A DNA stretch of 64,000 nucleotides, from NCBI RefSeq assembly GCF_028368995.1, contig NZ_JAQNDL010000003.1, positions 2,944,001-3,008,000 on the forward strand, given 5' to 3'. How positions within the stretch are numbered: the first letter of the stretch is position 1; each line of letters opens with the position of its first letter. The DNA comes from Nannocystis bainbridge (GTDB lineage Bacteria > Myxococcota_A > Polyangia > Nannocystales > Nannocystaceae). A program made the position numbers and the translations under genes. The notes beneath the pieces are model-generated. The model was not told where the DNA came from. It made no database searches and was given only the letters and a program-made list of their open reading frames with translations. Positions 1-64,000 of the stretch are shown one piece after another.

Positions 1-518
1 GGCGACAGGATCGTCCACGCCGGCAGCAGCCACAATTCGGCCGGGAACGTCGGCACCCAGCTCCACGGGATCGCGTCGGCCATCGCCAGCCACATGCGCA
101 CCGCCGCGTTGGCGCGCTGGGCCCCGCCGAGCTCGTGGACCACCCGGCGCGCCCGCACCAGGTGCTCGGCCGAGGGGTCGTCGCCCGCCTCGACCAGCGC
201 CCACCAGCCGAACACGGTCAGCGACAGGTCGGGCCCCCCGCCCGGCAGGTGCCAGGCGCCCGAGGGCTGCTGGTCGGCGCGGATCCACCGGGCCAGGCCG
301 GCGGCTTCCTCGGGCGAGAGGTCGTGGAACAGGCGATCGGCCAGCAACACCTCGCACGCGAGGCTGATGTCGGGCACACCCAGGGACCAGTGCAGCTCGC
401 TCCCGGCGCGCCCGCTCACCGCCGCCCGCTGCCGCCAAACGGCTGCGCGTGCGAAGACTCGGGCTTGCGCCACTGCCAGCCGCTCGTGGAGCGTCGATTT
501 CGCCGCCGGAGCCGTCAT
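1..518 (-). CDS. Squalene-hopene/triterpene cyclase-like protein, N-terminal part (runs off window start)
   Basis: Manual translation from ATG at 518: ...WIRADQQPSGAWHLPGGGPDLSLTVFGWWALVEAGDDPSAEHLVRARRVVHELGGAQRAN...IPWSWVPTFPAELWLLP. This matches the QW-repeat N-terminal pattern of squalene-hopene cyclases. Not in the ORF track. Confidence 0.75.
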   Translation of the reverse strand, partial: MTAPAAKSTLHERLAVAQARVFARAAVWRQRAAVSGRAGSELHWSLGVPDISLACEVLLADRLFHDLSPEEAAGLARWIRADQQPSGAWHLPGGGPDLSLTVFGWWALVEAGDDPSAEHLVRARRVVHELGGAQRANAAVRMWLAMADAIPWSWVPTFPAELWLLPAWTILS

Positions 519-701
519 GAGGCGGCGCCGACGCTAGCACGCGGGCCCCAGCCACCTGGTGATGCCCGTCACAGGCAAACCGCCGCGCCGACGCCATCCA
601 CGCGCCTGCGCAGCCGGCGCCAAGCTCGTTTGCAGCCCGTCCGCGCGGCCCGCGGCGAACCTGCTTGCGACCCGGCGCTCGGGTTTGCAACACTGGCGGC
701 G

Positions 702-1334
702 ATGTCCCGCCTCTCGCTCACCGCCGTTCTCGGCCTCTGCACCACCAGCGCTCTCTTCCTGTCCGCCTGCAAGGAGGAAGCAGCGGAGGAGTTCGGCTTC
801 ACCTGCGTGGAGCTGATCCAGGCCCAGAACCAGGAGGAGAACCCCTTCCTCGGCACCGCCCAGATCAAGGTCACCCTCAAGTACGAGCAGTGCCTGATCG
901 ACTACTACACCAAGACCAACACCGACCAGGCGATGAACGGCAAGGACGGCGAGGCCGTGTTCGGCGAGTGGGCCGATCGCCTGTGCAGCGAGAGCGTGTC
1001 CGACTCGCTGGTCGCCTGCGAGGTCGAGAGCTTCGCGCAGACGCTGCAGCCGTCCGAGAACAACCCGATCTTCCAGATGACGGTGACCTACCGCGTCACC
1101 GACCCGAGCAAGGTCAACAGCCGCACGCTGCTGTGGGGCCCCGGCCCGGTCCAGGCCTACGCCGACTGCTCCGGCGCCCTCAAGCCGTTCGTCAAGCTGA
1201 CCTTGCCCTCCGACGTCATCGGCATCGACAAGGACGGCAAGACCATCTGGAACGCCCAGTCGTGGAGCAACCCCCGCGGCATCATGCAGCGCAACACCGC
1301 CGGCTGCATCCAGGCCTCGATCGCCCGCCAGTGA
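702..1334 (+). CDS. Hypothetical lipoprotein
   Basis: MSRLSLTAVLGLCTTSALFLSAC lipobox; strong GC3 codon bias. Confidence 0.8.
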   Translation: MSRLSLTAVLGLCTTSALFLSACKEEAAEEFGFTCVELIQAQNQEENPFLGTAQIKVTLKYEQCLIDYYTKTNTDQAMNGKDGEAVFGEWADRLCSESVSDSLVACEVESFAQTLQPSENNPIFQMTVTYRVTDPSKVNSRTLLWGPGPVQAYADCSGALKPFVKLTLPSDVIGIDKDGKTIWNAQSWSNPRGIMQRNTAGCIQASIARQ

Positions 1335-1344
1335 GCCGCCGGCC

Positions 1345-2337
1345 ATGACGCTCCGGCGCGTGGCCCTCACGGCCGCCCTGGCGTGCAACCCTCCGGCGAG
1401 CAGCGACCCGGCCCCCGTGGCCCCGGTCGAAGCCGCCCCGCCGGAGCCCACCTGCGAGGAACCCCCGCCCGGCACTCTCGCCTGGCTCGCCGAGCTCGCG
1501 GCCCCGGCCGCCGAAGCCCGGCGAGCCGTCGCGCCGCCTCGCGCCCCGACGCCCGACGATCCGCGCCCCGACGTCCCGCCGGGAAGCAGCGAGTCGACTG
1601 CGCGAAGCAGCGAGTCGACAACGCGAAGCGCCGAGTCCACTGCGCGCAGCGCCGAGTCCACTGCGCGAAGCAGCGAGCCCCGCAACGATTCCCCGACCCG
1701 CAATGATTCGCCGGCCCGCGGATCATCCCCCGGCCGCAACCCCGGTGAGCCCACGGTCGGCGAGCCGCCTGCCCGATCGGTCATGCCCGATCGGACATGT
1801 CCCTGGGTACTTTTTAAAACCGACGAGGGCCCGCTCGCCGTGCGCCCGCTCGGCCGCGGCGAGGCTGCCCCGCCGCACGTGCGCGCCCCCGTGCCCGTCG
1901 TCCCGCCGGCAGCTTGCCGCCCGTGTCGCTGGTCCGGCGTCGTCACCCCGGTCGGCCCGATCCTCCTCGCCGTGCGCCCCTCCGCCGACAGCGAGCTCGC
2001 CGCCGAGGCGTGGATCGGCGCCGGCATGCCGCCCTCGCCGCGCGTCGATGTCGAGCCCGCCCCTCTCGTGTTCGCCCCGCTGTGGTTCGGCCAACCTGGC
2101 TTTGGGGACAGCACCCTCCAGGGTCCCGCGTGGGCCCTCGCCCCGCGCCTGTGCGGCCGCGAGCTGGTCCTGCTGCCCACCCCGCGCCTCCCCGGCGCCG
2201 GCGCCGAGGAGCCCCCGCCCGCCCTCGTCCGCGCCGCTGGCGTCTACGCCGCCGCCGGCAGCGAGCTCCTGCGCCAGGACGTACCTATCCCTTCGGACAT
2301 GTCCAATTGCACAGCCATCCCGCTCGAGCTGCCCTGA
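1345..2337 (+). CDS. Hypothetical Pro-rich lipoprotein with internal SESTARS repeats
   Basis: LAC lipobox; starts 10 bp after the previous stop. Confidence 0.65.
   Translation: MTLRRVALTAALACNPPASSDPAPVAPVEAAPPEPTCEEPPPGTLAWLAELAAPAAEARRAVAPPRAPTPDDPRPDVPPGSSESTARSSESTTRSAESTARSAESTARSSEPRNDSPTRNDSPARGSSPGRNPGEPTVGEPPARSVMPDRTCPWVLFKTDEGPLAVRPLGRGEAAPPHVRAPVPVVPPAACRPCRWSGVVTPVGPILLAVRPSADSELAAEAWIGAGMPPSPRVDVEPAPLVFAPLWFGQPGFGDSTLQGPAWALAPRLCGRELVLLPTPRLPGAGAEEPPPALVRAAGVYAAAGSELLRQDVPIPSDMSNCTAIPLELP
1585..1676 (+). repeat. 21-bp coding tandem repeat (S/AESTARS, about 4 copies)
   Basis: agcagcgagtcgactgcgcga-like units. Confidence 0.8.
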
Positions 2338-2764
2338 GCCGCGTCTGACCGGGCGAACCAGCACCCTGCGACCGCGATCTCGTTCGTGGCGCCGGACCCG
2401 ACGACATCGCCGAGTCGGCCGATGAGCGAGGCCGTTCCCGCGCGGAGTTGTTTCCGCGCGGAAACAGTGCCCTCGGCGCCAATAAACACTCGGGTACGCG
2501 TTCATTCGATCGCCGCAATCGATTCGTCGCTCGCGCGAGAATCGAGCCCCGATCGGCACAGGCTGGGCTCGAATCCAGATCGCTCGTCCGATGACTCCTG
2601 GGCGGGTTTCGTTCGGGAGGCCCGCACGAGGTCCTCGACGTGCTCGACGCCGCAGTCGACACCTCCGCCCGGGTATGTCCATACGCTGCTACCCCTGCGT
2701 CCGAATTTTGACAGATGTCGGCGCCTCTCCGTAAGTTGTCATCCAATACCCTCGAGGCTCAGCC

Positions 2765-4471
2765 ATGCTCGAAATCGTATCTTTCGATCCGCCGATGAGG
2801 GTTCAATTCACGGCGGTATCGGGCCCTCTCCAGGCGTTCGCCGCCCAGTACCTGAGCCCGCAGCACCGGCTCGCGCTTCGACGCATTGTCGAATCCAGCG
2901 AGGTCATCACCGTCACCTCCGATGACTTCTTGCGCCTGATCGAGCTCGTCACCTACCCGTCCATCCCACGCAGGATGGACTTTCCTCTCGACGAGCGCGG
3001 AAACAATCGCGCGCTGACGATCATCGAGACGAACCTGTCGCTCAACCCCTTCTTCACCGAGGCGTACGCGCTCGACGAATTGGACAAGGTCGTCGCCTAC
3101 GCGCTCAAGGCCGGGATCTTGGAGCCGAGTTTTCTGTCTCTGAAGCTCACTTTCCACGACGTCCCGGGGAGATCCACGAGTGGCTGGACCAACGCGCGGA
3201 GCTTCATCGGGGACGAGCTTTATCCGCGGCTCGCCAAGAAATACTACAAGAGCGACCGATTGCTCGCCAAGGTCTATACACGCTCTGTCGAGGCCCCCCA
3301 GCACTACCTCCATTACCGCAGGAGGTTCCTCGAGCCCAGCGGTTCGAACGAGCCGACCCGCCGCGGGCGGCGGGAGATCACCCCGCTCGTCGTGCCGTCC
3401 ATGAACCAGTTCGGGATCCTGTCGCCGAGCACGGAGCTGGCGCGCGGCTCTCCCGACTTCACCGTCCCCACGGGCCTCGTACGGCGCATGCCTGGCAAGC
3501 TGATGTTCCTCCCGCCGTCCGAGGACGACGAGGGGCTGCAGAACTGGGCCGAGCGGAAGCGCCGCAAGTTCGGCTTCCCCTTCGTCGCCGGGCCGTCGGG
3601 CAGCATGGCTTACGACCTTGCGGTCTATCACTACTACCTCGAGCACGCCCGGGGCCTGCGCGTGAGCGACAGCGAATTCAGCGACAAGATGCTGAGGTTC
3701 GGGGTCTCCCGCGCGATCGCGTACGTCAAATACGGGCACCATAGCTTCTACGAGTCGCTCGTCCCGCTCATGGATCTGATCGGAGGCGCCGCGTTCACGG
3801 ACCCCGATGCGCTCTATCGATTCATCGTTCCCTACGTCGAGATGGGCCAGCGAAGCGGCAGGACCTACAGCCGCAGCCTCGTGCGATTGAAGGTCGCGCC
3901 GCACGTGGTGCACTGGGACTCCTATCTCTACGACTGGTACGACTGGCGCAGCTACAAGCCGGGCAACTACAAGCCGTGGACGATCACGAAGGGGCCGCTC
4001 GGGCTGAATGGAGGGGCGATCGCGCCGGGACGGTACATCTACGTCGTCCTCGCCACGGACCGCACCGTCCGCTACCTGCCGACAGAAGCCCATACCCACG
4101 AGCAGTACCGGTCGCACTCGCAGCTCGCCGGCGGGCTCAGTGTGTACGCCGCGGGCTATTTCGAGGTGGGCCTGGGCGACAAGCTCGTCGAGATCGACAA
4201 CAGCTCCGGACACTACAAGCCCGATGCGGCCACGATCCCTTATGCGGTCATGCTCATGGAGAAGCTGGGCTTCGACATCGAGGGCGTCAACGTGAGGGCT
4301 CACGTGATGAACGCCGCCGATATCAAGCTCTTCGCCTGGGCGCTCCAGCAGGCGAAGACGACCTTTCGCATCTCGATCGGCTGGGTCAAGTACGTCACGA
4401 GATTGAACAAGGGCCGCACGAGAAGCTTTCCGACACCGCCGTCGAATCTCCTCCAGTACATGCCGTACTGA
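2765..4471 (+). CDS. Toxin/effector-like protein with an S-HxxxE segment and a C-terminal NSSGHYKP domain
   Basis: 568-aa ORF with atypical codon usage; motifs PFVAGPSGS...YGHHSFYE and HSQLAGG..VYAAG...IDNSSGHYKP. Confidence 0.7.
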   Translation: MLEIVSFDPPMRVQFTAVSGPLQAFAAQYLSPQHRLALRRIVESSEVITVTSDDFLRLIELVTYPSIPRRMDFPLDERGNNRALTIIETNLSLNPFFTEAYALDELDKVVAYALKAGILEPSFLSLKLTFHDVPGRSTSGWTNARSFIGDELYPRLAKKYYKSDRLLAKVYTRSVEAPQHYLHYRRRFLEPSGSNEPTRRGRREITPLVVPSMNQFGILSPSTELARGSPDFTVPTGLVRRMPGKLMFLPPSEDDEGLQNWAERKRRKFGFPFVAGPSGSMAYDLAVYHYYLEHARGLRVSDSEFSDKMLRFGVSRAIAYVKYGHHSFYESLVPLMDLIGGAAFTDPDALYRFIVPYVEMGQRSGRTYSRSLVRLKVAPHVVHWDSYLYDWYDWRSYKPGNYKPWTITKGPLGLNGGAIAPGRYIYVVLATDRTVRYLPTEAHTHEQYRSHSQLAGGLSVYAAGYFEVGLGDKLVEIDNSSGHYKPDAATIPYAVMLMEKLGFDIEGVNVRAHVMNAADIKLFAWALQQAKTTFRISIGWVKYVTRLNKGRTRSFPTPPSNLLQYMPY

Positions 4472-4665
4472 CGCGAAAGCCGTGGCGACCGCCTGGCAAA
4501 GCGCCCGAGTTCTGGCGTCTACAGGCGACGCTCCGCGAAGCGCCCCCCCTCGAACTTCGGACCTCAAGACCCCCACGCCCCACAAACGCCGTAAACCCGA
4601 TCGCACATGCCCCTGAGGACAGATCGCGCCCCGCCACTCTCGAGGAGCCCGCGTATACTCCGAGC

Positions 4666-5634
4666 ATGAAGTATCGCTTGCACTTGTGTTTCGCGCTCTC
4701 GCTCGCCTGCAGCCCCAAGTCCGCCGAAGAATCCACCGACACCCAGAGCACCACCGGCGGCACCATCGGCACCAGCGGCGACGGCCCCGTCACCATGGGT
4801 CACAGCCAGACCTCTGCCAACCCCAGCGAGCCCGTCACCACCAGCCTCGGTCAGACCGTCACCACCTTCCCGACCACCGAGGCCACCACCGTCTCCCCGA
4901 CCACCGAGGGCAGCGCCACCGACGGCGATCCCAGCGACACCTTCCCGACCTCTGCCACCACTGACGTCATCTCGACCTCCTCCACCCCCGACTTCACCAC
5001 CACCGGCTCCCCCTGCATCGACCCGCTCGACCAGCCACAGAGCGCACCCTGCAACGACGCCAGCGGCTGCGGCTGTCAGACCGGCCGGTGCTTCGTCGTC
5101 CCCGCTCTCGGCGGCTTCTGCGGCGAGTGCCTCGTCGACGCCGACTGCCCCGAGGGCGGCTGCACCGTGCCCAACCCTGTCGTCGGCGTCGGCGCCCTTT
5201 GCAACACGGGCAAGGCCGGCGACGGCTGCCAGAGCGACACCGTCTGCTTCGACGCCCCCGCCAACGACTGCGGCGTCGTCCTCGAGGTCCCCGGCATCAT
5301 CAAGGTCGCCACCTGCGGCGAGTGCGAGGCCGACGTCGACTGCCCGGCCCAGGCCCCTCACTGCACCCCGGACTACGACATCGCCGGCTTCACCGGCCAG
5401 AAGAAATGCAAGGCCCCCGACTCGGTCCCCCTCGACAGCGGCTGCGACCACGACGGCTCGGGCGACCTCGCCTGCGCCTCCGGCTTCTGCGGCGAGGCCA
5501 CGATCATGAACCTCCTCTTCCTCGGCATCTGCGGCCAGTGCAACAGCGACGCCGACTGCCCCATCGGCCAGCAGTGCAGCGAGCCCGCCGTCGACCTCGA
5601 CATGGGCCTGCTGTTCGGCTCGGTGTGCCTGTGA
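4666..5634 (+). CDS. Thr-rich, Cys-rich lipoprotein
   Basis: MKYRLHLCFALSLAC lipobox, Thr/Ser linker, repeated CxxDxDC motifs. Confidence 0.85.
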   Translation: MKYRLHLCFALSLACSPKSAEESTDTQSTTGGTIGTSGDGPVTMGHSQTSANPSEPVTTSLGQTVTTFPTTEATTVSPTTEGSATDGDPSDTFPTSATTDVISTSSTPDFTTTGSPCIDPLDQPQSAPCNDASGCGCQTGRCFVVPALGGFCGECLVDADCPEGGCTVPNPVVGVGALCNTGKAGDGCQSDTVCFDAPANDCGVVLEVPGIIKVATCGECEADVDCPAQAPHCTPDYDIAGFTGQKKCKAPDSVPLDSGCDHDGSGDLACASGFCGEATIMNLLFLGICGQCNSDADCPIGQQCSEPAVDLDMGLLFGSVCL

Positions 5635-5680
5635 GCCTCGCGCGAGCGCGCCCCTCGCCGACCCGCGCTATCCTGCAGGC

Positions 5681-6625
5681 ATGACCCGCGACGACCCCGA
5701 AACGCCGTCCTCGACCGGACCCAGCGCTCGGCGCCCGCTCGAGCCCTCGCCCGCCGGCGACGACCTCGGCGCCCTGTCCCAGCAGCGGCCGCTCGCGGCC
5801 CCGCCAGCCCGTGGCGGCCCCGCCGCCACGCTCGACGAGCAGCGGCTCGCCCCTTCGCCTCCCGGTGACGTCGGCCCCCTCGCCACCCCGCCCATCACCG
5901 ACGACATCCGCGTCGCCCTCGAAGAGCAGCGCCCGCCCGACAAACAGGACCTCCTCGCCACCCCTCCCATCACCGACAACATCGCCGCCACCCTCGCCGA
6001 GCAGCGCCCTCCCGAGGAGAAGGACCTCCTCGCCACCCCGCCCATCCGCGACGACATCGCCGCCGTGCTCGAAGAGCAGCGCCCGCTCGACGCCTCGCCC
6101 GGCGGCGACCTCGGCGCCCCGCCCGTCGCCGAGACATGGCGTCCGCTCACCACCCCGCCTCCCAGCGAGCGGGACAACGAGCTCATGCGCGACCCGCCGC
6201 CTGGCGAGCACCACCTCGGCCGCTTCGCCGGCTACGGCGCCGCCAACCGCGTCCGCCGCATCCTGATCGCCTGCCTCTCCGTCCTCGTCGTCGCCACCGT
6301 GTTCGTCTGGTACGGCTGGGCTCGCCAGCGCCCCGAGCCCACGACGACCCTGCGCCAGTTCGAGCTCCCGGCCGGCACCGACACCTCCGACCGCCCGCGC
6401 GTGCTCGCCTGGTCGCAGGGCAAGGCGCGCCTCGGCCTCACCCGCGCGCCCCCCGGCGTCGACACCATCGAGCTGCCCGACCGCACCCTCAAGCTCAAGG
6501 ACGGCTCCGACATGGCCCAGTTCAAGGTCGTCGTCGAGGACGGCAAGACCACCGCGCTGGATCTGGTCTCCGGCGAGATCGTGGAGATCCTTCACCCCGG
6601 CGCGACCCCGCTGCTGCAGCCATGA
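5681..6625 (+). CDS. Hypothetical single-pass membrane protein with 25-aa N-terminal repeats
   Basis: LATPPIxDxI..LxEQRP repeats; TM segment ILIACLSVLVVATVFVWYGW. Confidence 0.75.
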   Translation: MTRDDPETPSSTGPSARRPLEPSPAGDDLGALSQQRPLAAPPARGGPAATLDEQRLAPSPPGDVGPLATPPITDDIRVALEEQRPPDKQDLLATPPITDNIAATLAEQRPPEEKDLLATPPIRDDIAAVLEEQRPLDASPGGDLGAPPVAETWRPLTTPPPSERDNELMRDPPPGEHHLGRFAGYGAANRVRRILIACLSVLVVATVFVWYGWARQRPEPTTTLRQFELPAGTDTSDRPRVLAWSQGKARLGLTRAPPGVDTIELPDRTLKLKDGSDMAQFKVVVEDGKTTALDLVSGEIVEILHPGATPLLQP

Positions 6626-6669
6626 CCTCGAGGACATGTCCCTCGAGGCGTGTCCCTGAGAACATCCTC
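6618..6669. repeat. 14-bp-phased RRRCATGYYY palindrome array (4 units)
   Basis: Cores at 6621, 6635, 6649, 6663; convergent junction. Confidence 0.8.
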
Positions 6670-7654
6670 AAGGCGCCAGGATCGCCGCCAGCTCCGCCGG
6701 CCAGGGCGCCGTGAACTGCACCATCTCGCGGGACTGCGGGTGCGGCAGCGTCAGCCCGGCGGCGTGCAGCGCGTGGCGTTGCAGCCCGAGCTCCGCCCCC
6801 AGCTCCGCCAGCTTCTTCCCGCCCTCGACCACCTTTAAAAACTCTTCCTCCGGCAGCCCGTACAGCTTGTCGCCGACCACCGCGTGCCCGATCTCCGCCA
6901 GGTGCACCCGGATCTGGTGCTGCCGCCCCGTCTCCGGCAGCGCCTCCACCAGCGTCACCGGCTTCTCTCTAAAGACTCCGTGGCGCAGCGGGCGGACCGT
7001 CGTCGCTGCTGGCAGCCCCCCGTCCGCCACCGGCACCGGCCCGATCTTGATCCGGATCTTCGACCCGATCGCGAACCCCAGTGACATGTCGATACGGACA
7101 TGTTCTTCGAGACAGCCGTGAACCAGCGCCAGGTACGACTTGCGGACCTCGCGGCCGAGGAACGCCTTCTTGAGCGCCGTCGCCGAGCCGCCGCGGCGGC
7201 CGAACACCATCACCCCTGACGTCTCGCGGTCGAGGCGGTGGGCCATGTCCCAGCCGTGGCCCGGGCCCAGGCGGTCGCGCAGCACCTGCGTCAGCGTGTG
7301 GCGGTGATAGCTCGCCGACGGGTGCACTGGCAGACCGGCCGGCTTGTCGATCACCAGCAGCGCCTCGTCGCGGTAGATCTCCCGGAAGTCGAGCACCACC
7401 TCCGGCTCACGCGGCGCCGGCCGTCGGATCACCAGCGCCTCGCCCGCGCGCACTCGCTGCGACGCGCGCAGCAGCACCTCGCCGGTGTCGGCGCGGCGGA
7501 CCTGGCCGTTGTCGACGATCGTCTGCACCCGCGTGCGCGACAGTCGGGCGATCCGGCTCGACAGGAAGCGATCGAGGCGAAAGCCGTCGCGGCCCGGGTC
7601 GACGACCAGCGGGATCTCGATGAACTCCTCCGGCGGCTCGCTCACCGCGGACAT
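6668..7654 (-). CDS. rluD: RluA/RluD family 23S rRNA pseudouridine synthase
   Basis: N-terminal S4 domain; DKPAGLPVHP, HRLDRETSG, TGRQHQIRVH, GDKLYG motifs. Confidence 0.9.
   Translation of the reverse strand: MSAVSEPPEEFIEIPLVVDPGRDGFRLDRFLSSRIARLSRTRVQTIVDNGQVRRADTGEVLLRASQRVRAGEALVIRRPAPREPEVVLDFREIYRDEALLVIDKPAGLPVHPSASYHRHTLTQVLRDRLGPGHGWDMAHRLDRETSGVMVFGRRGGSATALKKAFLGREVRKSYLALVHGCLEEHVRIDMSLGFAIGSKIRIKIGPVPVADGGLPAATTVRPLRHGVFREKPVTLVEALPETGRQHQIRVHLAEIGHAVVGDKLYGLPEEEFLKVVEGGKKLAELGAELGLQRHALHAAGLTLPHPQSREMVQFTAPWPAELAAILAP
7082..7119. repeat. 14-bp-phased palindrome array inside the rluD-like CDS
   Basis: tgacatgtcg atac ggacatgttc ttcg agacag; cores at 7085, 7099, 7113. Confidence 0.65.
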
Positions 7655-7671
7655 GCTATTCTCGCCCGCAT

Positions 7672-8301
7672 ATGACCGAACCTGGTCCCAAGCCGACGAC
7701 CGCGAGTTCGCCCGAGTCCGCCCAGGGTGGCGCGCTGTGGGCGCTGATCGTGGGCGGTGCGATCCTCGTGGTCGCGGCGCTCCTCATCTTCTGGCCCGGC
7801 GGTGATACGACGGGCGGCGCGGCCGGGTCCGGCGGCAAGGGTCGGGGTGGCGGCGCCGGCCAGCAGGCCAGCCTCGCCCAGAGCGGCGGCGGCCCCGAGG
7901 CGCACGCGCTGGGCGTCGGCGCCCGCGAGTTCGACCCGCACCGCGGCAACGGCAAGGCCCGCGTCAACCCGGCCTTGCTCCCGGTCGGGCCCAAGTCCGA
8001 CTCGCTCGCCCCGCCGAAGAAGCCCAAGCCCGAGCCGACCAGCTTCCCCAGCGCCGCCGCCGAGATCGGCTACTGGGAGAAGAAACTCGACATCGCCCGC
8101 AAGGACCTGACCCAGCGCGGGGTCTTCCTCGAGCGGCTGAAGAAGGTCAAGGAGAACGCCCGCACCTCCGACCAGATCGAGCTCGCCGAGAAGCGCGGCG
8201 TGGTCGTCGAGAAGAACTACGCCGACCAGCAGAAGCTCGTCGAGGACCTCGAGAAGAAGGTCACCGGCCTCAAAGAGAAGCAGCGCCAGTCCGGCCTGTG
8301 A
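7672..8301 (+). CDS. Hypothetical membrane-anchored coiled-coil protein
   Basis: N-terminal TM segment, Lys/Glu-rich helical C-terminus. Confidence 0.8.
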   Translation: MTEPGPKPTTASSPESAQGGALWALIVGGAILVVAALLIFWPGGDTTGGAAGSGGKGRGGGAGQQASLAQSGGGPEAHALGVGAREFDPHRGNGKARVNPALLPVGPKSDSLAPPKKPKPEPTSFPSAAAEIGYWEKKLDIARKDLTQRGVFLERLKKVKENARTSDQIELAEKRGVVVEKNYADQQKLVEDLEKKVTGLKEKQRQSGL

Positions 8302-8311
8302 CCCGCCGCGG

Positions 8312-8377
8312 TCGCCTGTCCTTCGTGACAGGTCCCAAGGGGCATGCTCCTCCGAGCATGCCCCTTCGCGCATGTCC
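8312..8377. repeat. 14-bp-phased palindrome array (5 units)
   Basis: Cores at 8315, 8329, 8343, 8357, 8371; convergent junction. Confidence 0.85.
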
Positions 8378-8395
8378 GAACAGCCAGTCATCGCG

Positions 8396-9052
8396 CTACT
8401 CGGGCAGCAGCAGCCCCAGCGCGGCCGCCCGCTCGATCCGCAGGTCGGCGTAGGGTCGGTCCCAGCGCGGCGACGCGGCCGGGTCCCACGCCTCGACCGG
8501 CAGCAGCCCGCCGGCGGCCAGGTCGGCCAGCAGCAGCGCCTCGGCCTCGGGCTCGCGCGAGAACGGGAACGGGTTGCGCACCTGTCCTTCGGGCAAGCTG
8601 GGGTACACCGCGTCGTCGTCGGCGATCAGCTGCTCGAGCTCGCGGGCGCGGCGCTCCTGATGATCGATGAAGGCCGGCGCGAACGGCCCGACCCCGGCCC
8701 GCTCCTCCGGCTCGCGCCCGATCCACTTGGCCCAGTCGTAACCGTAGAGGAAATCGTGCACGTAGCGGAACCGGATCACCGTCGCCTGGCCGTAGAGCGC
8801 CTGCAGCCCGGCGATCTGGCGCCCCAGGGCCGCCCGCTCGCCCGGCCCCGCGCGCAGCAGCTCGGCCGCCAGCAGCTCCGTGTCCCAGAAGATATTGGCG
8901 GGGAACGCCGCCGCCGACGCCGCCTCGATCTCGCGCAGCGTCGCCAGCAGCTCGGGGGCCGCCGGCGCGCCCGCGGCCACCAGGGCGACGACCTCCTCCG
9001 GGCTGCGGCTGCGCGCGCGCGACGGGTCGAGCGAGCGCCCCGGCCAGCTCAC
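8396..9052 (-). CDS. Hypothetical protein (FRYVHDFLYGYDWAKW motif)
   Basis: GTG start overlaps the upstream stop (GTGA); globular sequence with good codon bias. Confidence 0.7.
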   Translation of the reverse strand: MSWPGRSLDPSRARSRSPEEVVALVAAGAPAAPELLATLREIEAASAAAFPANIFWDTELLAAELLRAGPGERAALGRQIAGLQALYGQATVIRFRYVHDFLYGYDWAKWIGREPEERAGVGPFAPAFIDHQERRARELEQLIADDDAVYPSLPEGQVRNPFPFSREPEAEALLLADLAAGGLLPVEAWDPAASPRWDRPYADLRIERAAALGLLLPE

Positions 9053-10002
9053 GCCCACCCCGCCAGGCGCAGCAGCACCAGCGCCAGCGCCAGCGCCAGC
9101 GACGCGCCCCAGATCAGCCGGTGCAGCGCGGTCTTGTAGCGGCCCTGGGCCTTGAAGCAGCCGGTCAGCGCGTGCGGGCTCTCGCGGGTCAGCGCCCGCC
9201 ACGGCAGCGCCGCCGCCAGCACCGCGATCTGCACCGGGATCAGCGGGAACTCGCCGCCGCTGGCTCGCACCGCGAACATCCAGGCGATAAGGCCGGCGAA
9301 CGCCGCCGACTCGGCCGCCCGGCGCGCGACCCGGTTGCCGTACATCGTCGTCAGCGTCGCTTTGCCACCGCGGCGGTCGCTCTCCTCGTCGGACAGCCCG
9401 CTCGCCGCCGCCGACGCGAACGCCAGCAGCGCCAGCCCCGGCAGCGCCCAGCCGTACCACGGCGACACCAGCTCGCCGCTCTGGGCGTACGCGCTCCACC
9501 ACGGCACCAGCACCCCGACCCCGAGCGCCTCGACGAACTCGCCGGCCCCGCGGTCGTTGAGCCGCAGCGGCGGCGCCGAGTAGGCCAGCAGCAGCCCGAG
9601 CCCGGTCACCGCCCCGAGCATCAGCCCTGGCCGCCCCGGCAGGAACAGCTCGCCGCCCAGCGCCACCGCCAGCGCCATGACCCCGAAGCCCGCGCCCGCC
9701 AGCAGCACGCTCTCGGCCGGCAGGATCGCGTCGGGGATCGTCTTCGGCGAGCCCGCCTCGGGGAACATGCGCCGCTTCAGCGCGTCGACGTCGGCGTCGA
9801 ACCAGTCGTTGAGCAGCACCACGTAGATCGTGGCGAACACCGCGAACGTCAGGCCGACGACCGCGGCGGCGAAATCAAATGTCCCCGAGGACATGGCCCC
9901 GAGGACCTGTCCCAAGATCGCAGGAGCCAGCACCTTGGGCCAGCTCGCCGGTTTGACCGCGTGGAGCCACCGGCGCAGCGGCGAGGCGAAGGCCGGGTGC
10001 AT
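9049..10002 (-). CDS. UbiA/MenA family prenyltransferase
   Basis: NDWFDADVD and DEESDRRGGKATL Asp-rich motifs, YSAPPLRL, multiple TM segments. Confidence 0.9.
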   Translation of the reverse strand: MHPAFASPLRRWLHAVKPASWPKVLAPAILGQVLGAMSSGTFDFAAAVVGLTFAVFATIYVVLLNDWFDADVDALKRRMFPEAGSPKTIPDAILPAESVLLAGAGFGVMALAVALGGELFLPGRPGLMLGAVTGLGLLLAYSAPPLRLNDRGAGEFVEALGVGVLVPWWSAYAQSGELVSPWYGWALPGLALLAFASAAASGLSDEESDRRGGKATLTTMYGNRVARRAAESAAFAGLIAWMFAVRASGGEFPLIPVQIAVLAAALPWRALTRESPHALTGCFKAQGRYKTALHRLIWGASLALALALVLLRLAGWA

Positions 10003-10005
10003 GCG

Positions 10006-11166
10006 TCAGCCCTGGGCGCGGGCCAGCTCGGCGTCGATCGCCTCCGACAGGCCGGCGACCGAGGGGTTGCCGTCGAAGTTCTGGCCGTTGATGTAGAAGC
10101 TCGGCGTGCCGCCGACCCCTGCCTCGCTGGCGATCTTCATGTCGGCCTCGACCAGCGGACCGACGCGGGTCAGGCACTCGTCGAGCTTGGCCTGGTCGAG
10201 CCCGACCTTGCCGGCCAGCTCCTTGAGCTTCTCGGTCGACAGCTCGCGCTGGGCCGCGAAGATCTCGTCGTGCAGCGGCCAGAACTTCTCCTGCTCGTGC
10301 GCGCACTGGGCGTACTCGGCGGCCGGGCGGGCGTTCGCGTGGAAGCTCAGCGGGAAGTGGCGGAACACGAACTGGACCGGCTTGCCCTCGTACTTGGTCT
10401 TCAGCTCCTTGAGCGTGTCGGCCGCGCGCGAGCAGTACGGGCACTCGAAGTCGGAGAACTCGACCACCTGGACCTTGGCCTCGGCGCTGCCGAGCCACGG
10501 CGAGTGGGTCGCGGCCAGCTCGAGCGCCGGCGGGCGCACGTCGGGCAGCCGCTTGTCGATCGAGGCCGTCGCGCGCAGCTCGCCGAGCATCGTGGTGAAC
10601 ACCTGCTCCGACTTCTCGGCGTTGATCGCCTGGATCACCTGGTCGCGGACCTGGTCGAGCGGCGGCGCGTCGGGCGACTTGCGGGCGCTGTAGAACGCCT
10701 CGATCTCGGCGTCGCTCGGGGTCGGCACCGCCGACTCCATGCGCCCTTGCACGTACTCGTTGATCGGCTTGCCCGCCTTTTCGGCCGCGGCGGTCAGCAC
10801 CTTCTGCTGCACGAAGTTCTCGAGCGCGGCGTCGCGCACCCGCGAGACCTCGCTGCAGTACTGCCGCAGCGCCTTGTTCTCGGCCTGGGCCAGCTGATCG
10901 CCGAGGTCTTCGAGCTTGACGTCGACGCCGTCGATGTGCGCGACCACCGAGCCGGGCGCCAGCTTGAGCGAGGCCTGCTCGCACAGCGACGAGCCCGGGG
11001 CGGTCGCGGCGCGCATCGCCGGCGGGCCCGAAGGCGCCTTCGTCGTGGAGGCCGTGGCGCCCGCCGCGGCGACCTGCGGCTTGTTGGCGGGCGGCTTGCC
11101 GCGCTCGGACAGACAACCAGCCGCGAACACGAGCGCCGCGGCACCGATCAGGGTGCGAACATGCAT
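10006..11166 (-). CDS. DsbA-like thioredoxin-domain lipoprotein
   Basis: FAAGC lipobox; EFSDFECPYC, FRHFPL, GVGGTPSFYING motifs. Confidence 0.9.
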   Translation of the reverse strand: MHVRTLIGAAALVFAAGCLSERGKPPANKPQVAAAGATASTTKAPSGPPAMRAATAPGSSLCEQASLKLAPGSVVAHIDGVDVKLEDLGDQLAQAENKALRQYCSEVSRVRDAALENFVQQKVLTAAAEKAGKPINEYVQGRMESAVPTPSDAEIEAFYSARKSPDAPPLDQVRDQVIQAINAEKSEQVFTTMLGELRATASIDKRLPDVRPPALELAATHSPWLGSAEAKVQVVEFSDFECPYCSRAADTLKELKTKYEGKPVQFVFRHFPLSFHANARPAAEYAQCAHEQEKFWPLHDEIFAAQRELSTEKLKELAGKVGLDQAKLDECLTRVGPLVEADMKIASEAGVGGTPSFYINGQNFDGNPSVAGLSEAIDAELARAQG

Positions 11167-11289
11167 GAGCGGCGCGAAGGATATCCGCGGCCGTCGTCCG
11201 CCGCCACCGCCGCGGACCGGGGTCAAACACACGTCCCGGCCGCCGCGCGGCGATTGCCGGGTCCGCTGCCTCCGGCGTAGGTTCGGCGC

Positions 11290-12804
<1,515 letters not shown>

Positions 12805-12821
12805 CCGAGAGGACCTGTCCC

Positions 12822-14165
12822 ATGAGCCATATCCTCTTCGTCGCGGTCCTCGCCCTCAAGTCGCCGGCCGCCCCGGCCGCGGTCACGCTCGTCAAGGGCG
12901 GCGACCTCCACGTCGGCGACGGCACCGTCGTCGAGGACGCCACCATCATCATCCGCGACGGTAAGTTCGCCGCCGTCGGCGGCCCCGAGCTCACGGCCCC
13001 GAGCAACTCTGGGGTCACGCTCGTCGACGCCCGTGGCAAGATCATCACCCCCGGCCTGGTCGCCAGCGACAACCAGCTCGGCCTCGTCGAGATCGACCTC
13101 GAGGGCAGCACCCACGACGACGCCCGCGGCGGCGACCACCCGGTGCGCGCCGCTTACGACGCCAGCCGGGCCTTCAACGCCGAGTCGAGCCTGATCCAGG
13201 TCCAGGCGATCGGCGGCGTCACCACGGCCGCGGTCGCGCCCGCGGGCGGCTTGCTCTCGGGACAGGTCGCGTGGGTCGACCTCGTGCACGGCGACCACCG
13301 CGGCGCGCTGAGCAAGGCCGGCGTGGCGATCGACGGCAACCTCGGCCACAGCTACGGGGGCTCGCGCGCGGCCGCGCTGGCCAAGCTGCACGAGGTCCTC
13401 ACCGACGCGCAGGTGTTCCGCGGCCGCAAGGACGCCTACGAGCGGGCCCAGACCCGGCCGTTCGCCGCCCACGCGCTCGACCTGCAGGCGCTGCAGCCGG
13501 CGCTCGCCGGACAGATCCCGCTGACGCTGTCCGCCGACCGCGCCAGCGACATCCTCGCCGCGCTCGACCTCGCCAAGGAGTACAAGCTGCGGCTCGTGAT
13601 CGTCGGCGGCTCCGAGGCGTGGAAGGTCGCGCCCGAGCTGGCCGCCGCCAAGGTGCCCGTGGTGCTGCAGCCGACGCGCAACCTCCCGGGCAGCTTCGAC
13701 ACCCTCGGCGCCCGCCTCGACACCGCCGCCCTGCTCGCCGCCGCCGGCGTGCCCGTCGTCATCGCCTGGCTCGACGACTCGCACAACCTCCGCAACATCA
13801 CCCAGGAGGCCGGCATCGCCGTCGCCAACGGCCTGCCCTGGGCCGCCGCCCTGCGCGCGATCACCCTCGAGCCGGCCCTCGCCTACGGCCAGGGCACCAC
13901 GCACGGCAGCGTCGCCGTCGGCAAGGTCGCCAACCTCGTCGTCTGGAGCGGCGACCCACTCGAGCTCAGCAGTCGGCCCACCGACGTGCTCGTCCGCGGC
14001 CGCGCGATCCCGATGGTCTCGCGCCAGACCCTCTTGCGCGACCGCTACCGCAGCCTCGACAAGTTCGGCGCCGCCGCGCCATCGACGAACTCGAACGCGC
14101 GCCCTCGCCCCGACACCGGCGCCGCCGCGACCACCGCGACCACCGCGGCACCACCGCAAAAGTGA
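12822..14165 (+). CDS. Amidohydrolase-like protein lacking the HxH metal motif
   Basis: Same fold motifs (DARGKIITPGL, GKVANLVVWSGDP); ASDNQ in place of DxHxH. Confidence 0.85.
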   Translation: MSHILFVAVLALKSPAAPAAVTLVKGGDLHVGDGTVVEDATIIIRDGKFAAVGGPELTAPSNSGVTLVDARGKIITPGLVASDNQLGLVEIDLEGSTHDDARGGDHPVRAAYDASRAFNAESSLIQVQAIGGVTTAAVAPAGGLLSGQVAWVDLVHGDHRGALSKAGVAIDGNLGHSYGGSRAAALAKLHEVLTDAQVFRGRKDAYERAQTRPFAAHALDLQALQPALAGQIPLTLSADRASDILAALDLAKEYKLRLVIVGGSEAWKVAPELAAAKVPVVLQPTRNLPGSFDTLGARLDTAALLAAAGVPVVIAWLDDSHNLRNITQEAGIAVANGLPWAAALRAITLEPALAYGQGTTHGSVAVGKVANLVVWSGDPLELSSRPTDVLVRGRAIPMVSRQTLLRDRYRSLDKFGAAAPSTNSNARPRPDTGAAATTATTAAPPQK

Positions 14166-14203
14166 CGCCCCCGCCCGCCTCGCGGTATAGATCGAGGGTC
14201 CCC

Positions 14204-14584
14204 ATGACGAGTCATCATAGAAGCCCCCACCAGCTCGAGCACGGCCCGATCTTCTCGTGGCACCGCGACCACAACGGCTTCATCTTCACCTCGGGGCACG
14301 CCGCCGTCGACGTCGAGTCCCTCGGCATCACCCCCGGGGACCTCGTCGCCGAGACCCACGCGACCCTCAACAACCTCCGCCGCACCCTCGAGAAGGCCGG
14401 CTCGAGCCTCGAGAAGGTGCTGAAGATCACCGCCTACATCACCGACATGGGCCAGTTCGCCGCCTTTAATAAGGCCTACGCCCATTTCTTCCCCGGCCCG
14501 AAGATCCCCGCCCGCACCTGCATCGAGGTGTCGCGCCTGCCCTTCAACTTCAAGGTCGAGATCGAAGCCGTCGCGCACCTGTGA
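14204..14584 (+). CDS. RidA (YjgF/YER057c/UK114) family protein
   Basis: FTSG, DMGQFAAFNKAY, PARTCIEV..LP...KVEIEAVA motifs. Confidence 0.9.
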   Translation: MTSHHRSPHQLEHGPIFSWHRDHNGFIFTSGHAAVDVESLGITPGDLVAETHATLNNLRRTLEKAGSSLEKVLKITAYITDMGQFAAFNKAYAHFFPGPKIPARTCIEVSRLPFNFKVEIEAVAHL

Positions 14585-14587
14585 GCC

Positions 14588-15082
14588 CTAATCCGACGCC
14601 TCGTCCTCGAAAGCAAATCGACCTTGTTTGTCGAGGAAATCCTTCGGGTGCCGAACGGCGACCGCGAGATCACGTAGTAAGGCTACGTGATCGCCATCGA
14701 TCGCCACCATCGTGCTCGCGTTGCAGCGGAGCGCGCAGGCGGCGATCATCGCGTCATACTTGAGGTAAGTATGACTGAGGCCCGTGCTCGTCTTGACGGC
14801 GTGCAATTTTGCCATCGGCATGCGTAAGCCGAGAATCGTCGCTGCCCGCTCGTCGAACGCAACGACGGTGATCCCCTTCACATGAGGAATCGGTTGCCCC
14901 CTCTGGCGCATCAACTCGGCGATCGTCGGTGCAGCCACAAAGAGCTCACGACCCGTACTGCACATCGCCTGACAAAACTTGACACATTCGCGAGAGACGG
15001 GTTCCTCGGGTCGTTCACCGAGGAATCGCATAAAGACTCCGGTATCGACCATGGCAGTCGAAGGCAGTGCCAAATCACCCAT
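14588..15082 (-). CDS. PIN-domain (VapC-like) protein
   Basis: VDTGVF, TIAEL, YDAMIAACA, AIDGD acidic PIN motifs; lower GC than flanks. Confidence 0.8.
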   Translation of the reverse strand: MGDLALPSTAMVDTGVFMRFLGERPEEPVSRECVKFCQAMCSTGRELFVAAPTIAELMRQRGQPIPHVKGITVVAFDERAATILGLRMPMAKLHAVKTSTGLSHTYLKYDAMIAACALRCNASTMVAIDGDHVALLRDLAVAVRHPKDFLDKQGRFAFEDEASD

Positions 15083-15821
15083 CGAGCCGTCCCTTCTCGG
15101 GGTCGTTCACAGCGCGGTACCAGTCGCGCCATACGCGTTGCGGATCCACGTCTTCGTCGAGCGGTTCAAAGTTCATGAGTCTACCCGTTGCGATCGTACC
15201 GTCGAGGTCACGTGAGACCTTCGCTTCGATTTCGATCTCGCGGTACAGGTAAGGCCCTAATTTGCGGGCGGTCGTCTGATCCGTCTGCAGAGAAAAGTCT
15301 TCCTCTAACCGACTTTCAAACCGGATAATAGGTTGCTTGCCACCTATCCGTATCGGCCGCGCGCGGATGGAGAGCAAGGAATCGAGGGGAGGAGCTACAT
15401 CTTGTTCGATCGCCTTGAGGGGTCTGCTCCATGTCGCGATCTGGACTCGCGCAACTTCCCCTGGAGCGAGACGTCGCATGGCGTTCCGCGCCCGGTCCAC
15501 GCGCTCCTTTGTCCCGCGCGGTAGCTCTTCTGAACCACCGATCTGCCGACGCGAAAGCTCAGCCATCTCGCGCGCGAACCGGAGGTCGCTCGGTTTGGCT
15601 GCAATCGCCACGCACTTGTTGAACACTTCAAGCCCGACGAGATCGAGAGACTTCTCCTGCATCTCCGCATTGGCTTCGACGAGTGCGAAGAACGCAGCCG
15701 CGAGTTCGAGAAGCGTCGCGGTCTTCACGGTACTGGGCTCGAGACCAGGCCCATCCAGCTCAAGCAGCAACCGGTCGGGTGGGACGACGCTCGGCGCGTC
15801 CTCTCGGCTGCGGCGCGACAT
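15075..15821 (-). CDS. Hypothetical protein, coupled partner of the PIN gene
   Basis: 248-aa ORF overlapping the PIN gene start by 8 bp; atypical codon usage. Confidence 0.75.
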   Translation of the reverse strand: MSRRSREDAPSVVPPDRLLLELDGPGLEPSTVKTATLLELAAAFFALVEANAEMQEKSLDLVGLEVFNKCVAIAAKPSDLRFAREMAELSRRQIGGSEELPRGTKERVDRARNAMRRLAPGEVARVQIATWSRPLKAIEQDVAPPLDSLLSIRARPIRIGGKQPIIRFESRLEEDFSLQTDQTTARKLGPYLYREIEIEAKVSRDLDGTIATGRLMNFEPLDEDVDPQRVWRDWYRAVNDPEKGRLDG

Positions 15822-16393
15822 AAATCCATCCTATCACTTGCGATCCATCACGCCAAGTCGCCGTCCGTGATCCTGCGCATGGATCTTGTTCGGTCTGGAA
15901 TCTTCCTTCGCATTCGAAGGCGCGCCTGCCCTCAAGGTCGAGCTCGAAGCTGTGGTTCATCTCTGAACAGCTTCGAGGCGAAGGCTGCCGTCTCGAAGCT
16001 ACGGCTTGTCGCGCGCCCGACATCGTCACCCCATCCTGTCGACTGCCTCACTTTCGGTGACCTCGTCCCGCGCGTCCTCGACAGCGAGCTCGAAAACATC
16101 AAGGGCCAGTTCTCTGATGACACGGAGGCCGACCGACTCGGCCTCGAGGACCGCCACGAACTCTATTTCAAGACCGTCTCGGGCAGGAGACGCGCTCCTG
16201 GTCCTTGTGGACCTATGAGCCCGAGCCGGAACGATTGTCACTCGATTCGAGTTCAGCTCTCTCGACGACCCCTCGAAGCCGTCGGGCTCACGATAGCGTC
16301 GAGCCTGCCGGCATCCGGCTTTGGGCGCTCCAACCCGGATTTGCGACATCAGCGTCATTGCCTCGATTTTCGGTCGTGATAGCTTGCCTCCGC

Positions 16394-17272
16394 ATGCGGA
16401 CATTTTGCGCGTATTCGTTCTCAGTCTTCGCTTTTTTGTCGGTCGCCTGTAGCGACTCCGAGAGCCCGCTGACCGCCGGACCGATGGCGGGTCAAAACAC
16501 AGGCCCCTGTATTCAGGGCCAGTGCCTCCCGGGGCTCATGTGCTTCGCCGGCGCCTGCGAGCCCGCCGGCGGCAACAGCCAGGGCCACAGCAGTCAGCCG
16601 CCCGGCGACGACACCTCGAGCAGCGGCGGCACCGACCCCACCGAGGGCGCCACCGGCAGCGCCACGAAAGCGACCGCGGACAGCATCGACCCCGGCACCA
16701 CCGGCGACGAGCCCTCGAGCACGACCAGCGTCACCACCACCGGCGTCGACGAGACCACCGACCGGCCCTCCACCTCCGACTGGCCGAGCAGCGACTCCGA
16801 CACCGAGAGCGACTCGGGCAGCTTCATCACCTCGGACACCAGCGACGACAGCGGCAGCTTCATCGAGCCGCCCGAGGACGCCTGCGACGGATGCGGCGCC
16901 AACCAGGTGTGCATCGTCGTCGACGACATCCCGCAATGCACCGCCAAGTGCGACCCGCTGATCAAGGCCTTCTGCGGCGCCGACAACGTGTGCGTGCCGG
17001 TGGAGGACCAGTTCGCCTGCGCCCCGGACGCCTCCGGCAACACCGGCAAGGTCGGCGACGGCTGCATCTACGGCAACGGCTGCGACCCGGGCAACATCTG
17101 CCTCTCCGGCCCGTACGTGGCCGGCTGCAACGGTCAGGCCTGCTGCTCGCCCTTCTGCGACACCGACCTCGCCGACCCGTGCGTGCAGTACCAGATGCAG
17201 TGCGTCGCCTGGTACGAGATGGGCCTGGCCCCGGCGGGCCTCGAGGACGTCGGGGTCTGCATCATCCCGTAG
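16394..17272 (+). CDS. Ser/Thr-rich, Cys-rich lipoprotein
   Basis: LSVAC lipobox; C-terminal CDPL...CCSPFCD...VGVC Cys-rich domain. Confidence 0.85.
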   Translation: MRTFCAYSFSVFAFLSVACSDSESPLTAGPMAGQNTGPCIQGQCLPGLMCFAGACEPAGGNSQGHSSQPPGDDTSSSGGTDPTEGATGSATKATADSIDPGTTGDEPSSTTSVTTTGVDETTDRPSTSDWPSSDSDTESDSGSFITSDTSDDSGSFIEPPEDACDGCGANQVCIVVDDIPQCTAKCDPLIKAFCGADNVCVPVEDQFACAPDASGNTGKVGDGCIYGNGCDPGNICLSGPYVAGCNGQACCSPFCDTDLADPCVQYQMQCVAWYEMGLAPAGLEDVGVCIIP

Positions 17273-17416
17273 CGACGCGCTTCGCGGCAGGCCGTCCGAT
17301 GGACGCCCGCCGCCCTTGAAAGCATCGACGCGCACTTCGAGAACAAGGGCAGCCTGCCAGCGCAGCCGCGATCGCCGGATCGCAGCTGCACTTCGCCCTC
17401 TTCGCCCTGCACTTAT

Positions 17417-17468
17417 GCGAATGTCCCGAGGGACATGTTACGAGGGACATGCCCTTTCAGGCATGTCC
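17417..17468. repeat. 14-bp-phased palindrome array (4 units)
   Basis: Cores at 17420, 17434, 17448, 17462; convergent junction. Confidence 0.85.
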
Positions 17469-17476
17469 CTCGGGAC

Positions 17477-18391
17477 TCATGCGTGCGCGAACTTCGGCTC
17501 GTCGACCAGCGGGATGAACTCGAGCTCGTCGCCGGGCACCCGGGCGAAGCGCTGCTCCTTCCATTCCTGGGCCGCCTGCTTGATGCGGTCCTGCGAGCTC
17601 GACACGAAGTTCCACCAGATGTAGCGCGGCTCCTCGAGCGGCTCGCCGCCGATCAGCGCCACCCGCGTCGGCACCGTCGCTGTCAGCGGCTCCACCGCCC
17701 CGCGCCTCAGCACCGCCATCGTCCGCGGCGGCACGATCCTGTCGCCGCTGCGCAGCTCGCCCTCGACCACGTACACCGCCCGCTCGGTCGCCGGCGGCAG
17801 CTCGAACTTCGCCCCCGGCTCGAGCAGCGCCTCGACGTAGACCAGCGGCGACGCGATCGGCGTCGGCGCGGTGACTCCGTAGGCCGAGCCAGCCAGCACG
17901 CGCAGGCGCACGCCGGGGCTCGAGAGCTCGGGGATCGTCTCGGCCGGGTGGTGCGAGAACGCCGGCTCCGACTCCTCGGCCGCGCGCGGCAGCGCGACCC
18001 ACAGCTGCAGCCCGTGCAGCCTCGGCCCCTGCGCGCGCGACTCCGCGGGCGTGCGCTCCGAATGCACGATCCCCCGACCGGCTGTCATCCAGTTGACCGC
18101 GCCAGGCCGGATCGCCTGCAGCGAGCCCACGCTGTCGCGGTGGAGGATCTCGCCGTCGAACAGGTAGGTCACCGTCGCCAGGCCGATGTGCGGGTGCGGC
18201 CGCACGTCCATCCCCAGGCCCGCCTCGAGGTGCGCCGGTCCCATGTGATCGAAGAACGCGAACGGGCCGACCATGCGCCGCGCCGGCGCCGGCAGCACGC
18301 GACCGACCTCGAACGCGTCGAGCTGCCGGGTGCGCGCCGCGATCTCGAGCTCGATCGCCGTGTCCGTGGATTCGTCTGCTTGCATGGTCAC
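17477..18391 (-). CDS. Pirin family protein
   Basis: GPFAFFDHMGP, HPHIGLATVTY, WMTAGRGIVHSE motifs. Confidence 0.95.
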   Translation of the reverse strand: MTMQADESTDTAIELEIAARTRQLDAFEVGRVLPAPARRMVGPFAFFDHMGPAHLEAGLGMDVRPHPHIGLATVTYLFDGEILHRDSVGSLQAIRPGAVNWMTAGRGIVHSERTPAESRAQGPRLHGLQLWVALPRAAEESEPAFSHHPAETIPELSSPGVRLRVLAGSAYGVTAPTPIASPLVYVEALLEPGAKFELPPATERAVYVVEGELRSGDRIVPPRTMAVLRRGAVEPLTATVPTRVALIGGEPLEEPRYIWWNFVSSSQDRIKQAAQEWKEQRFARVPGDELEFIPLVDEPKFAHA

Positions 18392-18409
18392 ACTCCCGTG
18401 GCCCGAAGG

Positions 18410-18808
18410 TCAGGCCAGCGATTGACGGATCTCCACCGTCGCCGTCGTCATCAACTTGTGGATCGGGCACCGCAGCACGGTCTCGTGCAGCTTGTGCTTG
18501 TCGGCGTCGCTGAGCGCGCCCTCGAAGCCGAGCTTGACGTTCAGCACGTAGGTGCCCTGGCGCTCCTGCGAGTCGTCACGCTCGACCTCGACCGTGACGC
18601 GCTCGAGCGCGATGCCCCGCGACTTGGCGTAGACGCAGGCGGTCAGGGCCTTGCAAGTCGCCAGCGAGGCGTCGAAAAGGTCGTGCGGGCCAGGGGCCGA
18701 GGCCGCGCCGCCGAGCGCGCCGCTCACGTCGGCGTGCAGCGTGTGCGCGTCGATCGACACGACCTGGCGGAATTGCGGGGGGCTCTCGTTCGTCGAGCGG
18801 ATCGTCAT
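18410..18808 (-). CDS. OsmC family protein
   Basis: PGPHDLFDASLATC ... RCPIHKLM conserved Cys pair. Confidence 0.9.
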   Translation of the reverse strand: MTIRSTNESPPQFRQVVSIDAHTLHADVSGALGGAASAPGPHDLFDASLATCKALTACVYAKSRGIALERVTVEVERDDSQERQGTYVLNVKLGFEGALSDADKHKLHETVLRCPIHKLMTTATVEIRQSLA

Positions 18809-18813
18809 GGGTC

Positions 18814-19362
18814 TCACTTCTGTTTTACCAGAGAGACCTCGATGTTGATCGTGACCTCGTCGCCGACCATCGCCCCGCCGAGCTCGAGCAGGGCGTTCCA
18901 TGTGATGCCGAACTCGGAGCGGCGAATCTTGGTCTTGGCCGACGCGCCGATGCGGGTGTTGCCCCACGGGTCGGCGGTCTCGCCGGTGACGTCCTCGACC
19001 TTGAGCACGACCTCACGCGTCTGGTCGCGGATCGTCAGGTCGCCGACCAAATCGTAGCCGTCGTCCGTGCGGGTCACGCGCTTGGAGGCGAAGGTCATGG
19101 TGGGGAACTTGTCGGCGTCGAAGAAATCGGCGCTGCGCAGGTGGGCGTCGCGCTGCTCCTCGCGGGTGTGGATCGAGCCGATCTCGACGGTGGCGGTGAC
19201 GCGAGCAGCAGACGGATCCTGCGAGTCGAGCACCACTTCGCCGGCGAACTTCTTGAACTCACCGCGGACGTTGGTAATCATCATGTGGCGGACGCTGAAG
19301 CCGACGCTCGAGTGCGAGGGGTCGATGTTCCAGCGGGTGGCGGTGTTCGAGGCAGTCGTCAT
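18814..19362 (-). CDS. yceI: YceI family protein
   Basis: WNIDPSHSSVGFSVRHMM, RDAHLRSADFFD motifs. Confidence 0.93.
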   Translation of the reverse strand: MTTASNTATRWNIDPSHSSVGFSVRHMMITNVRGEFKKFAGEVVLDSQDPSAARVTATVEIGSIHTREEQRDAHLRSADFFDADKFPTMTFASKRVTRTDDGYDLVGDLTIRDQTREVVLKVEDVTGETADPWGNTRIGASAKTKIRRSEFGITWNALLELGGAMVGDEVTINIEVSLVKQK

Positions 19363-19415
19363 GGATCCCAGGGTGAGCCCCGCCCGCGCCGACCACTAGC
19401 CCTCGCGCGGCGAAC

Positions 19416-19442
19416 CGATTGTTGCTCTCGGGCGAACAATCG
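19416..19442. promoter_or_regulatory. LysR-type operator (CGATTGTT-N11-AACAATCG) upstream of yceI-osmC-pirin
   Basis: Perfect 8-bp inverted repeat around a T-N11-A core, about 55 bp upstream of the yceI start. Confidence 0.6.
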
Positions 19443-19626
19443 CGCGGCGCTGTCCTGACGCGGCGGTCGCTTCGCTAGCGCCCGCGATCGTGCTTCGCGT
19501 CGTGGTGAGGCTGCCGGGCCATCGGCGCAGTGCTTACTTTCGTGCTCCGGGCGGTGAGCCTGCGGGGCGACCGGACCGCGACGGGCCTGCTGTCCTGCTT
19601 CGCGAATTGCCGACTGCGCCTCGCGG

Positions 19627-19728
19627 GGGGCCCGGGGAAGGGTCGGTCGCGAGTTCAGCGTCTGCATGCGCGCTCGTGCCTCGCGCTCATGCTGCCTCGT
19701 ATTCGCGACCGACCCTTCCCCGGACCCC
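19627..19728. repeat. Long intergenic inverted repeat (21-bp perfect arms)
   Basis: ccggggaagggtcggtcgcga at 19632-19652 and its exact reverse complement at 19703-19723. Confidence 0.85.
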
Positions 19729-20051
19729 TGGCACGGCTGCAGCCGTGAGGGGCCGACCCGCCGTCGTGGGCTCCGCTGGCGGATGTCCTCCGGGACAGGT
19801 TCATGAGCGGGCGTCGGACGGCCAGGGCTGGCCGCCCGACACCCGCCGTCTCGCGTCATTCACGGCGTGTCCTTCTGGCGGCTCGTCGTCACGCTCGAGC
19901 GCCCCGTAACGCCGGCAGGATCCCGACACCTGCCGCCTCGCTTCCTCGGGCGACGTCTCACGACGAACGACAGCACGGCCGCGATGCGCATCATCGCGGG
20001 AGTCCAGGGACCGCAGGCTCGCACATCAGGTCGTGGCTTTTATTGGGATGT

Positions 20052-20495
20052 TCACGACGGGGGCGGCGGGCAAGTCGGTGCTGCATCGCCGCAACGCGCC
20101 TCGAGCATCCCCGCGTCGACGATGTCGAGGACCTCGCACGGCGGCGACGGCGGCCGGTCTTTCCTCTCACAATGCACCCACTGCCCCATCCGGACGCGTC
20201 CCGTCTCGGCGGGCGTGATGTACACGATGGTCTGCCCCTCCTCCTGCCGCGAGGCGATCGCCCGCACGCAATCGATCGGCAACGAGTCGCACGCGTCGCG
20301 CCCCATCGCCGTCACCACCGACGCCGCGGCTACAGGGACCACCGGCGCCGCGACCTCATGCACCGCCGGGACCGCGCTAGCGGGCTCTGCCTCGTGCCCC
20401 GCGGCAGCTCTCTCGACCGGAGCCCCTGTACACGCAGCCACCATGATGATGATCACCGCAGCCCACATCCCTCGCATCGACCGGTCGTGATTCAT
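20052..20495 (-). CDS. Small hypothetical lipoprotein
   Basis: MRGMWAAVIIIMVAAC lipobox; Cys-containing C-terminus. Confidence 0.55.
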   Translation of the reverse strand: MNHDRSMRGMWAAVIIIMVAACTGAPVERAAAGHEAEPASAVPAVHEVAAPVVPVAAASVVTAMGRDACDSLPIDCVRAIASRQEEGQTIVYITPAETGRVRMGQWVHCERKDRPPSPPCEVLDIVDAGMLEARCGDAAPTCPPPPS

Positions 20496-20625
20496 CGCGG
20501 CTCCCCTCGCGAGCGGGACGGTAGCATCGGCATCGCTCCTGGGCAGACCCAACGCCGGTGCACCTGCGGCTTCATCCCGCGTCTTTCGAATTCAGTGCTC
20601 GCGCTCGCCATCCGCCAGCGCGTGC

Positions 20626-20860
20626 TTACAACCTTCGTCCGCTCACCATCGCCAGCGCGGGGCCTCGACCATCGTCTGCTCGGCGTCCAACCAGCGCAGG
20701 ACCACGACCTCCGTCCGCTCGTCGTCCCGCCCATGGGGATCACGACCTCCGTCCGCTCGTCGTCTCCCGCCCTTGGGGATCACGACCATCGCCCGCTCGT
20801 CATCCCGCCCGTGGCGACCACGACCATCGCCCGCGCGTCATCCCACCAGAGCGGGGCCAC
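20626..20860. repeat. Degenerate 38-40-bp intergenic tandem repeat (about 6 units)
   Basis: Units like acgacctccgtccgctcgtcgtcccgcccatggggatc. Confidence 0.8.
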
Positions 20861-21152
20861 CACGCTCTCCGCAGGCGGACGGGAGGCGGCGCAGTGGGAC
20901 GCAGCCGGGGGCCCCATGCCTCGCGCGGAGACGCCGCGCCGATCTTCGGACTCGCCGATGTTCCCCTCGGCGTCGAGCACGTGGCATGGCAGGTCCGGCG
21001 TCGCGACGGGACCCGCTGCGCCGCCTCCCGTCCGCCCCACGACGATCGCCGAGGCCCCGCCCCTCGAAGACAAGACGATCGCCTCGAAGAGCCCGAGACG
21101 ATCGCCAGAGAAAATCGCCTCGAGGAGCAGCCCCCTCGAGGCAATCGCCCGC

Positions 21153-23162
21153 TCAGCGCGACAGATACGGGTAGCTCTGCAGCACCCCGAGCAGCCACGA
21201 CTCGCCGAGCGTCGTCTCGACCGCCAGGTGGCGGTCGCGCAGCCAGCGGATCATCCGCTCCACATCGAAGTCCATCGACGACAGCACGTCTTCGCAGGTC
21301 GCGCCCATCTTGATCTCGAACGTGAGGTTCTCGCCGAGCTCCACGCGTTCGCTGCCTGGAAGGACCATGTCGTCGTCCGGGTTGCGGAGGATCACCTCGT
21401 GGCAGCGGGCGAACAGGTTGTGCACGTTGCCCAGGCTGTCCTGGTACGCCCCCGTCATGAAGAACCCCAGGTAGTACTTCTCGTCCGAACCGCGGCGCTG
21501 CTCGTGCAGCGGCAGGTACGGCATGTTCTCGTCGGGGTGGGCGAACGTCTCCACGCAGCCGTCGCTGTCGCACGTGATGTCGACGATCTGCGCGTTGATG
21601 GTCGGCTTCTCGCCGTGGCGGGACAGCGGCGCCGCGGGGAACACCTGGTCGATGCTCCACGCGTCGGGGATGCTCTGGAAGATCGAGAAGTTGACCAGGT
21701 ACTTCTGGTGGGCCTTGCCGAGGAAATCGACGATCTCCTCCGGCGGGTGCTGCATCGCCTCGACGATCTGCTTGACCTTGTTGCGGATCCGTCCGAACAG
21801 GCCCTCGGCGCTGGCGCGGTCCTGCAGGCTCAGGTAGCCGCGCGAGAACAGCTGCAGGCACTCGTCGCGGTAGTCGATCGCGTCGTGGAAGTACTCCTCG
21901 ACGTTCTTGATGTTGAGGCTCTCGAGCGTGTTGCGCAGCTCGTGGACCAGGCGGTGCTCGTCTTCGGCGGGCTCGGGCACCGGCATCAGCTCGCCCTGGA
22001 CCTCGCGCAGGTCGGCGATCGTCACCGCGTGGTTGGCCACCACCACGCGGCCTGACTCCGTCAGCAGCGTCGGCTGGCGGGCCCCCACCTCGCGGCAGGC
22101 CTCGATCACCTCGAACACCACCTGCGACGCGTACTCCTCGAGCGAGTAGTTGGCCGACGACGGGTACGACGTGCGCGAGCCGTCGTAGTCGACGCCGATG
22201 CCGCCGCCGAGGTCGAGGTAGCGCAGCCGCGGCGCCAGCTGCTGCATCTCGGCGTAGATGCGCGCGCCCTCGCGGACCGCCGTCTTGATGCGCTTGATCT
22301 GGGTGATCTGCGAGCCGATGTGGAAGTGCAGCAGCGACAGCTGCTCGACCATGCCGGCGGCCGTCAGCTCGCGCACCACGCCAAGCAGCTCATTGGTCGT
22401 CAGGCCGAACTTGCTGCTCTCGCCGCCCGAGCTCTGCCAGCGGCCGCTGCCGCGGCTGTACAGCTTGGCGCGCATGCCGACCTCGGGCTTCGCCGTCCAG
22501 TCCTGCTCCTGATAGACGTCGAGGTAGCGCCGGACCTCGCGCGTCGACTCGAGCACGATGATCACGTGGTGCCCGAGCTCGGCCGCGTGGAACGCCATGC
22601 GCATGAACTCGCGGTCCTTGTAGCCGTTGCAGACCAGCAGCGAGCCCTTGAGCGGCGGCTGGGCCATCGCCAGCAGCAGCTCCGGCTTCGAGCCGGCCTC
22701 GAGCCCGTAGTTGAACTTCTCGCGGGCCTTGACCACCGTGTCGACCACGCTGCGGCGCTGGTTGACCTTGAGCGGGTACACGCCGATGTGCTTGCCCTCG
22801 TAGCTGTTGTCGGCGATCGCCTTGGCGAACCCGTCCTTCAGCGTCCCCATCTGGTTCTCGATCATCGTCGGGAAGCGGACCACGTAGGGCGTGCGGATGC
22901 CGCGGCGCGCCAGCTCCTGCGACAGCGCGTACAGGTCGACCGCCGGCGAGTTCGGGGCCGCGAACACCAGGTGGCCCTCGCCGTTGGAGCGGATGAACGC
23001 GCTGCCCCAGCGGTTGATGCCGTAGCGTTTGAACGACGTCTCGACCGCGAGCGCGAGCGCCTGCGCCGAGCGCTTGCTCGCGTCGGGCTCGAGACCCGCC
23101 GGCACCTCGACCGCCACCGGCGCCGCCGGCTTGACCACATCTGCTTCCGTCGTCTGGCTCAT
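21153..23162 (-). CDS. speA: Biosynthetic arginine decarboxylase
   Basis: YPLKVNQ (PLP Lys), GLEAGSKPEL, HFHIGSQI, DLGGGIGVDYDGS, DITCDSDG motifs. Confidence 0.95.
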   Translation of the reverse strand: MSQTTEADVVKPAAPVAVEVPAGLEPDASKRSAQALALAVETSFKRYGINRWGSAFIRSNGEGHLVFAAPNSPAVDLYALSQELARRGIRTPYVVRFPTMIENQMGTLKDGFAKAIADNSYEGKHIGVYPLKVNQRRSVVDTVVKAREKFNYGLEAGSKPELLLAMAQPPLKGSLLVCNGYKDREFMRMAFHAAELGHHVIIVLESTREVRRYLDVYQEQDWTAKPEVGMRAKLYSRGSGRWQSSGGESSKFGLTTNELLGVVRELTAAGMVEQLSLLHFHIGSQITQIKRIKTAVREGARIYAEMQQLAPRLRYLDLGGGIGVDYDGSRTSYPSSANYSLEEYASQVVFEVIEACREVGARQPTLLTESGRVVVANHAVTIADLREVQGELMPVPEPAEDEHRLVHELRNTLESLNIKNVEEYFHDAIDYRDECLQLFSRGYLSLQDRASAEGLFGRIRNKVKQIVEAMQHPPEEIVDFLGKAHQKYLVNFSIFQSIPDAWSIDQVFPAAPLSRHGEKPTINAQIVDITCDSDGCVETFAHPDENMPYLPLHEQRRGSDEKYYLGFFMTGAYQDSLGNVHNLFARCHEVILRNPDDDMVLPGSERVELGENLTFEIKMGATCEDVLSSMDFDVERMIRWLRDRHLAVETTLGESWLLGVLQSYPYLSR

Positions 23163-23434
23163 CTCGCCGGGGATGATGGGTGCGCATCGGCCCCGGCCGC
23201 AAGGCCCTCCCGGCGATCTCCCGCGGCCGGCGCCGGTGTCGGCCGTGCGGAGCCCGGAATTACGGGCGAGCGGGCCCCACGGACCCCGCCGGCCCGAGCC
23301 GCGAGGGCCACCGTTCGCGCCGGTCGCGGCGGGCGGGCCTCGCACCGCCCGCCGCTCGTCGCCCCGGTTGCTCGCCCGCGCCTCTGCTATCCTCCCGCCC
23401 CGCGCCCGCAGGGCGCCCCAGGAGTCGTCACGGC

Positions 23435-25112
<1,678 letters not shown>

Positions 25113-25114
<2 letters not shown>

Positions 25115-25164
25115 GCATGCTCTGAAGACCATGCCCGCGAGGACATGTCTTCGCGGGCATGTCC
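25113..25164. repeat. 14-bp-phased palindrome array (4 units)
   Basis: Cores at 25116, 25130, 25144, 25158; convergent junction. Confidence 0.85.
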
Positions 25165-25187
25165 TTTGGGTCACACGGACCCCTCGC

Positions 25188-26807
25188 TCAGTAGTTCCAG
25201 GCCACGCAGTCGGTCGTCGTGCGCACGACGAACTCGGCCAGCGTGCGCAGGTTCCTGGTGAACGTCGCGGTGTCGAGGTAGTCGCCCGGGGTGGCGCCGC
25301 TGCGCGGGCCGCCCGGGCCGTAGCTGGTGATCCACCGCTCGTTGTTCACGGCGGCGTCGACGGCCTGCGCCGTGTCGGCGCGCAGCTTCTGGCACGAACG
25401 CTTCATCACGGTCGTGTCGCTCGCCAATCGGTCGTACTCGGCGCGCAGCGCCGCCAGCTGCGACGGGCCCTCCCACCCGTAGTTCTGGTAGGTCGGCGGC
25501 GCCTGCGAGAAGCGGACCGGATACCCGCCCGGGTTGACGGTGAAGAAGCCGACGTTCGCCGGCGAGGTGTCGTCGAGCTCGATGTAGCGGTGGATCGACG
25601 TGTCGTTCGCGTGGTCGACGGTCTCGAGGTACGCGAGCGCGGTCCCCACCGCGGCGCGGTTGGCCGGCACGCCCGGGTCGAGCTGGTAGAGGCGGAGCAG
25701 CGCCCACATGACGTCCTGGCTCTCCTGCCCGGCGATCGCCGGCACTTCCCAGCTGCGCGCCCACCGTGGCTGCATCTGGATGTCGTACTGCTGGGCCCAG
25801 GCCGGCTGCGGCTGAGGCATCTGCGCGCGGCGCAGGAAATCGCCGTAGGCGGTGAGCATGGCCTGGTAGGTCGTGGCCTGCGCCGGATAGACCTGCCTGG
25901 CCCAGTACAGCATCTCGACGAAGGCCGACGCCAGGTTGTCGTTCAACGTCGGGTCGTCCCAGTACTCGTTGCCGTAGGCGTTGGCGTAGCAGTTGGCGAG
26001 GCCGCACGCGGTCCCGATCGAGGGCGGATAGCTGGCCTGCAGCGCCGGCCGGGCGGCGACGGGACCGGCGAACCCCTGCGGAAAGCCGCCGTGGGTCGGG
26101 TACTGCGAGGTCTCCACGCGCGCGCGGGCGTAGGCCGAGGAGCCGGAGAGCGCCGTATCGGCGAAGCCGAACAGTTGGTCGGTGCGCATCATCGCAACCA
26201 GCGCCAGCTGGGTGACCTGGTCGTCGTAGACCGAGAACTTGCAGCCGCCGCAGCTACAGCTCGCCGTGGTGTTGAGGTAGCAGGCCTTGAGCGTCGGCGT
26301 CGGCTTGAAGTCCGCGTAGAGGCGCCAGCCGCCCGATTTGACCTGCCCGTGGCGCAACGCCATGGCCGCGTCCTTCGCGTAGGTCTTGAGCGCCGGCGTC
26401 GCCGGGTCGGCGAGGGCGGCCTCGACGAACGCGATCGTCACGTCCGCCGTGCCGGGTGACTGGATCATGATCTGATCGTCGTCGAGCTGGATGTCGCCCC
26501 AGCGCTCGCTCAGGTTGGTGGCGTTGTGGTGCCACGCGTAGCCGCCGTGCCGGGCGACGTTGTCGTGGAAGAACTTCGCCGCGTTCCGCATGCGCCCGAG
26601 CGCCTTGGCCCGCAGCGGCGTCGCGGCGGCCGGCTCCGCCTCACCGATCGCCAGGTTCGGTCGTGAGCCGTCGCGCGCCGGCTCGGCGCCGGTCGAGTCG
26701 CTCTCCACTTCGGTGTCCGTCGTTTCGCTCTCCGATTCGGTGCCTGGCGCGTCGCAGGCGAACTGCGAGAGGAGCGGGAAGAGAGCGAGCGTAAGCAGTC
26801 TTTTCAT
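25188..26807 (-). CDS. Pectate lyase PelA (PL10)-like lipoprotein
   Basis: Lipobox; GGFPQ, TLNDN, AQMPQPQPAWAQQYD...PRWARSWEVPAI motifs. Confidence 0.75.
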   Translation of the reverse strand: MKRLLTLALFPLLSQFACDAPGTESESETTDTEVESDSTGAEPARDGSRPNLAIGEAEPAAATPLRAKALGRMRNAAKFFHDNVARHGGYAWHHNATNLSERWGDIQLDDDQIMIQSPGTADVTIAFVEAALADPATPALKTYAKDAAMALRHGQVKSGGWRLYADFKPTPTLKACYLNTTASCSCGGCKFSVYDDQVTQLALVAMMRTDQLFGFADTALSGSSAYARARVETSQYPTHGGFPQGFAGPVAARPALQASYPPSIGTACGLANCYANAYGNEYWDDPTLNDNLASAFVEMLYWARQVYPAQATTYQAMLTAYGDFLRRAQMPQPQPAWAQQYDIQMQPRWARSWEVPAIAGQESQDVMWALLRLYQLDPGVPANRAAVGTALAYLETVDHANDTSIHRYIELDDTSPANVGFFTVNPGGYPVRFSQAPPTYQNYGWEGPSQLAALRAEYDRLASDTTVMKRSCQKLRADTAQAVDAAVNNERWITSYGPGGPRSGATPGDYLDTATFTRNLRTLAEFVVRTTTDCVAWNY

Positions 26808-27150
26808 GAACGAGATTCTCCTGTTTCAGCGGTCGTGATCGATGGTCCACGCGTGCGGCCTCGCCGAGAACGTCCTGCCGCGCGCGGCCCGGCCCGCCCA
26901 TCGGAGCGCGCCGGAGCGCGCCGGAGTCGTAACGAAAGACCCACGCCGGGCACGGTCCCCGATCGGCCGGCAACGTTACAAACCACGGCACCGAAGTCGC
27001 GACCTCGGTCGACGACGAGCGCGAGCGCGCTCGAGTCCGTCTCTGCATGAGGACGACTCGAGGCTCGCGTCACCGGCTCATGTCACCCGCTTCGCGCGTC
27101 GCCGCTCCCTTGCGCGACGCGAATCATTGCTGTCCCTTGGGACATGACCT

Positions 27151-27408
27151 TCAGACCAGCCGCGGCATCCGCTCCAGCGCCGCCTGGCGCTCGAGCAGCA
27201 CCGCCGTCAGCACCGCCCGCACCGCCGGCGCGTCGAGCCCGCGCAGGTGGCCGAGCAGGTGGTCCATGTGGATCTGGAACCCGCAGCGCGTCACCTCGAC
27301 CGGCGTCAGCGGGCACTGCATCTCGCCGCGGTGGAGCAGCGCCAAAAACCGCTTGAGGTCCTCGGTGGGCACACGGACGAGCGCGTTCTGCAGCATCGCC
27401 GGGGGCAT
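27151..27408 (-). CDS. Small hypothetical protein
   Basis: Compact helical ORF with typical codon bias. Confidence 0.65.
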   Translation of the reverse strand: MPPAMLQNALVRVPTEDLKRFLALLHRGEMQCPLTPVEVTRCGFQIHMDHLLGHLRGLDAPAVRAVLTAVLLERQAALERMPRLV

Positions 27409-27571
27409 AGCCCCTCGCCCGCCTGCGGGCAAGCGCGGGCGCCTCGCGCGTCGCGCTCGCCCGGGCCCGCCGACGCCCTCGCGCGCCGCACGGGCCGCGC
27501 TCGCTCACGAAGCCGGCGACGTGCTCACCGGCATCCGACCTCGCCACGACGGTCCGTCGCGCCCGGCCGCC

Positions 27572-28075
27572 TCAGCCTTCCGGCGGCGGGTCCGGCAGGC
27601 GGAACGACCTTATGAAATCTTCGCCCGCGCTGTGACAGCCGACGCACACGTCGGGTCGGCCGGAGAAGCGCGGCTGGTCGCTCGAGCCGTCGTACTGCTC
27701 CCACGCCCACACGCCGGCCTGCTTCTGCATCACCGCGACCTGGACCAGCGACCCGCCCTCGGCCGCGTCGTAGCCGGCCAGGACCACCATCGCGTCCTCG
27801 GACCAGGCCAGCAGCCCCTCGGGCAGCACCATCGCCAGGTCGGCGACCACCACGTCGTTGATGTAGATGTCGACGAACCCGCCGTGCGGCGCGACCACCG
27901 GCTGGCGCTTCTCACGGTTCTTCGGCCGGGCCCACATCGTGTAATCGCCGGCCTCGGCCAGCAGCGTCGGCGCCTCGGACACCGGCTGCAGCGGCTCCTC
28001 GCAGCCCGCGGGCAGGGCCCCGAGGGCGACGGCGGCGATCGCGGCGCGGCGGCGCATCGACATCGTCGACACCAT
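27572..28075 (-). CDS. Monoheme c-type cytochrome lipoprotein (cytochrome P460-like layout)
   Basis: AGC lipobox; VAVMQK...WAWEQY and C-terminal CVGCH. Confidence 0.7.
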   Translation of the reverse strand: MVSTMSMRRRAAIAAVALGALPAGCEEPLQPVSEAPTLLAEAGDYTMWARPKNREKRQPVVAPHGGFVDIYINDVVVADLAMVLPEGLLAWSEDAMVVLAGYDAAEGGSLVQVAVMQKQAGVWAWEQYDGSSDQPRFSGRPDVCVGCHSAGEDFIRSFRLPDPPPEG

Positions 28076-28106
28076 AACACCCTTTGCGGCTACGATCCGC
28101 GCCCCC

Positions 28107-29435
28107 GTGCCGAGAAACCCCATCACCGCCCGCGCCCTGGCCGTTCAGACCCTCCGGCAGATCGATCAACGCCGCGGCTTCAGCAACCGGATCCTGGCCG
28201 AGCAGTTCGAGCGTCACCCGGACCTCGAGCGGCGCGAGCGCGGCCTCACCACCAACCTCGTGTACGGCGTGCTGCGCCACCGCGGCCGCCTCGACGCGCT
28301 GATCGACGCCGTCGCCGTGCGCCCGAAGAACCTCAGCGCCCGCGCGCGAGAGATCGCCCGCGTCGCCGTGTTCGAGCTGCGCGAGCTGCAGCACCCGCCG
28401 CACGCCGCGATCTCGCAGGCCCTCGGCCTCGCCACCGCGCTCGACCCGAGCGGCGGCCTGGCCCGCCCGCTGCACGCCATCCTCTCCGCCATCGACCGCG
28501 AAGGCGCCGCCGCCGACGCCCGCCTCGCCGCCGGCAAGCCGCTCGACGTGCTCGCCGATCGCTGGTCGATCCCCCGCTGGCTCGCGGGCCGCTGGATCGC
28601 CAACCTCGGCCCCGACCTCGCCCTCGCCCGCGCCCGCGCCCTCGCCGAGCCGCCCGCCGTCGAGCTGCGCGTCGACCTGTCCCGAACGACAGCCGACGAC
28701 GTCGCCGCGGCCCTGCGCGAGGCCGAGCCGAAGGCCCTCGTCGAGCCGATCGCCGACCAGCCGCAGGCCCTGCGGGTGCGCAGCGGCGGCGAGCTGGTCC
28801 GCCACCCGCTGCACGAGCGCGGCCTGTTCTCGGTCCAGGCCCTCGGGGCGCAGCGCGCCGCCCTGACTCTTGCGCCATGTCCTGAAGAACATGTCCTGGA
28901 CGCCTGCGCCGGCATGGGCACCAAGTCGCTGCAGCTGGCCGAGCTGATGGGCCGCCGCGGCCGTCTGGTCGCCGCCGACGCCAGCGAGCTCCGGCTCGGC
29001 GAGCACGCCGCCCTGCGCCGCCGCGGCGGGCTCGACGTCGAGGGCCTCGAATTCACCTCGGTGATCGCCGACCTCGCCGCCGATGAGCCGCAGCCCGGCG
29101 TCGACGACTCGACCTACGACGCCGTCCTGCTCGACGCCCCCTGCACCGGCCTCGGCAACCTGGCCCGCCACCCCGAGCTGCGCGGCACCGTGCAGTTCGC
29201 GGACATCGCCGTCTGCGCCGCCCTCCAGCGCCGCCTGCTCGACCGCAGCCGCGCCCGCGTGCGCCCCGGCGGCCGCCTGGTCTACGCCGTCTGCAGCCTC
29301 GAGCCCGAGGAGGGCCCGCGCCTGGTCCGCGCCGCGTGCGACGCCGGCAGCTTCACGCTCGAGCACGAGGAGACCTGGACGCCCGAGGCCCACCAGACCG
29401 ACGGCTTCTACCTGGCCCGCCTGCGCCCGAGCTGA
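28107..29435 (+). CDS. rsmB: 16S rRNA m5C967 methyltransferase RsmB/Sun
   Basis: NusB-like N-terminus; VLDACAGMGTKS, LLDAPCTGLG, VYAVCS, DGFYLA motifs. Confidence 0.9.
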   Translation: MPRNPITARALAVQTLRQIDQRRGFSNRILAEQFERHPDLERRERGLTTNLVYGVLRHRGRLDALIDAVAVRPKNLSARAREIARVAVFELRELQHPPHAAISQALGLATALDPSGGLARPLHAILSAIDREGAAADARLAAGKPLDVLADRWSIPRWLAGRWIANLGPDLALARARALAEPPAVELRVDLSRTTADDVAAALREAEPKALVEPIADQPQALRVRSGGELVRHPLHERGLFSVQALGAQRAALTLAPCPEEHVLDACAGMGTKSLQLAELMGRRGRLVAADASELRLGEHAALRRRGGLDVEGLEFTSVIADLAADEPQPGVDDSTYDAVLLDAPCTGLGNLARHPELRGTVQFADIAVCAALQRRLLDRSRARVRPGGRLVYAVCSLEPEEGPRLVRAACDAGSFTLEHEETWTPEAHQTDGFYLARLRPS

Positions 29436-29447
29436 GCCTTATCCTCA

Positions 29448-29471
29448 GGACATGTTCTAAAAGGCATGTCC
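29448..29471. repeat. 14-bp-phased palindrome pair just after the rsmB stop
   Basis: ggacatgttc taaa aggcatgtcc. Confidence 0.7.
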
Positions 29472-29504
29472 TGAAGGTCAGACGGCGCGTACCCTCACGC
29501 CTCC

Positions 29505-29710
29505 AGCAGTGCATCGATCGGCGCCGCGGCTCGGAGGGCAACTCCGGGCCTCGCAGCCGTTGGAGCGCATCGATCTTTGCCGGGCTCCTGGAGGGCAACT
29601 CCGGGCCCCGCAGCCGTTCAGTGTATCGATTGGCGCCGCGCTCCTGGAGGCCCACTCCAGGCCCCGCAGCCGTTCCGTGCATCCATCTGTGCCGCGCGAC
29701 TCCGGGCCGG
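29505..29710. repeat. About 55-bp intergenic tandem repeat (3-4 units)
   Basis: ggagggcaactccgggcc(t/c)cgcagccgtt recurs three times near 29533, 29589 and 29646. Confidence 0.8.
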
Positions 29711-29759
29711 TGCGCCGGGGCCCGCTCGCACGTTCGCGCCAGTGGCGCGCTTCTGTGCC

Positions 29760-29811
29760 GGACATGGCCCCGAGAGCATGCCCTTCGAGACATGCCCTTC
29801 GGAACATGTTC
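29760..29811. repeat. 14-bp-phased palindrome array (4 units)
   Basis: Cores at 29763, 29777, 29791, 29805. Confidence 0.85.
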
Positions 29812-29924
29812 GAACGAACACTCAAGTTTCGCTCACGGCTGCGCTCCGGCTCGCTCCGCCGCGCCTGCGTCGAGGTCATCCTTCGCCTCGACGCGCATCG
29901 AGTTTTTTCAAGAGCGGCTCGCTG

Positions 29925-30530
29925 TCAGGGCTGCGCCCCGGGCGACGCCGGGGCGGGTGGGACCCCGCCCATCAGCTGCTGCAGCTTGGCCGCGTTCGGG
30001 TCGTCCGCGGGCACCGCGTCGATGAACTTGCGGGCGTGGTGCTGGGCCTCGTCCTTCACCCCCGCTTCCCACGTCAGCACCGCCAGGTTGAAGCGGGCCG
30101 GGTTGTAGCTCGGATCGGCCTTGAGCGCCGCCAGGTAGCGGCTGCGGGCGTCGTTGTACTTGCCGCGCTTTTGGGCCACGAGGCCCAGGTTGTAAAGCAC
30201 CAGCGCATCGCCGGCGTCGCTGGCGAGCGGCTCCAGCAGGCGGGTCGCCTCGTCGAGATCGTCGCGGAGGATCGCCAGCTTGGCCGCGAGCAGCTTGGCG
30301 TCGCGGCCGGCACCGGCGGCGATCGCCTGCTCGGCGGCGAGCCGCGCCTCCTCGTGGCGCCCGGCGGCCTCGAGCTCGAGCGCCTCGAGGTACTTCTTCT
30401 CGGCCTCCGGCGACGCGGCCGGGGCCTCGGCGCTCGGGCGGTCAGGCGGGGCAGCCGGCGAAGAGCCGTCGCAGGCCACGGGTAGCGCGAGCAGGAGCGG
30501 GAGCAAGGCACGGCGCAGGCACGAAATCAT
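29925..30530 (-). CDS. TPR-repeat lipoprotein
   Basis: LPVAC lipobox; LYNLGLV...ARFNLAVL TPR motifs. Confidence 0.85.
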   Translation of the reverse strand: MISCLRRALLPLLLALPVACDGSSPAAPPDRPSAEAPAASPEAEKKYLEALELEAAGRHEEARLAAEQAIAAGAGRDAKLLAAKLAILRDDLDEATRLLEPLASDAGDALVLYNLGLVAQKRGKYNDARSRYLAALKADPSYNPARFNLAVLTWEAGVKDEAQHHARKFIDAVPADDPNAAKLQQLMGGVPPAPASPGAQP

Positions 30531-30649
30531 CAAGGACCTCGGTCGACCTCGCAGTCGTAGCATAGTTCCGCCGCCGACGTCCTCTGCGCGTCGCGGCGCC
30601 CCCTCCGCCGCGCCACCGTATCCCGCCGGTCCGCCGCGCGCCGCCGCTC

Positions 30650-30705
30650 TCACATGTCCCGAAGGACATACGCCTGCACGCGCGCATGTCTCTCGGGACA
30701 TCCGC
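30650..30705. repeat. Two 14-bp-phased palindrome pairs in a divergent promoter region
   Basis: Cores at 30653/30667 and 30685/30699. Confidence 0.65.
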
Positions 30706-30858
30706 GCCGCAGGCCCGTGCAGCGGCCGACGCACCCGCCTCGCGCGAACCTGGCGCTTGTGGTCTCGCTGCCAATCGTGATAGCTTGGGCTCCGATCGAC
30801 GTGGGTCGATCACCGCGTCCCTCGCTGTGGACGTCGCTCTTCGGAACTGGGGGTGATC

Positions 30859-31398
30859 ATGCGCCGAACCGCGCCTATGCGCCGGTATGGGGCTGTCTTG
30901 GGGCTATTGTCGATCGTTGGATTCGCGGGCGGGTGTGCCGACGACACCACCGCCGGCACCCTCTCCATTAGTGGTACCGACGGCACCGCCACGACTGGCG
31001 ACCCGCCGACGTCCACCGATTCGCCGACGTCTCCGGCCACCACCGACACCCCCACGACCACCGTTTCGACGACCACCACCGATTCGACGACCACCGAAGG
31101 CCCCACCACCACCGAGGGGCCCACGACCACCGATTCGGCGACCACGACCACCACCGACACGACGACGAGCACGACGACCACGACGACCACGACGACCACC
31201 GATACCGACACGACCACAGGCGATCCCGTCGTCGGCCGCTCCATCACCCAGACCGTCAACAGCGGCACCGTCGCCTCCAGCCCCAACTTCCGCATGGTCT
31301 TCACGCTGGGTCAGCCGACCCAGAACCAGGGCATCTACTCTTCCGCCAACTTTCGCCTCCAGGGCGGCCTCATCGGCGCCAACGGGAACCCGCCATGA
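30859..31398 (+). CDS. Thr-rich lipoprotein, copy 1 (partner of collagen-like protein)
   Basis: FAGGC lipobox, poly-Thr stalk, C-terminal beta-rich segment; ATGA overlap with the next gene. Confidence 0.85.
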
Positions 31399-33248
31399 TC
31401 TCGACACGACGCAACCGGAAGAAGCAGTGGTGGCTCGGCGCGGCGCTCGCCTCCGCGTGGCTGCTCCCCCTCGACGCCAGCGCCCTCGCCGTCCCCGCCC
31501 TCGTCACTCACCAGGGTCGCCTCTTCGACGCCAATGGTGGCCCCGTCGACGGCACCCAGGACATCACCTTCGCCATCTACGACGCCGAGCTCGCCGGCAA
31601 CGAGATCTGGGCCGAGACCATCAGCGTCACCTTCGAAGAGGGCTTCTTCTCCGTCCGCCTCGGCGAGCAGCTCGTACTCGACGAGCTCGTCTTCGACGGC
31701 AGCACTCGCTGGCTCGGCATCACCGTCGGCGCCGACCCGGAGATGACCCCTCGCGCCGCCGTCGTCAGCGTCCCCTATGCCATGTTCGCCGGGGACGTCC
31801 GCGGCGAGATCAACCCCCTCAGTGTCAACATTCAGGGCTTCGGTCAGGTCATCAACGAGAACGGCCAATGGGTCGGCGATCCTTCAGGATTGATCGGTCC
31901 CGCCGGCCCGCCCGGACCTGCCGGTCCCGCTGGCGCCGAGGGTCCCGCCGGACCTGCGGGCGCTGAAGGCCCTGCCGGCCCCGCCGGTGCGGCCGGTCCT
32001 GCCGGCGCCGAGGGCCCTGCCGGTCCTGCTGGCGCCGAAGGCCCTGCCGGTCCCGCCGGTCCTGCGGGCCCTGCCGGCCCCGAAGGCCCCGCCGGCCCCG
32101 CTGGCGGCGACGGTCAGGTCGGCCCTGCCGGCCCCGCCGGTCCGGCAGGTCCTGCTGGCGCCGAGGGTCCGCAGGGTGCCCAGGGTGCCCAAGGCCCGCA
32201 AGGCGACATCGGCCCGGTCGGTCCCCAGGGCCCGCAGGGCGACCTCGGTCCCGTCGGTCCCGCCGGTCCGCAAGGTGACATCGGCCCTGCAGGCCCCGCT
32301 GGCCCCGCCGGTCCGCAGGGCGACCTCGGCCCCGCCGGCCCCGCCGGTCCGCAGGGCGACCTCGGCCCGGCCGGCCCCGCCGGTCCCCAGGGCGACCTCG
32401 GCCCCGCCGGCCCCGCCGGTCCGCAAGGCGACCTCGGTCCCGCTGGCCCCGCCGGCCCCGCCGGTCCCGCCGGTCCCGCGGGCCCGTCGGGTTCGCCGGG
32501 CGAGCCGGGTCCTGCGGGTCCCGCCGGCCCCGCTGGTCCCGCCGGTCCCGCTGGCCAGCAGGGCACCCAGGGCGATCCAGGCCCGGCTGGCCCCGCCGGT
32601 CAGGTCGGTCCCGCCGGCCCCGCCGGCCCCGCTGGCCCCGCCGGTCAGGTCGGCCCCGCCGGCCCCGCTGGCCCCGCCGGTCAGGTCGGCCCGATCGGCC
32701 CCGCCGGCCCCGCCGGCCCCTCCGGCCCGCAAGGCGGCGTCGGTCCGATGGGCCCCGCCGGTCCTGCCGGCGCGATCGGACCCCAGGGCCCCGCGGGTCC
32801 TGCCGGCGCTGCCGGTCCCGCTGGCCCCGCCGGCGCGGTCGGTCCCCAGGGCCCGCAAGGTCCGCAGGGTCCGCAGGGCGTGCCCGGTCCGACCAGCGTG
32901 CCCGCGTGCCCCGGGAGCCCCTACGCCGATCAGATCACCTCGGTGAACACGGTCCGCTCGCTGCTCTGCGTGTACCACGAGAACTTCGGCAAGAACTGGA
33001 ACGGCTCGGCGAGCGATTGTTACACCTTCTATGATGGGGCGCATCTGTGCCGCCACGAGGAGATCCGCCGCGCCTGCATCGCCGGCAACGGGTTCGCGCC
33101 GATCAACAATTCGTGGCTGGCCGACCGGATCGACGACGACGACGCGCTGCACACCAACAGCACCGACTGCAACAACTTCGACGGCCAGGACGGTTACAAC
33201 GCCGGCAAGACCGGCAAGTACTGCTGCTCCGAATGGCCCAAGTACTGA
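31395..33248 (+). CDS. Secreted collagen-like protein 1 (about 110 GXY triplets, Cys-rich tip)
   Basis: Signal peptide, HQGRLFD...SVPYA N-domain, uninterrupted GXY run, C-terminal 6-7-Cys domain. Confidence 0.92.
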
Positions 33249-33279
33249 GCCTCGCGCTGCTCCGGCCGATGGATCGACC

Positions 33280-33903
33280 ATGACCTCGAGAGCAGACATC
33301 GTCGCCCGCAGCGGTCGCAAGATCGCCGCCGCCCTGGCCGGCAGCCTCGTCCTCCTGCTCGGCAGCGGGTATCTGCTGTCCCGCGGTGAACCACCGCCGC
33401 AGCAGCTCCCCGCCGCCGGACCCGAGCTCGCGGTCGCGCTCGGCGTGCCGGCGGCCGACGCCGATTCGGCGCGCCGGCATTTCGACGATTTCGACCCGCG
33501 CCCCGACCACGTCGCCCTCGCGCCGCCGCCGATCGAACCTGTCCCCCGGGACAGTTTGACTGAGGACCGTCAGGCCTGGCTCGCCAACCCGGGCCCGCAG
33601 GTCGTGATCGACGGCAGCGGGCAAGCCAAGCTCGAGGCCGCCCGTGCGGCCGCGACCGCCGAGCTGCAAAAAGCCCTCGACGGGCGGGCGCGGGGCCTCC
33701 TGCGCGCCTGTGGCGGCAAGAACCCCAATAACTTGTTCGTCCAGGCCACCTTCGGCGCCGACGGCAAGCTGCTCTCGCACGAGTTCGCCGGCCACGGCGA
33801 CGACGCTGCCGTCCGCGATTGCCTCGCCGCCCAGCCGTTCGCCATGACGATCGCGCCCCCCGGCGCCGAGATGCAGCTCCGCGGCGTGCTCGCCCCGCCC
33901 TGA
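33280..33903 (+). CDS. Hypothetical membrane-anchored protein
   Basis: N-terminal TM, Pro-rich linker, C-terminal two-Cys domain loosely like TonB-C/AgmX-type domains. Confidence 0.7.
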   Translation: MTSRADIVARSGRKIAAALAGSLVLLLGSGYLLSRGEPPPQQLPAAGPELAVALGVPAADADSARRHFDDFDPRPDHVALAPPPIEPVPRDSLTEDRQAWLANPGPQVVIDGSGQAKLEAARAAATAELQKALDGRARGLLRACGGKNPNNLFVQATFGADGKLLSHEFAGHGDDAAVRDCLAAQPFAMTIAPPGAEMQLRGVLAPP

Positions 33904-34173
33904 CGCCGCGAGCTCGAGTTCAGCGGCTGACCGCTCGCAGCGAGATCGTCAACATGTCCCAAAAGCCAGACCATGCATCCGGCTCGCCGCCGGGGCGGCC
34001 GAATGCGCGCTGACCTGCGGGCCCCGACTCTGCACATCGCACCCGCGCGCCTGTGAAGCCGGCGACGCACCTCTGGCGCGAATCTGCGTCTTGTTGGCCT
34101 GCGTTCATTCATGATAGCGTCGGTCCGAATCGCCGCGTCGCCCGATGCGGCGTCTGCCTGAACGGGGGTGAGC

Positions 34174-34704
34174 ATGCGCCGAACCGCGCCTACGCGCCGG
34201 TGTGGGGCTGTCTTGGGACTATTGTCGATCGTTGGATTCGCGGGCGGCTGTGCCGACGACACCACCGCCGGCACCCTCTCTATTAGTGGTACCGACGGCA
34301 CCGCCACGACTGGCGACCCGCCGACGTCCACCGATTCGCCGACGTCTCCGGCCACCACCGACACCCCCACCACCACCGTTTCGACGACCACCACCGATTC
34401 GACGACCACCGAGGGACCCACCACTACCGAGGGGCCGACGACCACCGATTCGACGACGACGACCACCACCACCGACACGACGACGACCTCGACGACGGAC
34501 ACGACGGACACCGACACGACCACCGGCGATCCGATCGTCGGCCGCTCCATCACCCAGACCGTCAACAGCGGCACCGTCGCCTCCAGCCCCAACTTCCGCA
34601 TGGTCTTCACTCTGGGTCAGCCGACCCAGAACCAGGGCATCTACTCTTCCGCCAACTTTCGCCTCCAGGGCGGCCTCATCGGCGCCAACGGGAACCCGCC
34701 ATGA
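34174..34704 (+). CDS. Thr-rich lipoprotein, copy 2
   Basis: Near-identical to 30859..31398. Confidence 0.85.
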
Positions 34705-36044
34705 TCTCGACGAAGCGTGACCGCATCTTTGGTAAGAAGTGGTGGCTCGGGGCCGTGCTCGCCTCCGCGTGGCTGCTCCCCCTCGACGCCAGCGCCCTCG
34801 CCGTCCCCGCCCTCGTCACCCACCAGGGCCGCCTCTTCGACGCCAACGGCGTTCCTGTCGACGGCACCCAGGACATCACCTTCGCCATCTACGACGACGA
34901 GCTCGCCGGCAACGAGATCTGGGCCGAGACCATCAGCGTCACCTTCGAAGAGGGCTTCTTCTCCGTCCGCCTCGGCGAGCAGCTCGTCCTCGATGAATTG
35001 GTGTTCGACGGCAGCACCCGCTGGCTCGGCATCACCGTCGGCGCCGACCCGGAGATGACCCCTCGCGCCGCCGTCGTCAGCGTCCCCTATGCCATGTTCG
35101 CCGGGGACGTCCGCGGCGAGATCAACCCCCTCAGTGTCAACATTCAGGGCTTCGGTCAGGTCATCAACGAGAACGGCCAATGGGTCGGCGATCCTTCAGG
35201 ATTGATCGGTCCCGCCGGCCCGCCCGGACCCGCCGGTCCCGCTGGCGCCGAGGGTCCCGCCGGACCTGCGGGCGCTGAAGGCCCTGCCGGTCCCGCCGGC
35301 GCGGCCGGTCCTGCAGGCGCCGAGGGCCCCGCGGGTCCTGCCGGCGCCGAAGGCCCTGCCGGTCCCGCCGGTCCTGCGGGCCCTGCCGGCCCCGAAGGCC
35401 CCGCCGGCCCCGCTGGCGGCGACGGTCAGGTCGGTCCTGCCGGTCCCGCCGGTCCTGCGGGTCCGCAAGGTCCGATGGGTGACTCGGGCCCGGCCGGCCC
35501 TGCCGGTCCCCAGGGCCCGATGGGTGCGCTCGGTCCCATGGGCCCGATGGGCCCGCAGGGACCCGCCGGCCCCGTCGGTCCCGCCGGCCCCATCGGTCCC
35601 CAGGGCATCAAGGGCGACACCGGCGCTCAGGGTCCGCAAGGCCCGCAGGGCCTGCAAGGTGTCCAGGGTCCGCAGGGCCTCCCTGGCCCGACCAGCGTCG
35701 CCGCCTGTCCCAACTACCCGGCCTTCTCGACCTACCAGGTCAACACCGCCACCTCGCTGCTGTGCCTCTACTACGACACCGCCGGCGGCAACCAGAACTG
35801 GTACCAGAGCGCCGATCGCTGCCGCACGGCCTACGGCGGCGCCTACCTCTGCACCTACGAACAGGTCCGCCGCGCCTGCGCCACCGGCATGACCCTGCAG
35901 CTCAACACCTGGATGGGCGACCGCGTCGACGACGACCGGGGCATCCGCGTCAACGAGAACAACTGCGCCAACTTCGACGAGGACGAGAACTTCGGCACGG
36001 CCTTCGGCGCCCGCTACTGCTGCCTGCAGTGGATGAAGTACTGA
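34701..36044 (+). CDS. Secreted collagen-like protein 2 (about 55 GXY triplets, divergent Cys-rich tip)
   Basis: N-domain near-identical to copy 1; shorter GXY run; homologous but divergent C-terminal domain. Confidence 0.92.
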
Positions 36045-36170
36045 GAGTCACGCGCGCGACACCGACACCCACGAGCCCCGGCTCACGCCGCCGGCTCGTC
36101 GCGGCCCCGGCGAGCTGTCCGAAGCGACAGGTCGCCGCTCCCCGCCGGGCCTCACCCATCGAGGCCGCCG

Positions 36171-36404
36171 ATGAGCGGCCCCGACATGCTCGCCGCCCTC
36201 CGCGCGGTCGCGCCTTGCGATCTGCGCACCACGCCTGCGATCGGCATCGACGCCTTCCGGACCCATGGCGCCGACCGCGAGCCCGCGGCCAGGCAGGACG
36301 CGCTGTCCTTCGTCGCCGGTTCGGTCTATAGCGGCGTCATCTTCACCCTCGACACCCAGCGCGGAAACATCACCGAGCTCTGCCTCGGCGCCGCCGCCGA
36401 GTGA
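36171..36404 (+). CDS. Small hypothetical protein
   Basis: ORF abutting the esterase start. Confidence 0.5.
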   Translation: MSGPDMLAALRAVAPCDLRTTPAIGIDAFRTHGADREPAARQDALSFVAGSVYSGVIFTLDTQRGNITELCLGAAAE

Positions 36405-37088
36405 ATGCGTGCCGTCATGAACGAACTGCTCCCTTGCGTCGAGGTCGACGCCCAGGTCCCTGCCACCGCCAGCGTCATCTTCCTCCACGGCCTCGGCGCT
36501 GACGGCCACGACTTCGAGCCGGCCGTCCCGGTGTTCGGCCTGCCGTGGGCGCGCTTCATCCTCCCGCACGCGCCCGCGCTGCCGGTCACGATCAACGGCG
36601 GCTTCGTCATGCCCGCCTGGTACGACATCCGCAGCCTCGGCTTCGACCCGCACGCCGGCCCGCGCGAGGACGAGGCCCACATCCGGGCCAGCGCCGCCGC
36701 CATCACCCGCCTCATCGCCCGCGAGAACGCCCGCGGGATCGCCAGCGACCGCATCGTCCTCGGCGGCTTCAGCCAGGGCGGCGCCATGGCCCTCTACACC
36801 GGCACCCGCCACCCCGAGACCCTCGCCGGCCTGCTCGTCCTCAGCGCCTACGAGGTCCTGGCCGACCAGCGCGCCGAGCAGCACCGCGCCAACTTCGACA
36901 CCCCGGCGCTGTTCTGCCACGGCCGCAACGACCCGCTGGTCCCCGTCTTCGCCGGCCGCGCCGCCCACGACGCCGCCATCCGCCCCGGCCGCGACGTCCG
37001 CTGGCACGACTACCCCATCCAGCACGAGGTCTCGACCGCCGAGCTCCAGCTGGTCTCCTCCTGGCTGCACGAACGCCTGCCGCAATGA
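36405..37088 (+). CDS. Phospholipase/carboxylesterase (alpha/beta hydrolase)
   Basis: FLHGLGADG, MPAWYDI, GGFSQGG, HGRNDPLV motifs. Confidence 0.93.
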   Translation: MRAVMNELLPCVEVDAQVPATASVIFLHGLGADGHDFEPAVPVFGLPWARFILPHAPALPVTINGGFVMPAWYDIRSLGFDPHAGPREDEAHIRASAAAITRLIARENARGIASDRIVLGGFSQGGAMALYTGTRHPETLAGLLVLSAYEVLADQRAEQHRANFDTPALFCHGRNDPLVPVFAGRAAHDAAIRPGRDVRWHDYPIQHEVSTAELQLVSSWLHERLPQ

Positions 37089-37274
37089 CACGACCGAAGG
37101 GACATGTCCTTAATTTCAGAACATGTCCCTTCAGACACCCGCCGGCGCTCTCGATAACATGTCCCTTCGGACAGACAGAAGCGCGCCCTCTCTGACAAGA
37201 GAGAGCTTGGCAGGGCCCCTCGGGGCGGACGATCGCGCCGGCGCTTTCGAAAACATGTCCCTTCGGACATCTCG
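37086..37274. repeat. Cluster of 14-bp-phased palindrome pairs (catgtcc-cttc-ggaca)
   Basis: Core pairs at 37089/37103, 37122/37136, 37158/37172, 37254/37268; convergent junction. Confidence 0.8.
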
Positions 37275-37309
37275 AAAGGGACCTCTTCTTCTCTCGCGAG
37301 AGAAGAAGA

Positions 37310-38233
37310 CTAGAACCGCAGCAGCAGCGTCGCCCCGCCGATCGTCGGGGCCACCTTCGCGCGGCCTTCCTGCCAGCGGAGGAACGCCTTGCGACGCAGC
37401 ACCCCGTGCGTGAACAGGCCCCAGCCGATCGCGGTCGCCACCAGCCCGCCGCCGATCAGCGGCACCCCGGCGCGGCGCTCCTCGCCGAACACGTCGGTCG
37501 TGCGCGCCGCGATCCCGAGGCCGAACACCACCAGCCCGATCGTCCCGAGCGCCGCGCCGACGATCATGCGCGGGGTCCCGTTGGGCGGCACCCTGTCCGG
37601 ATCGATCGGCGCCTCGGACACCTCCACGAAGGTCGGCATCTGCCCGTTCGGCGGCCCCCAGCTGTGCTCCGCGCCCGGTAGCGGGCGCTGATAAATCTGC
37701 CACGTCCGCGGCTTCGTCCGTCCGGGCTCCCGCGGCGCCTCCACAGCCACCGACCCGCCCGGCGCCGTCGTCGGCGGCACGGTCTCTGCCGCGCGCGTCG
37801 GCGACGGCATGGTCTCCGCCGCGCTCGTCGGCGGCCCACCCGGGCCTGTCCCCGCAGCACCCGGCGAGCTCGTCGCAGCACTCGCGCCCGACGTCGGCTC
37901 GGGCCCTGCTATCGGAGCCGGCGTCTCCGGAGCGGGCGCCGGGCTCGAATTCGTCGGCGCCGAAGCAGCTCCGCTCGTCGGCTCGGCCGTCGCCGCGCCC
38001 GAAGTCGGCGCAGTCGCGACAATCATCGCAGCCGAACCCGACCACGCATGCATCGCCGCCCGCGTCCGCGAATTCGCCCGCCCCTTCGCGCTCTGCTCCG
38101 ACGATTCTGCTGGCGAACCGAGTTCACGTGCGGTCGTTGCAGATCCCACGTTCATCGGCGCCGCCTGAACCAGCGACGGCATCGCCGTCAGCAACACCGT
38201 CAAGCAGATCGCCCGCGAGCGCATGGACCTCAT
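37310..38233 (-). CDS. Hypothetical exported/membrane protein with Ala/Pro/Thr-rich linker
   Basis: Signal peptide, two C-terminal hydrophobic helices, terminal LLLRF. Confidence 0.65.
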   Translation of the reverse strand: MRSMRSRAICLTVLLTAMPSLVQAAPMNVGSATTARELGSPAESSEQSAKGRANSRTRAAMHAWSGSAAMIVATAPTSGAATAEPTSGAASAPTNSSPAPAPETPAPIAGPEPTSGASAATSSPGAAGTGPGGPPTSAAETMPSPTRAAETVPPTTAPGGSVAVEAPREPGRTKPRTWQIYQRPLPGAEHSWGPPNGQMPTFVEVSEAPIDPDRVPPNGTPRMIVGAALGTIGLVVFGLGIAARTTDVFGEERRAGVPLIGGGLVATAIGWGLFTHGVLRRKAFLRWQEGRAKVAPTIGGATLLLRF

Positions 38234-38312
38234 GGAGGGCGCATCCTCGCACATTCGCCCCGCGAAGTCGCCGCGTGCGAGCCTCGCGCCGACTGGCTAT
38301 GCTCCAGCCTGC

Positions 38313-39323
38313 ATGGTGCTGCGCATCCAAGGAAACCTCGCCCCGCCCGGTTCCCCCTGGTACGAGCGTCTGTTCGCCGACCAGCTCTGCACCATCATGC
38401 TCGCCTGCGGCTTCGACGAGTACGGCGCCAACCGCTCGCAGGACGACCTGCTCGAGGCCGGCCTCCTCGCACGCGGCTTCTCGCGCGACGACGCCGGCGC
38501 GGTCGCGCGGCTCGCCGCCGGCAAGCGCGTCGCGCCGCAGAGGCCCGCCCAGCACTGGCTCGGTCGCGGCGTCGCGTCCGATGCCAGCGGCCGCCCGGTC
38601 GACGTCGTCGTTACCCTCGTGCGCGCGGGCGACGGCAGCGCCGGCGGCGACGCGGCCTCCGCGTTCCTCGAGGGCCTCGGCCGCTGCGACGTCGCCATGT
38701 ACGGCGGCCACGGCCGCTACGGCACCGGCCCCGACTTCGACTACAACTTCACCGCCGACCTCGTCGACGACAAGGGCGCGGTCGAGGCCAGCTTCAGCGA
38801 GTACAAGGACCTCGAGGAGTTCCTGGCCGAGCGCGGGCGAGTCAGCAAGCGCTCGCCGCTGGCGGAGTACCGGACCCTGGTCGCCCGCGGCCGCCTGCAG
38901 ATCCGCCGCATCAACTCGGGCAACCTCGTGATCAACCTGCGCAACTATCATACGGCCGAGTTCGGCGCGCACGTGATGGTCGACCAGCTCAAGACCGACC
39001 CCAACATCCGCCGCATGTCGAAGCAGGCGTTCGACAAGCGCTACCGGCTGTGGCTGTTCCACGGCTGCCGCACCAACGATTATTTTTACAACTTGCGCAA
39101 GCTGAACCCGAAGGCCAACGCCGGCGGCCTCGACCTGCTCGGCACCCGCCGGGTGACGTATTGGAGCATGATCGGCGACACGCTGCTGCAGCTGCTCGAC
39201 GCGCTGTCGCAGCGCCGCACCTTCTCGCAGATCTTGCAAACACTCCACGCGGCCAACCCCGACAACCCGGGCGACGGCGCGAAGGGCCCGAGCCACGTCG
39301 CCGACCTCGGCCGCCGCGCCTGA
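38313..39323 (+). CDS. Hypothetical protein with possible caspase-like (clan CD) His-Cys dyad
   Basis: MYGGHGRYG and WLFHGCRT motifs. Confidence 0.65.
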   Translation: MVLRIQGNLAPPGSPWYERLFADQLCTIMLACGFDEYGANRSQDDLLEAGLLARGFSRDDAGAVARLAAGKRVAPQRPAQHWLGRGVASDASGRPVDVVVTLVRAGDGSAGGDAASAFLEGLGRCDVAMYGGHGRYGTGPDFDYNFTADLVDDKGAVEASFSEYKDLEEFLAERGRVSKRSPLAEYRTLVARGRLQIRRINSGNLVINLRNYHTAEFGAHVMVDQLKTDPNIRRMSKQAFDKRYRLWLFHGCRTNDYFYNLRKLNPKANAGGLDLLGTRRVTYWSMIGDTLLQLLDALSQRRTFSQILQTLHAANPDNPGDGAKGPSHVADLGRRA

Positions 39324-39339
39324 CATCACGGAGCCGACC

Positions 39340-39912
39340 ATGTCCACCCCCGACTTCGCCAGCCGCGTCCAGGCGTTCGCCGACAACCCCTCGCCCGCCG
39401 CCGCCAGAGCCCTCGCCGCGGAGCACGACGACCGCGCCTTCGCGGCCCTCGTCGAAGCGATGAACGACTTCATGGAGGGCCCCGACGCGCTCGCCTACCG
39501 CGAGGCCGTGCGCACCGTCGCCACCCCCGCCGTGCTCGCCACGTGGATGAGCGGCGACCTCGAGGCCCGCCGCACCGCCGCCCACGCGCTCAGCGCCCGC
39601 TTCCCCGAGCACGTCCCCTTCATCGCCCAGGGCCTGCGCGACCCCGACGACCAGGTCCGGGCGATCTGCCGCCGGTCCCTTCGTTCATGGTCTTCGAGCC
39701 CTGTCCTTCACGACCTGTTCCTCGAGGCAGTCGCGCACGACGACCCGCGCGTGCGCCTGCTCGCGGCCGAGGGCCTCGGCAAGCTCGGCGTCGCGGCCGA
39801 CCTGCCGGCGCTGCACACGGCCCTCGACGTCGAGCAGGACGACCGGACGCGCGACCGGCTGGCCTGGGCGATCGAGCGCATCGAAGATCAGGGCCCCGAC
39901 GGACAGGGCTGA
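39340..39912 (+). CDS. HEAT-repeat protein
   Basis: LRDPDDQVR, DDPRVRLLAAEGLGKLG; GGAG RBS. Confidence 0.85.
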   Translation: MSTPDFASRVQAFADNPSPAAARALAAEHDDRAFAALVEAMNDFMEGPDALAYREAVRTVATPAVLATWMSGDLEARRTAAHALSARFPEHVPFIAQGLRDPDDQVRAICRRSLRSWSSSPVLHDLFLEAVAHDDPRVRLLAAEGLGKLGVAADLPALHTALDVEQDDRTRDRLAWAIERIEDQGPDGQG

Positions 39913-40116
39913 GTCTGCGGACGGTCGCGCAACCGGAGGTCGGGTCCGGTGGTCCGCGAGGTCGACCCATGACGTGAGCCTCGCGAGCGTGACGACGGAG
40001 CCTCCGCACGCACCGCCGAAGCGGCCCGCGTCACCGACGCCTCGCTCGGGCCTGGCGGCGGCGTAGCGGTTCGGCCCGCGGGTGTGCTAGCTTCCCGCGC
40101 TCTTCAAAGCCTCCTC

Positions 40117-40932
40117 ATGGCCAGCCGCTCCACCGCCCGCAAGCACACCCTCGCCGAACAGGCCGACCGCTTCGCCCTCTACCAAGAGGCCGTCAACGCC
40201 CCGATCGACAACATCGAATTCGTCGAGCGCGTCTACTCCGAGATGCGCGGGGTCAAGCCCAAGGTGCTCAAGGAGGACTTCTGCGGCACCGCGCTGCTGG
40301 CCGCCGAGTGGGCCAAGCGCGGCCCCCAGCGCCGGTCGATCGGCGTCGACCTCGACGCCGAAGCCCTCGCCTGGGCCCGCCGCCACAACCTCGCCCCCGC
40401 CGGCCCCACCATCGCCGGCCGCGTCGAGCTCGTGCACGCCGACGTCCTCACCCCGCTCGACCACCGCGCCGACGTCGTCTGCGCCCTCAACTTCAGCTAC
40501 TTCCTGCTGTCCTCGCGCCAGCAGCTGCTCGCCTACTTCCGCAACGTCCGCCGCTCGCTGCGCCCGCGCGGCCTGTTCGTGCTCGACTGCATCGGCGGCA
40601 CCGAGGCCGTGGCCGACTACCACGAGCGCCGCGAGTACGACGGCTTCTCGTACCTGTGGGACCACAGCGAGTTCAACCCGCTCGACCACACCGCCCGCTG
40701 CTCGATCAGCTTCGCCTTCCCCGACGGCTCGCGCATCGAGCCGGCGTTCGCCTACCGCTGGCGCGTGTGGACCTTGCCCGAGCTGCGCGACCTCCTCGAC
40801 GAGGCCGGCTTCGCGGCGCCGCGGGTGTTCTGGGAGTACACCGACGAGAAGGACGGCTCCACCGAGTACCGCGAGATCGCCCACGAGCAGAACCAGGAGA
40901 TCTGGCTGACCTACCTGGTCGCTTCGACCTGA
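40117..40932 (+). CDS. Class I SAM-dependent methyltransferase
   Basis: LKEDFCGTA, GVDLD, ALNFSY, YRWRVWTLPE motifs. Confidence 0.9.
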   Translation: MASRSTARKHTLAEQADRFALYQEAVNAPIDNIEFVERVYSEMRGVKPKVLKEDFCGTALLAAEWAKRGPQRRSIGVDLDAEALAWARRHNLAPAGPTIAGRVELVHADVLTPLDHRADVVCALNFSYFLLSSRQQLLAYFRNVRRSLRPRGLFVLDCIGGTEAVADYHERREYDGFSYLWDHSEFNPLDHTARCSISFAFPDGSRIEPAFAYRWRVWTLPELRDLLDEAGFAAPRVFWEYTDEKDGSTEYREIAHEQNQEIWLTYLVAST

Positions 40933-40945
40933 CCCAAGGGACAGC

Positions 40946-42022
40946 ATGACGAACTTCCGCTCGGACAACAACGCTGGCCTCATCCCCGAGGCGCTGGCGG
41001 CGTTGGTCGAGGCGGCCCAGGGCGAGGCGCTGGCCTACGGCGGCGACGAGGTCACGCAGCGGGCGGCCACGCGGGTGGCCGCGCTGTTCGGCGCCGAGTC
41101 CAAGGCCGCGGTGTTCTTCGTCGCCACCGGCACGGCCGCCAACACGCTGGCCGTCGCCGCCCTGACCGAGCCGTGGCAACGCGTGCTGTGTCACCGCCAC
41201 AGCCACTACAACGAGGACGAGTCGACGGCGCCCGAGCGGATCACCCAGTGCCGCACGACCCCGATCGATCCGGGCCCCGACCCGACCCGGCTCACCCCTG
41301 AAGTCCTGCTGCCGCACCTCGTCGGTCGCCGCGGCGACGTCCACGAGCCCGCGCCCGGGGTGCTGACGCTGTCCAACCCGACCGAATTCGGCACCGTCTA
41401 CACACCCGCCGAGCTGGCCGCGCTGAGCCGCGTCGCCCACGAGCACGGCTACCGCGTCCACGTCGACGGCGCCCGCTTCAGCCAGGCGGTGGCCCACGTG
41501 ATGCGCACGCTCGACCTGTCCGAAGAGGCAGCTTGTCGCGCGCTCACCGTCGACGCCGGCGTCGACGCCCTGTCGTTCGGCGGCACCAAGGGCGGCCTGG
41601 CGATCGGCGAGGCGGTGGTGCTGTTCGCCGGCCGCTCACCCGCGGCCGCGCGGGCCGCCGAACGCCTGCCGTTCCTGCGCAAATCGACGGGCCACCTGCT
41701 GAGCAAGCACCGCTACGTGTCGGGCCAGTTCAACCGCGCACTCGCCCACGGCGCGTGGGTCCGCCACGCGGCCGCCGCCGCGACGATGGCCGAGCGCCTC
41801 GCCGCCGGCCTGCGCATCCGCGGCCTCACGCCCACGTTCCCGCGCGAGTCCAACGCCGTGTTCGTCGACCTGCCCGCGCCCGTCGACCGCCGCCTGCGCA
41901 ACCGCGGCCACAGCTACTACCCGTTCGCCACCCCGCTCGGCCCGCGCGCCCGCCTGATGTGCAGCTTCGCCACCACGCAAGCCGACATCGACGCCTTCCT
42001 CGCCGACATCCCGCCGCCCTGA
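40946..42022 (+). CDS. ltaE: Low-specificity L-threonine aldolase
   Basis: FRSDN, TGTAAN, HVDGAR, SFGGTKGG (PLP Lys). Confidence 0.9.
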   Translation: MTNFRSDNNAGLIPEALAALVEAAQGEALAYGGDEVTQRAATRVAALFGAESKAAVFFVATGTAANTLAVAALTEPWQRVLCHRHSHYNEDESTAPERITQCRTTPIDPGPDPTRLTPEVLLPHLVGRRGDVHEPAPGVLTLSNPTEFGTVYTPAELAALSRVAHEHGYRVHVDGARFSQAVAHVMRTLDLSEEAACRALTVDAGVDALSFGGTKGGLAIGEAVVLFAGRSPAAARAAERLPFLRKSTGHLLSKHRYVSGQFNRALAHGAWVRHAAAAATMAERLAAGLRIRGLTPTFPRESNAVFVDLPAPVDRRLRNRGHSYYPFATPLGPRARLMCSFATTQADIDAFLADIPPP

Positions 42023-42207
42023 GCACGCCGTCGAATGGCCGAGGCCCGCGACTCCGCGAGCACGTGCCGCTCGAATGGGATGACCCAAGAGCCAGGTTTA
42101 TTTCGCGTGGATGCGACGCATCCATCGTCGTCTTTCTCGCCGACATCCCGCCGCCCTGAGCGCGCCGTCGAATGGGCTGACCCAAGAGCCAGGTTTATTT
42201 CGCGTGG
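41999..42207. repeat. Interleaved direct repeats duplicating the ltaE 3' end
   Basis: 41999-42038 recurs at 42136-42175; 42071-42110 recurs at 42168-42207. Confidence 0.85.
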
Positions 42208-42576
42208 GCACGAGCCTCGATCGTCGCCGTCTTCGCGACGTCGGTGCTCGCCGCCCGAATCAACGCCGCATGAGCGACCCGCTCCGCGCCGCGGCGATCA
42301 TCGATCGTGTCTCGCTACCGGCTCCGATCTGCACCGCCTCACGCCGGCGCCCGAGCCCGCGGATCATGTCCTCCCCTGGGGGCCCCCCCCATTATTAAAG
42401 TGGTTCGGAACTGCGCATGTGCGGCTCTTGGGCCTCGACCGTCGCCTGGAGACAACCGCGTCGGGCGGCTCGACGACTAGAGCCGGAATTCTCACCCAGC
42501 CCCGATCTGCTGCCAAATGGCTGCGGAGAGGCTGCGCGCTTGCACGCCTCGGCACGCTTCTTCACGCTGGGGGGCG

Positions 42577-43599
42577 ATGGCCATCGTTTTCGCCTTCACC
42601 GTCGCCGCCCTCGTGTTCGCAGCGCCTGCCGCGCCCGGACCTACGCGCACTGCGACGACGGTCGCGCCCGCCTCCCCGGGTGCGCCGCCGGCCGCGAAGA
42701 ACCTGTCCTCAGGGACAGCCAACACCACCGCCGAGCTGCGCGTCGACTGGCGCGACCGCGTCGCCATCGGCGTCGCTTCCATGCAGAGCGCCGACCCGGC
42801 GCGGCTCGCCCGACTCGAGCAGCTCCAGCCCGACCGCAAGGTCGAGGACGCCGTGTTCTTCTCCCCGGGAGAGCTGCAGGACCCGCGCGTCGCACCTGTC
42901 CTTTTGCGCAGGTTGCTTCAGAGCACCGACCCCGTGAAGGTCCGCTGCGCCATCGTCGAGGCCCTGCCGCTGACCGGCGGGGATTGGCAGGAGGGCGCCG
43001 CCGCGTTGGTCGCTCTCGACGCCTCGCCGCAGGTGCGCAAGCAGTTGGTCCAGGTCATGCGCTACGCCGGCGCGCCCTTCAACCTCGACGGCCTGCGCCG
43101 CGGCTTCAAGGACGAGGACGGCGAGGTCAACATCGCCGCCGCCCGCACCGCCGGGTTCGCGCGCAACGGCGAGGAGCTGTTCCCCGAGCTCTACTCGAGC
43201 ACCTTCGACAGCGACTGGGACCTGCGCGCCGCCGCCGTGCAGGCGCTCGGCATGTTGCGCTTGCCCAAGTCGCGCGACGTCCTGATCAAGGCGCTCGGCG
43301 ACGACGAGCGCGAGGTCCGGCTGCAGGCCTTCCTCGCCCTCGAGCAGATCGATCCCGAGGGCATCATCTGGCTGCCCGAGCTCGAGTCCCTGGCCAAGGA
43401 TCGCAAGAGCCACCGGATCGCCCGCAAGGCCGAGCTCATGCTGCGCAAGCGCAAGGCCGCCGAAAAGGCCGCCAAAAAGGCCGGGCGCCCGATCACCGGC
43501 GCGCGGCCGACCGCGCCCGAGCCGAGCCCGCCCGCCCGGGGTGGTGGTGGCTCGGCGAGCGGCGCGATCAAGCTCGACCCCTCCGCGACCCAGCCATGA
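42577..43599 (+). CDS. Exported HEAT-repeat protein
   Basis: Signal peptide; repeats such as DSDWDLRAAAVQALG and DDEREVRLQA. Confidence 0.85.
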   Translation: MAIVFAFTVAALVFAAPAAPGPTRTATTVAPASPGAPPAAKNLSSGTANTTAELRVDWRDRVAIGVASMQSADPARLARLEQLQPDRKVEDAVFFSPGELQDPRVAPVLLRRLLQSTDPVKVRCAIVEALPLTGGDWQEGAAALVALDASPQVRKQLVQVMRYAGAPFNLDGLRRGFKDEDGEVNIAAARTAGFARNGEELFPELYSSTFDSDWDLRAAAVQALGMLRLPKSRDVLIKALGDDEREVRLQAFLALEQIDPEGIIWLPELESLAKDRKSHRIARKAELMLRKRKAAEKAAKKAGRPITGARPTAPEPSPPARGGGGSASGAIKLDPSATQP

Positions 43600-44612
43600 G
43601 AGCGATCGCCCAGACCCTCCACGGCGGCCCCGAGGTCCTGCAGGTCTTCGTCGACGTCCCCGAGCCCGAGCCGGGCCCGCGCGACCTCGTCGTCCGCGTC
43701 CACGCCACCGCGACCAATCCGGTCGACACCAAGGTCCGGCGCGGCGGTGCGGCGGGCAGCCCCGTCGCCGCGCCGCCGCTCGTGCTCGGCTGGGACGCCA
43801 GCGGCGTCGTCACCGCGACAGGTCCCGAGGTCACCCGGTTTCGCGTCGGCGACGAGGTCTACTTCGCCGGCGACGTCAGCCGCCCCGGTTCGTACGCCGA
43901 GTCCGTCGCGGTCGACGAGCGCATCGTCGCCCATCGCCCCAGGACGCTCTCGCACCTCGACGCCGCCGCGATCCCGCTGACCGCCCTGACCGCCTGGGAG
44001 GCGCTGGTCGAGAACATGGGGGTGATCCCCACCGATCACAGCCCCGAGCACGCGCGCACCTTGTTGGTCGTCGGCGGCGCCGGAGGTGTCGGCTCGATGG
44101 CGATCCAGATCGCGCAGCAGGTGTGCGGCCTCCGCGTGATCGCCACCGCCTCGCGGCCGGAGAGCGCCGCGTGGTGCACCCGGCTCGGCGCCGACGCGGT
44201 GATCGACCACACGAAGCCGCTCCTGGACCAGCTCCGGCAGCACGGCGACGACGGCGTCGACCTCGTGCTCAACACCGTCCAGCCGACCCAGAACCTGGCG
44301 CAGCTGCTCGAGGCCGTGCGGCCGTTCGCCCACGTCTGCGGGATCGTCGCCCCGAACGGCCCGCTCGACCTCGGTCCGCTGTTCCGCAAGCGCGGTCACA
44401 TCTCCTTCGAATACATGTTCACCCGCCCCCTCTTCGCCGCCGACCCGTCGCGCCAGGGGGAGATCCTCGCGCGGGTCGCCGACCTCCTCGACCAGGGGGT
44501 GTTGCTGCCCACGCGCACCACCACCATGCCCTGGGACCAGGTTCAGGCCGCGCACCGCCTGCTCGAGACGGGGCGCTCGGTCGGCAAGACCGTGCTGGAA
44601 GTCGTCCCGTAG
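43596..44612 (+). CDS. Zinc-binding alcohol dehydrogenase/quinone oxidoreductase family protein
   Basis: NPVDTKVR, LGWDASG, GGAGGVGS, IATASRPE motifs; ATGA overlap. Confidence 0.93.
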   Translation: MRAIAQTLHGGPEVLQVFVDVPEPEPGPRDLVVRVHATATNPVDTKVRRGGAAGSPVAAPPLVLGWDASGVVTATGPEVTRFRVGDEVYFAGDVSRPGSYAESVAVDERIVAHRPRTLSHLDAAAIPLTALTAWEALVENMGVIPTDHSPEHARTLLVVGGAGGVGSMAIQIAQQVCGLRVIATASRPESAAWCTRLGADAVIDHTKPLLDQLRQHGDDGVDLVLNTVQPTQNLAQLLEAVRPFAHVCGIVAPNGPLDLGPLFRKRGHISFEYMFTRPLFAADPSRQGEILARVADLLDQGVLLPTRTTTMPWDQVQAAHRLLETGRSVGKTVLEVVP

Positions 44613-44712
44613 CGCCGCGCGAGTGCGCCGCGCGCCGGCGGGCGTGATCTGGGCCAGATCAGAAGCCCACCCCCCGCCGCCGGAACTTCCGGGTATAACC
44701 CCACGCGTCGCC

Positions 44713-45573
44713 ATGCTCAGTCCACGCATGCCCATCCCGACGGTAGAACAGCTCGGTCCGCGCTTCGCCGAGTTTCTCCGCGGACTCAAGCGGCCGCTCA
44801 TCTTCTTCGACACCGAGACCACGGGCACCGACCCGGCGCTCGATCGCGTCGTCGAGATCTCGATGATCCGCATCAGCGCCGAGCGCGGGGTCGAGCCGCC
44901 GCGCACCTGGCGGATCAACCCCGGTGTGCGGATCCCGATCGAGGCCAGCGAGATCCACGGCATCACCAACGAAGACGTCGCCGACAAGCCGACTTTCGGC
45001 CAGATCGCCGACGAGCTGCAGAGCTACCTCCGCGGCTGCGACCTCGCCGGCTTCAACATCGGCCGCTTCGACGTCCGCGTGATGCACACCGAGTTCGCCC
45101 GCGTCGGCAAGGCCTTCGACATGTCGGGCGTGCGCGTCATCGACGCCCAGGTCATCTATCACCAGAAGGAGCCCCGCAACCTCACCGCGGCGATGCGCTT
45201 CTACTGCGAGAAAGAGTTCGTCGACGCCCACGGCGCCGAGGCCGACACGATCGCCACGCTCGAGGTGTTCGCCGGCCAGCTCGAGCGCTACGGCGAGCTC
45301 GGGCTCGAGATCGAGGCGCTGCACGAGGTCTCCAACATCACCAGCGCCGGCTTCGTCGACAGCGCGCGCCGCTTCATCTGGCGCGACAACGAGCCCGTGT
45401 TCAACTTCGGCCGCCTCAAGGGCAAGTCGCTGCGCTGGGCCGCCAGCGAGCCGAACGAGCGCGCCTACATGCGCTCGATCGTCACCGGCAACTTCGACGA
45501 GGACACCAAGGGCATCGTCCGCGACGCCCTGACCGGCCGGATCCGCGTGCGCCCGCGCGAGACCGAGGGCTAG
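44713..45573 (+). CDS. DEDDh 3'-5' exonuclease (DnaQ-like)
   Basis: FFDTETTG, GFNIGRFD, HGAEAD, FNFGRLKG motifs. Confidence 0.92.
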   Translation: MLSPRMPIPTVEQLGPRFAEFLRGLKRPLIFFDTETTGTDPALDRVVEISMIRISAERGVEPPRTWRINPGVRIPIEASEIHGITNEDVADKPTFGQIADELQSYLRGCDLAGFNIGRFDVRVMHTEFARVGKAFDMSGVRVIDAQVIYHQKEPRNLTAAMRFYCEKEFVDAHGAEADTIATLEVFAGQLERYGELGLEIEALHEVSNITSAGFVDSARRFIWRDNEPVFNFGRLKGKSLRWAASEPNERAYMRSIVTGNFDEDTKGIVRDALTGRIRVRPRETEG

Positions 45574-45579
45574 CCGCAA

Positions 45580-45631
45580 GGACATGTTCCGGGGGGCATG
45601 TCGCTTCGGACATGTCCCTCGAAACATCCAC
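45580..45631. repeat. 14-bp-phased palindrome array (4 units)
   Basis: Cores at 45583, 45597, 45611, 45625; fills the convergent gap. Confidence 0.85.
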
Positions 45632-45633
45632 GT

Positions 45634-46644
45634 TCACGGCGTCGGCGGCTTCTCGCCGGGCTTGTCGAGCCCGTTGCCCGGCTTGTCGAGCCCGTTCTTG
45701 TCGAGCAGGCTCTTCTCGAGCCCGTTCTTGTCGCCGTTGAGCGCGAAGAAGCGGAGCGTCGGCGTATCGAGGACCACCGTCGTGCCTGGGGGCACGCTGC
45801 GGGTGAGCCACACGTTGCCGCCGATCGTCGAGCCGCGGCCGATGACCGTATCGCCGCCGAGGATCGTCGCGCCGGCGTAGACCGTCACTTCGTCTTCGAT
45901 CGTCGGGTGGCGCTGGACCTTGCGACCGGCCTCGCGCGACTTGACCGACAGCGCGCCGAGGGTGACGCCCTGATACAGCTTCACGCGGTTGCCGATGACC
46001 GACGTCTCGCCGATCACCACGCCTGTGCCGTGGTCGATGAAGAAGCTGCGGCCGATGGTCGCCCCCGGGTGGATGTCGATGCCCGTGCGGGAGTGCAAGA
46101 TCTCCGCGATCATGCGCGGGAGCAGCGGGACGCGGCGGCGGTACATGTGATGGGCGATCCGGTGGCCTGCGATCGCGGTCACCCCCGGGTAGCTCATGAT
46201 GATCTCGGCGTCGCTGCAGGCGGCCGGGTCGCCGGCGAGCGCGGCCTGGACGTCGGCGGCGAGGGCGGCCCGGATCGAGGGGATCGCCTGCAGCAGGTCG
46301 AGCGCGTGCTCATGGGCGGCCTGACCGATCTCCTCGGCGGGCCGGCGGCCGTGGCTGCAATCGACCGCGAGCGAGCGGGTCACGACCTGCTCGAGGCGGC
46401 GCAGGATCCGGGCGCAGCGGGCTCCCACGAAGTAGCGGACCGTCAGGTCGTCGAGCGGCTCGTAATTGAAGTAGCCCGGGAACACGATCGACAGCACGTC
46501 GTCGAGCAGCTCCGAGACCTCGCTGCGGGCGGGCAGGTTGTTGCCGTCGATGTGGTTGATGTTCCCGTGGTCGCGGTACGACTCGAGGACCCCCTCGACG
46601 ACGCTCGCGAGCCGGCGTTCGTGGTCATTCACGGCGAGAACCAT
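45634..46644 (-). CDS. cysE: Serine O-acetyltransferase (EpsC/CysE type)
   Basis: GDPAA, TGIDIHPGATIG, IDHGTGVVIGET, RHPTIED motifs. Confidence 0.93.
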   Translation of the reverse strand: MVLAVNDHERRLASVVEGVLESYRDHGNINHIDGNNLPARSEVSELLDDVLSIVFPGYFNYEPLDDLTVRYFVGARCARILRRLEQVVTRSLAVDCSHGRRPAEEIGQAAHEHALDLLQAIPSIRAALAADVQAALAGDPAACSDAEIIMSYPGVTAIAGHRIAHHMYRRRVPLLPRMIAEILHSRTGIDIHPGATIGRSFFIDHGTGVVIGETSVIGNRVKLYQGVTLGALSVKSREAGRKVQRHPTIEDEVTVYAGATILGGDTVIGRGSTIGGNVWLTRSVPPGTTVVLDTPTLRFFALNGDKNGLEKSLLDKNGLDKPGNGLDKPGEKPPTP

Positions 46645-46722
46645 AGTCGAACCGGGGGCCGTCTCCACGGGGCATGTGGTTTTTTGGCGTCGCACGCGGA
46701 CCGGGTTTAAGCTGGTGCAGGT

Positions 46723-46968
46723 TTGCCCGCGTTACCGCTCCACATGCTCGTCCAACAGTTGCTCCTCGGTCGCACGGAGGGGCTGAGCGGGCCGCAGCTC
46801 GCGGCCTTCTTGTCCGGTTGGACGAGTGTCCTCGAGTTGTTGCGACGCCCTGAGCTTTGCGTGCCCGACGCCGCGCCGGAGGTGCAGGACGCGTTGCGTT
46901 CGCTCGCCGAGCAGATCGAGCACGCGCAGGCGGAGATCTTGAACGACGACGACGACGCCGACCTCTGA
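46723..46968 (+). CDS. Small hypothetical protein
   Basis: Helical ORF with acidic tail; start uncertain. Confidence 0.55.
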   Translation: MPALPLHMLVQQLLLGRTEGLSGPQLAAFLSGWTSVLELLRRPELCVPDAAPEVQDALRSLAEQIEHAQAEILNDDDDADL

Positions 46969-47538
46969 ACTCGCGTGCGAGCTGGTGAATCCGCCAGCGC
47001 GTGTCTGCGCAGTGGTTCGGGGGGTTCGGGTGGCGGGATGCGCGATTCGGCCCCCTGCAACGGCGGCTTGAGGGGCATCAAGAGCGAGCCGGACTGTTGT
47101 TCGAGGTCACTGGTTTTGCAGTGAAGTAAAACTTCTTTTCCTTCACCAAGCTGATCCGCGCATGCGCGTCCACGCGCAGTGCAGCGCTCCGCACAAACCT
47201 GGCAAACATCGCGCATACCGAGCCTGTTCTCGCCCATTCCGACGAATGTGCCGCTCTCGCTGGCGGCACGCCAGGCTGGGCAGGATCGCGGGTCGCGATC
47301 TGCCTCTTGGGGTCCGGAAAAAACTTGGCGAGATCCCCCTGAGATCTCAAGCTGCGCTTTTCGGGCCTCTTGACGGCCCTCTGACTGCCGATCGCGCCAC
47401 CCTCCGATCGTGCGCGGGACGCGGTATTCGGGCGTTCGGCGCCGAACAGCTCGCTGTTTAAAAGCAAACAGCGCGTGACCCGGGGGTCACGCGCTGGCAG
47501 GGGGCTCCGGAGGTGAGGAGGCTCCGAGGCCCGGGAGT

Positions 47539-47757
47539 TCAGCCGGCCGAAGCGCTCAGCGAGGCGGAATCGCTCGCCACGGTGTTGTTCGGGCGGGGCC
47601 ACTCGATGCGGTGCTTGATAATGCGACGCTTGAGGGCGTGGCGAGTGATTCCAAGCAGTTGAGCGGCTTCGACGATGCTGCCGGCGGCGTTGAGCGCTTC
47701 CACGCACAGCATACGTTCGGCGGCATTCAGGTTCAGATCTTCGAGGATGAGGCGCAT
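47539..47757 (-). CDS. Stand-alone Fis-type helix-turn-helix protein
   Basis: LNAAERMLCVEALNAAGSIVEAAQLLGITRHALKRRI HTH_8 pattern. Confidence 0.85.
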   Translation of the reverse strand: MRLILEDLNLNAAERMLCVEALNAAGSIVEAAQLLGITRHALKRRIIKHRIEWPRPNNTVASDSASLSASAG

Positions 47758-48132
47758 GGCGGCAGGATAGGCCAAGGCATGGGGACAGGGAAGGACGTTT
47801 TTGTAAGCCCGCATCCCAAAAGAACAGTCGCAGAATCTAAACACCGTTTTGTATTATGCAGAAGATTACAGCGTTTGCGCGCGTTCACGCCCTCGCTGGC
47901 CCGCTTCGCTGCCCACCTCGTGGGGCGCTTCACAGCCGAAATCGCCGGGCCGCGTTACACTCCTCGGCCTGGCCGGGCGGCCGTAAAAAGCTCAAAACCG
48001 ATCCAGTTTGCCGGATTCGAGCCGCGAGAACATGGTGGATTCACCATGGCCCGAGCGCACAGGGCCCGAGGCCGGTCCTAGGTTGCATAAAAGCCCTGTC
48101 GCAAGGGCGCGCAGAGTAAGATAGGGAGCCGC

Positions 48133-49941
48133 GTGCCGCAGAACGCCCGATCGAAGTCGTCCGCCGTGATCCACACCCTCATCGTGGTCGACGACATGCT
48201 CTTGCAGGCGGCGATCGAGCGTCGTCTCAAGCACGAGGGCCACATCGCCGCGTCGGCCAACGGCTCGCGCGAGGCGATAGAGCGTCTGCGCCGCGAGCTG
48301 TTCGACGTCGTGCTGTGCGACCTGCACACGACCTCGGGCGACGGCGCCGAGCTGCTGCAGTGGCTCGGCAGCTACTTCCCGTCGGTCCCGGTCGTGCTGA
48401 TCGTCGAGGCTCTGAGCCCCGAGTTCCGCGGCCAGTACGAGGGCGGCGGCTCGGTGCGGATCGTCGAGAAGCCGATCGACCTCGACAAGCTCGTCAACGC
48501 GATCGAGGCGTGCGGCGTCCGCAAGGGCTTCTACGGCAACCAGATCGAGGTCGAGTTCTTCGACTACGTGCAGATGGTCGCCGGCTCGGGCCGCGACAAG
48601 GCGGTGGTGCTGACGACGCACGCGGGCACCGGCTACCTGTGGATCGAGCACGGCGACATCGTGCACGCGCAGTGGGGCGAGATCCGCGGCGAGCAGGCGT
48701 TCTACAAGATGCTGTCGGTCGGTCGCGGCAGCTTCCGCGAGAACCTGTTCCGCTCGCCGCCGGTCCGCACGATCGTCCGCTCGAGCATGCACTTGCTGAT
48801 GGAGGCCGCGCGCCAGGCCGACGAGGGCATCCTCGGTCAGTCCGACGAGACGGTCGAGGAGCGCGAGGACGAGAAGCCGCGCGCCGCTCCGCCGCCGCCT
48901 GAGCCCGAGCTGACGCCGCCGCCGCGACCGGTGGCCGAGGTGCGGACTTCGACGCGAGCGCCGATGCCGAAGCCGGCGACGTCGCCGCCGCGCTCGGCCC
49001 CGCCGTCGCCGCCCTCCTCGCCGTCGTACGGCGGCAGCGGCCTGCGCCGCGCCTCCGACATCCGCCCTGACGACATCGACATGGCGAGCGTGGCCGACTC
49101 GGCGATCGCCCGCATCGACGACCTCGCGCTGCCGCAGGACGACGACGAGATCGAGGCGCGCAGCCATCGCCCGCCGCCCCGCGCGCCCGAGCGGTCGTCG
49201 TCGGAGCGCTCGGGCGAACGCTCACCGTCGGAGCGCTCGGGTGAGCGCTCGCCGTCGGAGCGCTCGGGCGAACGCTCGCCCGAGCCGTCGAACGACGGCG
49301 TGCCGGTGCTGCGCCGCCGCGTGCAGACGCTCGAGCGCCGCGTCGCTCAACCCGCGACGCCGACCCCCTCTCGCGGCACGCCGACCTCGGTGCCGGCCCT
49401 GCGCGCCACCCCGGCCTCGATCCCCGTGCGCGCCACCCCGGCCTCGATCCCCGCCGTGCCCGCGCGCGCCACCCCGACGTCGATCCCCGCCGTCCGCACG
49501 ACCACGATCCCGCCCGGCCAGAGCTCCGCGCCCGCCCGCAACGCCCCGCCGCCCCGCGCCGACGCCAGGCCGATCAAGAAGGCCAACACCGTCGACCTTC
49601 TCGAAGACCCGGAGACGCGCGAGCTGATGCTCGGCCAGTTCTGGCAGTTCGAGGGCGTCAACGGCGTGGCGATCATCTCGAGCACCGGCAAGGTGATCGC
49701 CGAGGACATGCGCAACAACAGCACCGTCGTCACGCTCGCCGGCTTCTACATGCGTGGCGCCGCGCGGATCGCCCGCACCCTCGGCTATCACGTGTTCGAC
49801 GGCGTGATCGCCCGCTCGGCCAGCGGTCAACAGATGATCATGGTCGGCATGGGGGCCACCTCCGCCGTGCTGTCCATCGCGCCGGGGCATGACCCGGAGG
49901 CCATCCGCGACGCGATTATGGGAGTCGATACCAAACGATGA
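48133..49941 (+). CDS. Receiver + DUF4388-like + Pro-rich linker + Roadblock-like protein
   Basis: VVLCDL...EKPID receiver; FDYVQM...GYLWIEHGDIVHA...GEQAFY segment; C-terminal EGVNGVAIISSTGKVI. Confidence 0.85.
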   Translation: MPQNARSKSSAVIHTLIVVDDMLLQAAIERRLKHEGHIAASANGSREAIERLRRELFDVVLCDLHTTSGDGAELLQWLGSYFPSVPVVLIVEALSPEFRGQYEGGGSVRIVEKPIDLDKLVNAIEACGVRKGFYGNQIEVEFFDYVQMVAGSGRDKAVVLTTHAGTGYLWIEHGDIVHAQWGEIRGEQAFYKMLSVGRGSFRENLFRSPPVRTIVRSSMHLLMEAARQADEGILGQSDETVEEREDEKPRAAPPPPEPELTPPPRPVAEVRTSTRAPMPKPATSPPRSAPPSPPSSPSYGGSGLRRASDIRPDDIDMASVADSAIARIDDLALPQDDDEIEARSHRPPPRAPERSSSERSGERSPSERSGERSPSERSGERSPEPSNDGVPVLRRRVQTLERRVAQPATPTPSRGTPTSVPALRATPASIPVRATPASIPAVPARATPTSIPAVRTTTIPPGQSSAPARNAPPPRADARPIKKANTVDLLEDPETRELMLGQFWQFEGVNGVAIISSTGKVIAEDMRNNSTVVTLAGFYMRGAARIARTLGYHVFDGVIARSASGQQMIMVGMGATSAVLSIAPGHDPEAIRDAIMGVDTKR

Positions 49942-50645
49942 CCGCCGAGCCGAATCGCCAGCTAGTCAGCCTCCTCGAGGAACTCGACCGGCTCCCCGGC
50001 GTCCGCGGCTCGCTGGTGGCGACCGTCGACGGCGGCTACACCGCCAGCGAGAGCAACTTCGACGCCGCCACCGCGACCGACATCGCCAAGACGGTCCGGC
50101 GCATGGTCGTCGCCTCGGCCACCGTCGGCTCGCCCATCGAGGAGCTGCTGATCACCTTCCACACCGCCCGCATGATGATCGTCCCCGTCCGCGAGGAGGC
50201 GACCCTCACCATCATGCTCGAGCGCGACTCGGCCCAGCCCTCGGTGCGATCGGTCCTGAAGACCAGGCTCACCGGCCTGCGCTCGTCGATCGGCAGCTCG
50301 TCGTCCGAGAGCAGCATGTCGGCCGGCTCGGCGCCGATGCCCGAGCCCGAGGACGAGGTCGACCGCCTGATGCTCGGCGAGCTCGGCCCGGTCCTCCGCG
50401 AGGTCCAGAACGTGTTCACCTCGTACCTCATCCGCGCCGGCAAGACCGCCGGCGAGGCCGGGGTGATGATGCGCGAGCAGATCCGCGAGTGGCTGCTGAT
50501 GGTCAACCCGTCGCCCTACACGTTCCCCGTGCTGGTCGACGCGCTGGTCCAGCTGACGAACCGCGACGAGCGCGAGAACTTCAAGGTCGACGTGCAGCAG
50601 GCGATGCGAAACTCGCGGCTGTGGCCGAAGAAGAGCGTCCGCTGA
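49938..50645 (+). CDS. Roadblock/LC7 (MglB-like) domain protein with C-terminal extension
   Basis: LPGVRGSLVATVDGG motif; ATGA overlap with the upstream gene. Confidence 0.85.
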   Translation: MTAEPNRQLVSLLEELDRLPGVRGSLVATVDGGYTASESNFDAATATDIAKTVRRMVVASATVGSPIEELLITFHTARMMIVPVREEATLTIMLERDSAQPSVRSVLKTRLTGLRSSIGSSSSESSMSAGSAPMPEPEDEVDRLMLGELGPVLREVQNVFTSYLIRAGKTAGEAGVMMREQIREWLLMVNPSPYTFPVLVDALVQLTNRDERENFKVDVQQAMRNSRLWPKKSVR

Positions 50646-50726
50646 GCCGCGACGCGCCGGTCGGGCCGGGCAGCGTGCTCGGCCAGCCCCTCACGCTGCC
50701 CTGAAGCCGCGAGCCGTCTGCTTCAA

Positions 50727-50792
50727 AGACATGCCCTCCAGGACATGTCCTTTCAAGCATTGCCTTCAGGACATGTCCCAAAGGGCATGTCC
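50727..50792. repeat. 14-bp-phased palindrome array (5 units)
   Basis: agacatgccc tcca ggacatgtcc tttc aagcattgcc ttca ggacatgtcc caaa gggcatgtcc. Confidence 0.9.
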
Positions 50793-50811
50793 AGAAAATC
50801 CTTAAAAAGAT

Positions 50812-51654
<843 letters not shown>

Positions 51655-51759
51655 GCCTCGGGGCATCGCACAGCCCGGTACCGGGGCGCAAGGCGCCCTC
51701 GGCCCTCCCGTGGCGCCCGCCCGCCCGGCGGCCGTGGTACCCTCGACGCCGAGGTGTCC

Positions 51760-52215
51760 ATGCCGTCCTGCCTCCGCCGCGTCCCTCTCGCGCTCGTTCT
51801 GTCCCTCGCGCTCGCGCCGCTCGCCCACGCCGGCGAGCCGCAGACCGTGTCCCCTGCCGAAGAAGAGGCGCTCTACAAGAACGAGCGCGCCACCGCGTTG
51901 CCGGCCAAGGAGAAGCCGGCCGGCGTCAAGTTCGCCCGCGAGGGTTGCTTCAACGACCCCGCGAAGTGCAAGTGCCAGAACAACGACGCCACGCAGAGCC
52001 AGTTCTGCGGCACGATGCTCGGCCACTTCTGCCCCGACAGCACGCTGCGCTACCTCGCCGCCGCCTGCATGGACCTGTTCGGCGGCGCGACGCTGTGTCA
52101 GTGCGCGGCCAAGCAGCAGATCGAGGGCTACATCAAGGCCGAGGACGCCGCCAAGGCCAAGGCCGACAAAGAGGCCGCCAAGAAGGCCGCCAAGCAGAAG
52201 AAGAAGGCGAAGTAG
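51760..52215 (+). CDS. Secreted Cys-rich hypothetical protein with Lys/Ala tail
   Basis: Signal peptide ending AHA; 8 Cys in the mature part; GAGG RBS. Confidence 0.75.
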   Translation: MPSCLRRVPLALVLSLALAPLAHAGEPQTVSPAEEEALYKNERATALPAKEKPAGVKFAREGCFNDPAKCKCQNNDATQSQFCGTMLGHFCPDSTLRYLAAACMDLFGGATLCQCAAKQQIEGYIKAEDAAKAKADKEAAKKAAKQKKKAK

Positions 52216-52223
52216 CTCTCTCG

Positions 52224-52280
52224 GGACAGGCCTTGCGAGCGCACGAGCCTGTCCTTCGGGACAGGCATGACCACCTGTCC
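52224..52280. repeat. Variant palindrome cluster (ggacagg/cctgtcc)
   Basis: cctgtcc ttcg ggacagg pair at 52248/52262; convergent junction. Confidence 0.6.
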
Positions 52281-52294
52281 CGAGAGCCACCTGC

Positions 52295-53509
52295 TCAGCG
52301 GTCGAACAGCGCCATCAGCTCCGCGTGGCGGCTGGCGGCGTCCTGATAGCCGAGCTCGATGAGCTGGCGGCAGTAGTCCGGGTCGAACAGCAGGTACGAC
52401 GCCAGGTCGCTCTCCTGGCGGGCGTCGTCGGCGGCCACCGCCCAGCGGATGAGCCGCGCGACGATCCCCGAGTAGCGACTGAGACCGGTGCGGCGCACCG
52501 TGTCGAACGCGATCCGGCCGATGTCCTGGCTCGGGCGGATGAGCAGCGTGTCGACCGACTCGTACGCGGTGGTCTTGTCCTTCTGCATCCCGTTGGCCAG
52601 CCGCTGGGCGAAGTCGGGCCCGAACTCGCGCGCGCCGGCGGCCAGGATCTGGTTCATGCGCTCCACCCGTTCGATGTCGGCCTCGACCTTCTCGAGCAGC
52701 AGCACGTTGAGCACCTTGCCGAGCATGAACATCGCGCTCGGGAAGGTGCCCTCGGCCTCGTGACGGATCTGCCGCACCTCCTCGTCGCCGGGCGTGTGAC
52801 GCAGGCTGATCACCAGCAGCCGCGTCGCGCCGAGGCGCATCGCCGGGCGCAGCGGCGTCTGCTGGCGCAGGCCGCCGTCGGCGTAGAGCTGGTCGCCGAC
52901 CCGCACCGCCGGGAACAGCACCGGGATCGCCCCCGACGCCAGCGCGTGCGAGGCGGTGATCGGCGTCAACACCACGTTCTGCCGCTGACTCTCGGGCCAG
53001 CGCTGCGGCAGCTTGCCGTCGGCGGTCTGCACGAAGGTGGTGACCGTCCCGGTCGCGACCTCGGTGGCGGTGCAGGCGACCGCGGAGAGGTGACCGTGAT
53101 GCAGGTTCTCGGTGATGCCGCGCCACGGCAGGCGCGCGCGCACGAAGTTCTGGATCGCGCGCGGGTCGATGAGGCCGCCGATCTGCTGGCCGTGCCCCGC
53201 CTTGTCGCCGGTGCGGCCGAACAGCACCTGCGGCAGGCTGCGCATCTGCGTCCAGCCGAACCGGCACACCTCGTCGAGATCGAGCTCGGTCCACACGCGC
53301 GCGAGCAGGCGCCCCTGCGCGCGAGGGCGGTCGGCGGTGGCCGCGACGTAGGCGCCGTTGATCGCGCCGATGCTGCTGCCAGTGATGATGTCGAAGCGAC
53401 ACTCGCCGCGGATCCGCTCGCGGATGTATCGCAGGACCCCGACCTCGTAGGCGCCGCGGGCCCCGCCGCCCGACAGCACGAGCCCGACGCGCGGGCGCTC
53501 GCCGCTCAT
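52295..53509 (-). CDS. Patatin-like phospholipase
   Basis: LSGGGARGAY, GSSIG, ADGG motifs. Confidence 0.93.
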   Translation of the reverse strand: MSGERPRVGLVLSGGGARGAYEVGVLRYIRERIRGECRFDIITGSSIGAINGAYVAATADRPRAQGRLLARVWTELDLDEVCRFGWTQMRSLPQVLFGRTGDKAGHGQQIGGLIDPRAIQNFVRARLPWRGITENLHHGHLSAVACTATEVATGTVTTFVQTADGKLPQRWPESQRQNVVLTPITASHALASGAIPVLFPAVRVGDQLYADGGLRQQTPLRPAMRLGATRLLVISLRHTPGDEEVRQIRHEAEGTFPSAMFMLGKVLNVLLLEKVEADIERVERMNQILAAGAREFGPDFAQRLANGMQKDKTTAYESVDTLLIRPSQDIGRIAFDTVRRTGLSRYSGIVARLIRWAVAADDARQESDLASYLLFDPDYCRQLIELGYQDAASRHAELMALFDR

Positions 53510-53570
53510 GCCGACGCTCCGCGCGAGCGGCCACGAGCGAGCGACGCGGCCCGGTCGTCCGAGCGCCGCA

Positions 53571-54299
53571 CTAGAAGCCGATGTCCTTGCACGTGCACTT
53601 CGACGCGTCCTTGCAGTCGGGCGGGGCCGGTTGGTTGCTCGGGTTCATCGACAGCTGGAACACGCGGCCCGCGTCCTGCGGATACTTGTAGATCGTCTGC
53701 CACACCGTCTCGCCGTTGTCGGTGCCGGCGATCAGCTTGGCGTCCTCGTTGGTGAGGAACGGCAGCTCGAGCGTGGCCGTGCCAGTGATCGGGCCGGTGT
53801 TCGCGGTCGACAGCGGGCCGGCCGAGGCCTCGATCGTGATGAACTCGCAGTTGGCCTTGGGGAACTTGCCGAGCGCCTGGGCCGGGCAGTTCGCGCCCAC
53901 CGCGTCGGGCAGGTACACCACCAGCGCCGCCTCGCACGACGTGCCGCTGCACCTGTACTGACTCTTGAACTTGTGCCCCTTCGAAGACACGCACGGGTCG
54001 ACGCACATCTCGATCTTCACCGGGATCTTGTCGCCGGGCTTGACGTTCGTCGCCGCGCACACCGTGCCGCGGAAGAACGGCAGCGTGGCGGTGAAGGTGG
54101 CCGGCGCGGGATTGGCCCCGGTGCCCTCGACGTCCAGCTCCTGCAGCTCGCACGTCTTGGTCGTGTCGTCGCACGCCTCGCCGCGGCGAGCACAGGGCGC
54201 GCCCGCGCTGCACTCGCCGCCGTCCTCGGCGAAGCAGCCGAACATGAACCCCGCGATCGCGAAGGTCGTGACACCGAACACTCTTCGTAAGCGAATCAT
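53571..54299 (-). CDS. Cys-rich hypothetical lipoprotein
   Basis: FMFGC lipobox, multiple Cys. Confidence 0.8.
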   Translation of the reverse strand: MIRLRRVFGVTTFAIAGFMFGCFAEDGGECSAGAPCARRGEACDDTTKTCELQELDVEGTGANPAPATFTATLPFFRGTVCAATNVKPGDKIPVKIEMCVDPCVSSKGHKFKSQYRCSGTSCEAALVVYLPDAVGANCPAQALGKFPKANCEFITIEASAGPLSTANTGPITGTATLELPFLTNEDAKLIAGTDNGETVWQTIYKYPQDAGRVFQLSMNPSNQPAPPDCKDASKCTCKDIGF

Positions 54300-54531
54300 G
54301 ATGGCTTCGTTCCTCTTTGCTCTCAGCGGTGCATCGTAGCCGATGTTTCGCTGACCACGCACCTCCGCGTTCGCCTGGGTGAGACCTGGCGCCGACCGCC
54401 GTTTCGTGGCCCTGGGCCGGCAGTTCTACGGTGACTACATTTCGACCCTGGGTATCTAGCGCTTGACACCGGGAGCGCGAGCGCCGGTTCGCATCGTCGC
54501 TGTCGCGCGCCCTTTCCAGGAGTTCATTTTC

Positions 54532-55200
54532 ATGCGCTCAAACGCCCTTGTCTCACTCTCCATGGTGCTCGCTTTCGCCGCGTGCAACGAACAGGAGCCC
54601 GCGACCTCGGCCACCGACAGCACCACCAACGGCACCACGACGGCGCCGGCGACGGCGACGGAGACGCCAGGGACGAGCACGACGACCACCACCGGGGAGG
54701 ACGCCACGACCACCACCGGGACCGCCACCGAGGCGCTCCCGACCACCGGACCGACGCCGACCACCGGCACGACCGTCGAGGAGACGACGACCTCGACGAC
54801 CACGACGACCTCCACGACCACCACCGGCGAGCCCGAAACGGGCGCCACGACGATGACGGTGATCCCCTCGACCGGGCCCTACGAGAGCTGCAGCATCGCC
54901 AACAACGTCGAGTGTGACGGCGACGCCGCCTGCGTCGATTCGACCAGCACCACCGGCAAGGTCAAGGGCTCGTTCTGCGCCCCGAAGTGCATGGGCACGT
55001 GCCCGAAGCCCGACGGCCTCCCCGCCAGCGTCCAGGCGATCTGCGCCTTCGACACCGACATGGACCAGCAGGCCGACATCTGCGCGCTGCTGTGCATGAT
55101 GGCCAACGACGACTGCCCCGAGGGCTCGGCGTGCGAGGACATCGGCATCCCCGAGATGCAGATGATGAAGTTCGGCGTATGCACGTACCCGCCAGGCTGA
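54532..55200 (+). CDS. Thr-rich, Cys-rich lipoprotein
   Basis: AGGAG RBS, FAAC lipobox, poly-Thr stalk, Cys-rich head. Confidence 0.85.
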   Translation: MRSNALVSLSMVLAFAACNEQEPATSATDSTTNGTTTAPATATETPGTSTTTTTGEDATTTTGTATEALPTTGPTPTTGTTVEETTTSTTTTTSTTTTGEPETGATTMTVIPSTGPYESCSIANNVECDGDAACVDSTSTTGKVKGSFCAPKCMGTCPKPDGLPASVQAICAFDTDMDQQADICALLCMMANDDCPEGSACEDIGIPEMQMMKFGVCTYPPG

Positions 55201-55216
55201 CGGGCCGGCGCGTCGC

Positions 55217-55549
55217 TCAGGCCGCCGCGGTCGCGGCCTTGAGCACGCCCTCGAGCTCGCCGTTGGCGTCCATCTCGCGGACGATGTCGCAACCACCGAC
55301 GAACTCGCCGCCGACGTAGAGCTGCGGGATGGTCGGCCAGCTGGCGAACTGCTTGACGCCCTCGCGCACGGCCGGGTCGGACAGCACGTTGAAGGTCTCG
55401 AACGGCACCGCGTGCTTCTTGAGGATCTCGACCACCATCGCCGAGAAGCCGCACTGCGGGAAGCTCTTGTTGCCCTTCATGAAGAGCATGACCTTGTTGT
55501 TGGCGACAAGGTGGGCGATGAACTTCTGGACGTCCTCGTGGGCTTGCAT
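55217..55549 (-). CDS. grxD: Monothiol glutaredoxin (Grx4)
   Basis: FMKG..FPQCGFS, WPTIPQLY, GGCD motifs. Confidence 0.95.
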   Translation of the reverse strand: MQAHEDVQKFIAHLVANNKVMLFMKGNKSFPQCGFSAMVVEILKKHAVPFETFNVLSDPAVREGVKQFASWPTIPQLYVGGEFVGGCDIVREMDANGELEGVLKAATAAA

Positions 55550-55565
55550 CGGTGGGGTCTCGCAA

Positions 55566-55747
55566 TCAGGTCCGAAGGACCGTGAAGTGGCTCAGGTCCG
55601 AAGGACCGTGAAGTGGCTCAGGTCCGGGGGACCGTGGATTCGCTCAGGTCCGAAGGACCGTGGATTCGCTCAGGTCCGAAGGACCGTGGAGTGGCTCAGG
55701 TCCGAAGGACCGTGGAGTGGCTCAGGTCCGAAGGACCGTGGAGTGGT
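55566..55747. repeat. 26-bp tandem repeat, 7 copies, with GGTCC-GAA-GGACC hairpin core
   Basis: Units tcaggtccgaaggaccgtg(a/g)a(gtg/ttc)gc starting at 55566, 55592, 55618, 55644, 55670, 55696, 55722. Confidence 0.95.
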
Positions 55748-55932
55748 GAATTGGCCAGGAGGGTCGCGGCCCGTGCGGGGGGTGGTCCCGCGGGCCGGCC
55801 GTCGCGCGCATTCGATCGCCGGGGCCGGCCGGTCGCGGCGTTAGATACACGCTGGCCCGCACCCCAGCAAGGCGCCGTGAACGCCCTTCTTGCGGAAGGT
55901 CGCCCGCTCGGGTCATAACCACTACCGCTCGC

Positions 55933-56769
55933 ATGGCGCCGCGGACCCTGCCCTCGCCCCAGTGCTCACGTCGGACCTGGTTGCACGGCCTCGCCGCCGC
56001 CGCCGGGGCCGCACTCCTGCCCAGGCCGGCGCGCGCGGACGAGTCCGCCGCCGAGTCGCCGCCCAAGCGCATTCTCATCGTCGGCGACAGCATGATCGCC
56101 GGCGGCGTCGGCCTGTTCCTCGAGAACGGCCTGCGTGACGAGCACAGCTATGTGGTCCGGCGCAAGGGCAAGAGCAGCACCGGCCTGGCCCGGCCCGACT
56201 TCTTCGCCTGGCCCAAGGAGGCGAAGAAGCAGGTCGACGAGTTCGCGCCCGACGCCGCGGTGGTGATGTTCGGCGGCAACGACGTGCAGGGCCTGCGCAT
56301 GCCGGACAAGGGCTGGATCACCTGGCCCGAGCCGGAGTGGCCGGAGGAGTACGCGCGGCGCGTCAATGACTTCGCCGACATCGTCGCCGCCGACGGCCGG
56401 CCGTTGTTCTGGATCGGCATGCCGGTGATGCGGCCGGAGAAGTTTCACGTGCGGGTCCAGCGGGTCAACACGATCTACCGGGCCGAGATGGCGATCCGCC
56501 CGAACGCGCACTTCATCGACATCTGGCGGCTCCTGGCCGACGCCAAGGGCGGCTACACCGACCGGCTCGACGCCGACGGCGAGCCCGGGGGCAAGACGAT
56601 CCGGGTCCGCGCGGGCGACGGGATCCACCTGAGCGTCGCTGGCGCCCACCGCGTCGAGGCGCATGTGCGGGCCTTCGTCCACGCGGTGCTGTCCGGGTCC
56701 CAGCCGGACACTTCGGCCGACCTCGCGGTCGCGGGTGCGCCAGCGGTCGCGCCCACGCCTGCAGGCTGA
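55933..56769 (+). CDS. SGNH/GDSL hydrolase (DUF459-like) with Tat-like signal
   Basis: SRRTWL, IVGDS, STGLARPDFFAW, GGND, DGIH motifs. Confidence 0.88.
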   Translation: MAPRTLPSPQCSRRTWLHGLAAAAGAALLPRPARADESAAESPPKRILIVGDSMIAGGVGLFLENGLRDEHSYVVRRKGKSSTGLARPDFFAWPKEAKKQVDEFAPDAAVVMFGGNDVQGLRMPDKGWITWPEPEWPEEYARRVNDFADIVAADGRPLFWIGMPVMRPEKFHVRVQRVNTIYRAEMAIRPNAHFIDIWRLLADAKGGYTDRLDADGEPGGKTIRVRAGDGIHLSVAGAHRVEAHVRAFVHAVLSGSQPDTSADLAVAGAPAVAPTPAG

Positions 56770-56924
56770 TACCGGCGGGCCTTTCGCGGCCGACAGCCGT
56801 GCGCCGCCCGGTCGGGCGCGAACGCGGCGTGGCAAATTTCGACGGGCAAACTCACCTCCGCCATGCGAGGCGATGCACATGCACCTCGCGCGCGGCCGGC
56901 CGCTTGGGGCAACATAGCTCGCCC

Positions 56925-59411
56925 GTGAGCGAGGCCCCGCACAAGCGCCTGCGTGACCGGTGGATCGCGTGGGTCCTCGTGCAGCACCGCCTGGTGCTCG
57001 CGCTGGCGCTGCTCCTCACCGTCGTCTCTGCCTACCTTTCGTCGCTGCTGCGCATCGACAGCGACCTGCGTTCGCTGTTGCCCGTGGACCACCCCGTCCT
57101 CGCCAGCATCGACCGCATCGAGACTTCGTTCGGCGCGCTCGGCAGCGTCAACGTCGTGCTCAAGGAGGGCTCGCCCGAGCAGCGCCACGCGCTCGCCGAC
57201 GCCATCGCCGAGCGCGCCGCCCAGAGCCCGCTGGTGCGCGACGTCGAGTACCGCCTGCGCAGCGATTTCTTCGCCGAGCACGCGCTCTACTACCTTGCCG
57301 ACGCCGAGATGGAGGCGCTCGACGAGCACTTCCAGGCGTGGACGCACTACGAGCTGTGCCGCGCCGAGCCCGACGTCTGCCTCGACCAGCCCGACCCCGA
57401 GGCGCCCAAGGCCCTGCGCACCTTCATCCGCAGCAAGCAGGACGCGGCGCTGGCTCGCACCAGCTTCCAGGACTACTTCGAGCGCGACGAGATCTCCGCG
57501 CTGGTGCTGCTGATCCACCCGACCCAGCCGTCGAGCGACCTCGACTTCGCCGCGGCGGTGTCGAACCAGATCCGCGCCGACGTGGCCGCGGTGGTGAGCC
57601 AGCCCGGCACGCCGTGGGCCGACTCGGGGATCCACTACAGCGTCGTCGGCCCGTACACGATCAAGGCCGAGGAGCGCGAGACGATCCAGCGCGACATGCT
57701 GCGCAGCGGCGCGTTCGGGGTCCTCGGCGTCATCGTGATCCTGTACCTGCTGTTCCGCTCGGGCCGCGCGGTGCTGACGCTGCTGGTGCCGCTGGTGTGC
57801 GGCGTGACGTGGTCGATGGCGGTGACGGAGATCGTGCTCGGCCGCCTCAACGCGATCACCAGCCTGATCTCGACGGTGGTGGTCGGCATGGGCATCGACG
57901 CCGGCATCCACATCCTCGTGCGCGTGCGCGAGGAGCAGGGCCGCGGCAGCGACCGCGAGGCGCTCGCCCGCGCCTTCGGCAACGTGATCGGCCCGCTGCT
58001 GATCGCCTCGGCGACCACGCTCGGCGCGTTCGCGGTGATGGCGAGCTCGGTGTTCCCGGCGTTCCAGGAGTTCGGCCTGATCGCCGGCTTCGGCGTGGCG
58101 CTGTGCCTGCTGGCGATGGTCACGGTCTACCCCGCGATCCTCTGCCTCGTCGGCGTCAAGCGGGTCGGCGAGCCCGAGGCCGGGCGGCCGCGGCCGCGGC
58201 TGCTGACGCGCGTGGTGCTGGCGCGCCCGGGGCTGATGCTCGGGCTGGTGGCGGCGCTGACCGTCGGCGCGGCCGTGTTCGCGCCGCGGGCCGAGTTCGA
58301 GAACTCGACCCGCGAGCTGCAGTCGGCCCGCACCCGCGCGCTCTACAAGCCCGAGGTGTTCCTCATCAGCAAGATCTTCGGCAAGGACATCCACGCCGGG
58401 GTGCTGGTGGTCTCGACGCTCGACCAGGCGCGCGCGGTGCTGAACCAGGCCCGCGCGGTGCAGGCCGAGCGCATGACCGATGGGACAGGTACCGTCGTCG
58501 CCGAGCTGCTCGGCGCGCCCGACCTGTTGCCCGATCCGTCGATCGACCCGGCCAAGCGCAAGGAGACGATCACGGTGATGACGGCCGACATCCCCGAGCG
58601 CACGTGGAAGCGGCTCGAGGAGCGCGCGGCCGGCACGGGCGAGGACGCCGAAGAGGGCCTGGCGCCCGAGGACGCGCGTCGGCTGCAGAACATGCTCAAG
58701 GCGGAGCCGGTGACGGTCGAGCGCCTGCCGCCGGCGATCCGCGACAAGGTGTTCAGCCCGGACGGCCGCTTCGCGGTCTACGCCTACCCGAACTTCGACG
58801 CGGCCGACATCTCCATGGGCCTCCAGTTCATGGAGGAGACGGCCAAGTACACCGAGGGCGTCGAGGGCCTGCAGTCGGACGACGCGCTGTTCGTCGGCGA
58901 GACCACGGTCTACGCGCTGATGTATCAGCTGATGCAGTCGGAGGCGCCGACGGTGCTGGCGATGGCGCTGCTGCTGGTCGCGGTGATCGTGGTGGCGCAG
59001 ATCCGTTCGCTGCCGCGCACGCTGCTGACGCTGGCGCCGCTGCTGCTCGGCATGCTGTGGCTGGTCGGCCTGATGGCGGCGGCGGGCGTGCGCTTCACCC
59101 TGTTCAACATCCCGATCTTGCCGGCGATCCTCGGCATCGGCGTCGACAACGGGGTGTACTTGACCGACCGGATCCGCCACATGCGCGACCAGGCCGGCGG
59201 GATCGCCCACGCGCTCGGCGAGACCGGCGCGGCGATCGGCGCGGCCACTGCGACCACGGCGATGGGCTTCGGCGCGTTCTGCATCGCCGACTCCGGCGGC
59301 CTGCGCGGGATCGGCGTGCTCGCGGTGTTCGGCATCGGCATCGCCGCCGTGACCGCGATCCTGGTGCTGCCGAGCGTGGCCGCGATCGCGGCCCGCCGGC
59401 GCAAGCGGTAG
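56925..59411 (+). CDS. MMPL/RND superfamily transporter
   Basis: Two TM bundles with GMGIDAGIH and GIGVDNGVY motifs. Confidence 0.9.
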   Translation: MSEAPHKRLRDRWIAWVLVQHRLVLALALLLTVVSAYLSSLLRIDSDLRSLLPVDHPVLASIDRIETSFGALGSVNVVLKEGSPEQRHALADAIAERAAQSPLVRDVEYRLRSDFFAEHALYYLADAEMEALDEHFQAWTHYELCRAEPDVCLDQPDPEAPKALRTFIRSKQDAALARTSFQDYFERDEISALVLLIHPTQPSSDLDFAAAVSNQIRADVAAVVSQPGTPWADSGIHYSVVGPYTIKAEERETIQRDMLRSGAFGVLGVIVILYLLFRSGRAVLTLLVPLVCGVTWSMAVTEIVLGRLNAITSLISTVVVGMGIDAGIHILVRVREEQGRGSDREALARAFGNVIGPLLIASATTLGAFAVMASSVFPAFQEFGLIAGFGVALCLLAMVTVYPAILCLVGVKRVGEPEAGRPRPRLLTRVVLARPGLMLGLVAALTVGAAVFAPRAEFENSTRELQSARTRALYKPEVFLISKIFGKDIHAGVLVVSTLDQARAVLNQARAVQAERMTDGTGTVVAELLGAPDLLPDPSIDPAKRKETITVMTADIPERTWKRLEERAAGTGEDAEEGLAPEDARRLQNMLKAEPVTVERLPPAIRDKVFSPDGRFAVYAYPNFDAADISMGLQFMEETAKYTEGVEGLQSDDALFVGETTVYALMYQLMQSEAPTVLAMALLLVAVIVVAQIRSLPRTLLTLAPLLLGMLWLVGLMAAAGVRFTLFNIPILPAILGIGVDNGVYLTDRIRHMRDQAGGIAHALGETGAAIGAATATTAMGFGAFCIADSGGLRGIGVLAVFGIGIAAVTAILVLPSVAAIAARRRKR

Positions 59412-59427
59412 TCGTTTTCGCCTTCAA

Positions 59428-59465
59428 GGACATGTCGCTCGGGACATGTCCTTCGAGACATTTTC
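59428..59465. repeat. 14-bp-phased palindrome array (3 units)
   Basis: Cores at 59431, 59445, 59459. Confidence 0.8.
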
Positions 59466-59517
59466 CATGGCTGGCCCACGGGTGGCGCGAGGTCGCGCGA
59501 GCTGGTAGCGTGCGTGC

Positions 59518-61854
59518 GTGACTGCGCCGAGCGAGCGAGGGTCCGAGCTGCGGGGCGCGGCCGCGTTCGTCGCCGCGGCGGCGCTGCTGGCGGGGGCGCT
59601 CGCGCTGGTGCAGGTGCGGCTCGAGCCGCCGCCAGCGCTCGGCGAAGATGTCCCCGAGGACATGTTCTCCGCGACACGAGCGCTCGCGCGGCTGGAGCGG
59701 CTCATCGGCGACGACCTGCCCCACCCGGTCGGCTCGGCCGCGGCGGTGGGCCTGCGCGCGCGCATGCTGGCCGAGTTCGCGGCCCTGGGGATCGACGCGG
59801 AGGTCCAGGAGGGCTTCGCCTGCGGTCCGCGCAGCGCCGGCTGCGGGCGGGTGTGGAACGTGGTCGCGGCGCTGCCGGGGATCGAGGACGGGCCGGCGCT
59901 ATTGGTCTCGGCGCACCACGACTCGGTCGCGGCCGGGCCCGGCGCCGGTGACGACGGCGCCGGCGTGGCGGCCGTGTTCGAGGTGGCGCGGGCGCTGCTC
60001 GCCGGCCCGCGGTCGCGCAACCCGATCGTGTTCGTGCTGGTCGACGGCGAGGAGTCGGGCCTGCTCGGCGCGCAGGCGTTCGTCGACGCCCACCCGCGCG
60101 CGGCCTCGATCGGCGCCGTCATCAACCTCGACGCCGGCGGCACGCGCGGCGTCACCTCGCTGACGCGCACGACCGCGAACGACGATGGCCTGGTCGCGGC
60201 GGTCGCCGAGGCGGTGCCGCGGCCCTACGGCGCCAGCGTGATCGGGGCCGTCTACGGGCTCACGCCCTACGACACCGACTTCACCGTCTACAAGAACGCG
60301 GGCTGGCCGGCGCTCGACTTCGGCTTCGGCGAGGACAAGGCCCACTACCACACCCCGCTCGATCGCCTGGACAACCTCGACGCGGCGAGCGTGCAGCACC
60401 TCGGCGACACCGCGCTCGCGGCCGTGCGCGCGCTGGCCGGGGCCGACCTCGCGGCCCTGCCCGGGCGCTCGCGGGTGTACGTCGACGCGCTCGGGGCCCG
60501 CATGCTGCACCTGCGCACGCTGTGGATCCCCGGGCTCGCCGCGCTCGCGCTCGGGCTGCTCGTACCGGTCGCGCGTCGGCTCGCGCGCGAGTCCGGCGGC
60601 GATCGTCGCTCGTGGCTCCGGCGCGGGCTCGGCTTCGCGGCGCTGGTCGGGCTGCCGGCGGCGATCGGCGCCGGGTGGATGGCGGCGATCGCCTGGCTCA
60701 CCGCGGCCGAGGTCGCCGGCCACGCGGCCCCGCTGCCGGCCCGCGTCGCGCTGTGGACGATCGTGCTGGCGACCGGCGGCGCGCTGGTCGGGCCGCTGGC
60801 GCGCGCCGACGCGGCCGCGCGCGCGTGGCTGTGGCTCGGGCCGTGGCTGTGGCTGGCGGCGATCGCCGCGATCACGGCGGTCGCGCTGCCGGGCGCGAGC
60901 GTCGGCGTGCTGCCGCCGGCGCTGGTCGCCGGCATGCTGGCGTTTTGGACATGTTTCTTGGGCAATGCTCGTAAGAGCATGTCGTGGAGGACATGGCCCT
61001 CGGGACCTGTGATCCTCCTCGGCCTGGCGCTGCCGGCGCTGATGTGGCTGCAGGCGGCGGTGCGGGTCGAGGCGGTGTTCGGCCTCGAACCGGCGGCGGC
61101 CGGGGTGCTGGCGCTGCTGGCCTCGCTGCTGGCGCCGCTGTGGCACGGGCTCGGGCGCCTGCGCCGGCCGCTCGTGCTGGCCCTCGCGGTCGCCTGCGCC
61201 GTCGCCACGGCGATCGCCGTCACCTCGCCGGCGTACAGCGAGGCGCGGCCGCGGCGCCTGAGCCTGCTGTATCACCTCGACGCCGACAGCGGCGCGGGGC
61301 GGTGGATCGTCGGCGCGGACGCGCCGCTGCCGGCCGCGCTGCAGGCGGCCGCGGCGTTCGGCCCGGCCGGGCCGGCGTTCGCGTGGGACAGCGACGCTTC
61401 GCCCAGCTTCGTCGCCCCGGACGGTTCGTCGCCGCCCGGGCTGTCGCCGCCGACAGTCGAGCCCGAGGCGGACCCGGAGCCGCCACCGGGCGCGGGTCGG
61501 CGGGTGGTGGTGCGCGTGCGGTCGACCCGCGGCGCGCGGGTGATGGCGATGTTCGTGCCCGCGGCCGCGGGGCTGCGCAGCGTGGCGATGAACGGGGTGG
61601 TCCTGCCGCCCTACCCGGAGCACCGGCGCAAATACGTCGAGGGCGGCGAGGTCTACGGGATCGTCGCGCCGCCGCCGGAGGGCGTGGTAGTGACGCTCGA
61701 GCTGGACAGCGCCGCCGCGGTCGAGGCTGTCGTTTGGGACCTCTCGGAGGGGTTGCCCGCGGCGGGTGACGCGCTGAAGGCGGCGCGCCCGACCTGGGCC
61801 GTGCCCTCGCACGGCGGCGACCGGACCATGGTCTCGCGCCAGATCTCGCTATGA
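59518..61854 (+). CDS. M28 family peptidase with C-terminal membrane domain
   Basis: SAHHDS, GAGDDGAG, DGEESGL, NLDA, TDF, YHT motifs; multiple TM segments. Confidence 0.92.
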   Translation: MTAPSERGSELRGAAAFVAAAALLAGALALVQVRLEPPPALGEDVPEDMFSATRALARLERLIGDDLPHPVGSAAAVGLRARMLAEFAALGIDAEVQEGFACGPRSAGCGRVWNVVAALPGIEDGPALLVSAHHDSVAAGPGAGDDGAGVAAVFEVARALLAGPRSRNPIVFVLVDGEESGLLGAQAFVDAHPRAASIGAVINLDAGGTRGVTSLTRTTANDDGLVAAVAEAVPRPYGASVIGAVYGLTPYDTDFTVYKNAGWPALDFGFGEDKAHYHTPLDRLDNLDAASVQHLGDTALAAVRALAGADLAALPGRSRVYVDALGARMLHLRTLWIPGLAALALGLLVPVARRLARESGGDRRSWLRRGLGFAALVGLPAAIGAGWMAAIAWLTAAEVAGHAAPLPARVALWTIVLATGGALVGPLARADAAARAWLWLGPWLWLAAIAAITAVALPGASVGVLPPALVAGMLAFWTCFLGNARKSMSWRTWPSGPVILLGLALPALMWLQAAVRVEAVFGLEPAAAGVLALLASLLAPLWHGLGRLRRPLVLALAVACAVATAIAVTSPAYSEARPRRLSLLYHLDADSGAGRWIVGADAPLPAALQAAAAFGPAGPAFAWDSDASPSFVAPDGSSPPGLSPPTVEPEADPEPPPGAGRRVVVRVRSTRGARVMAMFVPAAAGLRSVAMNGVVLPPYPEHRRKYVEGGEVYGIVAPPPEGVVVTLELDSAAAVEAVVWDLSEGLPAAGDALKAARPTWAVPSHGGDRTMVSRQISL
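60947..61012. repeat. 14-bp-phased palindrome array (5 units) inside the M28 peptidase CDS
   Basis: Cores at 60950, 60964, 60978, 60992, 61006. Confidence 0.8.
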
Positions 61855-62168
61855 CGGCCTGGGCGCAGTTCCGTCCACATGGCCGCAGATGGGCCGAAGC
61901 ACCGGCGACAGCCGGTCCGAGGTCGTCGCCGCCGCCCGGGTTGCGGGCGCGCGAGACCCGAGGCCGGCGAGGCACGAAGCCCTGGCCCGCGCGCCTGCCG
62001 GGCCGCGTCGGCGAGCTCACCCGCGGCGCGAAGCTGCCCGGTTTTGTCGCCCTCCGCACGTCCGGCGGCGACGCCCGGCGACATTTGCTATGGTGAACCG
62101 GAAGGCGGCTGGCCGCGCGAGCGACGGGCCGTGACAACCCTTCACGACGGACTACTCTGGCTCCACTC

Positions 62169-62957
62169 ATGAACCGCCTCCGGCCCACCAAAGGGCGCCG
62201 GCCCTTCGGCACCCCGCGTCGCCTGCGCCCCGACCTCGCGCGTGACGGCGTGCTCGAGGCCGATCGCGAGGCCCCGGAGACGCAAGCGCTGGTGCGCCGC
62301 GGGGTCGGTTGGGACCAGTCGGCGGCGCTCGAGACGACCCCGTTCCGCGAGACGGACCCGCTCGATTCGCCGCTGTCGTCGCGGATCTTGAGCCTGCTTT
62401 CCGACCCGCGGATCGATTTCCTGACGGTGGCCTCGGCCGCGGACGCGCTCGGCTCGCCGCGCCAGGACGTCGAGAACGCGCTCGAGGCGATGCGCCAGGC
62501 CGGCGTGCTGCTGGCGATCGGCGGCGGCTCGGTGGTCCGCTACGGGGTCACGCCCGAGACGAAGGGCGAGCTCGAGGCCGAGTTCCGCGCCGCCGCGCAG
62601 GAGCTCGGCGAGCACGCGCTGCTGGCTCGCCTGTCGACCGAGTCGGCCATGGTGCCGTTCGAGGACGAGGAGCCGCGGCTGCCCGCGACCGCCGGCCTGC
62701 TGAGCCTGTTCCTGCCCGGCACCGGCCAGCTGCTCAACGGCGACATCGGCCGCGCCTCGCTGGTGTTCGCGGTGTGGAGCCTCGCGTGGATCACCCATCT
62801 GTCGCCGGTGTGGACCTTCGTGTGCCTGTACGCCGGCGCCGAGGCGTTCTTGACCGCGAAGATCCGCAGCATGGAGCGCAAGCTGGCCGAGGACAACCAC
62901 GCGCTGCCGCCCGCCGGCGCCGGCCCGAAGAAGCTGCCCGCGCCGCGGCCGACCTGA
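62169..62957 (+). CDS. Hypothetical protein with winged-HTH-like segment and C-terminal TM region
   Basis: LTVASAADALGSPRQDVENALEAM; LSLFLPGTGQL membrane motif. Confidence 0.75.
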   Translation: MNRLRPTKGRRPFGTPRRLRPDLARDGVLEADREAPETQALVRRGVGWDQSAALETTPFRETDPLDSPLSSRILSLLSDPRIDFLTVASAADALGSPRQDVENALEAMRQAGVLLAIGGGSVVRYGVTPETKGELEAEFRAAAQELGEHALLARLSTESAMVPFEDEEPRLPATAGLLSLFLPGTGQLLNGDIGRASLVFAVWSLAWITHLSPVWTFVCLYAGAEAFLTAKIRSMERKLAEDNHALPPAGAGPKKLPAPRPT

Positions 62958-63005
62958 GTCCGTTCGGGCAGGTCCCGGGTCGGCTTTGCATCGAGGTGTT
63001 CTTTA

Positions 63006-63071
63006 GAGCATGTCCCCGGGCACATGCTCTTTCGAGCATGCGCGAAGGGGCATGCCCTTTCGAGCATGTCC
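63006..63071. repeat. 14-bp-phased palindrome array (5 units)
   Basis: Cores at 63009, 63023, 63037, 63051, 63065; convergent junction. Confidence 0.9.
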
Positions 63072-63087
63072 CTTCGGCACGCCGCGC

Positions 63088-64000
63088 TCAGCCGTGATCG
63101 ATCGGCCCCGGCGCGACGCCGCGGGCGCGGCTCGGCAGGGTCAGCGGCACGTAGGGCAGGCGCTGGGCCGGGGTGAACTCGGCCGGCGCGTGCAGCCAGC
63201 GGTAGCTGAGCCAGCGCTCGAGCACCGACTGGGTGTAGGCGCGGGTCTCGTCGTAGGGGATGGCCTCGATGAAGAGGTCGAAGTCCCAGTCCTTGCGCTT
63301 CTCGAGCCACTTGTCGACCGCGCCGGCGCCCGCGTTGTAGCTGGGGATCGCCAGCGGCACCGCGGCCTCGTCGCCGCCGTAGCGACGGACCAGGTTGCCG
63401 AGGTAGAGCGTGCCGAGGTCGAGGTTGAGCGACGGGTCGTGGAGGCGGGCGTCGTTGAAGCTCTCGACGCCGGCCTGGCGCGCGAGGTCCTTCGCGGTCG
63501 CCGGCATCAGCTGCACGAGGCCGCGCGCGCCGGCCCACGACGTCACGCCCGGCTCGAACCGGCTCTCGGTCTGCATGATGGCGAAGGTGAGGAACCACGG
63601 GACCTGGTGGGCGCCCTCGCCGGCGCGCACGAGGTCGGAGAACGCCAGCGGGTGGGCGATCGTCCACAGCTCGCGGTTGGCGACCCCGGGCGGGCTCTGG
63701 CGCCAGCTGCTGCCGAGCGCGCCGAGCAGCCGCTGCGATTCGCCGTAGAGCCCGGCCTGGGCCAGCACCGCGGCCGCGGGCCAGCCGTCGATCTTGGCCT
63801 CGCTGAGCTCCTCGCGGGCCTCGTCGCCGAGGCCGAGGCGGGCCAGCAGCAGCGCGCGCTCGGCCGCGGGCGTGGCCGGCAGGTCGAGGCGCGGGGCGGA
63901 CTGATCGGCCGCCTTCGAGAGCGCCGCGATCCCGCGCGCGAGCGGCTCGTCGCCAGCCTCGCGCAGGCGCGACATAGCCTGAAGGCCAGGATAGCTGAGC
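63088..64000 (-). CDS. Soluble lytic transglycosylase (Slt-like), C-terminal part (gene starts beyond the window)
   Basis: IMQTESRF, GARGLVQLMPATA, SYNAG, IPYDETRAY motifs; frame open to the window end. Confidence 0.92.
   Translation of the reverse strand, partial: LSYPGLQAMSRLREAGDEPLARGIAALSKAADQSAPRLDLPATPAAERALLLARLGLGDEAREELSEAKIDGWPAAAVLAQAGLYGESQRLLGALGSSWRQSPPGVANRELWTIAHPLAFSDLVRAGEGAHQVPWFLTFAIMQTESRFEPGVTSWAGARGLVQLMPATAKDLARQAGVESFNDARLHDPSLNLDLGTLYLGNLVRRYGGDEAAVPLAIPSYNAGAGAVDKWLEKRKDWDFDLFIEAIPYDETRAYTQSVLERWLSYRWLHAPAEFTPAQRLPYVPLTLPSRARGVAPGPIDHG

Follow-up and report, generated by a model that had tools for sequence, protein, structure and literature searches.

The window, a 64-kb stretch of Nannocystis DNA, raises the question of what a short palindrome, RRRCATGYYY, is doing there in small clusters of constant step. 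The decamer occurs 33 times, against a mean of 2.41 (standard deviation 1.62, largest value 6) in 100 dinucleotide-preserving shuffles, none of which reached 33; the excess of phased palindromes is real and far above chance. A scan of the whole genome (11,048,555 bp in 5 contigs, 71 to 72% GC) recovered 4,032 strict units, whose pair distances peak where the original prediction had placed them: 926 at 14 bp, 507 at 28 bp, and 459 at 42 bp, followed by 189 at 56 bp, 58 at 70 bp, and 22 at 84 bp, as opposed to 13 at 13 bp and 3 at 15 bp. Strict units number 2 to 68 per 100 kb across all five contigs, without a large regional trend.

Array borders are formed by half-units, with TGTCC and GGACA evident in the flank profiles. 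Because arrays end in half-units, the repeating module is better described as TGTCC-N4-GGACA, a 14-bp inverted repeat, than as the 10-bp palindrome first proposed. Joined head to tail, such blocks create GGACATGTCC at each junction and a period of exactly 14 bp. The genome contains 1,987 copies of this module but only 0 to 16 with any other spacer length between 0 and 12; spacer length is thus constant at 4 bp, and spacer sequence is free. In total, there are approximately 1,500 arrays of 1 to 10 units, the spacers of which vary from copy to copy and have no common inner sequence. Free spacers and a fixed phase agree with the view that this is no slippage repeat, but the distinction is incomplete: some arrays carry slippage-type tandem duplications of 14, 28, or 42 bp, and the spacers of a single array are slightly more similar than chance (z, 2 to 4.7).

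The clusters originally listed for the window, parsed as 30 entries, were rescored by counting in-phase units that depart from RRRCATGYYY at no more than 2 positions. By this measure, 23 contain at least two in-phase units, and the other 7 are single units or half-unit pairs (for example, CCTGTCC-N4-GGACAGG). Ten of the 30 are strong, having at least three in-phase units that include a strict one (Table 1). The entry at 37089-37268 does not keep a single 14-bp phase, because its span is not divisible by 14.

Table 1. Arrays, pairs, and loose units in the window, with their surroundings
Feature	Position	Strand	Strong entry	Sequence	Location
Two-unit array	1779..1802			GGTCATGCCC gatc GGACATGTCC; another gatc just before	
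Four-unit array	6618..6669		yes	First unit holds the TGA stop of the + gene (CATGACC)	Occupies the gap between convergent ORFs 5681-6625 (+) and 6668-7654 (-)
Two-unit array	7082..7105			TGACATGTCG atac GGACATGTTC	
Five-unit array	8312..8377		yes	Contains CCTGTCC ttcg tGACAGG and the exact inverted pair GGGCATGCTC ctcc GAGCATGCCC	11 nt 3' of the stop of ORF 7672-8301 (+)
Four-unit array	17417..17468		yes		9 nt off the 3' end of ORF 17477-18391 (-)
Four-unit array	25113..25164		yes		24 nt off the 3' end of ORF 25188-26807 (-)
Two-unit pair	28873..28896			CGCCATGTCC tgaa GAACATGTCC	Within the RsmB-like ORF
Doublet	29448..29471			GGACATGTTC taaa AGGCATGTCC	13 nt past the stop of the RsmB-like gene 28107-29435 (+)
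Four-unit array	29760..29811		yes	ttcg spacer twice	Shares an intergenic region with doublet 29448..29471
Loose units/pairs	37100..37274			Units at 37100-09, 37119-28, 37251-74; more than one phase	3' of ORF 36405-37088 (+)
Four-unit array	45580..45631		yes		3 nt off the 3' end of ORF 45634-46695 (-)
Five-unit array	50727..50792		yes	AGACATGCCC tcca GGACATGTCC tttc AAGCATTGCC ttca GGACATGTCC caaa GGGCATGTCC; decayed middle unit flanked by two good pairs	Between convergent Roadblock/LC7-domain gene (+) and DapD-like gene (-)
Three-unit array	59428..59465		yes		17 nt past the stop of the MMPL-family gene 56799-59411 (+)
Two-unit pair	59644..59667			GAAGATGTCC ccga GGACATGTTC	Close to the start of the M28 peptidase ORF
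Five-unit array	60947..61012	+	yes	Translated (…WTCFLGNARKSMSWRTWPSGP…)	Inside the reading frame of an M28 peptidase-domain ORF (778 aa); also in the sister species' gene
Five-unit array	63006..63071		yes		Between convergent ORFs 62169-62957 (+) and 63088-65571 (-)

Placement relative to genes

Genes were called crudely, on the basis of GC3 (6,976 ORFs, 81% coding). Relative to these calls, the 1,331 convergent intergenic regions hold 624 array loci (0.47 per region, 1.35 per kb), the 3,649 tandem regions hold 625 (0.15 to 0.19 per region), and the 1,161 divergent regions hold 97 (0.08 per region); 47% of convergent versus 8% of divergent intergenic regions have an array. At the median, an array starts ~24 nt past the upstream stop and, start codons being unreliable in these calls, a nominal 224 nt ahead of the next start; contact with the stop codon itself is frequent. 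A gene 3' end lies at -30 to +60 nt for 65 to 77% of four-to-six-unit arrays, compared with 16% of random noncoding places. Any repeat simply tolerated at a distance from promoters would be expected to show a 3'-end bias of this kind. Array size also differs by context: five-unit arrays, which amount to two pairs, number 144 in convergent versus 59 in tandem regions, whereas doublets show no convergent preference (176 versus 200).

Arrays follow within 120 nt of 1,194 of the 6,976 protein ORFs but of only 2 of 102 tRNA genes, and their near-absence after tRNA genes argues that they are not general terminators. Moreover, 735 of the 1,987 modules lie well within ORFs of at least 600 nt, and at least one real gene has a five-unit array in its translated sequence, which makes a strong terminator untenable at these in-gene sites. 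Nor did we find support for chromosome organization akin to matS/MatP or NBS/Noc, as had been suggested: array density is roughly even on the five contigs, with no confinement to or exclusion from one contig region, and follows gene ends rather than chromosome regions. Termination and BIMEs, mentioned in the same prediction, were the right direction.

Paired decamers and conservation between species

Five-unit arrays show a quality pattern of good-good-decayed-good-good. Relative to permuted controls, Watson-Crick complementarity is in excess between units 1 and 2 of doublets (z, 7.4) and, in five-unit arrays, for 1:2 and 4:5 (z, about 6) but not for 2:3, 3:4, 1:5, or 2:4. Adjacent decamers show inverted-repeat covariation in both their outer and inner positions, with odds ratios of 2.3 to 2.9 at five paired positions (1,418 pairs), and we therefore regard the hairpin-capable 24-nt pair as the working module. 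Such a pair is a near-perfect inverted repeat in which a 10-bp stem and a 4-nt loop are possible, and array folds are predicted with z-scores between -3 and -9 relative to shuffles. The covariation is Watson-Crick only and similar on both strands. The ratio of G·U to A·C on the sense strand is only 1.2 to 1; because the two are equally depleted against marginals (0.85 and 0.83, respectively), the pattern resembles DNA-level symmetry and not selection on an RNA stem.

At least two units occupy the same place in the sister genome (G001; same genus, syntenic DNA about 90% identical) for 51 of 57 arrays, the remaining 6 places being decayed copies or anchoring failures. No array among these 57 places is clearly present in one species and absent from the other at about 10% divergence, which indicates low mobility. 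For neighbor units that had not been selected on, identity is 92% in the core, 73.5% in the outer positions, and 53% in the spacer, in comparison with 85% at codon third positions. Taken over all ranges, the core is 92 to 100% and the spacers 48 to 64% identical, a disparity that needs purifying selection or drive, and conservation of the CATG core is greater than base pairing alone requires. Only 1 of 44 spacers is unchanged between the two species, and the counterpart of array 50727..50792 has four units with different spacers; the prediction that spacers differ while phase is kept holds within the genome and between species alike.

Related genomes were checked as proposed: the motif is present in all 10 other genomes of the genus (607 to 743 adjacent pairs in the five same-genus genomes of 12 Mb or more) and in each genome scanned from two sister genera (5 of 5 in one, 7 of 7 in the other), with the same core and gap across all three genera. 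In the lower-GC sister genera, A-rich and T-rich bases flank the pair. The motif is absent from 42 genomes representing 13 other genera of Nannocystaceae and matches in only 2 of 150 genomes from the rest of the phylum (4 and 1 hits). Among the genomes scanned, its range is three Nannocystaceae genera, apart from these few hits.

What the element may be

We tentatively favor, at a probability of about 0.4, a lineage-specific REP/BIME-like gene-end element that is read by a putative sequence-specific factor. One decamer pair tends to sit at the 3' end of each protein gene, and two pairs, 42 bp apart, between converging genes; each pair can fold into a hairpin or be extruded as a cruciform. Under this proposal, the pair would act in the transcript or in transcription-opened DNA, where the putative factor would read the invariant CATG at the middle of the stem. 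The messenger 3' end might thereby be marked or limited, with pausing or termination, 3'-end protection, or coupling to the terminating ribosome as candidate routes. REP/BIME sequences of E. coli are thought to mark or limit messenger 3' ends in that way. We infer the factor, the action on transcripts, and the nature of the effect. A bolder version, in which a new factor of Nannocystis and two sister genera would bind in 14-bp register to the arrays of considerably more than a thousand gene ends, making them a new transcription-unit boundary system, and in which the 4-bp gaps would be genuine hot spots of mutation, is unlikely.

The original proposal of cooperative sites for a dimeric protein translates into duplex-DNA sites lying side by side every 14 bp (120 degrees per site); on the chromosome, the bound protein would be a roadblock, a topological barrier, or a nucleoid protein, with RNA uninvolved. 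Several features fit: a 4-bp gap more exact than hairpin loops need, spacers fixed in length and free in sequence, borders at whole 14-bp inverted-repeat modules (the typical size of a helix-turn-helix operator), a CATG core kept beyond the needs of pairing, modules within genes too, purely Watson-Crick covariation similar on both strands, and recurrence of pairs at 42 bp, about 4 helical turns. We nevertheless consider it rather unlikely, as covariation of adjacent decamers extends to their outer halves, which independent half-site binding does not predict and which suggests hairpin or cruciform formation; the presence of a single pair at a gene end but of two where genes converge leads back to transcription, density is even along the contigs without regional pattern, and no candidate protein was found.

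Distinctly unlikely, too, is a selfish or neutral palindrome without host function, growing by slippage, its arms matched by hairpin-templated correction during replication, and surviving where it does the least harm, that is, at gene 3' ends and in tolerant protein loops. The order convergent > tandem > divergent is usual for tolerated repeats, and the tandem duplications, the slight likeness of spacers within arrays, the in-frame copies within genes, the Watson-Crick-only covariation, and the hypervariable loops (as expected of DNA hairpins) all accord with such an origin; it sits poorly with the low mobility, the disparity between core and spacer identity, the lack of a detectable REP-type transposase in the genome, the persistence of one core and gap in three genera, and a pair number that tracks the number of gene ends. 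Very improbable is a methylation- or repair-linked drive on RCATGY or CATG, with arrays as a by-product, such as has been proposed for the HIP1 palindrome of cyanobacteria: conservation is strongest in CATG, and units are present both in coding and in noncoding DNA, but a site of 4 to 6 bp leaves the 14-bp phase, half-unit borders, pairs, and gene-end placement unexplained.

Little is known of how transcripts are ended or delimited in very G+C-rich, large-genome bacteria such as myxobacteria, and here one fixed word stands at the ends of about a sixth of protein genes and of nearly half of converging pairs, with an unusual combination of exact periodicity, a conserved core, and gaps evolving more rapidly than silent sites. 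If a factor reads this word, a gene-end system amenable to study would have been discovered purely from sequence; if the gaps are true hot spots, hairpin loops would be exposed, or cut and repaired, in living cells, for which the arrays would offer a natural test of short DNA hairpins forming and mutating in vivo. The arrays are also useful as gene-end marks in annotating Nannocystis-type genomes and may serve as expression parts in natural-product myxobacteria.

Comparison with known systems

Several known repeat classes differ in form. MITEs have a defined length and a common interior, end in terminal inverted repeats, and are flanked by target-site duplications, whereas the arrays vary in unit number, have differing spacers, and share no inner sequence. 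CRISPR arrays combine repeats of 23 to 50 bp with spacers of similar length, as opposed to a 10-bp unit and a 4-bp spacer in about 1,500 short arrays. DNA uptake sequences (Neisseria, Haemophilus) and HIP1 (cyanobacteria) are 8- to 12-bp words present by the thousands in coding and noncoding DNA, the former often as inverted pairs 3' of genes, but these words do not form fixed-step arrays. The p53 response-element half-site, RRRCWWGYYY, has the same 10-bp consensus and paired use, and literature matches to GGACATGTCC are, among the matches listed, all eukaryotic and about half concerned with p53; the likeness is one of letters only, the present genome being bacterial, with a gap fixed at 4 bp and no sign of a related protein. 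Rfam gave 0 matches at gathering score in the window, and we found no description in print of this exact-step palindrome array form.

Intrinsic terminators consist of a G+C-rich hairpin followed by a T run. The arrays resemble them, and the two-way terminators that separate converging genes in particular, in placing a stable hairpin shortly past the stop, its symmetry making it usable from both sides, and, in the lower-GC sister genera, in the A-rich and T-rich bases around the pair, but differ in repeating one common stem sequence at about 1,500 places, also within genes. T content is at background within 10 nt of the last unit; lacking a T-tract on their 3' side, the arrays do not qualify as canonical intrinsic terminators, and the 13 terminator-like sites found in 44001-64000 include no array.

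Among the closest counterparts in form are the REP/BIME elements, short hairpin-capable palindromes that occur by the hundreds to thousands 3' of genes and in convergent intergenic regions. Short linkers of set length join them into clusters, and they usually lie within the transcribed 3' region. Their unit is a strictly extragenic, imperfect palindrome of 20 to 40 bp, and the RAYT (Y1 transposase) gene of REP systems is usually flanked by repeats. In Nannocystis, by contrast, the unit is a perfect 10-bp palindrome (14-bp module) at an exact 14-bp period, with free and very fast-changing spacers and copies within genes too; the repeated word alone spans 10 to 14 bp, and a decamer pair makes a 24-nt stem-loop with covariation. 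A search for RAYT (Pfam PF01797), positive in 6 of 14 known genomes as a control, gave 0 matches in this genome (90.5% complete, 5 contigs). One account of REP sequences (PMC3733652) gives them a GTAG or CGTC tetranucleotide at one end; array flank profiles contain neither tag. Like the REP/BIME elements of E. coli and other proteobacteria, the arrays are clustered, hairpin-capable as decamer pairs, mostly located at gene ends, and biased toward convergent regions.

Phased arrays of a 14-bp inverted repeat

The phased palindromes of the original prediction are borne out both within the window and across the genome. The decamer RRRCATGYYY (the unit) occurs 33 times in the window, versus a mean of 2.41 and a maximum of 6 in 100 dinucleotide-preserving shuffles (0 of 100 reaching 33), and these sites, read in a 14-base register, form arrays whose 4-base gaps (spacers) differ. 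Genome-wide (11.05 Mb in 5 contigs, 71 to 72% G+C), there are 4,032 strict, mismatch-free units, most frequently GGACATGTCC (956 copies), and the distances between them peak at 14 bp (926), 28 bp (507), 42 bp (459), 56 bp (189), 70 bp (58), and 84 bp (22), with counts of 0 to 15 at the distances adjoining those peaks. Units with at most one mismatch follow a strict unit at +14 in 1,724 cases, versus 17 at +13 and 6 at +15. At the level of individual sites, the predicted list, parsed as 30 clusters, holds up for 23, which have at least two in-phase units at ≤2 mismatches; ten clusters are strong, the other 7 of the 30 amount to single units or half-unit pairs, and the entry at 37089-37268 combines units that do not share one 14-bp phase.

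Arrays in this genome do not end at decamer borders: the half-unit TGTCC lies 5′ of the first good unit and GGACA lies 3′ of the last, with background composition outside. The motif TGTCC-N4-GGACA is present in 1,987 copies, versus 0 to 16 for any other gap within 0 to 12. Because of these half-unit borders and the preference for a gap of 4, the block that repeats is an inverted repeat of 14 bp whose 4-bp centre is free in sequence. Such blocks follow one another head to tail, and the decamer palindrome is the junction between two of them. Solitary blocks number 769, and their consensus (RCC-TGTCC-N4-GGACA-GGY) is itself palindromic. Gap sequences are diverse and have an A+T content above the genome level, the most frequent being CTTC/GAAG, TTCG/CGAA, TCGA, and GATC.

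Chaining units of at most one mismatch, with one bad unit bridged, yields 2,671 chains, which span 1 (1,190), 2 (638), 3 (186), 4 (267), 5 (253), 6 (110), or 7 to 10 (27) units. Five-unit arrays are mostly ordered good-good-poor-good-good, which accounts for the nearly equal height of the 42-bp and 28-bp peaks. Some long arrays consist of pairs every 42 bp, and others are plain duplications of 14, 28, or 42 bp (examples in the table). Spacers inside a single array are slightly more alike than expected by chance (z of 2 to 4.7); slippage therefore adds to array growth, and the earlier remark that the arrays are unlike a slippage repeat holds only in part.

Paired units and their divergence between sister species

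When all adjacent units are pooled, mutual information is near zero because paired and unpaired neighbours are mixed, and covariation is visible only once arrays are sorted by span and position. In doublets (two neighbouring decamers), Watson-Crick complementarity between units 1 and 2 amounts to 7.93 versus 7.72 pairs (z of 7.4, 500 permutations), and direct identity falls below the permuted level (z of −3.9). In five-unit arrays, the same permutation test detects excess complementarity at units 1:2 and 4:5 (z of about 6) and none at units 2:3, 3:4, 1:5, or 2:4. The covarying signal resides at variable positions of inner and outer halves alike, with odds ratios of 2.3 to 2.9 at five variable paired positions (1,418 pairs). 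Given these odds ratios and the complementarity at 1:2 and 4:5, neighbouring decamers evolve as a single 24-nt inverted repeat, with a 10-bp stem and a 4-nt loop. A long nested hairpin (unit 1 with 5 and unit 2 with 4), which is the ViennaRNA energy minimum for 50715-50805, is rejected, there being no 1:5 or 2:4 covariation and no complementarity between spacers 1 and 4 (z of −0.5).

Sense-strand G·U pairs outnumber A·C pairs (590 versus 480 and 557 versus 440; 1,338 versus 1,115 in a wider set, in which Watson-Crick pairs are enriched). Against the marginals, both are depleted to a like extent (0.85 and 0.83), a conservative comparison because selection would shift the marginals as well. An asymmetry this slight speaks against strong selection for an RNA stem and in favour of symmetry at the DNA level.

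We compared these arrays with those of a sister species of the same genus over a 1.2-Mb sample that is syntenic and about 90% identical (92.6, 94.5, and 84.7% at codon positions 1, 2, and 3). Within the first 400 kb, 51 of 57 arrays of at least two units are matched by at least two units at the corresponding place; the remaining 6 either have decayed or failed to anchor, none of them being a demonstrable empty site. Stricter anchors recover a good unit at 90 of 112 arrays. In the arrays that align without gaps (n = 40), units are 88% identical (CATG, 95 to 99%) and spacers are 64% identical. To avoid selection on the consensus, we also scored, within intergenic arrays, 95 units adjacent to strict ones, for which identity is 92% in the core, 73.5% at the outer positions, and 53% in the spacers. 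Only 1 of 44 spacers with unit-like flanks in both species is unchanged, compared with about 23 expected from third-position identity, although entire units being gained or lost could produce some of this apparent change; on average, 1.9 of 4 positions are identical in these spacers, versus 1.1 in shuffles. Clean arrays with no gap within 20 nt, a set too small to stand alone (5 of 112 arrays), retain 44 of 44 core, 56 of 66 outer, and 14 of 24 spacer positions, with 89.5% identity in noncoding flanks. The array at the dapD locus of the window counts 5 units in N. bainbridge and 4 in the sister species, and its spacers differ entirely between the two. Loop inversion by template switching is rejected as a source of such differences, since spacers of the sister species resemble the reverse complements of their counterparts only at chance level.

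Placement relative to genes

Genes were called from third-codon-position G+C, a crude procedure (6,976 ORFs, 81% coding) in which stops are exact and starts are inexact. Array loci are densest in convergent intergenic regions (624 in 1,331, or 0.47 per region), followed by tandem (625 in 3,649, or 0.15 to 0.19) and divergent regions (97 in 1,161, or 0.08). In tandem regions, arrays begin at a median of 24.5 nt past the upstream stop and 224.5 nt ahead of the next start. A gene 3′ end falls between −30 and +60 nt of 65 to 77% of arrays of 4 to 6 units, versus 16% of random noncoding places. Stop-to-array distances are sharply concentrated at 6 and 11 nt, with a further cluster between −3 and +2 nt, since the flanking unit often contains the TGA stop (CATGACC, TGACATG). 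Doublets divide almost evenly between tandem and convergent regions (200 versus 176), and five-unit arrays, with their two pairs, favour convergent regions (59 tandem versus 144 convergent), which corresponds to roughly one pair for each gene end.

Several observations count against a plain terminator: there is no T-run 3′ of arrays in the flank composition of this genome; an array lies within 120 nt downstream of 2 of 102 tRNA genes versus 1,194 of 6,976 protein ORFs (17%); and 735 of the 1,987 blocks fall well inside ORFs of at least 600 nt (frame counts of 418, 234, and 83), the class most affected by the crude gene calls. Between 44001 and 64000, none of 13 terminator-like sites coincides with an array, and a canonical-looking intrinsic terminator in the window indicates that ordinary terminators coexist with the arrays. 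The in-frame, five-unit array of the window is bordered on both sides by third-position G+C of 0.8 to 1.0 in one frame and has an array at the matching place in the sister species.

Coordinates of arrays and other features in the window and the N. bainbridge genome (contigs C1, C2, and C4)
Source	Position	Strand	Feature	Remarks
Window	6618-6627, 7082-7091		TGA stop inside unit	Also genome-wide
Window	60947-61012		Five-unit array in frame, translated	Within 778-aa ORF with M28 peptidase domain
Window	47469-47496	−	Canonical-looking intrinsic terminator	12-bp G+C-rich stem, then TTTGCTTTTA
Window	5878-6091		75-bp tandem repeat, 2.9 copies	Within ORF 5681-6625; would encode a protein repeat of 25 residues rich in Pro and Asp
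Window	31039-31217, 34352-34511		ACCACCGA-type Thr-rich repeats	Precede each CCG/GGC tract
Window	31895-32911, 35207-35679	+	Long 9/18/27/72-bp repeats, CCG/GGC-rich	In ORFs 31395-33248 and 34701-36044; look like collagen-type Gly-X-Y tracts
Window	42072-42280		97-bp tandem repeat, 2.2 copies, 76% matches	Long intergenic region past ORF 40946-42022
Genome	C4:430267-430360		Plain 42-bp tandem duplication	Spacers copied too
Genome	C4:434662-434769		Plain 14-bp tandem duplication	Spacers copied too
Genome	C4:122883-122976		Plain 28-bp tandem duplication	Spacers copied too
Genome	C1:4516431-4536530 (C1 end)		Repeats C2:3012356-3033751 (C2 end)	Looks like assembly overlap or fold-back at contig ends; counterparts of C1 and C2 adjoin in the sister species
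Genome	C1, around 4524340		7.9-kb stretch present twice	Opposite directions

Taxonomic range and competing readings

The nearest DapD loci belong to the genus Nannocystis (an N. punicea record is 95% identical), and each of the 10 other genomes from this genus has the pattern of two adjacent units, with 607 to 743 copies in the five genomes of at least 12 Mb and 3 to 31 copies in the five of at most 9.1 Mb (64 to 88% complete). Two sister genera carry the pattern in 5 of 5 (8 to 20 copies) and 7 of 7 genomes (1 to 109 copies), and a third carries it in 1 of 6; none of 42 genomes from 13 further genera of the family has it, and in this family-level survey the reversed pattern, serving as control, gives 0 to 1 matches. 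Among 150 genomes from elsewhere in the phylum, 2 match (4 and 1 copies). Sister-genus elements have A/T outer bases (AAACATGTCT-like), and those displayed are doublets, some with weak further units. In mechanical ORF lists for 3 sister-genus loci, the pair marks the end of ORFs on either strand at 2 of them, which is suggestive only, as A+T-rich words end ORFs anyway.

Conservation of the CATG core exceeds what pairing alone explains and implies a sequence reader or a drive, because wobble intermediates are tolerated equally at outer and core positions and yet drift is confined to the former. In the best-supported account, a reader of CATG and of the exact 4-bp gap would hold the element in place and in sequence. 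We infer the function, the reader, and the level of action (RNA or DNA) from these patterns, and tentatively assign hairpin-capable pairs a function at gene ends (probability of about 0.4). The original prediction had read the arrays as cooperative sites for a dimeric protein on duplex DNA that acts on the chromosome: DNA-level symmetry is consistent with this model, the regional chromosome-organising pattern proposed with it does not appear along the contigs, and we consider it possible but doubtful. A tolerated repeat without function, with which growth by slippage is compatible and a core held beyond pairing is not readily reconciled, seems unlikely, and a methylation or repair drive, which could accommodate the conserved core, is improbable.

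Assembled metagenome and metatranscriptome contigs from relatives 90 to 95% alike, which do not show ends or strands, give low cover of the intergenic array. We found no published description of such arrays in the literature searched, which is thin on subscription journals and covers articles without their supplements. The passages on repetitive sequence in PMC5658511 describe none, and PMC12306157 contains no occurrence of Myxococc, Nannocystis, Sorangium, RAYT, or tandem; among the 20 matches listed for GGACATGTCC, out of 47 papers containing it, all are eukaryotic and about half concern p53.

With respect to known families, Rfam returns 0 matches for the window. No Y1 transposase/RAYT is detected in the genome, and a RAYT-mobilised REP is rejected; the arrays lack the constant body of a MITE and lie outside the dimensions of CRISPR. 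The arrays are best classified as a lineage-specific family resembling REP/BIME, in which hairpin-capable pairs at the 3′ ends of protein genes form the working unit.

Follow-up and report, generated by a model that had tools for sequence, protein, structure and literature searches.

A phased 14-bp palindrome behind the genes of Nannocystis and its candidate XRE-family reader

The genome of the soil myxobacterium Nannocystis (11 Mb, 71% G+C, assembled in 5 contigs) carries ∼11,000 copies of a 14-bp symmetric box, TGTCC-N4-GGACA, which is the repeating unit of arrays piled up behind genes. We consider it about an even bet that this box is the double-stranded DNA site of a two-fold symmetric helix-turn-helix (HTH) protein, most likely the XRE-type protein P0001, and that the sites form a chromosome-wide lattice. 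The unit, its spacer, phase and placement, the selection on it, its co-occurrence with the XRE gene and the boxes at the start of that gene are direct observations, and the pairing of box and protein is drawn from comparison of sequences. Even without any role in termination, ∼11,000 sites for one small XRE protein would, if the pairing is true, make an unusually dense chromosome code.

The Box Is Conserved as DNA

The exact word TGTC-N6-GACA occurs 3,663 times, compared with 78 for N5 and 120 for N7, so that the spacer is fixed, and neighboring boxes are spaced by 14 bp in 5,513 cases, by 15 bp in 3 and by 13 bp in none. Phased arrays number 3,959 in the genome and 28 in the reversed genome, contig C4 holds 276 at period 14 compared with 7–19 at periods 12, 13, 15 and 16, and only 7 of 1,088 convergent gaps contain a box when the sequence is reversed, which argues against chance. 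Both half-sites are equally conserved on the transcribed strand, the box being strand-symmetric, and the ratio of G.T to A.C mismatches at tandem ends (2.35 on the leading and 0.66 on the lagging strand) tracks replication and not transcription. Boxes inside genes are colinear in five sister species and keep 79% of their A/T third positions (n = 145) versus 41% otherwise (n = 4,272), indicating conservation at silent sites. With its dyad, invariant spacer, strand symmetry and conservation as DNA the box has the features of an operator, and it behaves as a double-stranded DNA element. Half-sites 10 bp apart would allow one dimer to read two successive major grooves, and the 14-bp step would turn the next dimer by ∼120 degrees, so that dimers could pack side by side.

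High copy number and silent-site conservation, together with the scarcity of boxes at convergent ends of low-GC3, probably foreign genes (11% versus 58–67%) and the presence of ComEC, would also suit a self-mark kept by molecular drive, with the gene-end arrays as a by-product. We regard this as very improbable, as ComEC is also found in the box-poor genome G019 and as the bipartite dyad, strict phasing, avoidance of promoters and matching, putatively autoregulated HTH gene speak against it. The DNA uptake sequences (DUS) of Neisseriaceae and Pasteurellaceae are non-palindromic, and cyanobacterial HIP1 is a contiguous 8-mer with no phased arrays or gene-end bias. The box resembles both in being a genome-wide short word that is kept in coding DNA and poor in foreign DNA, but it is palindromic, unlike DUS, and bipartite, phased and biased to gene ends, unlike HIP1.

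Convergent Junctions of the Window

Within the window, the whole stretch of 64,000 nucleotides that we analyzed, a sequence-only reading had placed phased arrays at 10 of 13 convergent gene junctions. The 13 pairs of stop codons were correctly located and agree with self-trained gene calls, and 10 of the gaps do hold a box at a score of at least 12 bits, although strictly only 9 hold a phased array. Arrays were also said to begin at stop codons and to fill gaps; we found starts within ∼5 bp of the stops at 6625, 17477, 29435, 37088, 45573 and 25114 (the last with a weak first unit) and 93–100% of the gap occupied at 6625/6668, 25114/25188 and 45573/45634. The first of these is a three-box array (6623..6664) that begins on the TGA stop, the second has four boxes (25118..25173) with a weak fifth over the stop and also a hairpin followed by TTT on the plus strand, and the third comprises three strong boxes and a weak one on the stop (45571..45626). 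Five-box arrays lie in the 8301/8396 gap (8317..8386), in the 62957/63088 gap (62997..63066) and, at a distance of 11 bp, beside the stop at 50812 on the minus strand (50732..50801), and three boxes (17422..17463), with a weak fourth reaching 17477, adjoin the stop of a minus-strand pirin gene. Two gaps are boxed from both sides. In one, three boxes follow the plus-strand stop at 29435 (29439..29480), and a phased array of four (29765..29820) stands 105 bp away from the opposing stop at 29925 on the minus strand. In the other, two offset pairs and one unpaired box follow the stop at 37088 (37091..37173), opposite a strong box and a weak one behind the stop at 37310 on the minus strand (37256..37283). 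The 52215/52295 gap has no phased array; it contains one strong box with CC/GG flanks, the single-site form (52250..52263), and two half-matches that are out of phase, within a long inverted repeat. Boxes recur in the orthologous gaps of the arrays at 6623 and 8317 (4 of 4 each), 17422 (3 of 3), and 45571, 50732 and 62997 and of the single box at 52250 (5 of 5 each); overall, a box is retained in 42 of 43 orthologous gaps, although their lengths range from 65 to 608 bp.

The three junctions named as exceptions, 14584/14588, 55200/55217 and 46968/47539, indeed lack any box of at least 8 bits. The 16-bp gap at 55201..55216 is likewise box-free, at 15–25 bp, in 5 of 5 sister species, and the sole long box-free convergent gap carries a classic hairpin with a U-rich tail on the minus strand (47471..47494; z −5.7) behind a Fis-like gene (47539–47844). 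A further, doubtful convergent pair, for which the underlying gene calls are weak, lies near 19399/20052.

The same element occurs without convergence, as an array behind the stop in the tandem gap 59411/59518 (59433..59460) and as boxes that span the 12804 stop of two tandem genes (12774..12829). It is also found inside genes: two boxes each in a pseudouridine synthase gene (7087..7114, colinear in sister species), a UbiA-family gene (9880..9907) and an RsmB-family gene (28864..28891), three in a HEAT-repeat gene (39674..39715), and both a pair (59649..59676) and a five-box array (60938..61007) in an M28 peptidase gene.

Boxes Follow Gene Ends across the Genome

Enrichment by orientation survives genome-wide after matching for length (odds of 5.8 and 17.8 for convergent versus tandem and divergent gaps), boxes being present in 728 of 1,088 convergent, 701 of 2,462 tandem and 137 of 1,008 divergent gaps of the Nannocystis genome. 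Counted per end, the share is 38% at convergent (156/412) and 30% at tandem ends (202/680), compared with 3–6% at 5′ ends, a genuine though modest convergent excess (odds 1.44, p 0.006). Density is ∼18 per kb behind stops (peaks of 18.4 convergent and 14.6 tandem) and drops to ∼4 per kb, and in long gaps the state of one end does not depend on that of the other (28 observed, 29.5 expected). The orientation bias is mostly a gene-3′-end effect to which convergence adds little, convergent gaps being richest in boxes because two gene ends meet there. This weakens the proposal, also raised from the sequence, that the arrays are recruitment sites for gyrase or topoisomerase IV in places where positive supercoils accumulate under convergent transcription; the small convergent excess and the E. 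coli REP/BIME precedent (in excerpts of PMC3733652) are in its favor, but with near-equal tandem and convergent densities, independent ends and a density that falls towards mid-gap we hold it to be highly improbable.

REP/BIME elements are described, in excerpts of PMC3733652, as hundreds to thousands of palindromes downstream of genes, in convergent and tandem gaps and to some extent in genes, with termination, mRNA stability and gyrase binding as proposed roles. The box is similarly abundant, palindromic, placed behind genes and commoner in convergent and tandem than in divergent gaps, but it consists of degenerate dyads of 14 bp that keep an exact register, whereas REPs are hairpins of 20–40 nt, and it has no sense-strand G.U bias; no GTAG or CGTC terminal tag of the REP type was found in its consensus or flanks. 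The REP-like location bias (PMC3733652, same excerpts), rapid turnover between species and the msDNA-like repeats reported in N. exedens (cited in an excerpt of PMC6868368) would be expected if boxes had been left behind by a mobile repeat of the REP/REPIN kind, moved around by a transposase or reverse transcriptase. Such an origin is extremely improbable, as the Y1 transposase domain (Y1_Tnp, PF01797; RAYT) was detected in 0 of 11 genomes of the genus while positive controls were recovered, the commonest 14-mer accounts for just 36 of 12,885 units, in-gene boxes are mostly colinear and built by substitution, and boxes are absent both ahead of two retron-like RT genes and from 7 insertion sites of group II introns. 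CGTC REPs, too, have no RAYT according to the excerpts of PMC3733652, so absence of the transposase is not decisive alone.

RNA Folding and Terminators

The earlier remark that classic hairpin-polyU terminators are mostly missing at the arrays is true but not special to box-bearing ends, a terminator-like signal being present at 27% of convergent ends with a box and at 17% of those without. A looser hairpin-U signal occurs at 21–27% of box-bearing ends, somewhat more often on the sense strand, at least five T follow within 10 nt of the last box in 4–7% of cases, and the arrays do not have the form of an intrinsic terminator, a G+C hairpin with a U tract after it on the sense strand. Boxes and intrinsic terminators showed no mutual exclusion once masking bias was controlled, and the arrays do not replace hairpin-U terminators.

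Folding on either strand, likewise proposed, was borne out in that all 10 strands tried were more stable than shuffled sequences (z −2.2 to −6.0), but the folds are mostly long nested hairpins in shifting registers, not one hairpin per box; no Rfam match was found in the window. Arm changes are compensated in convergent arrays more often than expected (265 versus 200, 119 versus 70 and 65 versus 36), the excess for chained intergenic boxes being 1.3–1.8-fold, with little or none in genes. The excess is a sign of some hairpin selection or of template switching; 56–82% of variant arms are uncompensated, and RNA-hairpin selection is weak. Stable two-way hairpins that guard mRNA 3′ ends, or that are bound by a stem-reading factor as in TRIT or REP RNA, would account for the folding, the compensated changes, the slight excess of hairpin-U signals at box-bearing ends and on sense strands, and the position directly behind stops. 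It is nonetheless rather improbable that the arrays act as RNA, since most variant arms are uncompensated, A.C mismatches (627) exceed G.U (414) on the sense strand of lagging-strand genes, the strict spacing and phasing make no obvious sense at the RNA level, the arrays fold in shifting registers, and in-gene boxes are conserved without compensation. The TRIT element of Mycobacterium has 147 copies with a long conserved RNA stem and a proposed factor (excerpts of PMC3152330); it is, like the box, a genus-restricted, sequence-conserved two-way palindrome near stops in a high-G+C genome, but the box has ∼11,000 copies and is a phased DNA dyad kept also in genes, in a host without detected Rho.

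A Candidate Reader

Among 73 genomes of the family, 23 are box-rich (149–3,363 strict boxes) and 50 box-poor (2–43). A gene of the P0001 type is present in 20 of the 23 and in 0 of the 50, the three box-rich genomes without it being 60, 65 and 67% complete; the three genera with boxes probably form one clade, so this profile would count as one gain and not as independent gains. P0001 was chosen by inspection among 97 small basic proteins, three other candidates having failed before it. LexA and its SOS box were rejected: lexA promoters carry a different conserved site, GTTCAG, and the LexA HTH hardly differs between genera rich and poor in boxes.

In the host genome (G000) the P0001 gene (C1:4266693–4267073, minus strand) and a paralogue (C3, about 1091670–1092055, plus strand) lie outside the window, and the gene is duplicated in 11 of 11 Nannocystis genomes. 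Its HTH_3 domain scores 47.6 bits against a curated cut-off of 23, and its lambda-repressor-like fold is of the type of C.AhdI, SinR, P22 c2 and 434 repressor (Z 9.5–11.3), C.AhdI being the best match (Z 11.3, rmsd 1.1 over 66 residues). Across 24 sequences the recognition-helix region is nearly invariant. The 434 repressor operator has a 14-bp 4-6-4 geometry, and C proteins bind tandem self-operators; the box shares this geometry, and in some genomes a row of it stands at the candidate reader's own start. SinR, C.AhdI, DdrO, P22 c2 and 434 repressor bind from a few to some hundred promoter operators. P0001 resembles SinR in its N-terminal HTH and C-terminal helices, but it has a basic insertion of ∼20 residues after helix 1, and boxes avoid promoters other than that of the XRE gene itself.

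A box of at least 8 bits lies within 150 bp of the gene start in 28 of 31 copies, whose upstream regions are related and not independent sequences, compared with 2 of 16 other XRE genes and 8–25% of all G000 genes. G013, G464 and G480 have a phased triple at this start, where 200 kb of G013 otherwise gave 0 triples and 4 pairs; G544 and G545 have no box upstream. Nannocystis copy A has its strongest upstream boxes also directly behind the stop of the preceding gene. XRE proteins are usually low-abundance regulators; by ribosomal-like codon use, a weak proxy at 71% G+C, copy A falls in the 97th percentile and copy B ranks low. By repressing its own gene the reader could match protein amount to site number.

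The Noc/NBS, SlmA/SBS and MatP/matS systems use from tens up to a few hundred sites, which are either limited to the terminus region or kept out of it, and EspR is an XRE-like nucleoid protein. Their short dimer-read palindromes, often in genes and lineage-restricted with the reader, resemble the box, but boxes number thousands, are chained behind genes and spread evenly along the chromosome; neither confinement to nor exclusion from the terminus was seen around the C3 skew switch of the 5-contig assembly, where in-gene density (0.53–0.59 per kb) is as elsewhere. In low-density sister genera, sampled over 60–200 kb each, boxes are mostly single and inside genes (15/19, 18/28, 17/21 and 11/13), and no post-stop excess was seen, so the gene-end arrays look derived and these genera would show an earlier, single-site stage. 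The ancestral function in the three genera may have been nucleoid organization by a lattice of single sites, mostly in genes; in Nannocystis, with the reader gene duplicated, sites would have been multiplied into arrays 10–70 bp behind stops at transcription-unit ends and kept out of promoters and tight operon joints. Such a lattice accounts only indirectly for the attraction of boxes to stop codons.

Termination without Rho

Rho was not found in G000, 18 relatives or 22 family genomes of the class sample, nor by tblastn, which makes a termination role for the boxes worth testing. Rho loss was regarded, in excerpts of PMC11347177, as mostly a trait of small A+T-rich genomes, with one myxobacterium listed, and an excerpt of PMC13289151 gives intrinsic-terminator features at only 22% of transcription units in Synechococcus.

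The DNA-bound roadblock branch of the earlier proposals fits the anatomy of the arrays best. Termination as the selected job, with dimers stalling uncoupled RNA polymerase from either direction, Mfd releasing it and the whole replacing Rho, is consistent with the presence of Mfd in 5 of 5 genomes checked, with the ∼80% of long-gap core gene ends that lack a hairpin-U signal, with boxes in 362 of 434 core convergent gaps (83%), with their rarity at tight operon joints (70/1,506, compared with 55/1,565 within genes) and at 5′ ends, and with a palindromic site that would work in both directions. We nevertheless think it unlikely. Besides the coexistence of boxes with intrinsic terminators, where a convergent pair leaves no room between its genes, boxes are not displaced into the opposing gene (10/203 versus 30/900, p 0.30), a box follows only 8 of 104 tRNA-type genes, in many cases the first box already overlaps the stop codon, which would cut the mRNA short, and ∼4,300 boxes lie inside genes. 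The box-poor genomes, of which those sampled for Rho likewise lack it, and the low-density sister genera also weigh against it. It is similarly doubtful that most core transcription units are ended by self-regulated XRE dimers that polymerize on the boxes behind stops and give way only to polymerase with a coupled ribosome, with in-gene boxes stopping antisense transcription in the same way; if true, bacteria would have a third class of terminator, one encoded in DNA and comparable with the eukaryotic roadblocks Reb1 and TTF-I. Under the DNA-lattice explanation that we prefer, a protein patch together with a stable RNA hairpin behind genes would probably slow read-through in the absence of Rho, as a secondary gain. 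The function of REP-like gene-end repeats has so far had no clean pair of reader and site to work with, and a large, 71% G+C, Rho-less genome in which 83% of core convergent junctions bear a signal, and for which a candidate reader can be named, makes the question of how transcripts end without Rho testable.

The box and its arrays

Our own gene calls, made with a self-trained finder on the source genome (11.05 Mb, 71.5% G+C, 5 contigs; 9,144 genes, 88% coding, with stops reliable and starts less so), reproduced the 13 convergent stop pairs of the window at the coordinates of the sequence-only reading. Its claim that arrays occupy 10 of the 13 junctions stands for the presence of a box, and the three exceptions (14584/14588, 55200/55217 and 46968/47539) are indeed box-free, but strict phasing holds at only nine, because 52215/52295 carries one strong box. 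The unit is a 14-bp dyad, TGTCC-N4-GGACA, with exact TGTC-N6-GACA occurring 3,663 times as against 78 with an N5 and 120 with an N7 spacer, and an 18-bp weight matrix at a threshold of at least 12 bits finds 11,035 boxes compared with 121 in the reversed genome. The distance between neighboring boxes is 14 bp in 5,513 cases, 15 bp in 3, and 13 bp in none, and CATG words recur at spacings of 14, 28, and 42 bp. The units are degenerate (the commonest 14-mer accounts for 36 of 12,885), and the arrays of convergent gaps mostly have 3–7 of them. No regulator adjoins the longest array, which has ∼22 units and lies near 1.238 Mb on contig C3. In a deep-branching member of the genus the boxes are mainly single and flanked by CC/GG, which suggests that the single box is the basic form, the chain following from its self-overlapping flank. 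The element is real, and its motif is without description in the literature that we searched, from which subscription papers were mostly absent and which yielded no account of it.

Boxes are spread evenly along the chromosome, becoming sparser in stretches of lower G+C. Genome-wide, 107 arrays scoring at least 40 lie within called genes, and long in-gene arrays often encode peptide repeats of 14 residues in regions resembling linkers; three boxes make 14 codons. The window also holds other repeats: ∼8 tandem copies of a 26-bp unit at 55540–55773, upstream of a glutaredoxin gene, the unit containing a small inverted repeat that is box-like but has a 3-base spacer; a 56-bp unit repeated 3.4 times at 29507–29697, separating the pair of arrays in the 29435/29925 gap; and a duplicated block at 30849–36044 with collagen-like genes, its copies ∼3.3 kb apart.

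Placement relative to genes

Enrichment by junction orientation, which the sequence-only reading had proposed to check genome-wide, survives length stratification, with odds ratios of 5.8 against tandem and 17.8 against divergent gaps (gaps of 40–600 bp, flanking genes of at least 300 nt). A box is present in 728 of 1,088 convergent, 701 of 2,462 tandem, and 137 of 1,008 divergent gaps, at densities of 16.0, 4.2, and 1.2 per kb, respectively; the reversed control has a box in 7 of the 1,088 convergent gaps. Between core genes of high GC3, 362 of 434 convergent gaps carry one. Counted per 3′ end in gaps of 240–700 bp, the rates are similar (156/412 convergent versus 202/680 tandem; odds 1.44, p 0.006), those per 5′ end are low (22/702 and 38/680), and tight operon joints with clean starts (70/1,506) lie near the gene-body level (55/1,565). 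The element is thus a mark of transcription-unit ends that avoids promoters, and convergence mainly supplies two ends. Density peaks 10–40 bp past the stop, at 18.4 (convergent) and 14.6 (tandem) per kb, and then drops to ∼4. Apparent boxes in tight operons proved to be an artifact of starts called on an ATG inside the box, and 144 such joints, 73 of them box-bearing, were excluded.

That the arrays recruit topoisomerase where positive supercoils accumulate, as the sequence-only reading had offered, would fit the convergent excess; in 206 long convergent gaps, however, boxes at one end occur independently of those at the other (both ends with a box in 28, 29.5 expected), and we regard this explanation as very improbable.

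Of the 43 orthologous gaps that can be aligned in five sister species, 42 retain a box even as length and sequence turn over, and the two exception junctions that can be aligned are box-free in 10 of 10 orthologous gaps. The long box-free gap at 46969–47538 is conserved in length (559–570 bp) and in sequence blocks in all five; it has no Rfam match and may contain a promoter, a small RNA, or a small gene, and so not be a plain convergent gap. The 3-bp exception 14584/14588 probably marks a border with foreign DNA: at 14588–15728 (−) lie two genes of atypical codon use, one weakly PIN-like, that were not found at the junction in the five sister species.

Termination context

The RNA-binding domain of Rho was found in none of 19 family genomes compared with 10 of 12 other genomes of the class, and in none of the 22 family genomes of a 151-genome class sample, 71 of which had it; in tblastn searches with six Rho frames, the best match to a part of Rho reached only E 7e-4. 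In the class sample, Rho went undetected in 80 of the 151 genomes, whole families lacking it, which is broader than the single species on record. In the parts of PMC11347177 covered here, Rho loss is on record for Haliangium and not for Nannocystaceae, one supplement file giving no match to four names of the family. In PMC13289151, termination in Rho-less bacteria is treated as unexplained. Mfd is present.

That the arrays serve chiefly as roadblocks terminating transcription is a reading to which we give a minor though appreciable share of belief. Their position behind stops in a Rho-less genome would suit it. On the other side, intrinsic-terminator signals (hairpin-U) do not give way to boxes: among core gene ends with gaps of at least 100 bp, they occur at 27% of 617 box-bearing versus 17% of 344 box-free convergent ends and at 21% of 366 versus 14% of 701 tandem ends. 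Arrays and intrinsic terminators had seemed to exclude each other (6% versus 17%), but this was a masking artifact that disappeared with transplanted masks (3.5%), and a stricter detector found no exclusion either; the looser detector is rough, giving a signal at 22 of 50 last tRNAs, 13 of them antisense. Hairpin-U signals follow many tRNA genes, and a box lies behind 8 of 104. A classic terminator (47471–47494, −) stands in the one long box-free gap of the window. Where a convergent pair leaves no room, boxes are not displaced into the partner gene (10/203 versus 30/900).

For RNA data, 11 runs came up, each in the form of contigs and none with a share above 0.17; four of them were used. Contigs of a ∼94% identical relative stop near array junctions, and they do so in an RNA run (X7) and a probable DNA run (X1) alike, so these stops are assembly breaks at repeats and not evidence of transcript ends.

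DNA or RNA element

An RNA hairpin as the working form of the element is, in our judgment, improbable. On either strand, transcribed arrays are predicted to form long, stable hairpins, and compensated arm changes reach 1.3–1.8 times expectation in chained intergenic boxes, an estimate biased downward by the score threshold; they are near expectation in genes, and most variants are uncompensated. The half-sites are conserved equally on the transcribed strand, and G·T versus A·C arm mismatches track the replication strand, at 631:268 for tandem ends of leading-strand and 414:627 for those of lagging-strand genes. Some 4,300 boxes (0.46 per kb) lie in gene bodies; 26 of the 27 in-gene boxes of the window can be aligned in sister species, nearly all of them colinear, and A/T third positions in in-gene box cores are kept at 79% (n = 145) versus 41% elsewhere (n = 4,272). 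Given the long hairpins, an RNA side effect of the arrays is likely.

Distribution and history

The view that the box is confined to the genus was wrong, stricter patterns or samples having missed the two sister genera (g2 and g4). Across all 73 family genomes, the strict box count is 149–3,363 in 23 genomes of three genera and 2–43 in the other 50; three box-poor genomes sampled gave 0–3 matches. A strict three-unit pattern occurs at 4 places among 185,579 species, all in Nannocystis. In samples of 60–380 kb, four low-density sister genomes have mainly single boxes in genes (15/19, 18/28, 17/21, and 11/13) with no excess at stops over starts, and in the denser G550 and G009 boxes gather behind stops (13/25 and 31/125). 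On this pattern, the arrays at gene ends appear to have expanded later from what may be an older, position-tolerant lattice. An uptake-like drive we hold to be quite improbable. In loci L084–L093 of G011, TGTA-N2-TACA (14 occurrences, 0.8 expected) and TGCA-N2-TGCA (36, with 8 expected) are enriched and may represent another repeat.

A candidate reader of the box

LexA was dropped as reader, and so, for being family-wide, were a nucleoid-like family with a winged helix (23/24 relatives) and small Fis-like proteins (24/24). After these failures, an XRE gene was chosen from a set of 97 proteins that are small and basic and show ribosomal-like codon use. It is present in 20 of 23 box-rich genomes (the misses being 60–67% complete) and 0 of 50 box-poor ones, with two copies in all 11 Nannocystis. 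The product has a near-invariant helix-turn-helix and a narrow set of close homologues (3 clusters at E ≤ 1e-30). The protein has no sequence match in the PDB and no Foldseek match at E ≤ 0.001; its model (pLDDT 79) structurally matches C.AhdI, SinR, P22 c2, and the 434 repressor, a class that reads 14-bp dyads with half-sites one turn apart. Homodimer prediction scored 0.26 against a mark of 0.42. Of 31 copies of the gene, 28 have a box no more than 150 bp from the start, as against 2 of 16 other XRE genes, and G013, G464, and G480 carry a phased triple at −54/−40/−26, 200 kb of G013 having no triple. The co-occurrence is probably that of one clade and the XRE promoters are related; on this genomic evidence, the protein is a candidate reader.

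Our preferred reading, which we put at about even, is that XRE dimers would bind isolated boxes and pack together on phased ones, organizing the chromosome and controlling the XRE gene itself. The place of the arrays behind stops would reflect their exclusion from promoters and codons, together with the benefit that slower read-through there would bring to a cell without Rho.

Other DNA-binding proteins were seen in passing. L062 (G000:C2:1707006–1707593) and its paralogues combine N-terminal helices, a basic linker, and a C-terminal winged helix, a nucleoid-silencer-like build, and the family occurs in 23 of 24 family relatives and 0 of 16 others. The window encodes a small stand-alone Fis-like HTH_8 protein at 47539–47844 (−), with 11 relatives in the source genome, 3–14 per Nannocystis genome, and 1–7 in other genera of the family. 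A 65-residue protein at G000:C1:1377114–1377311 presumably resembles bacterial histone-fold proteins.

Comparison with known systems

Lampson and Rice reportedly described msDNA-like repeats of N. exedens in 1997. In working, the closest parallel would be the sites of sequence-specific nucleoid proteins, with box numbers 10–100 times the usual. Placement is like that of REP/BIME (PMC3733652) and TRIT (PMC3152330) elements, but the box fails the REP tag, transposase, and G·U tests drawn from the former. A mobile repeat would share such placement; with a Y1 transposase in 0 of 11 genomes and boxes without link to retron or intron sites, we consider it extremely improbable.

Group II intron copies at L156, L160, L161, L163, L164, L167, and L171 are followed directly at the 3′ end by ATG or GTG in all seven compared, as if inserted at start codons. 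At G000:C2:2556665–2559233, ∼30 tRNA-like genes are clustered, and smaller tandems of same-amino-acid tRNAs occur elsewhere.
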